From Chiloscyllium plagiosum (lineage: Eukaryota): a DNA stretch of 64,000 bases. Location of the stretch: positions 3,022,087 through 3,086,086 of the forward strand of contig NC_057753.1 in assembly GCF_004010195.1 (NCBI RefSeq), written 5' to 3'. Of this stretch, positions 1 through 64,000 are shown in pieces. A program made the translations under genes and the position numbers. Under the pieces are notes generated by a model, which saw only the letters and a program-made list of their open reading frames with translations, was not told the DNA's origin and made no database searches. Numbering within the stretch: the stretch's first letter is position 1; each line of letters begins with the position of its first letter.

Positions 1-3000
1 GGCTATGAAACTGAGACATGTTCACACTAGATTTCAATGTGAGGAAATTATAGTCGGACTGATCTCATGCTGTGCAGCGCTTGTACTACAAGGCTGTGCA
101 GCGCAGGCTGTGGAACAGTGCCCGTTTCAATGTGCTCAGCTGCAGGAAAGGGATTGAATCTTCCCTGCACGCCCGCCAGTGCCAGTACATCCTTTCTCAA
201 GTAAGGAGTCCAAAATTGCAGGTTTGGCCTCACAAGAACCAACACAACGGCAGCATCATCTCCCTGTTTGTAAATGTAATCCCTCTGAAGGACAGTCTTC
301 CATTTGTCGTCTTGGTTACCTGCTGCACCTGCAAACTAATTGGTTTGACCTGACTGGTTGATCGAGACTGATATATGTCCTATTATAAAGAGCAGGAAGT
401 TAAATCTTTCACATTATCGCTGAGTATTTGCCGTGTACCAATATCTGTATATTCGCTATATTCTGTGCTTGCAAACCGTTGCCACCTTTCTTTTCATGCC
501 AGCATTCCGTCTCTACTTTGTGTTATTGTTTTACAAGATGTATTCATCACTGGCCAGAACCAGCATTTTATTCTCCATCCCACATTTGCCGGGAGAAAGT
601 GGGGATGAGCTGCTTTATTGAATCACTGCAGTCCTTGAGTTCAAGTTCCTGAGTGATTGCAGATGACATTTGTAGTTCTGGTGCAAAGCATCAACACTAG
701 CTCTACTGATTATCGTAGAGCTATTGACCCTTTTAAATTTTCAATCTGTAAGAAATGGCTGTTCATTTCGGCTGTTCATTGCACAAAATGTATAAATCTT
801 CATTGACTGAGGACAGAAAACAAGCCCTGTTGGTTAAAACACGAATTCCTAGCCACGAGAACACCACAGAAACGGCCTCTAAACTTTAACACTTCATTTG
901 TCTGCACTATCTTTCCACTTTCCTCTTTCAGTTCCACCATTTTCACCAGAGTCAAGTTTCTCTATCAAAATGGTATGTTTAAGCAGAACTCAGCCAATTC
1001 CCTCAGTGAATTACACCCTTTGCTTTGAGCTGGCATGTAATGCCGACACTTTTCCTCCTTTAAGACAGTTCCCAAAGCCTACTATCTTTGCCCAAGCTTT
1101 GTCTCAACTCCCCAGAAATGTATCTCGATGTATAACTGTGCAGAAGATGCGTCTGGGCAGCACCTTGGGATACTTCATGACTGCTAAAGAAGTTATGGCA
1201 ATATAAATTCTTGCCAGACAGAAACAGACAGAGACAAAATCATCTCTTGTGAAGAGATTCTTCACAAAACCTCCGCCAGCAGGAGTTATCTGATTAGCTA
1301 CTGTGGCCAATACATCAGGGATTGGAAGACTTCAGAAAAATACAATCTTCTGTTTGCACGGCAGAGTAGTTCCAACTAGTCCCAGAGTTTTCCACAAGTG
1401 CCTTATCCCAGCTAATAGCCTTCTTAATATTCTATGGAAAATATCTCGTGTTTTCCAATTTTCAAAATGGTTAGTGCCCAGAACTGGATGCAAGTCCTTG
1501 GATGAAGCAGCTACAATCATGACAAATGTTTTCTATGTCTCACTGTACAAAGTCTACAATGTCCCTCGTTCATCTTGGTCTCAATGTATCGTGGTGTATT
1601 CACATTTCATTCAAATATGCATGCCAGGAGCCTCTGTTTATGCAATATGTTTGTAGTTACATACGTTCTGTTACATTGATTTATTGTGTTCTTTTAAAAA
1701 GAATTGAAACACTTCACAGTTCTCTGCATTAAATTTCATCTCCCTCTTGGCAACCATTCTGAGAATCGCTTTTTATTCGCTTTGATGTTCTATGTTATGA
1801 ACGCACTTATCGACTATAGCAGAGTCTCTTACTGTCCATAAAATTTGCAGTTGCGCCTGGTGCACCAAATTCAAGTCATCATTAAACATCAAGAAGGCAG
1901 GATCCTAAACTTGAACCATGAGGGGTTTTGCTATGACATTGTATCTGGTCGGGAAATTGAAATGAAAATCGCCTCGGTGAATAACACAATTCCACCAGCA
2001 ATGGGAATTTAAGTTAAAAATAATCAAAGAAAATGCTGTAACTTAACAGAAGATCGGGCAGCAAATGAACAGCTAGAATAGGCTTTACTTTTCATGTTGT
2101 GACATCCACCCATACCTCTGACTGATCTTCATTTTATGTTTTCTCTGAAAGTATTTAATACAAAGGTCCACGCAGAAAAATAGAAGTGATTCAGTAGTCC
2201 GGAAATAAATCCACTTCGTTCACCAGAGGGGAAAAAAAATCTAAAATGTAACACACTCTCATGTCCTTTGTTTTATGAAAAGTTAACGAATCCCTTGCAC
2301 CATTATGATTAACATTTGTTTGGAAATATAGTAGCAATGACCAAATTTGTAACTATCTACCTTTTATTAACAATCACCGGGGGAGACTTTTCAACCAAAA
2401 AAGTACGCAATGTGAAGGCGATAAAGAGCAATCGAGAGAAAAAGAAAACAAATTGGGTAATAGATGTATGCTAAATAAGATGAAAGAAACAGACAAATTA
2501 CTATAGACAACCGTAGAGACACCACAAGGAAACAGAACTTATCCATGAGTATGGAACCTGTGCATCCAGTCGTCTTCTTTTTAGTGCAGATTCATTCTTA
2601 ATCCCAAAACCACTTTCAAATTATCTATATATTCGAGAACGACTTCCTGAAGTTTCACGATGGCCACAAAATAAAGTTCAATTATTCAAGTAATTCAAGG
2701 CATTCACTTCTTGACTCGTATTTTGTACATACGCTGGCTGTTAGCCAGCCATACAGTAGCTCTCAAGTTCCTGTTACGGTCTACACTGAAAAATTGCAAT
2801 TAGTTATTTACTGGCACCTTGTATCACTTTAGATTGCCCTTTATTGAGGAACAACATAGCTTTCACGTTCACAGTTGTCTGAATGAAGAGATCCAAAGTG
2901 ATATAATGAGAAATCGGAGAGAGTGAAAAGAGGACCTCGTCGGAAGAAAATATCGAAAAAGTAACTGACAAAACTAACTAGAGCACACGCAAACATATGG

Positions 3001-3758
3001 GCACAAACATGAAACATCTATTCACAAGAATGCAACAACACGCAGACACTCAAAAATAAATGTTTACCTGCGTGTAACAACTTGCATTATTTTAGACATG
3101 AATTGCAGTGGTCAAGCTCAGAAATAGTTGACGTTATTTATCTGATCTGTTGAAAAGATTCATACATTTAAGAACCGAACAACAACATGGTCAAGCAGTT
3201 AGCACACAATACATGTGATCTCAGGACTGACCTTCATCTTCAATGAGTGGCACTGAAGCCTGTTTCTCAAACAGTTCAACCTTACTTTCATTTCATGATC
3301 TTGTACTTCCATTAAGTCACCAAGGCATTAAAATAGTCTACAGAGTTCAAAGTTACCTACATTTCCAGCAAAGCATTTCACAAATATTTGAAAGATCAAT
3401 ATTGTTCAGGTTCAAATGTTTATTTTGTTTTCGTTTTCTTCACCATGTACTTTTTTTTCTTTTCACTTTCGTAGATTCACAGAGTTATAGAGACCTACAG
3501 CGCGGAGCAGGCCCTCGGTCCCAAATTGGTCCACGCTGACCAAAATGTCCATCAACGCTAATCCTACTTCCTTGCAATTGGTCCATATTCTTCTGAACCT
3601 TTCTGGACCATGTATTATTTTCCTTTTTTGTCTTTAGGAGCGGTGTCAGTGGGGACAGTGGCTGTAGCATTGGCAATGAGAATTGGGAGTCCTAGTGGCT
3701 GTTGGTTAGAACCTTGGCAATGACAGTGGCCAGGGATGGGAATCCAGCAATAGTAGTC

Positions 3759-4083
3759 GGCGGCACGGTGGCACGGTGGTTAGCACTGCTGCCTCACAGC
3801 GCCAGAAACCCGGGTTCAATTCCTGACTCTGGCGACTGACTGTGTGGAGTTTGTACATTCTCCCCGTCTCTGCGTGGGTTTCCTCCAGGTGCTCCGGTTT
3901 CCTCCCACAGTCCAAAGATAAGATGTGCAGGTTAGGTGAATTGGCCATGCTAAATTGCCCATAGTGTTAGGTGATGGGGTAAATTCTAGGGGTATGGGTC
4001 AGTTGCGCTTCGGCGGGTGGGTGTGGACTTGTTGGGCCGAAGGGCCTGTTTCCACACTGTAAGTAATCTAATCTAATCTAATA
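3759..4083 (+). mobile_element. HE1-type V-SINE (tRNA-derived)
   Basis: tRNA-like head with A/B boxes, V-domain GTGTGGAGTTTG..TTCTCCCCGT..GGTTTCCTCCCACAGTCCAAAGA, LINE-like tail and (AATCT)n; absent at the paralogous site ~31770. Confidence 0.92.
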
Positions 4084-4339
4084 TAGACTCAGAGCCTGGA
4101 CACTTGACAGTGGCAACAGAGCCAGCATATCTTGGAGCTTCGCCATCGTTACTGCTGTTTGAAAATGGGACTCCTTGTGGAGCGGAACACGTTACAGAAG
4201 CTTCAAATATACATTGAACAGAAGATGTACTCTTATTTCAGTAATTTGTTTTTGTAACTCAAAATGACACGGAGTCTGACAAAGTAATCATTCAAATCAT
4301 TCATTTTATGTTAATTCAGACAGACAGAGTACAGACAAA

Positions 4340-4905
4340 CTCATGTTACAGCTTTACAAAACTCGGGTGAGGCCGCACTTGGCGTATTGGGTACAGTTCT
4401 AGTCACCGCATTATAGGAAGGACGCAGACGATTTCGAAAGGATTCAGAGGCGATTTAGAAAGGTATTGCCTGGTATGGAGGAAAGGTCTTATGAGGAAAC
4501 GCTGAGGGACTTGAGGCTACTTTTGTTAGAGAGAAGAAGGTTGAGAGGTGAAGTAATTGAGATATATAAGATAATCAGAGGGTTAGAAACGATGGAGTGG
4601 GAACCTTTATCCACAGATGGTGATGAATAGCACGAGGGGTCATAGCTTCAAACTGAAGGATCACACAGGATAGGTGTCAGAGGTAGTTTCTTTACTTAGA
4701 GAGTATTGGGGCGTGGAACGCCCTGCCTGAAACAGTGGTAGACTCGCCAAATTTAGTGACATTTAATGAGTCATTGGATAAACATATTTATGAAAATGGA
4801 ATAGTGTAGGTTAGATGGGCTTCAGATTATTTCCACAGGTCAGCGCAACATTGAGGGCTGAAGGACCTGTACTGCACTGTAATGTTCTGTGTTCCATGTT
4901 CAATG
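4340..4905 (+). mobile_element. CR1/HER1 LINE 3' fragment
   Basis: Degenerate ORF2 C-terminus (LYKTxVRPHL...) plus 3' UTR ending in TGTTCT repeats. Confidence 0.9.
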
Positions 4906-5579
4906 TGAAAGTTTACAAATATTACTTATGCGAATTTGAAGTTGATATGGTGCAGTAAATCAAATATAATATACACGTTTTGATATAACAGTCTTGTATT
5001 TAGTGGCACTAATATAAATGTTGCAACTAACATCCAAAAAGTTGCAACTAATCCCAAGGACGAATATAAATGTTGCAATTAACATTCAGAAAATAACAGA
5101 AGCATCCACGTTTGTTTGATATTGCAACGAATTTGGGTAAAGTAACAACAGATTAAATGTTCTAAATATCAAGTTAAGAGTTAAAATGTTTTTGGATTAA
5201 AGAGCTGAATTCTGCTGGCACGATTTTGATGTGACCAGTAATCTCTTCTGCTCCAAACTATTCTAAGCTCAAAAGATTCTATGAAACATCCTCTCATTTG
5301 GGAAGATTGGAGGAATGATCACTCTGATTCTCATTCAACAATGAAATCGAAGGATTCGTGGGTAGTTGAGAATTAGAAGTGTGAAGAACGCGTTTGTGTT
5401 CTTACAGACTTGTCCCACTCGCCTGTGCCAAATAGATATCCTGAACTGATCTCGTCCCATTTGCCAGCATTTGGACATATTCCTGTAAACCCTTCTTATC
5501 TTTATGCCAATCCAGATGACGTTTAAATGTTGTTATTTTGCCCACTTCCACCAACGCCTCTGGCAGCTCGTTCCATATA

Positions 5580-5730
5580 CAGAGGAACCTCAATTATCCA
5601 GCATCCGATAATCCGAATCTCAGTTTATCTGGTAAGATCAAAAGGTCCAGATGCTTGGCTGAACTGTTTTATGTGGCATTCGATTATCCGAATTTCGATT
5701 ATCCGGACAAAATACTCCCTGTACTTTACT
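5580..5730. mobile_element. Tigger/pogo-like DNA transposon end (paralog at 33168-33310)
   Basis: TA|CAGAGGAACCTC start with repeated ATTATCC(G) motifs; it truncates a minus-strand CR1 tail. Only one end is visible. Confidence 0.5.
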
Positions 5731-6445
5731 TATTGACCTATCGAGCAAACTTCAGAGGTCAAATTATTCACTTAGGTCCATAAATCAGATTTTTGCAGCT
5801 TGTTTTTGTTTTGGTAGACAAGTCAACTGATGTTCAAGAGCAAAGGTATATGGATGGAGTGAAGGCACAAATGAGATATGATCCAATTTACAATCAAGCA
5901 AACCTTGGGAGAAAACGCAGAGTGGATAAAGGTTAAGTTTGTGCTTCGAGAACTTGGGGAATATAATCTGGAAATTAGAAAGACACTGTTGGGGAGAGTG
6001 AATAGGAAGCACATCAGGTGATAGATGTTTGGAAGTCTCCTCCACAAACGAAAGTGCTCCATGGATTAACTGATCATTTTAAATCTGAGACAGATTTTTA
6101 TTTGTTTCGCAAAAATATTAAGAGAAATGGGCCAGAGGCAGGTAGGTGGAGATTGGCCACAGATCAGCCGTCATCACATTGGATGGTGAACAGGTTTGAG
6201 GGGTTGAATTGTCTACCCCTGTTCTTATGTTCTTGAAAACCTATTCCTATTCTTTTAAATGTATTCAGCATATTGAATATAGAGCAGATTGAACTTTGTA
6301 ATATCTAGGACCATGTAGAATGTCGAACCCTCAATAACTCTTCTGAAACCATTCGACCACCTTATGCAAGAACCAACAAATCATGGGGAAACAAAGTGTG
6401 AACTGTGGATGTTGTTCTCTGACGATCCGAGAGTTGATAGCATTA

Positions 6446-6644
6446 TGATTATCTTATATATCTCAATTACTTCACCTCTCAACCTTCTTCTCTCTAACAA
6501 AAGTAGCCTCAGGTCCCTCAGGGTTTCCTCATAAGACCTTTCCTCCATACCAGGCAATACGTTTCTAAATCTCCTCTGAATCCTTTCCAAATCTTCTGCG
6601 TCCTTCCTATAATGCGGTGTCTAGAACTGTACCCAATACGCCAA
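6446..6644 (-). repeat. Inverted copy of 4379-4577
   Basis: 199 bp, about 7 mismatches, shares private mutations with the 4379 copy; absent at paralogous site ~34035. Confidence 0.9.
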
Positions 6645-7873
6645 AATGCTAAAAGAGAATTTGCAACTGACTGACATTTATTCGAGAAGTGAATTCAAAT
6701 GGAAATTTCTTTTTTTTCACGACTGATTACTTTTCACAAAGGGTCGAGTAATGCATTTAGTAATGCAATTGAATTCCAGAATTTTGGCACGACTGAGGCA
6801 GTCTCTGAATTCTTTCTATCACTTTTGTTTGAATAATTAGCAAACATATGGTTGATGACTAGATTGCTGAACAGAACTCAAACATAAACGTACAGTGATT
6901 TTACTTTAAGCAGAATGAAAATTAAATACTGGACTCACAAATAATTCATCACAATTCAATATTAAGAGCAGGCTGCCAAATTCATGTGTACAATTTGCAC
7001 GTTCAGTGTTCTTCCCCTCTTCACTTACGACAGATATCGGACTCAAAATGGTAACTCCACTTTCCCGCCACAAACACTGCCAGACCACTGACTTCCTCCA
7101 ACAATTTCTGTTTTTGTTTTTCCCATTGTCGTTTTAACCTTTCCTAATGCTAATTCATAGATTCCCACGGAAAGAAGCCATTTTGCCCATCAGATCTGCA
7201 CTGAACCTCTGAAGAGCATCCCACCCTGTCCTTGTCAGCTTACATTTACCAAGGCCTACCCATGTTGCCTGCAAATCCGGGGACACGATGGGGCAATTTA
7301 ATATGTTCAGTCCATCTAATCCTCATGTCTTTGGATTGTGGGAGGAAATTCACGCAGGCACGGGGGAAATGTGAAAATTCTGCAAAGTCACCAGAGGCTG
7401 GAGAAGCAGCAAGGAAAGCGACCAGAGCGAGGACCCGGGACTGCCAGGAAGGCAAATTAACATTTGAAACACATACCTCATTAGAGGAGCGGTCTTCATT
7501 ACAACTGAATTGCGGTTTGGAAACGTGAATGAATTGATATAGCTTCTAACTCCAGGTGGCTCATTTGCAATATAATGTTTTCTAACTCCACTGCAATTGT
7601 CCGTTTCTGATACACCTAAGTGCTTGACCAATTCCATTTCGGATGTAGCTTTCCCTTTGTCCCTGTTTAAGCCCAATCCTGACCTCTTTCCTAATTCTAA
7701 AATTATATTCTTCCTCTGTCTTTCTAAACTTTCTTGGCTAAATTTGGGAAGCATCTTCAATCTCTTCAAAATTTTTAAGAGCCATTTTCTTCATTTTTAA
7801 TCGAAATTTTAAATATTTTCTAACTGAAGTTTCATTTAAAGATCTACGAGACTGATCGCCAAGTGTTTCATCT

Positions 7874-8464
7874 TGTTATGCACCAGGGCAGGGTCCCTCA
7901 AAACATTTTAAGAAGGTAGACCAATACCTAACTTCTCGTGCTGTTTTAAGCAAATTTAAGGTGAATATCTCAGGAGCAAGATAGATGGGTCAAACCACTC
8001 GGCTCGAAACAAAACAGAGTTTATTTCCACACTAAAGAAAGAATATGGAATCTGGAATAACACAACTATTTGAAAACACAACCGACACAAAAATGAAACA
8101 TTACAAAGAGCTGTTCTGATTTCCTGCTACAGCTAATAACACGCCCCTTGGCAAAAAGGTAAATTCACTCAGGTTCATACAGGAGGGAGATGTCAGAAAA
8201 AGACAGGGAGCTCTCTCTTTGGGACCCCAGCTGAAACTAAACCAAAACTCGAAATAACATGGAATTGGGAGAAATAACCGCTCCCCTTTCATTGTGCAAG
8301 TTTCTTTTTTTTAAGAAAAACGCTAAAACCTTTTCTGATTTTTCATTTAGGTAGCATCAGTTAGTCATTATTTAAGAAGCTATTTCAGTCATCTTATTAC
8401 CTCCGGTTTTACGACCCCTCCCCCCAAAAATTAAAAACTTTGCAACAGGAGCAGAATCGTCACA
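7874..8464 (-). mobile_element. LTR of the Gmr1-like element
   Basis: TG...CA termini (TGTGACG...ATAACA on minus), preceded on minus by a purine tract (AAATGGGGAAGT); related sequences at 35275-35858 and 17893-18142. Confidence 0.75.
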
Positions 8465-10270
8465 ACTTCCCCATTTAAAAATGAAATAGTAATATCCAAA
8501 GACGTCTTCATTTTAAAGCATCTGAATCTTACATTGTCAGTGCAATACAACACATATACTTTACATTAACAATGACCACCCAAATATGCACTACTGCGTT
8601 CCATTTCTATCCATTTTACCCCTGCCACCGAATGACTCGGTTTCTCATTCAACTGTCAACAATGCGTCAGAATCAGGTTTTCTCACCTTGCCACAAGCAC
8701 AACTTTCCAATTAAAAGTCTGTAACAATGAGTTCCGTCTGAACAGTCTGGCATTTTTGTCCTTTAATTGCTCCCCAAATTTCATTGGATTGTGTTCAGTA
8801 TTTATGATAATCTCATATACATTACTGGTGACATAAATGTTAAAATGTTGTAACGCCAACACAAACATCCAAGTCTCTTTCTCAACTGTTCAATGTTTCG
8901 TCTGATGAATGTTGAATTTCCTGGAAAAGCTTCTGAAAGATGTTTCTTCCTTCTTATTGTCTTCACGTAAGAGCACAACATCGAAGTCCACATTGCTCCC
9001 ATCGAAAGCCACCTTGAATGGCTTTGCATAGTTAGGTGCAGCTAATGTCGGGGCGGTGGTGAACACAGCTGCCAGGCTGTCAAATACCTTCTGACAGTCA
9101 GCTGTTTAGGGGAGCTTCTTGCCTTTCTTTATTACGTCAGCGAGTGAGTGCAGCAGCCACACTGCTAACGTTTGGCACAAATTTCCGATAGAAACCACGC
9201 AATCCCAGAAATCCCAGAAATCCCAGAACTGCACTGTTTGTTGATGGTCTTTCAAATTCACCAATTACCTTTGTTTTATATTCTGTGGGGCCATCTGTCC
9301 ACGTATAGTTACATGGCCCAGGAAAGTGACTTGGGCTTTGGCAAATTCAATCTTAGCCATGTTTATCACCAAGCTTGCCGACTGAAGTCGACAGAACAAT
9401 TCTGATAAATGTTAGAAATGTTCCATCCATGTGTGACTAAATATCACCGGGTCATCAATACAAACTACATAAGTGAGTAATGCGGAAGTGACCTTATTTG
9501 TTAGTCTTTGAAATGTGGCTGGCGCATTTTTCATACTAAATACCATGATGTCAAATTGATGCAGTTCAGTCAGCATTCCAAAAGCCGAAATTCACTTCGA
9601 TCTTTTAGACAAAGGTACTCGCCAGTATACTTTGAATAAGTTCAACTGAGAAATGTAAGTTGTTTGTCCAACCTTCTCAAAACAGTCTTCCAAACGTGAA
9701 TTGGTGATTTTTCAGACTTTGTATCTGCATTGGCTATGGAATAGTACACATATAAGCGTTGAGTACCACCTGGATTTGACACCATTACTATGGGTGGGCT
9801 CCAGTCACTGCAACTTACTTTGAATATGTCATTTTGGGGCATGCGTTCAATCTCCTTTTGAACTTGTGCCGACTTGAGAGTGTGAATTCTGGAAGGATGT
9901 TGCTTAATCGGAACAGCATTTCTGATCTCTACATCATGCATAATGATTTTAGCACTTCCCAGCTTATTTTCATATTTCTCCATGCGAAAGCAAGAGCTCA
10001 TTCATTTCATTTCGATTTTCCTCTGGAAGGTAACTCTATAATTTAGCCCAATTTTTGGCAACTTCTTCATTGTCCAATTTAATTTGAGGAATGTCAGACT
10101 CTGAATCTTCAGAACTTGGTTCTTGACTCTGTATTGTAACAAGCTTCACTATCAAAATATCTTTTGAGCATATTCACATGACACACTCTGTGCGACTTTT
10201 TTTCATGTGGAGTCCTTAACAAATCGTTCACCTCACTCAATCTCCTTTCACCTTGCTAAAGTCCTCTAAA

Positions 10271-11086
10271 CATAGATAAGCTGCAGAGCTGGGCTGAGAG
10301 GTGGCAAATGGAGTTTAATGCAGACAAGTGTGAGGTGATTCACTTTGGTCGGAGTAACCGGAATGCAAAGTATTTGGCTAATGGTAAGATTCTTGGTAGT
10401 GTAGATGAGCAGAGAGATCTCGGTGTCCAGTTACACAGATCCTTGAAAGTTGCCACCCAGGCAGACAGGGTTGGTAAGCAGGCATACAGTGTTTTAACAT
10501 TTATTAATAGAGGGATCGAGTTCCGGAACCATGAGGTTATGCTACAGCTGTACAAAACTCTGGTGCAGCCGCACTTGGAGTATTGTGTACAGTTCTGGTC
10601 ACCACATTGTAAGAACGATGTGGAAGCTTTGGAAAGGGTGCAGAGGAGAATTACTAGGATGTTGCCTGGTATGGAGGGAAGGACGTACGAGGAAAGGCTG
10701 AGGGACTTGCGGCTACTTTCGTTGGAGAGAAGGAGGTTGAGAGGTGACTTAAAAGAGACATATAAGTTAATCAGAGGGTTAGATAGGGTGGACAGGGAGA
10801 GCCTTTTTCCAAGTATGGTGACGGCGAGCACGAGGGGGCATAGCTTTAACTTGAGGGGTGATAGATATAGGACAGATGTCAGAGGTAGTTTCTCTACTCA
10901 GAGAGTAGTAAGGGTATGGAATGCTTTGCCTGCAACGGTAGTAGATTCGCCAACTTTAAGCGCAATTAATTCATCATTGGGCAAGCATATGGACGTATAT
11001 GGAATAGTGTAGGTTAGATGGGCTTCAGATTAGTATGACTGGTAGGCGCAATATCGAGGGCCGAAGAGCCTGTAATGTTCTATGTT
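10271..11086 (+). mobile_element. Relatively young CR1/HER1 3' fragment nested in Gypsy pol
   Basis: ORF 10308-11012 is a CR1 ORF2 C-terminus (MEFNADKC..LYKTLVQPHLEYCVQFWSP..RVWNALP) plus tail; Gypsy sequence resumes on both sides. Confidence 0.93.
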
Positions 11087-14000
11087 TCTAACCTCACTTT
11101 TAAAGTTGCACCTATACTTGGAAGTAACACCAACACTATCACCGATAGTAAAATTGCGAGGTTTTGATTTTGTAACTCCTTCCGGTTTCATTCAATGCTC
11201 TGATACTTTTAAATGCTGTTGAGACAACTCCCCCGCTCTGTGTAACCGTGCCCTAAAATTTGATAGATAGTCCAAATGTGTGTTCTCTGAATTATGACTT
11301 AGCAATTTCTCATTAATCAATTCTAACAGTTTTTTCACCCGAAAACTAATTCAATACACTGAATTTGTTCGATGCATTTGGCGCTTCCCTGATGGCAAAA
11401 AGTACAGACGATATTCCTTTGACCAACTCATCTGGATAGTCTTGACTTTCAGCCCTCGACGTGGTGTTTAATGTCTGATGGCACCTTTCTACCATCTGCT
11501 GCGTCTCTCGATTGTATGCAGTAGGTTTGATTGTTTTATTCCTAAGTTGTCCATAACGTCGTTGAATAATTTTGATGTAAGGTTTGACTCTTGACCTGAT
11601 GGTATCTCTGTGGGTAGTCCATTTCTAGCGAAAAATGTGAGCAACTTTTCTAAAATCCTTCTAGCTGTGACAGGCTTCTGGAAACCTCGTGGATTGTTCA
11701 CAACACTGATTCAAACTTTTTGTTTTAGGTAGGGGTCCTATGCAATCAATTAAAACTCTTGTAAAATATTCCTGAAATGCAGGGATAGATACTAAAGGTG
11801 TGGTTTTTCTTACTGCCTGTGGTTATCGAATTACCTGACATGTTCGACATATATGGCAAAAATCAACTACAACCTTGTGCATCGCAAGCCAGTAAAAATG
11901 TTTTTGCACTTTAGCTTAAGTTTTTCTTACCCCTAAGTGACCTTCGTGTGCTAAATGTGACACCTCCTTCCTGTAACCCACTGACAATATGACTTGATGG
12001 ACTCTTACCCATTTCTCATCTGCCTGAGTATGTAATGGCTTCCAATTCCTCGATAACGCATCCTTTTTAAGAAAGTCGCACTCAGGAATGCATTTCGTTT
12101 ATTTCTTCGTGTATGCTTTTGCATATGACTGCTTAAGTTTTTCATCTCTCTGCTGTAACTCAGGTCATCTCTCCGAGCTAAAGATGTCTACTTTGTCATT
12201 CATCTGATCCTGGTTTGTCTCGTCCATTTGATCAAACAGGGTTTCTGATAATTCCCCTTCAAACTTGTTATCTGTACCTTTGATCTCTCCTGTTTGCACT
12301 GGTGAATTTGTGACTTCGTTACCACACAGTCTGGAAAAGTTCCATTAATGGCTCGGATTCCTGATTTTACAGTGGCTTTTCAACCACAGTCGGCAGCACG
12401 CCTTCCTGTGAACAAACTGTATCATTAACAAGAGCAAATGGTATTCCTGGTACCAAGATGTTGTCCAATACTCCTACTACGACTTCTTCATTCTTCACTG
12501 GACACACTAACATCACTCTACATAATACAGTGCTTCTTGTCTCACCGTGAATTCCAGTTGCTAGTACTTTTTCGGGCAATAGCCCTTTACAGGTACATTT
12601 TTACTCATCTTTCAGCGTCAAAGATTGAAAGGATCCTGCATCTCTTAATATTGCAACCCCTTTACCTGCTCCTCTTGATCAATGCAAGTGAACTTTACCT
12701 TTGCAATTATGTGGTTTAAAAAGATCTCCTTAAAAAAGCCTCCGACCAGTTTGTATATTCTGGTGCGACCTGTTCACCTCCACCGCACTTTCTGTTACCA
12801 CTCCAACAAGGTTCAGTGACCTATCCTGTTTTCCTAAATCTATCTTCCCAGTGCTTTTCCTCACGCACCAATGCTGCGATTTCATGTGGCCTACTTTATT
12901 GCACTGAAAACATTGGAATTTTTTAACTTCTCTTTCCCCTTCAAGGATTTCCTTTTTAACCTGTGGTAAGCTATCCTTGTGATCTTCACCAAGATCGAGC
13001 TTTCCCTGACCAGGTGAGGATTTTTTTTCCCTAATTTCTGTCCCTCACGAATTGAAATTGATGTTGGAAGCCAAACTTCGATTTATGGACCAGCTCATAA
13101 TTATTAACCATCTCAGCTGCTATATATTGCTGTTTTAAATCTTTGCTCCTCCACATGAGATCTCACCATTTTACTCTCCACCAAAATAATTGTCTCTCTA
13201 AGAGTGTCATAGGTTTGCAGTATCTTTAAAGCCCTTATCCACCTCTCAAAATTACTTTGTTTGATTCTTTCAAATCATATAGGTTTGACCAGGATCCCTG
13301 CTGAGATTCTCGAAACGTTGTCTGTCGGCTTCTGGCACAAGCTCATATGCAGTTCAAATGGCTTTTTTCCCTCTCTCATTTGCCCCAGATATCTCCTCTG
13401 ATGGTAATGCAAATCCCACACTAGCTCTGCCCTCAAGATTTGTTTGTATCAATAAAACCCACATGCACTGGCCACTGCATTTGTTTGGCCACCTTCTCAA
13501 ATGAGATGCAACTGTATTCCACATCCGACTCATCAAATTTCGACAACGCTTAAATATATTTAATCAAATCACGACTGGGTCTTTGGCTACCATCCTCACT
13601 CTCTTCCTCACTTCGCTGCCTTCAGCCTTCACCTCACCCTTGTAAACCGACTTTGCTGTCCAAGTGTCTACGATTCGGAGAGAGGCGTGTACCCTCGTTC
13701 CTCCTGATTAAATAACAAAGTGATTCAATAATGATAAGGAGGAGACAGCAGGACTGAGATTATCTCAGAAAATTTGCATCTTTCACCGCGTTGATCATGG
13801 AAGCCACTGCTATAGATTAAACCGAGGTTCAAGACCGTTTCTTAAAAATACAGCTGTGCAGCTCTTTGACTTCTGGATATTTCACTTTAGAACCTTGTCA
13901 AATCCCTTGAAGAAATATTTTGTTTCATAAAATGTAAACACCAGCCGAATAATAGCTGCAACAATTTGTTGGGTTCCATGAATTGAATTAATGCCAAAAC

Positions 14001-14096
14001 TCGAACAAACTAATTGTCTCTCTGGAGGATAAGATGAAGTATATTTGTGTCTGTTTTTCAACAAATTTCAAGGTGCACTTCGACCTTCCGATAGAA

Positions 14097-14166
14097 ATGC
14101 ACGCTCTGCTAACAGGCCTAGTATTTGCCATTTATTACCCCGTCATTGCAGTTATCGGGGTTCCAG
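14097..14166 (+). CDS. GPR139-like GPCR copy A, coding exon 1 (MHALLTGLVFAIYYPVIAVIGVP + 1 nt)
   Basis: ATG at 14097; 70 nt ending CCAG|GTAAAG donor (GT at 14167). The phase-1 junction joins in frame to the acceptor at 18466, giving YYPVIAVIGVP-ANLAV, which resembles GPR139 TM1 (YYSLLLCLGLPANIL). Same peptide at 42303. Confidence 0.9.
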
Positions 14167-14719
14167 GTAAAGTACGACAGATATTTATGAACCACCTGAG
14201 TCATGCTCGTCTGTATTAATTTATTAGGTTTATCAACAGAACCTTTTCATGGTCGATACATCATTTATTATATTTAATACGGGTATTGTCAGTATTAATT
14301 CTTCAATTTATCAAATTTCGGATCAAAGCTCTCCTTTTAGTCAAACAGTTCCATCATAATAAATGGCATAGTTATTTTCCATGAAAGCTGTCATTTTGTC
14401 GTTTTAATTACGTACTTTCTTGCGTTAATTGTTCATCTTTTCTGCGTCAAAGGTTGATCGGTTGTGTTGTTGGGACTTTGCAGTTCAGAGGCAGCATAAG
14501 TATATTGCTGTCACAGCCCAATGATGATTCTCGTGATATTGGCTGTGCTATTGGGAATCAATCAGTGAGCAGTCACTTTGAGAAAAGAATTCCTGTGTGA
14601 GTTTCGGCAATGTTCATGTGGGCGAATATTCTTAGAGCTATCATGACCTAAAATAAATTCTCTCAGGTTATTGTCACCCTTGTTGTGCATTAGTTATCAA
14701 GTTGTGACTGTGCTATTGT

Positions 14720-16330
14720 CAAGTTGTACAAACCTAGGATAAGAGGATCTCAGAGAGCCTTCTACTTATCAGGGATGCTATCGCCTAGGTGCAAGACACG
14801 GGGGTGGATACCTGCCTCACGAACCGGGGCCAGGAAGAGGCCTTTGACAGGATATTGCGCGCCTATATATGTGTTTTTGCGAGGGAATCCCAAATTGGAT
14901 CCGACTGTTCCATGCCAACATCATTTCTGCAATCTTAATCAAGGTGGGGTGGGGGGCGGTGTCAGAACGACTCCCAATCTGACCTGGAGTCAACAAACTG
15001 CCCACCTTTCATGCCTTGCTTCTTTACTGTGTGGAACTTTTTGCTGGGCCAGCCCAGAAAGATGAATACTCCAGGCAGTGGCGGCATGCAGATTCGAGCC
15101 TCCCTGTGCTTGAATGAGGTTATCATGTTCTATTCAAATCCATCATCTGAGCGCAGATTCCTGAACACCACCTACCAAAGCAAGCTGGCCTCAGGAACCA
15201 AGGTGTGTGGAGTCAAGAACGAGGTCATGTCCTTTGGGAACTGAACTGACCAATCCTTTATCCCCTTCCACATCAGGGCATATGTCTGAAGGCGCTAAGA
15301 ACATGGAGCCAAGGAGCTGGGATGTGCACAAACACTTGAGAGGAGTGTTTCACAAAGGTCACGCAGTAACTCGGCTCATGGGTGCACCGCTACCGCTCCA
15401 TTACGGGTAGAAAACTGATCAGCAGGTGTAATGTGCTCTTGGTGAAGCTGTATATGTCATAGGTCTGGTCCATTCCCCGCACTGGTGTCTTTGCAAATCA
15501 TCTTTCACTTCTGCTGAAGGTCTGCATGGGGGTGGGGGTGAAATACATACCCAATGCCACCCTCACCCCAATAGACGCCTTTGTGTACAGTTGACTTAAC
15601 CTGCGCATATTCCCTCAGCATACAAACACCAGTATCACTACAAAACTAAAGTCATTCTGGTCCCCAGTGTGGTCAAGGATGGATCTGGCCCCATTGCAGC
15701 AGGATATTGCTACTGGTGAGATTTTTCCATGTCACCTGTCACTCCTTCATGGAGAAATTTGCAGACGAGAACAACTTTGACCATCGGGCCATCAGGAAGT
15801 TGTCAGCGTGTAGCATCCTCAAGATAGTATTGGAAACTGGAGAGTACATTCCTTCACGTGATTGTCTGAGCAGATTGTCAAAGTCATTAAGAAGAATGCC
15901 TCATCGCAAAAACTTTCCAACACGCACCAAGATGTCGCCTTGCTGGAGGTGAGAAGGGCACTACCTGGCCGATCCTTCATGCATGCCCGGACTCTCTCTG
16001 CACCTACACACTGCCCTCGATGCAACTGAAGAGCGGTGTAGTTGGGGTGTGTGTATGTGGCAATGAAAGAGACTTCCACACATGTCCTTCTGGAACGTGC
16101 CTTTGCAAAGAAGATCTGGAGAGAGAGGCATAGTTTTTGTCAGGTTTCATCTCGAGCAGCTTCCTGACGCAGGAAGCTTCGAGCTTTTCCCTGGGATGAT
16201 CATTGGCTCGGAATGGAGGGCCATCAATTTGGTCGAAAAAGCTTAGTGGTCTTGAGTGATGAATGCATTAATGCATGGAGCTGCTGCTGTTAATGTGAAT
16301 TATAGAAAGACTGTTGTCGAAATTCTTTCT
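14720..16330 (+). mobile_element. Decayed Tx1/L1-clade LINE ORF2 in intron of copy A
   Basis: Remnants of QEKAFDRI, PGSGGMQIRASL (YMDD region decayed) and C-terminal HCPR..HVLLE knuckle; paralog at 43345-44990. Confidence 0.75.
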
Positions 16331-17374
16331 GCCTAAGTATACAGAGGGTTTGTCAGTTCTGAGATTCCTCGTTGATCGAATGAATGGAAATAGTTTATTT
16401 CAAGAGTAGCAAATGCTTTTGTTTAGTAACTGCAAGGATTCTTCAAGAAGTGCAAACTTCCAATGCATTTGTTTTTTTTCTTCTCTCTCTCTGTACAAAG
16501 ACTAAGAACTGTTTCACGACCTTTTGTACGATTTTTATTTTGCGATTGAACATTGCCTTTGCAATTAAAAAAATTTCTGTAATTTGTCCTTAGCAGTTGA
16601 GGAATAGTTCCATTAAACAAGTCATTGGGTGAATGGCTGGAACCATGCTTCAGACTGAATAACATTTACATTTAAAGAACGAACGTTATTCATTACCATG
16701 ATATTGGAAGAAACATGTAAAATATAGTTATACTTTAACTGGTGATTTTTTCTTTGCCCCATGACTCAGAGAGAATTGTGTTTCAGTTCTCATTCACTGA
16801 TTCTAACCTGCCCATATCTTCAATATAAAATTCTGCTGATGAGTTTAAAGTGATAACTGCTGTTGTGTAAACTAATTTTGTTGCTCAGCACCAAGCAAAG
16901 CCTCCAAATTTCTTCCCAATTTTCCTGTTTTCCATATCAAGAGAAGCACAGTAGCTATTGTATATCTCATGTAAAGCGTAAGACATTTCATGTCAAATAG
17001 CAAATACAAAATCAAGTTGATCCATTATTCTGACAGATCACGTTTGCACAAAATAAATGTTGCAATGCTGATGGGACTTCCCACCTTGCCCATCTGGGAG
17101 CTTCCCCCAACAGCCAAATGTTCCACCTACTATTACTGGTAGTGCGGATTAATATTTAGAATGCTTGCTTATCCAACTCCGGGTTGTAATGGCCTCACAC
17201 CCAAAAATATATCTGTGAAGTTGGTGTGAAGATAATTCACACTAGTGGGTGTGTATTGGTGCGAATAACTAGTGGGTGATTTTAGAGACTCAATAACAGT
17301 TACCATTATGAAGAGAGAGAAAAACCAGATGAGAAGGAATATTGAGTGCTGTGAACAATACATTCTAAGCTTCA

Positions 17375-17890
17375 TAGAAACTGCAAGAAAATTGAATTGG
17401 CAGCCGTCGAGTCGATAAGGAGTTTATTGAATATTTTCTCACAGCAACACATTCTGGATCCAACTAGAGAGCAGCTTAAGTTAGATTTGGCCTTGTATAA
17501 TGTTGCTAGGTTAATTCGTGATTTCAGGATATGAACCACTTTAACAGCATATAATTACATGAATGAATTTACTTTCAGTTGAAGGGAAGAAGCGTGAGTT
17601 AAGACTAGCATTATAAATTGAATAAAGGCAATTATGCGACATGAAAGCTGATCTGGCTGACATGACCTGGCCAACTAGAAAAGAGGGTAGATTATTAGAG
17701 GCCCTTTGACAGTCATATTATGGGACGTTATCGAATGATCAAAAGTAGCATATCCCCACAATAGAGAATCTAAAGGGGGGGACCACCTTCCCTATTTAAC
17801 TGGGAAAAAAAATGAAACACACCCAACTTGAGGAAAATAAAACGATTCGGCGCACAAAAATGAGTAGCAGGTCAAATGACTCAGCAGAAT
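17375..17890 (+). mobile_element. Old CR1 ORF2 fragment (endonuclease/linker)
   Basis: Degenerate PTRE..LDL and LNKGNYxDMKADLA-like segments. Confidence 0.55.
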
Positions 17891-17892
17891 GT

Positions 17893-18142
17893 TGCTATGG
17901 ACCAGGCCAGACCGCCTCAAAACATTTCAAGAAAGTAGCCTAGACCCTGACTTTGTTACCACTTTTAAGCAGGTGTAATGCAGATTTTTCTGGGAGGGCT
18001 GCATTTGGTCAAACCACTTAGTTTTAACAAAACAGAATTTATTTTCAAGACTACCAAATTAAACTAGACTGCTCCACGCCTCTGCTTTCTCACCTCTCCA
18101 AACAAATCGCAATAAACATTTTAAATTAACAGCATCGTCACA
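17893..18142 (-). mobile_element. Internally deleted solo LTR related to the Gypsy LTR
   Basis: Both ends resemble 7874-8464 (ACCAGG..CCTCAAAACATTT..AAGAA and ..ATCGTCACA). Confidence 0.65.
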
Positions 18143-18466
18143 ACTGTGCTCTTAATAATGTCAGAGAAGGTTAAGTGACAGAAGCTTTATTTTTGCTCCA
18201 CTTTTACTGTAAGCATGCACTTTGTTAGGTCTCACTAAATTCTTTTCAGATCTTATGATTTGATCAGCTAAATCTTTCACCTGAATAGCTGTGTAAAAGC
18301 AAGGAAATCAGTACCCACAATACAAACAATGATTACCAAAACTGTGCCACATTTCAAAATGAATATTTCACACAGAATCCTGGAAGATTGGTTATTCTGT
18401 TGGACTTCAAATGTCATACACACAATCTGTTATATAGTTATCTCTGTGTTTCTCTATCTATTACAG

Positions 18467-19392
18467 CTAACCTGGCAGTAACTGTGATCCTCTCTCAACG
18501 AAGATGTGGTCTGTCTGGATGTATCATTTATTACTTCGTGTCCATAGCAGTGGCAGATCTGCTGGTTATGGTCATGACTGTAATATTAAACCGGATTGCC
18601 GGTATTTATTTTCCATACAGCTTCCTGTCTATCACACCAGTATGCAGTGTACGCAATGCTTTAAATATGGCAGCTACAGATAGTTCTGCCTGGCTAACAG
18701 TCGTTTTCACCTTTGACCGATTTGTGGCCATTTCTTGCCAAAACCTGAAAGTTAAATATTGCACCAAGAAGATGGCAGCATGGGTTATAGGAATTGTGTG
18801 CACATTGACCTGCCTAAAAAATATCTTCAGGTGCTTTCAGTTTGAACCGAGGTACATAATTAAAGGCATACCCTGGTTCTGTGACATAAAATCAATATAT
18901 TATACTTCACCAGCATGGACTGCATATGACTTGATTCGATCCATTTTAAACCCTTGTCTCCCATTCATTTTGATTTTCCTGCTCAATGCCCTGACCGTCA
19001 GATACATTCTCGTAGCTAACAGAGTCCGTAAGAGACTTCGGAATCAGAGAATTGAAGAGAACCAGAGTGACCCAGAGGTAGAGAAGCGCAAAAAGTCCAT
19101 TATTTTACTCTTTGCCATCTCAGGTAGCTTCATCCTGCTGAATTTATTATATTTTGTAACAATCCTCTACGTCCGAATTGCTGATGTTACTTATTCCTCA
19201 GGTTCTGATGTCAATAATTCCACATTTGTTCTCCAACAGAGCGGATCTATGCTTCTGTTGTTAAACTCTTGTGTCAACCCATTTATTTATGCCGGGACAC
19301 AACGTAAATTCAGAGACGAGTTAAAGGATGTGATTAAATATCCAAGGAGCCTATTGTTTAAATTAATAAAATTGGAAAAAAGAAAATTCTAA
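18467..19392 (+). CDS. GPR139-like class A GPCR copy A, coding exon 2 (spliced protein 331 aa)
   Basis: Pyrimidine tract plus TTACAG acceptor ending at 18466; open frame to TAA 19392. Seven hydrophobic segments, IAVADLL (TM2), TM3 Cys, FTFDRFVAI, ECL2 WFC, NPCLPF, NPFIY. A paralog rather than a clear GPR139 ortholog, so no symbol given. Confidence 0.93.
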
Positions 19393-20443
19393 CATGAAAT
19401 ATTGATTTCTTCCCTTGCCTTTCCTAAGGATCACCATTTGAAATCTGAATGTACTAAAGGAATTTAATAATATGCCAGAAGTGCTGTGAATTTCTGTAAA
19501 CTGCTCCCAGGTAAAACTTAGCTTTTTTTTCTGTTCTGATTCACGTTTTTCACATTTCCAATTCTCAGTTGCCCTTCTCAGACCAAAGTTTGGCCTGTTC
19601 TCATGCCCTGTGTTCATTCCTCAACTGAGAATATTAAATTGCCAAAATCATTTCAAACATTGCTTAATGCCCACACACTGCAATGTCTGCATCGGCAGCT
19701 TGATGAAGATTGCAGAGTCATGACGCCAGTGCGAACAGTGAGCCTGACTAAGTGTTATCTCAGAGTAATTTGACACCTCAGCGGCTACATGCCTTACTGC
19801 CTCTGCTGCCCCATGGCATCTAAGGCACTGCTAATGGCCACGCTTACATTGTTTCGCATAGAGAACTCACAACCTAAACCTTACAGGGAGATGTTCTGTG
19901 AAACAGATTTAAGCTGCAGCTTCAACAGCTTTGCAGTTTCTAGTCAAAACTCATACAGAAGATTCATGTAAAACCGTAAATGACAACAGCTGGCAAAACC
20001 GACTTAGAACACAGAATTGTACACCACTGAGAACCAGCTAAATGTGAACTTTGGCAGCTCGTCGTCTCGAATTCTGGGTGCCCGAATTTTCTCGTGTAAT
20101 ATCTTCACTTAAGGTGACTTTCACCGGAGACAATTTTCAGCAGTAAAGCAACATTTAAAAATGTCACACAAATGCCAGCAATCATTGCTGTGAGCTTGAA
20201 AATGACAGAGACTGTACAGAGAAACAAACTACTCATGTTCAACTTCCTTTTCCAAAGCACACGAACCAGATTACTACGACTCCAGTGAATCTCACAAGGC
20301 AATGCCTGATGCGCATTCCTCAGTTAAAGTAAAACAACTGACTCATGGCAAATCCTAAACGCTTTCATGTTATATCTCTTTTTGCTTCTGTCCATCCCTC
20401 CCCTACCTCTTCCCATGCAGGACCTAGTCAAGTAGTTAGAATA

Positions 20444-21310
20444 AGGAACATAGAACATTACAGTGCAGTACAGGCCCTTCGGCCCTCGATGTTGCACCGA
20501 CCTGTGGAACAAATCTGAAGCTTATCTATCCTATCCTGTTACATTTTCATTATTTATATTTCATATGGAATTTGTTTATCTATTGACTATTTAAATGCCC
20601 TTAAAGTTGGCGAGTCTGCTACTGTTGCAGGCAGTGCACTCCACGCCCTTACTACTTTCTGAGTAAAGAAACTACCTCTGAGATCTGTCCGATGTCTATC
20701 ACCCTCAATTTAAAGCTATGAACCCTAATGCTCGCCATCGCCACCCGAGGACAATGGCTCTCACTGTCCACCCTACCTAACGCTCTGATTATCGTATATG
20801 TTTCAATTAAGTCACCACACAACATTCTGCTCATAAACGAAAACATCCTCAAGTCCCTCAGCCTTTCCTCCTAACACCTTCCCGCCATACTAGACAACAC
20901 CCTGATATACCTCCTCTGCACACTTCCCAAAGTTTCCACATCCTTCCTGCAATGCAGTGACCAGGACTGTATGCAATACTCCAAGCACGGATGCACCGGA
21001 GTTTTGTGCAGCTCCAGCATGACCTCCTGGCTCCAAAACTCAATCGCTGTACCAATAAATGCTAACACAACGTATGCCCCCTCAATGTTGAGTGGTGACT
21101 TAATTGAAACATATACAATAATCGGAGCATTAGATAGGGTGGACAGTGAGAGCCATTATCCTCGGATGGTGATGGCGAGCATTAGGGTTCGTCGCTTTAA
21201 AATGAGGGGTGCTAGATGTCAGACAGATCTCAGAGGTAGTTTCTTTATTCAAAGAGTGGTAAGGGCATGGAATGCACTGCCTGTATCATCCTGAGCAGCA
21301 ACTTTCAGTA
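20444..21310 (-). mobile_element. CR1/HER1 3' fragment (paralog 52067-52745), containing inverted insert 21084-21283
   Basis: AGAACAT tail repeats; LEYCIQSWS on minus. Confidence 0.88.
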
Positions 21311-21944
21311 ATTTTACTTGATGAAAACCCAGGCCGAAATTTTACTTCGAAAATAGAAAGCAGGGATCCAAGATGCAAGACATTGAGGAGTGAGCTGTTT
21401 ACAGACCACAAGGCATGAGGATACAATTGACCTTGATCTTCTACATTGATTCCAAGAATGTGCACTGTGTATATTTTACGCAGATGAAGTCTCCTTCTAC
21501 AGTTGTGCACGAGATTGAAATATGAAATTGTTACATTCTCGCACTGAATTTCAAAGTGTGAAAAGTAGAGTAGCAGTGATCCCATGGTGTGTGGCACTTG
21601 TACTACAAGACAGTGCAGTACAGGCTGTGGAACAGTCTCTGTTTCGATGGGTTCATCTGCAGGGAAGGGTTTGCATTATTTAAAGAATCACTAAATCAGT
21701 CCTGTTCCGAACGTGTAGCAAGAAATGACAAGAAAACATCCCACTGCATTTGATCATTGTCTTAACTTTAAAAACACATCATAAATGCTGAGGAAGTAGA
21801 TTTCATTGGACTGGGTTGGAAAATGTTAAAATGGCTGTGGGTGAAACCGCGATGACATTGGAACTTCGAAACGATAGAGTTGAGGCACAGAAAGCGATAA
21901 TTCAACAAGGTGCATTGCTTTGAAAGAACAATTACGAGTCGGAA

Positions 21945-22394
21945 GATATGAACGTTCAGTAAGATCATGTCTGATGTTTTCGTGGACTCAGCTCCATTTA
22001 CCCGCCAACTCATCATAACCCGTAGTTCCTTTAAATCTACCTATCTTTGTCTTAAAAGCATTCAACAAGGTAGCTTCAAATGTTTCACTAAGCAAGGAAT
22101 TCTACAGACTCACAATCCTTTGGGTGAAAAAGTTCCTCCTCAACCCAGTCCTAAATTCCCTCCCCCTTATTTTGCGTCTGTGACGTCTAGTCCTAGTTTC
22201 ATCCTCCAGTGGAAACAACCTCCCTGTTTCTATCTTATCTATTTGCTCCATAATTTTAGATGTATCTATAAGAACCTCCTTCCTTTTTCTAAATTCCAAC
22301 GTGGGTCTGTTTCCATACTGTAGGCATTCTATTCTATTCGAAAGTCCCAGTCTTCACAATTTCTCTTCATAAACAAGCACTGTTAACTCTGAAA
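21945..22394 (-). mobile_element. CR1 3' fragment split by the Penelope insertion (continues 28014-28200; uninterrupted paralog 53375-53985)
   Basis: RLFPL..TRTRRH..RRNFFTQRIV on minus. Confidence 0.8.
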
Positions 22395-24074
22395 TGATTT
22401 GGAGGTGCCGGTGTTGAACTGGGGTGGACAAAGTTAAAAATCACACGATACCAGGTTATAATACGACAGGTTGCTTTGGAAGCACTGGCTTTCGAGGGGC
22501 TGCATCTCCATCAGGTAGTTGTGGAACATAACCATACCGCACAGAAACTATACCAAAGTCATTACAGTGTCCTGGAGTTCTAATGATATATTAAACAACT
22601 TCAGTTGGAAGTCACACAGGACCGGTTTCAGTTCTTCAACAAATTTAGACGAAGACTTTAGTCTTTGAAAATGACATGTAGTGAATTCGGTTCTTTAATA
22701 TATATATCCCAGAGTTATATTGTCAAGATGGCATCAGCTTATCTAATAATAGGTGTCATCTCAGCTCAGACAATGCATTAAATCTGTGAAGATAAAGTCT
22801 GTTACAATGCTTAGTCAATTCTAATTCGAAAGTGCGGCCGACAGAATCTTACATGGATTCATGAAGTTTCTGAGTGAAACAAAATGCAATTCTGCAAATA
22901 TAAATTCACCCCATAAGCGTATATGTGTGCTTGTGCAGGAGAGACAGCATGGGTTGTATGTGTGAGTGTGTGCGTGAGGGTATGAGTGCATGTGAAAGAG
23001 TGTGTGTAAATCTGTGTTGAAGCTTGGTCAAGTACGTGTATGTGTGTGATGGTGTGCAAGCCTGAAGAGGGTGCGTGCGTGGGAGGGTGAGTGCGAGGGA
23101 CGCATGTGTGTGCGTATGAGAGAGCTTGTTTATGAGAGAGGGTCTGCGTGGGTGTGTGAGTATGTAGGAGTGTGTATGCGTGCATGTGTGCGTGTGCGCA
23201 CGCTCGGGCACTGGTCTGTGTGCGTGAGAGAGAGAGTGTGAGAGAGAGGCAGAGAAAAGAGAGTAGAGCAGTGGTGTCTCCTGTAGTGTGACATTAACCC
23301 AAGGTCCCAGTTGATGCCTTCCCCATGGGTATCCAAATTGGCTATCAGCCTCTGCTCAGCCACTCTGTGTTGTTGCTTGTCCCGACGTCTGCCCTGGAGG
23401 ATCGTCATGCAGAAGTCGAATATCCCGGACAGCTGGCGTTTTCTTCAACTGAGAAGGAGCAGTCTTGTCTGGTGATCATTGCATGGAGTTCCGAAGTACC
23501 ATAGCAAGAAACCGTAATGACCTCCTCTGGAGACAGGCACGAGCTGCAACTAATAGTGTACTTTTCACTGTCCAGTAATTCCCAGGAGCCGAAAGACTAT
23601 GCCATGTTTTTCGCACCCTGCAATGCAGTATCGATGAGGACAAGCACCTCGCCAAGATCTTCCCCACGCCTCAACTCGCTTTTAAAAAAACCACCAAACC
23701 TCCTGCAGATCATTGTCCACGGCATACCGCCCAGCATTCAGGACAACATAGACCAAGGCACCATACAACCCTGTCACTGCAGCCGCTCCAAGATGTGTCA
23801 GAATGTGGACTCAGACACCACCATAACACGTGGGGACACCTCCCACCATATATGCAGCAGGTACTCATGTGGTTCAGCCAACGTTTCCTATCACATACGC
23901 TGCAGGAAGGAATGTCCCGAGGCTTGGTACATTGACGAGACTGAACAGAAGCTACAACAACTGATGAATGAACACTGTGCAGCGATCAGCAGGCAAGGGT
24001 GTTCCCTACCAGTCGGAGAACACTTCAGTGGTCCGGTACATTCGGCCTCGGAAATCTGGGTGACCATCCTTCAA

Positions 24075-27000
24075 GGTGTAGTTCCAGTGCAGAGGAGGAT
24101 GGAAGTACAGAGGGCATGGAAAGGATTTCACGGTCTCAGCAATGTGCTGGCAGACAGCAAACTGGTTTGAAGTGTGTCTACTTCAATGCCAGAATTATCC
24201 AAAATAAGGTAAGTGCGCTTGCAGCATGGATAGGTAACTGGGACTTCGATGTTATGGCCATTTTGGAGTCATGGATACAGCAGGGTCAGGAATGAATATC
24301 GCAGGTTCCAGGGTTCAGATCTTTCATTAATAACCGAGAAGGCAGTAAAAGAGGGGGAGGAGTGGCCTTGTTAGTCAAGGACAGCAAAACAGTGGCTGAA
24401 AGAACTTCTGACAAGGACTCATCTACTGAGATAGTATGGGCTGAGGTTCGAAACAGAAAAGGAGAGGTCACACTGCTGGGAGTTTTTTTGTAGGCCTCCG
24501 TGGAGTTCCAGGGATGTGAGGAGAGGATCGGCAAAATGATTCTGGGCAGGAGTGAAAGGACAAGGATGGTCATTATGGGGGCTTTACCTTCCCCAACATT
24601 GACTGGAAACGCTCTAACTTTAGTACATCGGATGGACCATTCTTTGTGCAATGTGTGCAAGAGTGTTTCCTGACACAGTATGTCGAAGGGCCAACAAAAG
24701 GGAAGACCACACTGGATGTGCTGCTTGGTAATGAACCAGGCCAAGGGTTTGATTTAGTGTCAGGTGAGCACTTTGGAGAGAGTGACCATAATTCAGTTAC
24801 ATTTAGTTTAGCGATGGAAAGGGATAGGTACGTACCACAGGGCAAGAATCATATATGGGCGGGAGGGCAATTATAATGCGATTAGGCAATACTTAGGATG
24901 CATAGAATTGGGCAGCAAAATGCAGGGGATGTGGACAATCGAAATGTCGAGCTGGTTTCAGGAACAGACATTGTGTGTCTTTGACAAATGTGTCCTTCTC
25001 AGGCAAGGATGAAGTGATAAGGTAAGGGAACCGTGGTTTATTAAAGGAATTGCATCTCTTATTAAGTAGAAGAAGGGAACTTATGTGACGATGAGACGAG
25101 ATGGTTCAGATGAGGCGATGGAGAGTTACAGATTAGCTAGGAAGGATTTAAAGAGAGAGTTAAGAAGAGCAGAGAGAGGACATGAGCAGATAGAATAAAG
25201 GAGAACGCTAAAACTTTCTATAGGTATGTGAGTAATAGAATAATGAATAAGGTAGAAATAGGGCCAGTCAAAGACAGAAGTAGGAGGTTGTGTGTGGACC
25301 CTGTGCAGATCAAAGAGGTGCTAAACGAACATTTCTCATTCGTTTTCACTCAGAAAGGGAGAATATTGTAAAGGAGAAGAATGAGATACAAGATATTAGA
25401 ATAAAGAAAGAACAAAGAAAATTTACATCCCAGGAACTGGCCCCTCGGCCCTCCAATCCTGAGCCGATCCAAATGTACTGTCGAAACCTGTCGGCCAATT
25501 CCGAAGCATCTGTATCCCTCTACTCCCCACTGACGCATGCATTTATGCAGATGTATCTTAAATGAACCTACCGTGCCTGCCTCTACCACCTCAGCTGGCA
25601 ACGCGTTCCAACGCGAACCACTCTCTGTGTGAAGTACTTGCCGCGTGTATCCCCTTAAACATTCCACCTTTGGACGAGAAAGGATCGAAGTTTGTAAGGA
25701 AGAGGTGTTACCAATTCTAGAAGGAGTGAAAGATGACAAGTCCCCCGGACCAGATGGGATTTATCCAAGGATTCTCTAGTAAGCTAGGGAGGAAGTGGTG
25801 GAGCCTTTGGCTTTGATCTTTCAGTCATCATTGCCAACCGGTTTAGTACCGCAGATTGGAGTATTGCAAATGTTGTGCCCTTGTTCAAGAAGGGTAGTAG
25901 AGATGGCCTCGGTAATTGCAGACCAGTGAGCCCTACGTCTGCTGTAGGAAAAGTTTTGGCAGGTGTTATAAAAGGTAGGATTTATAATCATCTAGCAAGC
26001 AACAACTTGATTGCAGATAGTCAACATGGTTTCGTAAAGGGCAGACCATGTCTCACAAAACTCATTGAGTTTTTTGAGAAGGTAACCAAGCATGTGGGTG
26101 AGGGTAGGGCAGTTGACGTGGTGTGCATGGACATCAGCAAAGCCTTTGACAAGGTTCCACATGGTAGGCTGTTGGTGAAAATGCGGAGGCATGGATTTGA
26201 GGGTGATTTAGCAGTTTGGATTTGACAATGGGCATTCTGTAAGAAGGCAGCGAGTGGTGGTTGACGGAAAATATTCAGCCTGGGGTCCGGATGCTAGTTG
26301 TGTGCCACAAGGATCTGTTTTGGGACCACTGCTGTTTGTCATTTTCATGAATGCCTTGACGCAGACATAGGTGGATGGTTTACTAAGTTTGCAGATTACA
26401 CAAATGTTGGTGGAGTCGTGGACAGTGTGGATGAATGTTACAGATTGCAGGGGGACTTGAATAAACTGCAGAATTGGGCTGAGAAGTGGCAAATGGAGTT
26501 CAATGCAGATAAATGTGAGGTGATTCACTTTGGGAAGAATAACAGAAAGATAGAATACTGGATCAATGGAAAGATTATTGATAGTTTGGATGTATAGAGG
26601 GATCTTGGAGTCCATGTTCATAGATCCCTGAAAGTTGCTACTCAGGTTGATAGTGCTGTTAAGAAGGCTATAGTGTATTAGGTTTTAATGGTAGAGAGAT
26701 TGAGTTCGGGAGCCATAATGTCATGCTTCAACTATACAAAACGCTCTTGCAGCCTCCCATGGAATATTGTGTACAGTCCTGGTCGCCCCATTACAGGAAG
26801 AATGTGGAAGCATTGGAAAGGGTGCAGACGAAAATTATCATGATGTTGCCTAGTCTTGAGGGAAGGTCTGATGAGGAAAGGCTGAGTGACTTGGATCTGT
26901 TCTCTTTCGAAAAAAGAAGGCTAAGAGGACATATGATAGAGACATACAAGGCGATCAGAGGATGAGATTGGGTGGACAGTGAGAATCGTTTTTCCTTGAA

Positions 27001-27243
27001 TGATAACGTCAGCTTGTACGAGGGGGCATAACTACAAATTGAGGGATGATAGATTTAAGACAGATGTCAGAGGCAGGATCTTTACTCAGAGAGTGGTAAG
27101 GGCATAGAATGCCCTGCCTGCCAATGTAGTTAACTCAGCCACATTAGAGAGATTTAAACAATCTTTGGATAAACACGTGGATGAGTATTGGATAGTGTAG
27201 GGGGATGGGCTTAGATGAGTTCACAGGTCAGCGCAACATCAAG
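24075..27243 (+). mobile_element. CR1 LINE, near-complete degenerate ORF2 (nested minus-strand CR1 tail at ~25400-25668)
   Basis: Endonuclease LKCVYFNAR..ESW..SDHN, PGPDGIYP, MDISKAFDKVPH, QGSVLGPLLF, FADYT, C-terminus and 3' UTR. Confidence 0.93.
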
Positions 27244-27930
27244 CGCTCCACACGCTCTCTCATACACAGACACACACACAGATACACACTCCAACTAACT
27301 CACACAGACCGGCTCACATACACAAGCTTTCTCTCATATGCACACACATGCGCCCTTCACACTCAGCCTCACGCACACGTCCTCTCACAGGCTTATCCTT
27401 CATCACACTGAGACACATACTTGACCAAACTTGCACACACACATGCACACAATCTTTCACATGCGCTCACGCCCATGCACACGCACTCAGATGCACCCAC
27501 CCACCCTGTCTGTCCTGCACACATATAAGTTTATGGAGTGAACTTGTATTTGCAGAATTACATTTGGTTTTGCTCAGAAACTGCATGAATCCATGTAAGA
27601 TTCTGTGGGCCCCACTTTCGAAATAGAATTGACTCAACATTGGTACAGACTTTACCTTCAAACAATTAATGCATTTTCTGAGCTGAGATGACACCTATTA
27701 TTAGATAAGCTGGCGCCACCATGCGAATGTAATTCTGGGATTTACATATTAAAGAACCTAAATCAACACATCCCATTCTAAAAAATGAAAAACTTAATTA
27801 AAATTTGTTGAAGGACGACAGCCTGGTGCTGTGTGATTTTTGACTGAAGTTGCTTAATATATCATTGCAGCTCCATGACACTGCAATCATTATGCTATAA
27901 ACTCTGTGTTTTATGGCCATTTTCCACAAC

Positions 27931-28010
27931 TCACACCTGATGAAGAGGCTACGCCTCGAAAGCGAGTGCTTCCAAATTAACCTGTTGGACGATAACATAG
28001 TGTGGTGTGA
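27931..28010 (+). ncRNA. Minimal type I hammerhead ribozyme motif in the Penelope terminal repeat
   Basis: CTGATGA 27937-43, stem II GAGGC-tac-GCCTC, GAAA 27958-61, short stem III AGC-gagt-GCT then TC; TCACAC can pair with GTGTGA 28005-10. Confidence 0.7.
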
Positions 28011-31000
28011 TTTTTAACTCTGGAATAAATCTAGTAAACCTTCTCTCACGCCCTCCAGTGTATGGTGACCAAAACTACACATTTGTCGAAGTGTGGACTC
28101 ACCAGAATCTATATAGCTACAGCATACCCTCCCTGTTCTTAAACTCAGTCCCTCTGATGGACAATATTCCAATTGCCTTATTAATTACCTGCAAACCAAC
28201 TGGCTTGTCCTGTTTTGTTGATCAGGAATAATATTTGTAGCGATGCAAGCAGCAGGAAGTTAAATCTTTCACGCTATCGCCGAGTATTTGCCTTGTACCA
28301 CTACCTGTATATTCGATATATTGTGTGTTTGCTACCGGTTGCAACTTTGCTTTACATGCCATCATTCTGTCTTTACTTTGTGTTATGGTTTTACATGATG
28401 TGGCCATCACTGGCCAAAGCCAGCATCTTATTCTCCATCCCTCATTTGCCTGGAAAGAAAAGTGGGCTTGCGCTGCTTTCTTGAATCACTTCAGTCCTTG
28501 TATTCAATGTACATGATATTTGCAGCTCTGCTGCGAAGCATCAACACTAATTCCACTGATTCTTGTAGAGCTATTGCCCCTTTTAAAATTTCAATCAGTA
28601 AGGAATGTCAGTTCCTTTCAACATTTGCACAAAATGAATAAATCTTCATTGACTGAGGCCAGAAATCACGCCCTGGTGATTAAAACACTAACTCCTAGTC
28701 ACTGGGGCACCAGAGAAACTACCTCCAAACTTTAACACTTGACTTGTCTGCACTACATTTCCAATTTCCTCCTTCATTTCCACTATTTTCACCGCAGACA
28801 AGCTGCTCTGTCAAAATTGCATGTTTAAGTAGAACACAAGCAATTCCCCCAGTGAATTACACCCGTTGCTTTGAGCTGGTAGGTAATACCGACACTTTTC
28901 CTCCTTTAAGACAGATCCTAAACCCCACAATCTTTGCCCAAGCGTTTCCTTAACTCCCCAGATATGTGTCTCGGTGTCATACTGTGCTATATAATGTGTC
29001 TGGGCAGCACTTTGGGATTTTCCATGAGGCTAAAGGAGCTACGTCAATATAAATTGTTGTCAGACAGAAACAGAAAGAAACAAAATCATCTCTTGCACCT
29101 TTTTACAAAGAGATTCTTCACAGAAGTTCCACCAACAGGAGTTTTCTCACTATTTACTATGCCGAATACATCAGGAATTTGAAGACTTCAGACAAAATAC
29201 AGCCTTCTGTTTGCAGGCCAGAGTAGTTCCAATTGGTTAAAAGTTTTCCACAGAATGGATCTGCCTTATCCCTGCTCGTAGCCTTTTTAATTTTCTGTGG
29301 AAAATATCTCGTGCCTTTGCATTTTTTCAGATGGTTAGTGACCAGAACTGGATGCAATACCTTGATTGAAGCAAGTTACTATTTGATATTCGATTAAAAT
29401 AAAATCTCTGCGAATGTTCACTGTGCCTGAATTTGCTCAGTCTACAATGCTGTATCCCTCATCCAATTTGGTCTCAATGTATCATGGTGTATTCACACTG
29501 TCATTCAAATATGCATGACAGGAGCCTCTGTTTAAGCAACATCTTTGTAGTTACTTACGTTCTGTTACATCGATTCATTGGAGTTTTTTCAAAAAAGAAT
29601 TGAACCACTTCACACTTCCCTGCATTAAATTTCATCTCCCCCTTGACATCTATCCTGTGAATCTCTTTTTAATTGCTTTGATGTTCTGCTCTACGAATGC
29701 ACTTACGTATATATCGGAATGTGTTACTGTACTTAACGTTTTGCAGTTGTGCCTGGTACGCCAAATTCATGTAATCACTGAATACCAAGTTAGCAGGGTC
29801 ATACAAATAGAAACATGTTGGTCTTTGCTATAACATTGCATCCCATCGGGAAAGTGAAAAGAAAATCGACTTGATTAATAACAAAATTCCGCCAGTATTG
29901 GGAATCCAAGTTTAAAATGAGCACAGAAAATGTTGTAAATTAACAGAATCTGGGGTAGCACATGAACAGCTAGAATACGCTCTACATTTCATGTTGTGAC
30001 ATTCAGCCATACCTCTATTCGATTAAAATAAAATCTCTGCGAATGTTCACTGTGCCTGAATTTGCACAGTTATCTCTGAAACCATTCAATACCGACGTCC
30101 ACACAGAAAAATAGAAGTGATTCAGTAGCCCAAAAATACGTAAGCTTAATTCACTAGAGGAAAAACAAAACGTAATCTCAAAAGTAATACATTGCTAAAT
30201 GTTCGCCAATTCCTTGCACCATCATCATTACCTTTTGTAAATGTCGCAGCCAGGACCAAGCTTGCAACAATCGTGATTTTATTACAAACCACCAGGGGGA
30301 GACGTTTCAAAACAGAAAGTATACAATGAGATGGAAATAAAGAGCAATAGTTTTTTTTTAACAACAGATTTGGTGATGGATGCACGCTAAATAGGGTGAA
30401 AGAAACAGGCAAGTTACTACAGGTAACCACGGAGACACCACAAGGAATCAGAAATTATGAATGACGATAGAATCTGTATATCCAGTCGCTTTTGTTTCGT
30501 GCAAGTTTTAACAATGTAACGGCTTGTTGAGGTATGACATGCTCCACAGTTTAAGTCTCATTTGTCCACGGGTCCATAAAAAAAGCCAACAAAAAGTAAT
30601 AGGCTGTGAATCTGTGGCCATTGACACTTTTTAATCCCATATGCGTATTCAAATGATCTATAAATTGGAGAACGACTTCCTGAAGTTTCACAATAGCCAC
30701 AAAATATATTTGAATTATTCCAGTTATTGTCTACCAGAAGAGGCATTTATTTTTTGGCTCGTAGTTTGCACGCAGAGACCATGTAGGAGCTCTCAATTGT
30801 TTGCTCCCTTCTCCAGTGAAACAACGCAACTGGTTATTTAATAGCATTTGGTATCACTTTAGATTGTCCTTTATTGAGGAAAAACAAATCTTTCACGTTC
30901 ACAGTTGTCTTAATGATGAGATCCAAAGTGATATGATGAGAAATCAGAGAGAGTGAAAAGGTGACCTCGTCAGAAGAAAATATCGAAAATGTAACTGACA

Positions 31001-31931
31001 AAACTAACTAGAGCACACGCAGACATGAAACATCTTTTCTCAAGAATGCAACAACATGCAGACACTCAAAAGTAAATGTTTACCTGCCTGTAAACAATTT
31101 GTATTATTTTTAGACATAAATTGCAATGGTCAAGCTCAGAAAATGTGGACGATATTTATCTGATCTGTTAAAAAGATTCATGCATTGAAGAAGCCAACAA
31201 CATTGTCAAGCAGATAACACACAATACATGTGATATCAGGACTGTCCAACATCTTCAATGAGTGGCCCTGAAGCCTGTTTCTCAAACAGTTCAACGTTGC
31301 TTTCACTTCACAATCTTGTACCTCACTAAGACATTAAAATAGCCTACAGAGTCCAAAGTTTCCTCAATTTCCAGCTAAGTTTCACAAGTATCTGAAAGAT
31401 TACTATTGTTCAGATATAAATGTTTACGTTATTAAGGATGGCATCCTTTTATTTGCGATGTACTTTTCATCTTTTCCTTTTTCCTTTCGTAGATTCACGG
31501 AGTTATAGAGACCTACAGCACGGAGACAGGCCCTCGGGCCCAAATTGGTCCACCCTTACCTAAATGTCCATCAACGCTAATCACATTTCCTTGCACTTGG
31601 CCCAAATTCTTCTAAACCTTTGTTAACCGTGTATTATTTTCCTGATTCATCTTTGCAAGCGGTGTCAGTGGGTACAGTGGCTGTAGCATTGGCAATGAGA
31701 ATTGGGAGTCCTGGTAGCAGTCGGCTGGAATCTCGGCGGTGGCAGTGGCCAGAGATGGGATTCCTGCAGTGGGAGGCACAGAGTCTGGACACTTGACAGT
31801 GGCAACAGAGCCAGCGTCTCTTGGAGCTTCGTCGCTGACACTGCTGTTCGAAAATGGGACTCCTTGAGGACTGAAACACTTTACAGAAGCTTCATATACA
31901 CATTGAGCAGAAGATGTACTCTTATTTAAGT

Positions 31932-32465
31932 ATAGAGGACTGATGTCCGAGGTAGTTTCTTTACTCAGAGAGTAGTAGGCACGTGGAACGCCGTGCCTAT
32001 AACAGTGGTAGACTCGCCAAATTTAAGGGCATTTAACTGGTCATTGGATAAACTGGTCATTGGATGAAAATGGAATACTGTAGGTTAGATGGGCTTCAGA
32101 TCGGTTCCGCAGGTCAGTGCAACACTGAGTGCCGAGTGACCTGTATTGCACTAGAGTCATAGAGATGTACAGCATGGAAACAGACCCTTCGGTCCAACCT
32201 GTCCATGCTGACCAGGTGTCCCAAGCCAATCTAGTCCCACCTGCACCCGGCCCATATCCTTCCAAACGCTTCCTATTCATATACCTATCCAAATGCCTCT
32301 TAAATATTGCAATTGTGCCAGCCTCCACTACATCCTGTGGCAGCTCATTCCATACACGTACCACCCTCTGCATGAAAACGTTGCCCCTTAGGTCTCTTTT
32401 ATGTCCTTCCCCTCTCACCCTAAACCTATGCCCTCTAGTTCTGGACTCCCCCACCCCAGGGAAAA
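31932..32465. mobile_element. Two CR1/HER1 3' ends, tail to tail (+ 31932-32150, - 32152-32465)
   Basis: FFTQRVV..WNA on plus; GESRTRGH..VRVWNELP on minus with AGAGTCAT tail. Confidence 0.85.
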
Positions 32466-35400
32466 TATGTTAAGGTCTGCGTTCTGTGTTCTATTTAGAT
32501 TTTTATAAATATACCGTATGAGAAATTGCAGTTGCTATGATGCTGTAATTTTAATATAATGTACGCATTTTTATGTAACAGTCTTGTATTTTCTAACACT
32601 AATATAAATGTGCAGCTAACATTCAAAAAGTTACAAATATTCCCATGGACGAATATAAATGTTGAAACTAACTTGCAGAAAGTAACAACAAGTTCCATTT
32701 TTGTTTGATATTGTAATGACTCTGCGTTAAGTCACAACAGGTTAAATATTCTAAATATCAAGGCTACAAATTAAGAGTTTAAATGTTTTGGGATTGAAAA
32801 GATGAAATCTGCTTGAAGAATTGGTGTGACCAGTATTCTCTTCTGTTCCACAATATTCTAAGTTCAAATGATTCTATGAAATATCCTCCGATTTTTGGAA
32901 GATTGGAGGAATGATCACTCGGATTCTCGTTTGACAATGAAATTGAAGGATTTAGAGTAGTTGAGAAGTGCAAAAAAAAATTGTGTTCTTATAGACTTGT
33001 CCAGCTCGTCTGTGCCAACCAGCTATCCAGAACTGATCGAATCCTATTTGCCAGCATTTGACCCATATCCCTCTAAACCCTTCCTATTCATATGCCAATC
33101 CAGATACCGTTTAATTGTTGCAATTGTGCCCAGTTCCACCAGCACCTCTGGCAGCTCATTCCATATACAGAGGAACCTTGTTTATCCCGCATTTGATTAT
33201 CCAAATTATGGATTATCCGGCAAGATCAAAAGGTCCTGATGCTTGGCTAAACTGTTTTACACAGCAGTTGATTTTCCAAATTTTGATTTTCCAGACAAAA
33301 TAATCCCTGCAGTTTTCTTATTGATCTATCGAGCACACCTCAGAGGTCAAATTATTCACTTCTGTCCAGAAATCATATTTTTGCAGCTTGTGTTTTTGTT
33401 AGTCAAGTCAACTGATGTTCAGGAGCAAAGGTATATGGATAGAGTGAAGGCATGTATGAGAAATGATCCAGTTTACAATCAAGCAAACCTTGGGAGAAAA
33501 TGTATGGTCGATACAGATTTGTGTTTCAAGAACGTATTGATACATTCTGAAAATTAGGGTGACACCCTTGAGGAGAGGGGCTAAGAAGCATATACACACA
33601 CACACAAACTGACAGAGGTTTGGAACTCTACTCCACAAGCGAAAGTGCACCATGGATCAATTGAGCATTTTAGATCTGAGACTTTTGTTTGTTTAGCAAA
33701 TGTATTAGGGGAAAAGGGACAGAGACAAGTATGCAGAGATTGGCCACAGATCAGCCGTCATCACATTCGATGATGGAACAGGTTGCAGGATCTGAATGGC
33801 CTACCCCTGTTCTTAGGTTCCCAATAGCCCATTCCTGTTCTTTTATGCTTAATAAGCATATTGAATATATAACAGATTGAACTTTATAATATGTAATACC
33901 ATGTAGAATGCAGAACCCTCAATAACTCTTCTGAAACCATTCTACCACCATATGCAAAAACTACCAAATCATGGGAAAAATATGTGGGAATTGTGCATGT
34001 GGTTCTCTAACTGTCCAAGAGCTGAAAACATTATCTGAAATTAAAAACGAATTATGTATTGATTGACATTTATTTGAGAAGTGAATTCAAATGGGCATTT
34101 CCTTTTTTCACACTTGATTACTTTTCATAAAGGGTTGAGTAATACATTTAGTAATATAGTTGAATTGCAGAATTTTGTCACAACTGAGGCAGACTCCGAA
34201 TTCTTTCTATCACTGTTGACTTAATACAATATAGCTGATGACTAGATTGCTGAGTAGATCTCAAACATAAAAATGTAGTGAATTGATTTTAAATAGAATT
34301 AAGTAGTAAATACTGGTCTCACAAATAATTCGCCACAATTCAGCATTAAGAGCAGGCTGCCAAATTCATGTGTACAATTTGCATCTCATATGTTCTTCTC
34401 TTCTTCAAATCCGCCAGAGATGCTGGACTCAAAATGTAACTCTGCTTTCCCGCTACAAGTATTCCGAAGCCCGCTGACTTCCTCCTGCAATTTCTGTTTT
34501 TGTTTTTCCCGTTTGTCGCGTGAACCTTTCCTCATTCTAATTCATATATTCCCGTGGAAATAAGCCATTTGGCCGATCATATCTGCACTGGAACTCTATA
34601 CTGCAACTTCAATTTTACCAAGGCCTACCTACCTAGCCTGCAAATCCCGGGACACTCTGGGGCAATTTAATATGGTCAGTCCATCTAACCTGCACATCAT
34701 TGGACTGTGGGAGGAAACGGATGCAAACACAGGGAAAATGTGCAAACTCTGCACAGTCGCCAAAGGCTGGAGGACCAGTCTTCATTTTTGCAGCAGCAGA
34801 CGAAGGGACGAGAGGGAGGACCAGCGGGCTGCCGGGAAGATAAATTAATCTTTGAAAAACGTACCTTGTAGGAGGAGCAGTTTTCATTGCGATTGAATTG
34901 CGGTTTGGAAAGGTAAGTGAATTGATGTATCTTCTAACTCCAGGTGGCTCATTTGCAATACAAGGTTTTCTAACTCCTCTACACTGGTCTGTTCCTGATA
35001 TACATAAGTGCTTGACCAACTCCATTACAATTGCAGATTTCCTTTTGCCCTGTTTAAACCCAGGTCTAACATGTTTGCTAATTCCTCTGTCTTTCTGAAC
35101 TTTCTTGGCTGAATTTCGGAAGCATCTTCAAACGTCAGAATCTCTTCAAAATTAGTAAGAGCCATTTCCTTCACCTTTTATTTAACCAACAACAGGTAAT
35201 CGAACTTTTTAAAATATTTTCTCTCCGAGGTTTAATTTAAAATCTTGGTCACTAATCGCGAAGTGCTTTAATCTTGTTACACACCAGGCCAGAGCCCATC
35301 AAAACATTTCCAGAAGGTAGCCCAGGACCTAACTTCTCAACTTGTTTGTGCAAATGTAAAGTGAATATACTAGGAGCGATATAGAACGTCAAACCACTCG

Positions 35401-37141
35401 GCTTTAAACAGAAGAGAGCTTATTTACACACTGACAAAAGAAAACCGAGTTCAGATTAACATAACCGTTTGAAAACACGGCCAACACGAAAACGCAACAT
35501 AACAAAGACCTGTTCCGATTTTCTGCAACATCTCGTAACACACCCCTTGGCAAAAAGGTAAATTCAAACACTGCTTCTTACGAGAGAGAGAGGTCAGCGA
35601 GAGAAGATCAGCATGGAGCTCTCTCTTTAGGTTTCCAGCTAAAACTTAACGAAAACTAGAAAAAACACTGAACTAGGAAAAATGGACTTACCCTTTTCAT
35701 TGTACAAATGCTGTTTTTTTTTCAAACAGCACGTTAAAAATCTTCCTGATTTTTGACCTAGGCAGCATTTGTTAGCCATTATTTAAGCCACAAGTTCAGA
35801 TACTTCGGTATCTCTGCCCTTACCACCCCTCCCAAAAAAAACCATCAGCATCATCAAAACTTTCCCCTTAAAAACTGAACAGTCAATATCCAAAGGTAGA
35901 TTCATTTTAAAAGCTCTTGAATGGTTTTGCGTAATTAGTTGTGGTTAATACCAGGGTGGTGGTTAACAAGGCTGTCAGACTGTCAAATACCTTCTGGCAG
36001 TCATGGTACACTGAAACCCCTTGCCTTTCTTTAGCAATTTAGTGAGTGCAGCAACCACACTGCTAATGTTTGGCTCAAATTTCTGAATACGTCCACTTAA
36101 TCCCAGAAATCACAGTACTATTCTTTGGTATGGGAAACACTCCAATTACCTTTGATTTTGCAGTCTGTGTGACCATCTGATCATGTTCAATAACATGACC
36201 CAGAAGGTGACTTGGGCTTTGGCAACTTCAATTTTAGCTAGGTTTATCACCAAGCCTGCCTCCTGGAGTCGATTGAATAATTCAGATAAATGTTGCAAAG
36301 GTTCCTTCCATGGGTGACTAAAGATCATCAGGTCATCAAAATAAGCTAAACAATTGGGTAATCAGGAAATTACACACATTGGTTAGTCTCTGAAATGAGG
36401 TTGGCGCATTTTTCATACCAAATAGCATGACCTTAAATCAATACAGCCCATTCGACGTTATGAACGCTGAAATCGTCTTTGCTCTTTTGGACAAACGTAC
36501 CTGCCAGTATTCTATGAATACGTCCAACTTAGAAACATAAGCTGTTTATCCCAACTTGTCAAAACAGTCTTCCAAACGTGGAATTGGTTATTTTTCAAAC
36601 TTTGTCACTGTGTTGACTTTGCGATAGACCACACGCATAATCATTGAGTACCATTTGGTTTCCACAACATTACTCGGGGTGAACTCCAGTCACTCCAACT
36701 CAATTCGATTATGTTGTTTTGGAGCATGCGTTCAATCTCCTTTTCAACTGGAGAGTGTGAAGCATAAAAGGATGTTGCTTAATCGGAACAGCATTTCCTA
36801 TCTCTACATCATGCATAATGAGATTAACACTTCCTAGCTTATTTCCATATATATCACCATGTGAAAACAATAGTTCGTTCAGGACATTTCGATTTTACTC
36901 TGGAAAGTAACTTAATATTTCTTCCCAGTTTTTGACAGCGTCCTCATTGTCCAAGTTATTTTGAGGAATATCGCACGCAGAATCTTCAGAACTTGATTCT
37001 TCACTTTTTGTTGCAACCAGCAACACAATCTCGTTTTGCTTTCCTTCTCTGTCAAAATATCTTTTGAGCATATTCACTCTGTGACATTTCGTATCATATG
37101 GCATCCTTACTAAATAGTTCACCTCACTCAATCTCCTTTCG

Positions 37142-38663
37142 ATTTCAAGTACAGGGCTCTGGCACAGCGTCTGTCCCTGCTGCTCAGAGGGGGAAGAGGA
37201 GCAGAGCAGTAGTCACTGGGGACTGCATCGTAAGTGGGATAGATAAGAGGTTTTGTGGGGACGAGAGAGACTCACGGTTGGTGTGTTTTTAGGATCCTTA
37301 AGGGGGAGGGGGAGCAGCCCCAAGTCGTGGTCCACATAGGCACCAACGACATAGGTAGGAAGAAAGATGGCGATTTAAGGCAGAAATTCAGGGAGCTTGG
37401 ATGGAAGCTTAGAGCTCGGACGAACAGAGTTGTTGTCTCTGGTTTGTTGCCCGTGCCACGTGCTAGTGAGTGGGAACCAAAATTGTAGTTCAAATATAGA
37501 AAAGATTGAGAGTAGGGAGGTCCAAAATCAAGTTTCAGGGATGCAAGATGGCACCGGAAAGCAAGACGTTGGTTTGAAGTGTGTCTACTTCAACGCCAGA
37601 AGCATCCAGAATACGGTGAGTGAGCTTGCAGCATGGGTTGGCACTCTGGGACTTTGATGTCGTGGCCATTTCGGAGACATGGATAGAGCAGGGACAGGAA
37701 TGATTGTTGCAGGTTCCAGGATTTAGGTGTTTCAGTAAGAACAGAGAAGATGGTAATAGAGGGGGAGGTGTTGCATTGTTGATCAATGACAGTATTACAG
37801 TTGCAGAAAGGATGTTTGGGGACTCGTCAACTGAAGTAGTATAGGCTGAAGTTATAAACAGGAAAGGAGAGGTTACCCTGATGGGAGTTTTCTATAGGCC
37901 TCCGAATAGTTCCAGAGATGTAGAGGAAAGGATAGCAAAGATGATTCTACATAGGAATGGAAGAGACAGGGTAGTTGCCATGGGGGACTTCAACTTTCCA
38001 AATACTGACTGGGAACACTATAGTACGAGTACTATAGATAGGTCAGTTTTTGTCTAGTGTGTGCAGGAGGGCTTCCTGACACAGTAGGTAGACAGGCCAA
38101 CAAGGGACGAAGCCACATTAGATTTGATACTGGGTAATGAGCCCGGCCAGGTGTTAGACTTGGAAGTAGGTGAGCACTTTGGTGATAGCAATCACAATTC
38201 TGTTTTGCTTACTTTAGTGATAGAAAGGGATAGATGCATACCACTGGGCAAGAGTTACAGCTGGGGGAAAGGCAATTACGATGCGATTAGGCAAGATTTT
38301 GGAAGCATAGGATTGGGAAGGAAACTGCAGGGGATGGGCACATTAGAAATGTGGAGCTTATTCAAGGAAAAGCCACTGTGTATCCTAGATAAGTATGTAC
38401 CTGTCAAGCAGGGAGGAAGCTGTGGAGCACGGGAGCCGTGGTTTACAAAGTAAGTGGAATCTCTGGTCAAGAGGACGAAGAAGGCTTATGTTAGGATGAG
38501 ATGTGAAGGCTCAGTTAGGTGCTTGAGGGTTACAAGGTAGCCAGGAAAGACCTAAAGATAGAGCTCAGAAGAGACAGGAGGAGTCATGAGAAGTTGTTGG
38601 CGGAAAGGATCATGGTTTGTCGGAGATATAGCAGTTTGGATCAGTAATTGGCTTGTGGAAAGA
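37142..38663 (+). mobile_element. CR1 fragment: ORF1 esterase (SGNH) end plus ORF2 endonuclease
   Basis: AVVTGDCIV, VVVHIGTNDIG, LKCVYFNARSI, SETW, MGDFNFP. Confidence 0.9.
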
Positions 38664-40283
38664 ATAATTCCCTTATCCCAATCATCTGGATAGTCTTGAC
38701 TGTGATGCTTCAACATGGTACCAACTGTATGTGGCACCTTTCTTGCGTGGACTGCGATGCTCGATGGTATGCAGTGGATTTGATTTCTTTTATTCCTAAG
38801 CTGTTCATAACTTCCTTGAGTAATATTGATGCAAAGGTTGACCCTTGATCCGTTTGTAACTCTGTGGGTACTCCATATCTACTGAAAAATTTCAATAACT
38901 CCTCTACAATTCTTTTAGATGTGATATGTGCAATGGAACGGCTTCTGGTAATCTAATGGATACACCTGTTATCATTAACAAACACTGATTCCGACTTTTT
39001 TTCAGTAGGGGTCCTACAAAATCAATTAACATTCTTGTAAAATATTCCTTAAATCAGGAATAGGTACTAAAGGTACAGGCTTTATTATTGCCCGTGGTTT
39101 TCCAATTACCTGACATGTATTATAGTCTGGTAAAATTGAACTACTGTACACCCTTGTGCAGCCCAGGCCACTAAAAATGTTTGTGTATTTTAGCTTGAGT
39201 TTTTCTTAACCCTAAATGACTTTCATGTGATACCCACAACAATTCCTTTCAGTAACCCACTGGCAATATGACTTGATGAACCCCTGCCCATTTCTCATGT
39301 GCTGTAGTATGCAATCGTCTCCATTTCCTCATTAAGACTTCAGTTTTAAGATAATCGCACTCAGAACTATATTCAAATTCTTTTCCTGTGTATGCCTTTT
39401 GATACAACTGCTTGAGTTTTTCATCTTCCTGCTGTAACTCAGTTAATTTCTCTGAGCTAAATATGTCCACTTTGTGATCTATCTGCTCCTGGTGTGTCGT
39501 AATCATTTAGTCAAACCAGGTCTCTGATAATTCCACTTCAACCTTCTTATCTGTACGCTTTGATCTCTCCTGTTTCAACTACTGACTTTGTGAGCTCGTT
39601 GCCATACAGTCCAGAAAATTTCCTTTAATATCTCAGTTTCCTGAATTTACAGTGGCTTTTCAACCACAGTCAGTCGCACTCCTCATGTGTGAACTAGCCA
39701 TATCATTAGCAAGGACAAATGCTGTTCCTGGAAAGGAGATGTTGTTCAGTATTCCTACCACAATTCTCAACTCTTCACTGGAAACTCTAAAATTAGTCTG
39801 GATAATTGAGCACTTCTTGTCTCACTGTTAATTCCAGTTACGAGCAATATTATTTCTGACAAAGGTCCTTTAAAGGTACATATCTCCTCATTCTTTGAGA
39901 TCAAACTTTGACAGGATCCTGTATCTCTTAGTATTATAACCCCTTAAATTGCACTTTCTGGTGCAAGTAAACTTTACCTTCGCAAGTGTATGGTTTAAGA
40001 AGATCTGGCACTTCCATCTTAACCAACTTTCGACCAGTTTGCATATTCTAGTGCAACGTTTTAGCTTCCACTGCGCTCTATGTTACTACTCCAAAAGGAT
40101 TCAGTGGCTAATCCTCTTTTCCTGCATCTGTCTTCCCATTGTTTATCTAAACCACCATCACTGTCATTTCAGCTGGCCTATTTTAGTGCAGTGAAAACAA
40201 CGGAACTTAATAACTTATCTTTCTTCTTCAGGGCTTTCCTTTATACCCTGCGTAAGTTATCCTTATGATCTTCACTGAGAACT

Positions 40284-41468
40284 ATTGAGATCATTAAGGC
40301 TGTGACGAGACAGGTCGAGCAGCGGATGTGGTGTGTTTGGATTCCAGTAAGGCATTTGATAAGGTTCCCCACCATAGGCTCATTCAGAAAGTTCGGAGGT
40401 ATGCGATATCGGGAAATTTGGCTGTCTGAGCACGGTATAGGCTGGCCGAAAGAAGGCAGTGAGTGGTAGTAGATGAAAATAATTCTGCCTGGAGGTCCGT
40501 GTGAAGTGGTGTCCCCCAGTGATCTGTCCTTGGGCCTCCGCTGTTTGTAGTTTTTATTAATAACTTGGATGAAGAATTGGAAGGGTTGGTTACTAAGTTT
40601 GCCGGTGACATAAAGGTCAGTGGTGATGTAGATCGTGTCGAGGGCTGGTGCAGGCTACAACAAGACATTGACCAGATGCAGAGCTGGGCTGAGAATTGCC
40701 AGATAGAATTCAACCCGAATAAATGCGAAGTGATTCAGTGTGGGAAGGTTGCATTTGAATACTGAATACAGGTTTACAAACAAGATTCTTAACAGTGTGG
40801 AGGAACGGCGGGATCTTGGGGTTAACTTAAAAAGATCCCTCAAAGTTCCCAACCAAGTTGATCGGGCTGTTAAGAAGGGTTATGTTGTTTTTGCTTTCAT
40901 TACCAGGGGATTGAGTTTAAGAGCTGCGAGGTTTTGCTGCAGCTCTATAAACCCCTAGTTAGAGCATACCCGAAATATTGTGTACAGTTCTGGTCGCCTC
41001 ATTACAGGAAGAATGTAGATGCTTTAGACCTGATGCAGGGGAGATTTACCAGGGGGCTGCCTGGATTGCAAGGCTTGTCTTATGAAGAGAGGTTGAGTGA
41101 GATGGGCTTTCCACACGAGAGAGAAAAAAGGAAAATAGGTGATTTGCGAGAGGTGTACAAGGAAATGACAGGCATCGATAGACAGAGACTTTTCCCTCTG
41201 GCAGAAATGGTTGTGGTGATTGGAGGAAGGTATGGGCAGATGTCACAGAGAGTTGGTGCCTGCGTGGAATATACTGCCAGCGGTGGTCGTGGAGTCAGAG
41301 ACATTCGGGACATTTAAGCGACTGCTGGGCAAGCACATGGACGGAAGTAAATTGAGGGGTGTGTACATTAGGTTCATCTGAGATTAAGATGAATGCTCGG
41401 CACAACATCGTGGGTCGAAGGGTCTGTAATGTGCTGTACAGGCCCTATGTTTTATGTTCTGTGTTCTA
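40284..41468 (+). mobile_element. CR1 RT/C-terminal fragment with 3' tail
   Basis: DSSKAFDKVPH, SVLGPPLF, FAGDIK, YCVQFWSPHY. Confidence 0.9.
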
Positions 41469-42302
41469 CCGTGATGACCACAGACGTAAGACTGACTGGT
41501 GTGTAATTCCCAGCGATTTGCCTATTCCCTTTCTTGAACAGAGGAACAGCATTCACCTCCCTCCAACCATTTGGTGTCACTGCCGTGGAGAGTGAGGATG
41601 CAAAGCTCATCGCCAGAGGCACAGCAATCTCATTCCTAACTTCCCTTAGTCACCTTGGATATGTCTGATCCGGCCCTGGGGACGTATCTGTCTTGATGTT
41701 TCCCAGAATTTCCAGCTTCTTCATCTTTCTCATCAAATTTAAGCAATGCTTGAATATCTTTAAACAGATCCGCACCAGACCTTTGCCGACCCTGGGTTTG
41801 TTCATCCTCACTCTCTTCCTCACTTAACATACCTTCAGCCTCCATTTCCATCTTCTGAAAGTGACTCTCCTGTCTAAGTGCGGGAGGGAGGTTTGTATCC
41901 TTGTTACACCTGATTAAATAACAAAGTTATTCAATAAGGATAAGGAAGAGAAAGCCAGATGAGAATTTCTCAGAAAATGTGCAACTTTCAGCGCGTGATC
42001 ATGAATATCACTGCTATAGACCGAACCGAGGTTACAGACCATTTCTGAAAAATACAGCAGCACTCCTCTGCGGCTTTCTGGATACTTCACTTTGGAAAGT
42101 TGTCCGATCTCTTGAAGAAATATTTAGCTTCACAAAATGTAAACCAGCCCGTATAATAGCTGCAAAAACTGGTCGGGTCGAGTCAATTTAATTAATGCCA
42201 AAAATCAAACAGACTAATTGTCTCTCTGGGGGGAATAGGACGAAATATAATTGTGCCTGTTTTACAGCGAATTTCAGAACGCACTTCGACCTTCCGATAG
42301 AA

Positions 42303-42372
42303 ATGCACGCTCTGCTGACAGGTCTGGTATTTGCCATTTATTACCCTGTCATTGCAGTTATCGGGGTTCCAG
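42303..42372 (+). CDS. GPR139-like GPCR copy B, coding exon 1
   Basis: ATG at 42303; same 23-aa peptide as copy A with only synonymous changes; CCAG|GTAAAG donor (GT at 42373). Confidence 0.9.
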
Positions 42373-42984
42373 GTAAAGTATGACAGATATTTACTAACCA
42401 TGCTCATCTGTACCAATATATAGGTTTATCAACAGAGCTTTTTCATGGTCGATATATCATTAATGATATTTCATGGGGGTACATTCTCTTTCAGCAGTTA
42501 AATATCTTTATGGTAAATATTATCTTCCTCCTTTGAACAACGTCACCTTTTCCATTTTTATTAGTGCAGGTTTATGTATTTGCTGACAAAAGTTGCCAGC
42601 ATTAATTTTTAATTCTTCAATTTATCAAATTTAACATCATCACTCTCCATTTAATCAAAACAGTTTGATCATGAAAGTTGTCAGTCCATCGTTTTAATTA
42701 GGTAATCTCTTGAGTTTATTGTTCATTGTTTTCTGCGTCAAAGGTTGATCGGTTGTGTTGTTGATACTTTGCAGTTCAGAGGCAGCATAAGTATATTGCT
42801 GTCACAGCCCAATGATGATTCTCGTGATATTGGCTGTGCTATTGGGAATCAATCAGTGAGCAGTCACTTTGAGAAAAGAATTCCTGTGTGAGTTTCAGCA
42901 ATGTTCATGTGGGTGAATATTCACAGAGCTATCATGACCTAAAATAAATTCTCTCAGGTTATTGTCACCCTTGCTGTGCATTAG

Positions 42985-43309
42985 ATTCCCTAGATTAAAT
43001 TACATTCCCTCCAGTGTGGAAACAGGTCCTTCGGCCCAACAAGTCCACACCAACCCTTCCGAAGAGTAGCCCACCCAGACCCATTTCCCTCTGACTAATG
43101 CACCTAACACTATGGGCAATTTAACTTGGCCAATTCATCCTAACCTGTACATCTTTCGACTGTGGGAGGATACCGGAGCACCGGGAGGAAACCCACGCAG
43201 ACACGGGGAGAATGTGCAAACTCCACACAGACAGTCACCCGAGGGTGGAATCAAGCCTGGGACCCTGGTGCTGTGAGGCAGCAGTGCTAACCACTGAGGC
43301 ACCGTACCC
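42985..43309 (-). mobile_element. HE1-type V-SINE in intron of copy B
   Basis: Reverse complement of the 3759 SINE family; empty site at 14693. Confidence 0.92.
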
Positions 43310-43344
43310 CTCTTTAGTTATCAAGTTGTGACTGTGCTATTGTC

Positions 43345-44990
43345 GAATTATACAAAATCCAAGATAAGAGGATCTCAGAGAGCCTTCTGCTCATCAGTGA
43401 TACTATCGCCTAGGTGCAAGGCATGGGGGTGAAGCAGGAGAAGGCCTTTGACAGGATATTGCACACCTATATGTGCGTTTTTTCGGAAGGAATATAAAAT
43501 TGGATCCGACTGCTCAATACCAGCATCATTCGTGCAGTCTTAATCAGGTGTGGGAATCAGAGCGACTCCCACTTATACCTGGAGTCAACAAACTGTCCAC
43601 TTTGCATGCCTTGATTTTGTGTTGTACAGAACGTTTTGCTGGGCCAGCCGAGAAAGGTGAGTACCCCGGGCAGTGGAGGTACGCAGATTAAAGCCTCCCT
43701 TTGCTTGAATGACGCTATCATTTTCTACTCGGATTCACTGTCAGTGCACAGATTCCTGAATATCACCTACCAGTGCAAGTTGGCCTCAAGTGTGCATGGA
43801 GTCATGAGCGAGGCCATTTTCATTGGGAACTGCACTGACCAATCCTTCAACCCCTTCCACATCAAGACATATTGTCTGAAGGCGCTAGGAATGTGGATCC
43901 GAGGAGTTGGGATGTGGACGAAAACTTGAGAGGAGCGTATCATACATATCAAGCACTAACTGGGCTCATGGGAGCACCGCTCCTACTCCATTGTGGGTAG
44001 AAACCTGATCAGCAGGAGTGAGGTACTCTTGATGCTGCTGTATGTGGCATAGGTCTGGTCCATTCCCCGAACTGGTGCCTTTGCAAATCATCCTCCACTT
44101 TTACTGGAGGTCTGCATGAGTGGGATGAAAGACATACCCAAAGCCACCCTCATCCTGATGGACGCCTTTCTGTACAGCTGTCTTAATATGTGCATATTCC
44201 CTCAGTGTACAAACACCAGTGTCACTACAAAACTAAAAGTTCTCCTGGTCCCCAGTGTGGTCAAGGATGGATTTGACCCCATTGCAGCAGGACATTGCAA
44301 GTAGTGAGACTTTTCCATGTCACCTGTCACTTCTTCATGGAGAAATTTGCACAGGAGAACACCATTGACCATCGGGCCATCCGGAAGTTGTCAGCGTGTG
44401 ACATTCTCAAGATAGTATGAGAAAAGGGAGAGTAGAATCCGTCACATAGTTTTCTGAGCAGACTGTCAAAGTCATTAAGCAGAATGTCTCATCGTAAAAA
44501 CTTTCCAACACGCACCAAGATGTCGCCTGGCTGGTGGTGAGAAGGGCACTACCTGGCAGATCCTTCATACATGCCAGGACTCTCTCTGCGCCTACACACT
44601 GCCCTCGATGCAACTGAAGATTGGTAAGTTTCACAGTAGGTGTGTGGGGAAATGAAAGAGACTTTCACACTTGTCCTTCTGGAATTTGCCTTTGCAAAGA
44701 AGATCTGGAGAGAGAAGCATAGTTTTTGTCAGGTTTCATTCTGAGCAGTCCCGTGACACAGGATTCTGTTTCTCTTCGAGCTTTTCCTTGGGGCGATCAT
44801 TAACTGGAAATGGAGGGCCATCAATGTGGTGAAAAAAACGTAGTGGTCTTCCACTATGGAGCTGACTTCGACTGGCACATTTCAGGGTCCAAGATTACCT
44901 CCTGATGAATGCACTAATGATTGGAGCTGCTGTTGGCAATGTGCAATGGGGAAACACAGCTCTCTAAGTCTCTCTGCCAAAGTAAAGAGA
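43345..44990 (+). mobile_element. Decayed Tx1/L1-clade LINE in intron of copy B
   Basis: QEKAFDRI at ~43435; collinear with 14720-16330. Confidence 0.75.
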
Positions 44991-47900
44991 TGGTTTATTC
45001 AGTTCTGAGATCCCCCTCATTGATCGAATGAATACAAATAGTTTACTGCATGAGGAGAAAATACATTTTATTGGTAACTGCAGGGATTCTCTGTGAGTGT
45101 AAAATTCCAATGCATTTGTTTTTACTTCTCTCTCTCTCTCTACAAACTGGTTTAGGACCTTTTGTACTAACTTATTTTTTTTACGATTGAACATTGTTTT
45201 TGCAGTAGAAAAAGTCTGTGATTTGTTCTTTGCAGATGAGGAATAGTTCCATTAAATAAATCATTGGGTGAATTACTTGAACGATGCTTCATATTGAATA
45301 AACATTTACATATAAAGAAGGAACGTTATTCATTACCATGGCATTGTAAGAAATATGTAAGATGTAGTTATACTTTAATTGGTGATTTATTCTTTGCCCA
45401 ATGACTCAGAGAGAATTTTGTTTCTGTTCTCAATCATTTATTCTGACCTACTCACCTCTTCAGTATAAAATGCTGCTGATGAGACTAAAGTGATGAGTGC
45501 TGTTGCAGAAACTAATTTTGTTGCTTAGCACCAAGTAAAGCCTCCAACTTTCTTCCCAAATTCACTGTTTTTCCACATCAAGTGAAACACATCAACTGAT
45601 TATACACCTCATGTATAGCGTAAGACATTTCATGTCAAATAAGCAACTGCAAAATGAAGTTGATCTGGCAGATCACGTTTGCACAGAACACATGTTGCAA
45701 TGCAGATGGGACTTTCCGACTCCCCCATCCCGCCCCCTCCCCCCAACAACCAAATGTTCTACCTACTGGTAATGGTAGTGCAGATTTATGTTGATAATCC
45801 GATTTGACTACCCAACTCGGGTTTGCAATAACCTCATTCCCATATATATATCTGTCAAGTTAGTGTGCAACTAATTCACACGAGTGGGAGTATTTTGCTC
45901 GGAATATCTAGTGGGTGATTTTAGACATTCCCTAACAATTGCCATTATTATGAAAAAGCTATATGAAAAGAAATATTGAGTGCTGTAAGCAATACACGTT
46001 GGTGGTGGTTTTAATCTTCATAGAAATTGAAAGAAAATTGAATTGGCAGCAGTCGAGTCTTATATGTCTTAAAGGAACTTCCTAATGAGGTAATAGATAT
46101 GTTGGTGCTAAATTTATGAAATGTCCTATTTTCACGATAGGTTACTGGGAAAGGAAAGTAGAAAATTTGCTCTATCTAGAAAGGCAGGTATTGAAAACGG
46201 GAAATTGTAGGCCTTACTGTGTGACATCCGCCTGTCTCTGAATGAAGGTGTTAAAATGGCAGTTTTCCAACCTTCTCGGACTATGCATGAATCTGACAAT
46301 ACATCAACGATTATTCCCACTGGTATTCCTTCTTTGTAGATACTTCTTTGAAAATCCAAGAACATAATCCATCAGGTCCAGGGATCTTGCTAGCTTTTAA
46401 TACCAGACGTCTCTCTAGTGCTGTTATAAATGATGTGTTTATTTATTCCAAACCACCCACTCCTCCTCAGCCCATAAACATTTGTGATTTTTGATATAGT
46501 ATTAGTGTTCTCCACAAAGAAGATTAATGCAGATAAATTCTTCAAACCGCCTGCCATTTCATGATTTCTTATTAATATTGTCACTACCTCATTCTCTAAG
46601 GGGTGTCGTTCACTTTGGCTGCTCTGCAGTTTAATATATTGAAAGACACCGTCACTGTTCGTCTTCATTTTCCTGCTTTGTCTGCTCCAATAGTTCATTC
46701 GATTCTGCTCATTTTTGATGATCTTTTGTTGACTTTAAGAATTTTCCAAATCTTCAGGTTTACCATAATATTTGCATGAAGTTATATGCATTTTTTTGTT
46801 TCCTTTCTCCGTTTGAAACTGTCCTTATCTGTCTTGACAACAGTTGTCAGTTTATTCACTTCTGCCAACTCTTCTTAATCACTGGGATATATATTTGCTA
46901 TGAATGGTAAACTATTTTCCTAAATGTGTTTCAATGTCGTTTCTGCTAAACCCCTTTCCAAGCCTGCTCCAGAAAACTCATCCCCTATCCCTACGCCACT
47001 AGTTCATCTAACTTTCTGTATCTGATTCAATTTTCACACTCCAAAGCTGAATGATAAATTCCACCAGCAGGGGATGTCTTACTCTGAGATTATTATTTAA
47101 ATTTCTCTTCTTGGACATTACATAATCCAAAATTGCCTGTTCTCTGAGTGGATCCATAACATATTGTTCCAGGAAGCTATCCCGGAGACATTCTATGAAT
47201 TCTCCTCATGACAACCTTTGCCAATCTGATCGTCCCAAACTGCATGAATATTTAAGGCGTCTATAGTTGCAGTGTTTAGTTTTGTTTGCAATGCCGTAAT
47301 TGTGTTATTATGTATTTTCTGAATTGTTAGGGGCCCAGTGGAATAATGCCTCCAGTGTTTTGGATGGCCAAAAGGTACAGTAGCAGAATTAAGCCATTCA
47401 GTCCATTGCTCCGTCATTAAATCATGAGTAGTACGTTTCTCAACTTCATTTTCGTGTTTTCTCCCTTTGATGCCTTTACTAATCAACACCTTACCTATTT
47501 TTGTCTTATGTGCACTGAGATAGATATGTTCTTCTTCCCCTTGATAATTCTTGCCTTCACCATTGTGGATTCCACATTACCCAATCCTAAACCTTTTCTT
47601 GTATCACACTATTTTCATTTCATTCTAGCAAAGCTACCCCAACATCCTTTACTCTCTGCCTGATCTTTTGTCAAGTCATATGATCCTAAATCTTCAGTTA
47701 CGAACGTTGACCTCTTTCTAACCATGTCTCTCGCAGTAAAATCATGCCCATTAACTTCTTTTTGGACGTTAATTCATTTTGTTTTCTGAATACAGCACAG
47801 ATTCAATGAAAAATTCAATAATTTTGTCCTTTTATCATTCTTCCGACTTTGATGCTTTCTTATGCATTTGCACTCTGTCCTTTTACAACTTTAGTATCAT

Positions 47901-48544
47901 AACATAAACAGTTGCCCTGTGATGCTAACATAGCATTTTCTGTGTGTCTGGACATATTTCTCCCAGCGAGACCTCTCCACTCTCTCATTAGTTTAGAACG
48001 CCCTCTCTACAGCACTTGCTACTTGCTTTGCCGAAATGCTGATCCAAGGATGGCACAAATGAAGGTCATCCCATTGAACTGTTCCTTTCTACTCCAACAT
48101 TAATATCAGTACCTCACAAACTGAAACTTATTCCAACCACAATAATCGAGTCATGCACAAAACTCCTCACCTTTTCTATCGAAGCTAGTCATCCCGCAGC
48201 TCAAGCAATCATTCTGATGTTACCTGAAATGTGCTGCTCTTTTGCTAATGTGCAGCCATAACATTGTATTCTTCGCTTTCCTTTTTGTTCATCGGCTCCG
48301 TACAGTGTGGAAACGGGCTCTTCGCCCCAGCAAGTCCAATCCGACCCGCCGAAGTGTATCCCTCCCAGACCCATTCTTTTAACCTATTACTCTAATGACT
48401 ATGCCCTGATTAATGCACGTATTCTATATATCCCTGAACACTTTGAGCAATGAGAGTCGTCCGAGGCTGGAATTGAACTTGGGTCCCTGGTATTAGTGAG
48501 GCAGCAGCGCTGACCACTGAGCTACAGAACCACACTGCTCAGTT

Positions 48545-48665
48545 AGAGTCCAGAGCGTGGTGTTGGAATAGCACAACAGGCCAGGATTCTGTCCGAACTG
48601 CTGTGTTTTTCCAACACCACACTCTAGACTCTGATCTCCAGAATCTGCAGTCCTCACTTTCTCCC
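48545..48665. mobile_element. Short inverted-repeat Penelope-derived element
   Basis: AGAGTCCAGAGCGTGGTGTTGGAATAGCACA...TGTGTTTTTCCAACACCACACTCTAGACTCT; same family as 54343-54576. Confidence 0.7.
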
Positions 48666-49118
48666 TTCCGCTCTGTTCTATTACCTGAATACACTTTATA
48701 TGGCATGATCTATTTGTTCTGCATGCAAACCTAAACGTTTTCTGTACCTAGGTTGATGTGAGAATAATAAATCATATCAAGTCAAATTCTTTGAGCAGGA
48801 CATGTTTTCAAGTTAAATCTTTGCCTCATACCAAAGAGGATCTTTGCAACTGGATCCCTGTTAAGGATTTCTCCAGCTCTGAGGCAATGTGCTTCTATCT
48901 TACACGAGGACAGCACAGCCATTGTGACTCCTGATTCTGGTTCCAGGAGGAGAATATATTTTCCCAATTACACCATCTGCAGCACAACTATATTCTCATT
49001 CCACCCCGCACTTAAATGGCTCCTGGTATCACAACGCCATTGTCGTTTTGCTCATCGTTCCTGCCGTTCCCATTCTCGTACATGCAACTTAGAATAACCT
49101 CGTAATCATTGGACAATT

Positions 49119-49416
49119 GCCACGGTGGCACGGTGGTTATTACTGCTGCCTCACAGTGCTAGAGACCCGGGTTCAATTCCCGCCTCAGGTGAATGTCTGT
49201 GTGGAGTTTGCACATTTTCCCCGTGTCTGCGCGTGTTTCCTCCTGGTGCTCCGGTTTCCTCCCACAGTCCAAAGATGTGCAGGTTAGGTGAATTGGCCAT
49301 GCTAAATTGCCAGTAGTGTTAGGTGTAGGGGAATGGGGCTGGGTGGGTTGTGCTTCGGCGGGTCAGTGTGGACTTGTTGGGCCGAAGGGCCAGTTTCCAC
49401 ACTAAGTAATCCAATC
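49119..49416 (+). mobile_element. HE1-type V-SINE
   Basis: tRNA head, V-domain and tail as at 3759. Confidence 0.92.
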
Positions 49417-50107
49417 CTGGAGGAATCCCCGCTTGCGTTCCCATAGCACCCATGGGGTTTTGGAGCCTGGAGCAAAGCTTCCATGTAACTACCCCTCTGC
49501 CTGAGGCAGTGCAATGACTGCAACTCAGCTTCTAGCTCCTTGGCTCAGTTCTGCAGTTGCTTGAGCAGTGAACATTTGCTATTTAGGTATTAGATGCAGA
49601 TCACCTAGATATCCAAAACAATTGCTACAGCTAGAAATCAAACAAGAAAAAGACATGAGTTGGGAGAAGGGGCCACTCCCCTTCCATTGTAAAACTGAAT
49701 TGTTCTTGCCTCTGATTTATGACCACTTTTCAAACAGCATGCTTTGTTAAATTACTTTGTTAAAGTGACAGCATCATCACAACTGTGCTCCTGTTAATGC
49801 CAGAGAAGTTTAAAGGGGCAGATGCCTTTTTTTAATGCACAATTTTACACTAATCATGCACTTTGATGGGTTTCACTATTTGTTTTCAGGTCTTATGCTT
49901 TTGATCTGTTAAATGCTTCACCTGAATGGCTGTGTTAAAGCAAGGAAATCAATACCCATAACACACGCCTTAATTATTGAAGTTGTGCCACATTTCAAAA
50001 TGCATATTTAACACAGCATCTTGAAAAATTAGCTATTTTGTTGGACTTCAATAGTCATATCCACAATCTGTTATAACTTTATATCTCTGTCTCTCTATCT
50101 ATTACAG

Positions 50108-51033
50108 CTAACCTGGCAGTAATTGTGATCCTGTCTCAACGGAGATGTGGTCTATCTGGATGTATCATTTATTACATCATGTCCATAGCAGTGGCAGATC
50201 TTCTGGTTATGGTCATGACCGTAATATTAAACCGGATTGCTGGGATATATTTTCCATACAGCTTCCTGTCCATCACACCAGTATGCAGTGTACGCAATGC
50301 TTTAAATATGGCAGCTACGGATAGTTCTGCCTGGCTGACAGTCGTTTTCACCTTTGACCGATTTGTGGCCATTTCTTGCCAGAACCTGAAAATAAAATAT
50401 TGCACCAAGAAGGTGGCAGCGTGGGTTATAGGAATTGCATGTGCATTGACCTGCCTAAAAAATATCTTCAGGTGCTTTCAATTTGAACCGAGGTACATAA
50501 TTAAAGGCATACCCTGGTTCTGTGACATAAAATCAATATATTATACTTCACCAGCATGGACTGCATATGACTGGATTCGACCCACTTTAAACCCTTGTCT
50601 CCCATTCATTTTGATTTTCCTGCTTAATGCCCTGACCGTCAGACACATTCTCGTGGCTAACAGAGCCCGTAAGAGACTTCGGAATCAGAGAATTGAAGAG
50701 AATCAGAGTGACCCAGAGGTAGAGAAGCGCAAAAAGTCCATTATTTTACTTTTTGCCATCTCAGGCAGCTTCATCCTGTTGAATTTATTGTATTTTGTAA
50801 CAATCCTTTATGTCCGAATTGTGAATTCTACTTATTCCTCAGTTTCTGACTTCAATAATTCCACATTTGTTCTCCAACAGAGTGGATTTATGCTTCTGTT
50901 ATTGAGCTCTTGCACCAACCCATTTATTTATGCTGGGACACAACGTAAATTCAGAGACGAGTTAAAGAATGTGATTAAATATCCAAAGATCCTATTTTTT
51001 AAAACTGTGAAACTGGAAAATAGAAAACTCTAA
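50108..51033 (+). CDS. GPR139-like class A GPCR copy B, coding exon 2 (spliced protein 331 aa)
   Basis: TTACAG acceptor ending at 50107; open frame to TAA 51033; about 28 aa differences from copy A by eye; DRF and NPFIY motifs intact. Confidence 0.93.
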
Positions 51034-54000
51034 CATGAACTATTCATTCTCTCTTTCTTTCTCTTTTCCTGAGGAACACCATTTGAAATCTGAATGGACG
51101 CAGGGTACTTAAGTATATGTCAGAAGTTGTGTAAATTTCAGTCTTGTAAAATGCTCCCAGATAGAATTCAGCTCTCCCACCTGTTCTGATTCAGGTTTTG
51201 CTCATTCCCAATTCCTAATTGTCCTTCTCAAACTAGATTTTGACCTGCCCTGTGCTCATTCCTCAATTGGGAATATTTAAACGTGCAACACCATTGCAAA
51301 CATCGCTGACAGCTCACACGCTGCAACGTCTACGTTTGCAGCTTGATGAAGATTCCAAGCTGTTGTTTCACTCATCAGTCATCAGTCATTGGCTACATGC
51401 ATTATTGCCTCTACTACCCCACAGCATCTAAGGTATTGCTAATGGTCACGTTCACATTGTTTAACCAGAGTGCACACAACCTAAACCTTACAGGGAGGCA
51501 TTCTGTGAAACAGATCTAAGCTGCAGATTAAGCAGCTTTGCAGTTTCTCGTCAAGAATCATACAACAGACTCATGCAAAACCACAAGTGACAGCACCTTG
51601 CAAAACGACTTAGGACACATAACTTTACACTGCTGAGAACCACCAAAGTTTTAACTGTGGCTCCTTGTAGTCACTAATTCTGGGTGGCAGAATTTTTCTA
51701 TGTCGTTACTTGTGCAATATCTTCACAAAAGGTCACTTTCATCAGAGACAATTTTCTGCAGTAAAACGTTTAAAGATGGCACACAAATGACCCGCACAGC
51801 CAAAGCCATCAGTCGTTGCTGTGAGCTTGAACATGATACAGACAGTGCAGTGAAACAAACTGCTCATGTTCAACTTCCTTTTCCAAAACACACGAGCAAG
51901 ATTACTGTGACTCCTGTGAGTATCACAAGGCAACGCCTGATGGGCATTCCTCAGTTAACAAAAAAACTGACTCATGGCAAATCCTAAACACTTTCATGTT
52001 GTATCTCGTTTTGTTTCTGCCCCTGCCTCCCCACCTCTTCACACGCAGGTCTTAGTCAAGTATTTAGAACATAGAACATAGAACATTACAGTGCAGTACA
52101 GGCCTTCGGCCCTCGATGTTGCGCCGACCTGTGGAACCAATCTGAAGCCCATCTATCCGACTCAATTCTATTTTCACATTTCATATGGAATATGGAATAT
52201 GTTTATCTAGTGACCATTGAAATGCCCTGAAAGTTGGTGAGTCTGCTGCAGTTGCAGGCAGTGCGTACCACGCCCTTACTATTCTCTGAGAAAAGAAACT
52301 ACCTCTGATATCTGTCCTATATCTATCACCACTCAATTTAAAGTGATGTTCCCTCGTGCTAGCCATCACCATCCGAGGAAAATGGCTCTCACTGTCCACC
52401 CTATCTAACCCTTTGATTATCCTCTATGTTTCAATTGTCTCCATCAACGTTCTTCTCTCCAGTGAAAACAGCCTCAAGTCCCTCAGCCTTTGCACATAAC
52501 ACCTTCCTGCCATTAACAGGCAATATCCTGGTACATCTCCTCTGCACCTTCTCCAAAGCTTCCACATCCCTCCGATACTGTGGTGACCAGAACTGCACAT
52601 AATACTCCAAGTGTGGTGCACCGGAGTTTTGTACAGCTGCAGCGTGACCTCGTGGCTCCGAAACTCAAGCCCACTATCAATAAAATCTAACATACCCTAT
52701 GCATTCTTAACAACCTTATCAACCTGGGTGGCAACTTTCAGGGACGTTGCTCGATGAAAACCCAATGTGAAACTTTACTTTGAAAATGGGGAGCAGGGTT
52801 CCAAGATGCAAGGCATTAAGAAGTGAGCTGTTTATAGATGGAAAGTTAAAGAGACATGAAGTTATAATGCCCTTGAACTTCCATACTGATACTGGGAATG
52901 TGCACTCTGTCCATCTTCCCCAGATAACATCTCCTTCCACATTTGTACACATTATTGGGCTATGACATTGTAACATTTTCTCACTGGATTTCAATGTGAG
53001 GCAAGTAGAATTACAGTTATTTCATGCTGTGCAGCACTTCAACTCCAAGACAGTGCAACACAGGCTGTGGAACAACTTCTGTTTCAACGTGTTCAGCTGC
53101 AGGAAGGGGTGTGCACCATTTCAAGGGTCACTGAATCAGTCTGATTCCGATTTTGGTTTTAGAAATGACAGGAAAACATCCCACTGAATTTGATCATCGT
53201 CTTAACTTTAAAAAGCTGAGATGGTATATTTCATTTGGAGTGAGTAGTAAAATGAGAAAATGGCTGTGGTTGAAACCACTATTGTATTGGAAACTCCAAA
53301 TGATAGAGTTCTGGCACAGAAAGAGGTAATTCCACAAGGTGCGTTACTTTGAAAGAACAGTTGAGACATAAAACGTAAGAACATTCGAAAAGATCATGGC
53401 CAGTCTTTTTGTAGACGCAGCTCCACTTACCTGCCAACTCATCGCTATCCTTAATACCTTTACTCTTCAAAAATCTATCTATCTTTGTCTTAAAAATATT
53501 CAATGAGGTAGCTTCACCTGCCTTCTTGAGCTGGGAGTTGCTCAGATTCACAACCCTTTGGGTGAAGACGTTCCTCCTCAACTAAGTTCTAAATCTGCTC
53601 CCTCTTAATTTTGAGGCTATGACCCCTCGTTCTAGTTTTCCCACCAGTGGAAATAACCTCCCTGTTTCTATGTTATCTACTTGCTTCGTAATTTTATCTG
53701 TTTCTTATAAGAACCTCCCTCCTTCTCCTATTGTCCCAGCCTTCTCAATCGCTCTTCATAAGCCAACACTGTCAACTCTGGAATGAATCCAGTCAAACTT
53801 CTCTGCACTCGCTCTAGCGCCAGCACATCTTTTCTCAAGTAAGGAGACCAAAACTACACAGTACTCCAAGTGTGGCCTCATCAGAATCTACACAACTGCA
53901 GCATAACCTCCCTGTTTTCAAACTCGATCGCTCTGAAGTACAATATTCCCTTTGCCTTCTTAGTTACCTGCTGCACCTGCAAACCGACTGGTTTTTCTTG

Positions 54001-54342
54001 CCTTGTTGATCGAGAGTGATATTTGTAGCAATGTTAACAGCAGGAAGTTAAATCTTTCACATTATTACCGAGTATTTGCCTTGTACCACTAGCTATACAT
54101 TCGCTATATTGTGTGTTTCCAATCCATTGCAACCTTTCTTTTCATGCCATCATTCCATCTTTAATTTGTGTTATGGTTTAACAAGATGTGGCCATCACTG
54201 GCCAAAGCCAGCATTTTATTCTCCATCCCTCATTTGCCTGGAGAAAGTGGAGATAATCTGCCTTATTGGATCACTTCAGTCCTTGTGTTCAGGTTCCTGA
54301 GTGATTGCATGTGACATTTGCAGTTCTGGTGCGAAGCATCGA

Positions 54343-54576
54343 TGTTGAGAGTGTGGTGCTGGAAAAGCACAGTAGGTCAGGCAACATCCGAGGAGCAGGA
54401 AAGTGGACCTTTCAGGTGGGAGCCCGTCATCAAGAATGAGGCCTCATTCGTGATGAAGGGCTCGGGCCCGAAAGGTCGTTTCTCCTGCTCCTCGTATGCT
54501 GCCTGACCTGCTGTGCTTTTCCAGCAACACACTCTCCAACTCTGATCTCCAGCATCTGCAGTCCTCACTATCTCCT
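54343..54576. mobile_element. Palindromic Penelope-derived insertion with mutated hammerhead motifs in both arms
   Basis: Arms 54344-54441 and 54442-54540; flanking duplication GCGAAGCATCGA/GTGAAGCATCAA; empty sites at ~685 and ~28535. Confidence 0.85.
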
Positions 54577-57109
54577 GTGAAGCATCAACACCAACTCCAC
54601 TGATTCTGGTCGACCTATTGTCCCTTTTAAATTTCCAATCAGTAGGAAATGTATGTTCCTTTCAACATTTGCACAAAATGAATAAATCTTCACTGACTGA
54701 AGCCAGGAATCGCGCCCTGGTGGCTAAAACACCAAATCCTAGTCACTATGGCACCAGAGAAACTGTCTCTAAGCTTTAACACTTGACTTGCCTGCACTAA
54801 CTTTCCCATTTCCTCTTTCATTTCCACCATTTTCACCAGAGACAATTTTCTCTGACAAAATGGCATGTTTAAGTAGAACACAAGCAATTCCCTCAGTTAA
54901 TTACACCCATTGCTTTGAGCGTATCGGTAATGCCAACGCTTTTCCTCCTTTCGGACAGTTCCTAATACCTACAGTCTTTGCCCAAGCTTTTACTTAACTC
55001 ACCAGAAATGTGTGTCGATGTCAAACTGTGCGTCGGGGCAGCACCATAGGATTTTTCATGAGGCTAAATGAGCTGCATCAATTTGAATTGTTATCAGACA
55101 GAAACAGAAAGAGACAAAATCATCTCTTGCACCTTTTTATAAGGAGATTCTTCAACAGGCGTTTTCTTACTATCTACTATGCCCAATACACCAGAAATTT
55201 GGAGACTTCAGTCAGAATACAACCTTCTGTTTGCAGGGGACATTAGTTCCAACTATTCATAGTTGTCCACAGAGTGAAGCTGCCTTATCCCTGCTAATAG
55301 CCTTCTTAATCTTCTATGGAAAATCTCTCAGGCCTTTCCATTTTTCCAGATGGTTAGTGCCTAACTGGATGCAATACTTTGTTTGAAGCAAGCTACTGCT
55401 CAATATTCGTTCAAAATAAAATCTTTGCAAATGTTCTCAATGCCTCAGTTTTCAAAGTCTGCAATGCAGTATCCCTCATTCATCCTGGTCACAATGTATC
55501 ATGGTACATTCACATTTTCGTTCAAATATACATGCCAGAAGCCTCTGTTTATGCAATATCTTTGTAGTCACATGTGTTATGTCACATTGATTCATTGTGT
55601 TTTTCAAAAATATTGAAATACTTCACAGTTCTCTGAATTAAATTTCATATCCCTCTTGACATCTATTCTGAGAATCTCTTTATAATCGCTTTGGTGTTCT
55701 ACTCGATGAACGCACTCATCAACATATCAGAGTGCCTTACTGTACACAGATTTTCCTGTTGCACCAAATTCAGGTCATCTCGAAATACCAAGTAAGCAGG
55801 GTCCTATAATTTGAACCATGAGGGTCTCCACTATAACATTGCATCCAGTTGGGTAAGTGAAAAGAAACTCGGCTTGCTGAATAACACAATCCCACCAGTA
55901 ATGGGAATTCAAGTTTAAAATAATCATAGAAAATGCTGTAAATTAACAGAATCTTGGGCAGCACATGAGCAGCTAGAATAGGTTTTACATTTCATCTTGT
56001 GACATTCAGCCATACCTCTTACTTATCTTAGTTTTACGTTTTCTCTGAAACCGTTTAATACGAAGGCTCACGCAGAAAAATAGAAGTGATTCAGTAGCCC
56101 AAAAACAAATACGCTTCATTCACCACAGGAGAAAAAGAAATCTAATCTCAAAAGTAACCCATTCGGCTGTTCATTATTTTACATTATTGCACCATCATGA
56201 TTACCTTTTGGAAATATAGCAGCACTGACCAAGTTTGTAACAATTTTAATTTTATTAACAATCACTAGGGGGAGTCATTTCTACCCAGAAAGTACACAAT
56301 GAGAAAGAAATGAAACGCAGAAGAGAGGGGGTAAAAACAGATTTGGTGTTAGATGCATGTTAAAGAGGGTGAAAGAAACAGACAAATTACCATAGAGAAC
56401 CATGCTGACACAACAAGGAAGCAGAAACTATGTGTGACTGTGGAACCTGTGCATCTCGTCGCTTTGTTTGGTGCATATTTAAACAATGGAAAGGTTTACA
56501 CAGGTATGACATGTTGCACAGTTCAATTCTCATTTGTCCAGTTCTCCATAAAAATAGGCAGCAAAATGTAATAGGCTGTGAATGAGAGGACAGTAACATT
56601 TTTTTAATCCCACAAGTGTTTCCAAATGTATTTGAGAATGACTTCCTGAAGTTTCACAGTAGCCACAAAATATATTTGAATTATTCCAGTAATTGCCTAC
56701 CAGAAGAGGCACTCACTTCTTGGCTCATATCTTACGCATAAAGATACTAACAACTCCGTTAACCAGCCATGTCGTAGCTCTCAGTCTCTTGCTTCCTTCT
56801 CCAGTGAAACATTGCAACTCGTAATTTAATGGCATTTGGTATCACTGTAGATTGTCCTTTATAGGGGAAAAACAAAGCTTTCACATTCGCAGCTGCCTGA
56901 ACTACGAGGTGCAAAGTGAGATGATGAGAAATCGGAGAGAGTGAAAAGGGGACCTCATCAGAAGAAAATATCAAAAATGGAACTGACAAAACTAATGGGA
57001 GGCCACGCAAAGACATTGGCACAAACATGAAACATCTATTCACAAGCATTCAACAACACGCAGACACTCAAAAGTAAATGTGTACCTTTATGATTTTGAT
57101 ATTTTTCCT

Positions 57110-57952
57110 TGGATAGTGATGGCGAACATGAGTGGACATGGCTTTAAACTGAGGAGTATTAGATAGTAGTAAGGGTGTGGAATGCACTGCCTGCAACAGT
57201 AGGACACTCGCCAACGTTAAGGGCATTTAAATGATCATTGGATAAACATATGGATTAGAATGGAATAATGTAGGATAGATAGGCTTCAGATTGGTCCTAC
57301 AGGTCAGCACAACATCGAGGGCCAAAGGGCCTGGACTGCACTGTAAAGTTCTATGTAGATGATAATGAATATTACTTATCAGAATTTGCAGTTGCTGTGG
57401 TGCTGTAAATTAAATATAATGTACACATTTTGATATAACACTTTTGTATTTAGTGGCACTATTATAAACGTTGCAACTAACATCCAGAAAGTAACAAATA
57501 TTTCCATGTTTGTTTGACATTGTAATGACTCTGGCTTATGTCACAATGGGTTAAATGTTCTAAATATCAAGCCGACAAATTAAGAGTTAAATATTTCTGA
57601 ATTAGAGTCATAGAGTCATAGAGATGTACAGCACGGAAACAGACCCTTCGGTCCAACCCGTCCATGCCGACCAGATATCCCAACCCAATCTAGTCCCACC
57701 TGCCAGCACTCGGCCCATATCCCTCCAAACCCTTCCTATTCATATATCCATCCAAATGCCTCTTAAATGAACCGAGCATTATGGGCAATTTAGCATGGCC
57801 AATTCACCCTAACCTGCACATCTTTAGACCGTGGGAGGAAACCAGAGCACCCAGAGGAAACCCACGCGGACACGGAGAGAATGTGCAAACTCCACACAGA
57901 CAGTCGCCCGAGGCTGCAATCAAACCAGGGACCCTGGTTCTGTGAGGCAGCA
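57110..57952. mobile_element. CR1 3' ends (+ 57110-57358, - 57604-57770) and minus-strand HE1 SINE fragment (57775-57952)
   Basis: Family tails and V-domain match other copies in the window. Confidence 0.8.
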
Positions 57953-58169
57953 ATGTCACCATTCAGTATTAATAGCAGGCTGCCAAATTCAAGTGTAAAA
58001 TTTGCATCTCATATGTTCTTCCCTTCTTCACTTCTGATGGAGCAATACTGGACTCAAAATGCTAACTCTGCTCTCCTGCCACAAACACTGCCAGACCCAT
58101 TAATTTCCTCCTGCAATTTCTCTTTTTCTTTTCCCCTTTGTTGTGTCAACCTTTCCTAATTCCAATTCA

Positions 58170-58460
58170 TAGTCTCTCATGGAAAGAAACCATTTGGCCC
58201 AACAGATCTGCACTGAACCTCTGAAGAGCATCCCACCGTGTCCTCTAAACCCCACATTTACCAAGGCCTACCCACCTCGACTGCAAATCCCTGGACGCTA
58301 TGGTGAAATTTAGTATGGTCAATCCATCTAAACTGTACATTTTTGGACTGTAGGAGGAAACTAATGCAGGCACAGGGAAAATGTGCAAAGTGACCCAAGG
58401 CTGAAATTGACCACAGGACCCTGGCGCTGTGAAGTAGCAGTGCTAACTACACTGCCACCT
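58170..58460 (-). mobile_element. Old V-SINE, complete here but truncated in paralogs (7155-7401, 34545-34771)
   Basis: Runs through to the tRNA head (GACCCTGGCGCTGTGAAGTAGCAGTGCTAAC). Confidence 0.75.
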
Positions 58461-58569
58461 ATTCATAGGAGCTAACTTTATTTGTCACTGTTTATCATAT
58501 CTGTTCACTTCATGTTTCATTTCTCCCAGACAATTGGTATTTCTTTTGATACTCACCTCAAGATTTGGA

Positions 58570-59750
58570 TTGATCTTTTTTGTGGTCACGTGTGTCAAAG
58601 TACATTGAAAAGCTTTGTTTTGTGAGTAATACAGGCAGACCACAGCAAACAAGGACACACAGATCAGAGGTGCTTAGACAGAGAGAGGAATACAAGGTTA
58701 CGATCGCGCAGGTGTACAAAGCAAGATCACCATTTGCAAGATCAACATTATTTGAAGTTAGAGAGGTCCATTCAGCAGTCTAATAACAGTGGGGAAGAAG
58801 CTGTTCCTGAACCTGTTAGTGTGTGTGTTCCAGCTTCTGTATCTTCTGCCCCTGACGGGAGAGTTTGGAAGACAGCATTACTGGGGTGGGAGGGGTCTCT
58901 GATGATGTTAGCAGCTTTTCCGTGCAAGAAGAAGTACAAATGGAGTTCTTGGATGGGAGGTTGGCTTCGGTGAGGGTCTGGGATATGCACATAACTTTCT
59001 TCCAGTCCTGGGCAGAGCAGCTGCCATACCAGGCCATTATGCACTAGATGGTGCATCCGTAAAGGTTGGTGAAGGTTCTTTTGCACATGCCTAATTTCCT
59101 CAGCCACCTGAGGCAGGAGTCGCACTACTGCATCTTCTTGATCATTGTAATTGCATGGGAGATCCAGGACAGATCATCGGTTATGGTCACTCCTAGGAAC
59201 GTAACACTCCCAACCCTCTCCACCTCAGCTTCCTTGACATGGGTAGGGTGATGTTCTCCTCCTTTCTTCCTGAAGTCAATAATCAGCTATTTTGTTTCAC
59301 TGACATTGAGAGAGAGGTGGTTGTCATTGCACCATGACACGAAACCCTCCATCTCCTTCCTGGACTCTGACTCATCAATGTTTGATAGCCATCCAACCAC
59401 AGTGTTGCTATCAGCAAACTTGTGGATGGTGTTCATGTGCAATTTGGCAATACAGTCATGGGTGTAACAAGGGGTACTGTAGCAGGCTGAGAAAGCATCC
59501 TTGCGAGGTGTTAGTACTGAGTATTATTGTGGAGGAGGCACTGTTGTCTATCTTCATGGATGCCTGTGGATCGGAAACTGAGGATTCAGTGGCAGAGAAG
59601 GGAGCCATGACCTTGGTTTCATAGTTTTGAGATGAGTCTGGAAGGGATTATGGTGTTGAGGGAAGAGCTATAGTCGATGAGTGAGTTCCTGATGTCAATG
59701 TCCTTGCTGTCTAGATGTTCCAGGATGAGTGTAGGGCAAGGGAATGGCCC
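58570..59750 (-). mobile_element. Rex1/Babar-type LINE 3' half
   Basis: Minus strand: EHLDSKD..IDYSSSLNTIIPSRLISKL, AWYGSCSAQD, KAANIIRDPSHPSNAVFQTLPSG. Confidence 0.8.
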
Positions 59751-61258
59751 TCCCAATTTCTTTGCTCAAAACCAGCAATCATTTTAATGCTCTCCTGCTG
59801 ACCTCTGTCTTGGTGTGTATTGGTTCAAGCAAATAGGTCTGACCTTTGGATTTTCCACATGTATGTGAGTTCAATGTGTTTTCATCCTGACTACGAGGTT
59901 TAGCTTCATTCAGTCGCCTATTTAGAGCCGCAAAGCAGACAGAATCCAAAGCTCAGCATTTGCTGTCCTCATAGTCATTCCATTATGGACTGCCCACAGA
60001 ACTTCAATGTTGTTTGACCTGGTCTTCCATTTACTTCTGTGTACCATTTCCTGTGACCTGAGTTCACATCATGGTATTCTGGGTTCATACTGCACAATGT
60101 GTTAAAATCCTAATATATTGTCATTGTCAGGCTGTGATTGCTGGCTACTTCACTGAAATCTCTGGCATTCACTCAATAGAATAACTGTGTCACACAGTGT
60201 CACTTAAATCTGTAACACTACTGGAGGTTGTACAGGATGTCCAGAACAGTATTGTCCACCAAATAGACGATTGACTGAAGACCCGAGGCTTGTGCCAGAT
60301 GAAAATACATGGACCTTGCATACAAATGAGAAATTGAAATGATAGACAGCCTATTTCAGACCACATAGAGAAATACATAGAGTTAGAAATATTAAGAATG
60401 GGTCTGCATACTTGATAAAATAGTGTTTAATCTGAATACGTCCAGTTGATTTGGGAAGTATTTATTTTCCATCAACACTGCCATTTCTATGGTATCAAGT
60501 CAAATGTCTCTATTTTGTTTCAATGCCTGCATTATATGAGCGAACCTTTGAATCTGTGAGCACGAAACATTGCTACTGTGCTGGAAAGCGGTCAGAGACA
60601 AAGAAACAATAAGGCAAAACATCCAGAAATTTCGTTCTGTTGTGAGAGTGGTTTGAAATCTGCTATGATTTTTGTTTAGTGTATTGCAGCTTTGATTTGA
60701 TTCTCTTTCAGTTCATCATAGAATCATTATCATACAGTCCTACAGCACGGAGGCAAGTCCTTCAGCACAAACAATGCTTGCCAACCAAAATTACATCCAC
60801 ACTAACCCAATTTCCCTGCACTTGGTTGAAAACTTCCTTTATTTAATTTTGCATGAAATACTTATTGCTGCATTTAATTTAAAATAGAAGCATTAGTCCT
60901 TTCAATAACTTGGACATCTTAATTCATTCTAATCATGGTTCTTTCCCTTTCAGTTTGTGTTATGTTTCATTCTCCAGATGTCTGTGGGCTGTGTCTGCTG
61001 CATGTAATGGGGGTATCAGTTGCTATCATTTCAACTAGCAAAGCTCTGACATTTGATCTCAGCTACAGCGGATATCCTTGCTCCCCAGAAGCTTGCTCTG
61101 CAATTAAATTAAATCAAAGTGATTTGCCGAGGTGTGGTAGATGTACTCGGCATATTTTGTTGGCTGCAAGTAAATTCTGTGCAACATGATTTCATTCCCT
61201 TTCATTGAATCTAGTGGTGATTGTGATACTGTCCACAGGAAGGTGCAACCTCTCCAGA

Positions 61259-61516
61259 AGATATAAAACAGACCTAAGAGGAAACTTATTCACGCAGAGT
61301 GTGTGTCTGTATGGAATGAGCTGCCAGAGGATGTGGTGGATGTTAGTACAATTGCAACATTGAAAAGGCATCTGGATGGGTATATGAATAGGAAAGGTTT
61401 GGAGGGATATGGGCTGGGTGGTGGCAGGTGGGACTAGATTGGGTTGGGATACCTGGTTGGCATGGACGGGTTGGACCAAAGGGTCTGTTTCCATGCTGTA
61501 CATCTCTATGACTCTA
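61259..61516 (+). mobile_element. CR1/HER1 3' end inserted in the GPCR pseudogene
   Basis: WNELP region plus tail CTCTATGACTCT. Confidence 0.88.
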
Positions 61517-61866
61517 TGCATCGTGCTGTTTATGGCAGTACAGACCTCCTGGTCATTATCGCTGCAGTGATATCAAATTGAATTGCATTCTTTATTTTCC
61601 AGATTGTTTCTTAATCATTACGCGGGATTCAGTTTCAGCATTGCATGATTTTATGCACACTGACTCCGTTCTATATGATTAACTATGATTTTCACATTTG
61701 ACGGACGTAAAACATTTTGTTGCCTGAAACCAAAACCAAAATATTACACTGAGAAAACAGCTGCTGCTGTTATAGGAATGGTGCAAATGTGTTAGCTTTT
61801 TCACTTAATATTCCCCGGTATTTTATGCATAAGTGAATTTGCAGAATTGATAGCACAACATGGTTT

Positions 61867-62138
61867 TAGATTAAATTCCCTACAGTGTGGAAACAGGCCC
61901 TTCGGCCCAACCAGTCCACACCGACCCTCCGAAGAGTAACCCAACGGGACCCATTTCCCTCTGACAATGCACCTAACACTATGGGCAATTTTGCATGGCT
62001 AATTTACCTGACCTGCACATGTGGGAGGAAACCAGAACATGCGGAGTAAACCCACACAGACACAGGGAGAATGTGCAAATTCCACACAGACAGTCGCCCG
62101 AGGCTGGAATCGAACCTGGGACCCTGGTGCTGAACCAC
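61867..62138 (-). mobile_element. HE1-type V-SINE inserted in the GPCR pseudogene
   Basis: V-domain on minus; splits the WF|C codons. Confidence 0.9.
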
Positions 62139-62263
62139 TGTGGACAGAAGAATACACATTATACTTTCCCTTTATGGAGCTCTTTGATTGGTTTGACCAT
62201 ATTATAACTCCTCAGCTCCCACTCTTTCTGACTGTTCTGTTTAATGCTGTGACTGTTAGACAT

Positions 62264-62513
62264 AAGTATGTAAGTTACCTCACTGAGCTGGAAGGTTCGT
62301 TTTCAGATGTTTCATCACCACTACTAGGTAGCATCATCAAAGGGAGTCTCCGGTGAAGTGTTGGGACATACCACCAGAGCTTCACCGGAGACTCTCACTG
62401 ATGATGTTACCTAGTCATGGTGACGAAACATCTGTAAGCTAACCTTCCAGCTCAGTGAGCAAACTTACATACTTACCATCAACCTGGGCTACAAATCTTC
62501 TCAAAAACCACCA
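62264..62513. mobile_element. Inverted-repeat Penelope-derived insertion with hammerhead motif
   Basis: Arms 62263-62358 and 62380-62475; flanking duplication ACTGTTAGACAT (62252-63) / ACTGTTGGACAC (62514-25); CTGATGA 62398-404, stem GTTACC/GGTGAC, GAAAC 62425-29. Confidence 0.85.
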
Positions 62514-62819
62514 ACTGTTGGACACATTCTGCCGGCCAGTAGAAACCGTAAGGGGGCTCTGCGCTCAAGTGGGGAAAACAAAGGTCGTCAAAGAGGCAGA
62601 GAGCCAGAGAAAGTCTGTCATTTTACCACAGGTATTTGCAGTATCTGGTATTTTCGCCATGACCAGAGTGCACTTCCTATTTCTCATAGGGTAGGGAAGC
62701 TTTTGCAACACTCCATGCACACCGCAGAAACTGGGAAACTGGTGCAAAAACACAACTTGCGACCCAACAACGCCCCCTGTCCATGACTGGGCTCTGACAT
62801 TGACCAAGGGAGGGCTTGC

Positions 62820-63170
62820 AAACCCCCGCGCGGGCGCAGTGGCGTCCCCTGACGCAGGCGCGCGGCGCACGCGGGCGGAAGCGCGCATGCGCGATGCAGC
62901 CTGCTGCGGCCTCCCCCTCTCGCCTCGTTCCCCCCGGTGAGAGGCTATAACAGGATGCGGGCGGGCGAGAACGGGGGTCGACTAGCCTGGGGAGGCTTCT
63001 TCAGCACACAGCGGAGGTCCCGATACCGGAATTAGGCCTTCCCGGTCGCGTGTTGACAGCGAACGGGCTGGAAGGCTGCGGGGTGCCGTCTCTCGGCGGC
63101 AGGCCCCGGGTGCCGGTCGCCATCTTTGTCGGGGGCAGCGGGCGGCCTGGGCGCATGCGCGGTCATTGCT
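62820..63170. promoter_or_regulatory. CpG-island promoter with NRF1, ETS and YY1 motifs
   Basis: The only CpG-dense GC-rich stretch in the window. GCGCATGCGC at 62883-92 and 63151-60, GCGGAAG ~62875, CGCCATCTT ~63118, donor-like CCG|GTGAGA at 62937. Confidence 0.8.
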
Positions 63171-63521
63171 TGGGGCCAGGATCCAGAACATTGTTCCTGT
63201 CTTTCCTGAGCAGGCTGGAGGTGGACACCATAAACTCCTTTGACCAGGGGATTTACACACTTGGGGGAGCCAAGCCAACAGGAACGTTACATAAAACAGA
63301 AAGTGCCGGAAAAACTCAGATTCTGCGTGTTGAAGAAGTCAGTGGATTTGAAATGTTAATTCAGATTTCCTCTCTGCAGATGCCACTGGACCTGCAAGTT
63401 CTCCTTTTCCTGTTTCCACTCCAGGCCCTCAGTATTTTGCGTCTACTCAAGCGAAATGTTTGCCTCTTCCGAGTTTCTATTCTGAGCTGACAGTAAAGAG
63501 TCTGTGTCTGTTCTTTTGCAG

Positions 63522-63670
63522 GACATCAGGAGCAGCAAATTGACGCCTGGAAACTGAAATCAAGGGTCACATCAAAGTCTGACAGAGTCACTCAGTTCAT
63601 CCGGACCCAAAACATCAAGTTTTAAAATTGGAAGACAAGCGTTCGTATCTTCTGTGGGCAAAGACTTCAG
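63522..63670 (+). other. Probable second exon of the CpG-island gene, resembling the start of shark C2H2 zinc-finger gene exons (degenerate)
   Basis: Strong acceptor TCTGTTCTTTTGCAG ending 63521. TCTGACAGAGTCACTC and a decayed FV.SV.GK.F segment match my recollection of shark ZNF loci; not verified by search. Confidence 0.4.
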
Positions 63671-63671
63671 C

Positions 63672-64000
63672 TAAGAATTCAAGTAAGTAATTGGGAGAAA
63701 GCAAACTTCAATTGGGTATGAATGGATCTGATTCAGATTAACTGGAATCAAAACTGCAACTGAACATTGTACTGCTTTTCAGTAGAGAAAGTTCTGACAT
63801 TGTCAACGTATATACTCACGAATGAGGGCACACATCTCCAAAGCTCCCGAGATGACAAATTAGATAAATTAAGATGGAAAAGGAAAATGCACTTATGACA
63901 GATATGAGGTTGATAGTTCGACCGATATCCAGGCTAAATTTGGAATGTTCGGGGAGAATCAAATGATGAGCTATCCGAAGCAGAGCAGACGTACGAAAAG
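63672..64000 (+). mobile_element. Old CR1 ORF2 linker fragment
   Basis: NWEKANFN..MDLIQINWNQ-like translation. Confidence 0.55.

Follow-up and report, generated by a model that had tools for sequence, protein, structure and literature searches.

What are the receptor genes clustered in this stretch of bamboo shark DNA: GPR139 genes, as most of the family is labelled, or part of a repertoire belonging to cartilaginous fishes? The window, the whole 64,000-nt stretch of Chiloscyllium plagiosum contig NC_057753.1 that was analysed, holds two intact genes, A and B (Table 1). Each has two exons and 996 nt of coding sequence, encodes 331 aa, and has no internal stop; the intron is 4300 nt (GT..AG) in gene A and 7735 nt in gene B. 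The proteins are identical at 303/331 positions (91.5%) and the coding sequences at 925/996 nt, confirming the pair of ~91% identical 331-aa paralogs reported in the first-pass annotation. It had also claimed that the frames stayed open amid diverged flanks, and this was borne out: in the non-coding DNA shared by A and B, most well-aligned 100-column stretches are 70–90% identical, with many indels. Nei-Gojobori estimates were dS 0.179 and dN 0.044, a ratio of 0.24 (bootstrap 0.14–0.38; Fisher p 1e-8), rather than the value near 1 named beforehand as speaking against a selected family. On these substitution rates both genes are under purifying selection, as had been proposed.

Table 1. Features of the window, with positions counted from its first nucleotide
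Feature	Coordinates	Strand	Description or evidence
Gene A exon 1	14097..14166	+	70 nt; encodes a short N-terminus and the beginning of TM1; donor in phase 1
Gene A exon 2	18467..19392	+	Remainder of 7TM receptor and stop codon
Gene B exon 1	42303..42372	+	
Gene B exon 2	50108..51033	+	
Duplication unit 1, bears gene A	157..22291	+	Self-blast of window
Duplication unit 2, bears gene B	28060..53730	+	Self-blast of window
Partial unit 3, upstream part only, receptor gene absent	~53795..58389	+	Self-blast and pseudogene search
Old pseudogene of the shark receptor family, TM1-TM6 fragments	61196..62690	+	tblastn, hmmsearch, nhmmer
Segment matching the 3' flank of each gene	1..152	+	Self-blast
Intron-1 block, A/B 96-98% identical	14458..14695	+	A/B alignment
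CpG island, array edge	62500..63500	.	GC 0.55-0.67, CpG o/e 0.72-0.87

Self-blast placed A and B on tandem segmental duplicates. The pseudogene consists of colinear fragments running from TM1 to TM6, interrupted by frameshifts and insertions as well as stops (nhmmer E 3e-16, 4e-9, and 1e-6); its exon 1 was sought with tblastn, hmmsearch, and nhmmer and was not found. Because the best other family member matches it better (222 summed tblastn bits) than B (135) or A (109), it predates the A/B duplication, in agreement with its description as a much older copy. Tandem duplicates, two selected copies, and one decayed copy together support the birth-and-death array first proposed here. The opening segment of the window matches the A flank at 21521-21676 and the B flank at 52958-53109, nowhere else in the window, and runs colinearly into the next duplication unit, which suggests a further receptor copy upstream. 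Of that earlier claim the flank match therefore stands, and it supports the copy itself indirectly, through the flank alone. The DNA-like read sets X1 and X3 cover the intron; of 16 variants checked in their exon-2 contigs, 7 are absent from gene B, so more close paralogs or alleles exist. Two single-cell runs, X5 and X6, of one sample with its tissue unstated were read to ~2% and 6%. X5 left the exon bins without depth, save one at 0.18, and its 42 partial reads fell nearly all on intronic repeats; X6 gave no aligned read, which makes it uninformative on expression.

Other elements of the window were also evaluated. The intron-1 block, judged by its alignment, may be a gene-conversion tract or a regulatory element, and 131 consecutive nt within it are the same in A and B (14475-14605 vs 42766-42896); a structured RNA was ruled out there (z between -0.5 and 0.2), and Rfam had no match in the whole window. 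The CpG island is probably the promoter of an unrelated neighbour gene. A scan upstream of both genes revealed no 26-nt satellite. We dropped an olfactory-type homeodomain plus O/E motif that precedes both ATGs: the pattern had been fitted post hoc, its two matches are homologous, and the window contains no canonical EBF site.

Both genes belong to class A. The sole Pfam family matched was 7tm_1 (73.6 and 71.6 bits for the two genes, vs a cut-off of 30.5), and the predicted model (pLDDT 65) fits class A structures, with the fold search adding nothing beyond that class. Across 69 Heterodontus and 19 Rhincodon paralogs, the core motifs (1.50 N, 2.50 D, DRY-type, NPxxY, and the TM3-ECL2 cysteines) are near-invariant, and the signalling side is conserved among paralogs at DRF, the TM5 proline and asparagine, and NPxxY. 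Of 3664 candidates in a family search, 1181 protein clusters passed E<=1e-3; the best 120 of these 1181 are all from sharks. The claim of a shark-expanded family is supported: at least 69 members come from the horn shark (Heterodontus) among the 120 matches listed, 50 of these 69 lie on one 59.5-Mb contig, and members also occur in skates, rays, and a chimaera. Among representatives at E<=2e-42, 18 of the 19 looked up were named sharks, skates, rays, or Callorhinchus, in a name look-up that covered 30 of the 150 representatives of one search.

In the open literature searched, and among the papers listed for two broad queries, the shark expansion is undescribed. The family goes unmentioned in the text of bioRxiv 2025.06.08.657570, PMC8455134, PMC11979771, PMC10620051, PMC11406177, and PMC7677710, while Fig. 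5A, Fig. S3, and Table S4 of the preprint, which concern tandem arrays and lie outside this look-up, could list it. Nor is it mentioned in 12 of the 24 supplementary files of PMC8455134, 12 of the 14 of PMC10787021, or the single file of PMC10620051.

Repertoires of chemical sensors are expected to vary where ligands bind, and the paralogs were examined for such variation. We compared sequence entropy between 31 of the 204 helix sites, which we take to line the pocket, and the other helix sites. Pocket entropy was 1.18 vs 0.60 elsewhere across the 69 Heterodontus paralogs (p 4e-6), supporting the repertoire-like pattern proposed at the outset, and 1.17 vs 0.80 across the 19 Rhincodon paralogs (p 0.002). 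The relation was reversed in the orthologs of the amphibian gene (n=20; 0.07 vs 0.48) and of a second sister gene (n=24; 0.63 vs 0.93), and tree-aware rates concur: predicted pocket sites evolve faster than other helix sites in the shark paralogs, but more slowly in the single-copy orthologs. Such a contrast is as would be expected of a ligand-diversified repertoire. Under a stricter control, restricted to outward-half non-pocket sites, the pocket excess held in Heterodontus (p 0.02) and was absent in Rhincodon (p 0.32), so relaxed constraint accounts for the excess no less well than positive selection.

Because the predicted pockets vary from copy to copy, the family may well consist of overlooked chemical sensors. 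The reading we favour, at roughly even confidence, is a large cartilaginous-fish class A family, related to GPR139, that would serve as a chemical-sensor repertoire with different ligands per copy through a diversified pocket. Chemosensory use is the most likely role for this undescribed repertoire, and immune or barrier sensing is the main rival. Tandem segmental duplication generates copies, some retained by purifying selection and others decaying; the signalling side is conserved and the predicted pocket sites vary. The starting point would be a single gene of the gnathostome ancestor, its pocket resembling that of GPR139, kept at ~1 copy in amphibians and sturgeon and amplified in cartilaginous fishes. 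The receptors would be expressed in chemosensory cells of the nose, mouth, skin, or gut, would bind amino-acid derivatives or short peptides, and would signal via a G protein, Gq/11 if they resemble GPR139. Clusters bearing Srw, the nematode serpentine-receptor family, were among the feature-space neighbours of the shark family. Srw receptors are chemoreceptor-like. The OR, TAAR, and V1R/ORA as well as V2R/OlfC repertoires likewise combine tandem arrays, pseudogenes, lineage-specific gains, and a variable outward face (PMC10116579), but have an ancestry separate from that of the shark family, whose only Pfam match is 7tm_1. Cartilaginous fishes have 6-13 OR, 3-5 TAAR, 2-4 ORA, and 8-43 V2R genes (PMC10116579), and the largest V2R cluster reported has 65 genes (bioRxiv 2025.06.08.657570). 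Against these counts we put forward, more tentatively, a fifth olfactory or taste receptor family in cartilaginous fishes, of the GPR139 lineage and larger than the V2R repertoire.

In the rival immune or barrier role, which we consider unlikely, diversified receptors on leukocytes, mast-like cells, or nociceptors would detect microbial or damage peptides. FPRs and MRGPRs detect such peptides in mammals. The repertoire evidence (dN/dS, size, and pocket variation) fits this role equally, and it is one left open in cartilaginous fishes, which are without MAS1 and its relatives (PMC8455134). A whale shark model, P0089, in which a family member is fused to C2H2 zinc fingers, and a RING-domain model in a bamboo shark cluster hint at fast-evolving neighbourhoods, although that hint comes from two gene models only.

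Somewhat more improbably, the locus may simply be prone to duplication, with dosage or ligand-independent signalling, in the germ line for instance, as the reason that copies persist while the pocket drifts. Several observations are consistent with such drift: Rhincodon rates are 1.10 in the pocket vs 1.07 at outward non-pocket sites, pseudogenes exist, and W6.48 and P6.50, kept in 20/20 amphibian sequences, are largely lost in the family. The 28 A/B differences also spare no region and prefer no pocket site (2/31 vs 11/173, p 1.0, no enrichment). However, a dN/dS of 0.24 between recent duplicates and the persistence of the family across chimaera, skates, rays, and sharks argue against it, as do the 20 fastest Heterodontus helix sites, of which about 7-8 lie in the pocket compared with 31/204 overall.

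A relation to GPR139 remains visible at a distance. GPR139 and GPR142 are class A orphans; GPR139 has a two-exon gene, responds to L-Trp, L-Phe, and ACTH/MSH peptides, and couples mainly to Gq/11 (PMC7318219). GPR139 is the nearest solved receptor for both sister genes; a profile of the shark sequences alone brings it level with TRHR (4.2e-13 vs 3e-13), and several peptide and amine receptors outrank it for gene B by itself. The shark family shares with GPR139/GPR142 two coding exons, a colinear 7TM alignment, and a place in the wider group for which GPR139 is the best solved relative. Unlike them, it has dozens of copies in a single species rather than one copy and has mostly lost P6.50. At the sites of the six pocket residues of GPR139 (E108, F109, H187, W241, R244, and N271), A and B retain 0/6: these are N, M, R, N, Y, and S in gene A, with F instead of S in gene B. 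By their identity to human GPR139, 20–22% vs 70% between the human and zebrafish proteins (PMC7318219), A and B are not GPR139 orthologs. Neither this identity nor the replaced pocket supports the proposal that GPR139's Trp/Phe specificity carried over. That the family comprises simple GPR139 or GPR142 co-orthologs sensing Trp/Phe like the mammalian receptors is highly improbable: the RefSeq label 'probable G-protein coupled receptor 139' on most members and the rank of GPR139 for the broad alignment (1.7e-31 vs 1.1e-25) favour it, but the low identity, the replaced pocket, a TM3-ECL2 cysteine pair lacking in aligned GPR139, and closer single-copy relatives in bony vertebrates oppose it. Two or three copies nesting as GPR139 co-orthologs had been named beforehand as counting against an expansion; we instead observed the 1181 clusters and distant identity given above. 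On sequence grounds, the automatic name 'GPR139' is misleading for the shark family.

Coelacanth, teleosts, sturgeon, and amphibians carry sister genes. Among bony vertebrates, the closest relative is the amphibian/sturgeon gene, which is ~single copy and keeps 3/6 GPR139 pocket residues. It groups weakly with the shark family (SH-aLRT 94.5, UFBoot 79) in a tree of 52 chosen sequences with no true GPR139 or GPR142, and may nest among basal shark lineages; an earlier tree used 23 of the 69 Heterodontus sequences and also lacked true GPR139 and GPR142. Two coelacanth sister-gene models (P0221 vs P0283) differ by an insert at the codon of the A/B TM1 intron. A likely lead is that the sister genes are GPR210: GPR210A/B are unstudied orphans of coelacanth, gar, and teleosts, placed beside GPR139/142 as the sister genes are here, and the words 'shark' and 'cartilaginous' occur nowhere in the available text of that paper, which leaves the expansion unreported (PMC6504862). 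The protostome MIP, proctolin, FMRFamide, and myosuppressin receptors, sister to GPR139/142, are expanded in protostomes (PMC8557429); identity is 24-27% or less, and that expansion is independent of the sharks'. The single-copy amphibian gene, its pocket partly GPR139-like, makes the search for the ancestral ligand tractable.

Cartilaginous fishes have been described as GPCR-poor (PMC8455134), and their small olfactory repertoire has been explained as discrimination traded for sensitivity (PMC10116579). The shark family stands outside the four receptor families that chemoreceptor surveys count, and public annotation conceals no fewer than 69 distinct members from one shark behind a misleading name. 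A fifth family, if real, would explain how so few ORs, TAARs, and V1Rs go with a keen chemical sense. If the favoured chemical-sensor reading or its immune rival is true, sharks may own an unrecognised chemosensory or immune sensing system.

Self-comparison of the window revealed tandem segmental duplicates spaced ~28-32 kb apart. A single two-exon gene lies in unit 1 (gene A) and another in unit 2 (gene B); in both, the first coding exon is 70 nt and the second exon 926 nt, and the GT..AG, phase-1 intron between them measures 4300 nt in A and 7735 nt in B. The two products are 331 aa each, 303 of which are identical, and dN was 0.044 against a dS of 0.179 (ratio 0.24, bootstrap 0.14-0.38). 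Flanks showed 70-90% identity in most well-aligned windows, in agreement with dS. These results confirm the two intact paralogous receptor genes and the older pseudogene described in the first-pass annotation, and the duplication, the dN/dS ratio, and the decayed copy bear out its proposal of a real, selected birth-and-death GPCR array. A 152-nt flank match makes it plausible that another copy lies beyond the upstream edge of the window. Decayed LTR-retrotransposon-like remains, with putative zinc-knuckle and integrase-like frames, are common to both units and therefore predate the duplication. A CpG island directly follows the pseudogene; no coding exon was identified there, and it is probably the promoter of a gene bounding the array.

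Features of the window
Feature	Position	Remark
Duplication unit 1	~157-22291	holds gene A; self-comparison
Duplication unit 2	~28060-53730	holds gene B; self-comparison
Third duplication unit, partial	~53795-58389	self-comparison
Gene A exons	14097-14166, 18467-19392	
Gene B exons	42303-42372, 50108-51033	
Decayed third gene	61196-62690	closer to other family members than to A or B
Intron-1 block	14458-14695 (A), 42749-42985 (B)	
Homeodomain hexamer and weak O/E-like stretch	14011-14027 (A), 42215-42231 (B)	
LTR-like remains	11349-13044, 36898-40275	
Exon-2 depth bin	18674-18890	
CpG island	62500-63500	

The only Pfam match of exon 2 was 7tm_1. A word-index family search over 3664 candidates returned 1181 clusters at the 90% identity level, summed over species. 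All 120 clusters listed were sharks, at 54-74% identity, usually auto-named "probable G-protein coupled receptor 139"; they included at least 69 from Heterodontus, 19 from Rhincodon, and 9 from Stegostoma, counts that are lower bounds from a single query and could include a few isoforms (pairwise identity 63-97%). A single contig of 59.5 Mb carries at least 50 of the Heterodontus models, and two more contigs carry 9 and 8. When the 50% representatives were searched exhaustively, 615 matched, 100 of them at E<=1e-30. Names were looked up for 30 of the 150 representatives listed, and 18 of the 19 with E<=2e-42 were named as sharks, skates, rays, or Callorhinchus; the family thus spans chimaeras and elasmobranchs. 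In a tree, the window genes fell among carpet-shark sequences. One whale shark model (P0089) fuses a family member to C2H2 zinc fingers, and a bamboo shark cluster (P0169) includes a RING-domain model, which suggests that receptor arrays sit among zinc-finger or TRIM-like genes.

The next relatives were two bony-vertebrate groups at ~31-33% identity, each with about one copy per species. The first, the amphibian gene, comprised 20 amphibian clusters and a sturgeon (21 of 25 matches); the other 4 were chondrichthyan. Since most of the numerous shark members escaped this search, it cannot prove that bony vertebrates are without expansions. The amphibian gene grouped with the shark family (FastTree 0.92; SH-aLRT 94.5 and UFBoot 79 in a second tree, both trees being without true GPR139 or GPR142), and in the second it fell, poorly supported, among basal shark lineages. 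The second (P0221) is conserved across teleosts, sturgeon, bowfin, coelacanth, amphibians, and reptiles; the 120 rows listed of 145 matches include no mammal. At least three of these rows are named sharks, so this group has its own shark orthologs and the expansion is not orthologous to it. Because two of its models carry the name of TMEM183A isoforms, the gene may lie beside or within TMEM183A. The sister genes are probably the GPR210 orphans named in PMC6504862, a study that does not mention sharks. Among solved receptors, GPR139 came out best for both sister genes, 4 to 8 orders of magnitude ahead, and likewise for the broad alignment; for the shark-only profile it tied with TRHR. The array genes belong to the GPR139 lineage and are not GPR139 itself.

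Pocket variation was evaluated at 31 predicted positions from a class A list, with numbering set by sequence anchors. At these positions entropy exceeded that at 173 other helix sites among Heterodontus (1.18 vs 0.60, p 4e-6) and Rhincodon paralogs (1.17 vs 0.80, p 0.002), while the ortholog sets were reversed (amphibian 0.07 vs 0.48; P0221 group 0.63 vs 0.93); tree-aware rates concurred. Against 70 outward-half non-pocket sites, the paralog excess gave p 0.02 for Heterodontus and p 0.32 for Rhincodon, and ortholog pockets were slower (p 3e-5 and 4e-4). Only 2 of the 31 sites differ between A and B. Because the paralog pocket is variable and ortholog pockets are slower, the sequence comparisons indicate that the ancestral pocket constraint is gone in the shark paralogs, through diversifying selection or relaxation.

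Genes A and B share 96-98% identity over the intron-1 block, which contains three CCAAT motifs and a perfectly matching run of 131 nt; the longest such run in the coding exon is 91 nt. B-type variants of the block occurred at raised depth in DNA runs; it may be either a gene conversion tract or an enhancer. Upstream of each start codon, at a distance of about 85 nt, a homeodomain hexamer precedes a weak O/E-like stretch. An olfactory-type promoter motif was rejected there: the pattern was fitted post hoc, and it failed an unbiased check, in which canonical EBF sites were absent. A 26-nt satellite was looked for in the DNA preceding A and B and not found. Separately, contig depth in one exon-2 bin of gene A reached 10362 and 5415 in DNA-like runs, against ~100 nearby; a short stretch that happens to match a high-copy repeat is the probable cause.

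Duplication, selection, and decay are all evident, and the receptors keep their signalling core conserved while their outward face varies. We consider it likely that the family is a ligand-diversified sensing repertoire, in which each paralog would bind different small ligands and signal through a G protein, perhaps Gq/11 as carried over from GPR139. That this repertoire is chemosensory has about an even chance; we prefer it by analogy with clustered GPCR repertoires, from the aromatic amino acid and peptide ligands of the wider GPR139 group (PMC8557429), and from the small known shark chemoreceptor repertoire (OR, TAAR, ORA, and V2R counts in PMC10116579), not from expression. An immune or barrier sensing repertoire would share the same array features and seems rather unlikely. 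Drift or ligand-independent function, compatible with relaxation of the pocket and set against the dN/dS of A and B, is slightly less likely still. Plain GPR139 function is very improbable; by alignment mapping, genes A and B keep none of the agonist-site residues E108, F109, H187, W241, R244, and N271 (as given in PMC7318219). All 20 amphibian sequences keep the GPR139 F, W, and N, with K replacing R, and the GPR139 arginine at 6.51 is kept in 24 of 24 P0221-group sequences.

Public annotation already lists the genes, with an automatically assigned name. No description of the family was found in the open literature searched or in the texts of shark genome papers, and supplements or subscription papers could hold one; this large GPR139-lineage family of cartilaginous fishes is apparently undescribed. 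New here are an amphibian sister gene, present at about one copy per species, whose pocket partly resembles that of GPR139, and a pocket conservation that reverses between paralogs and orthologs.
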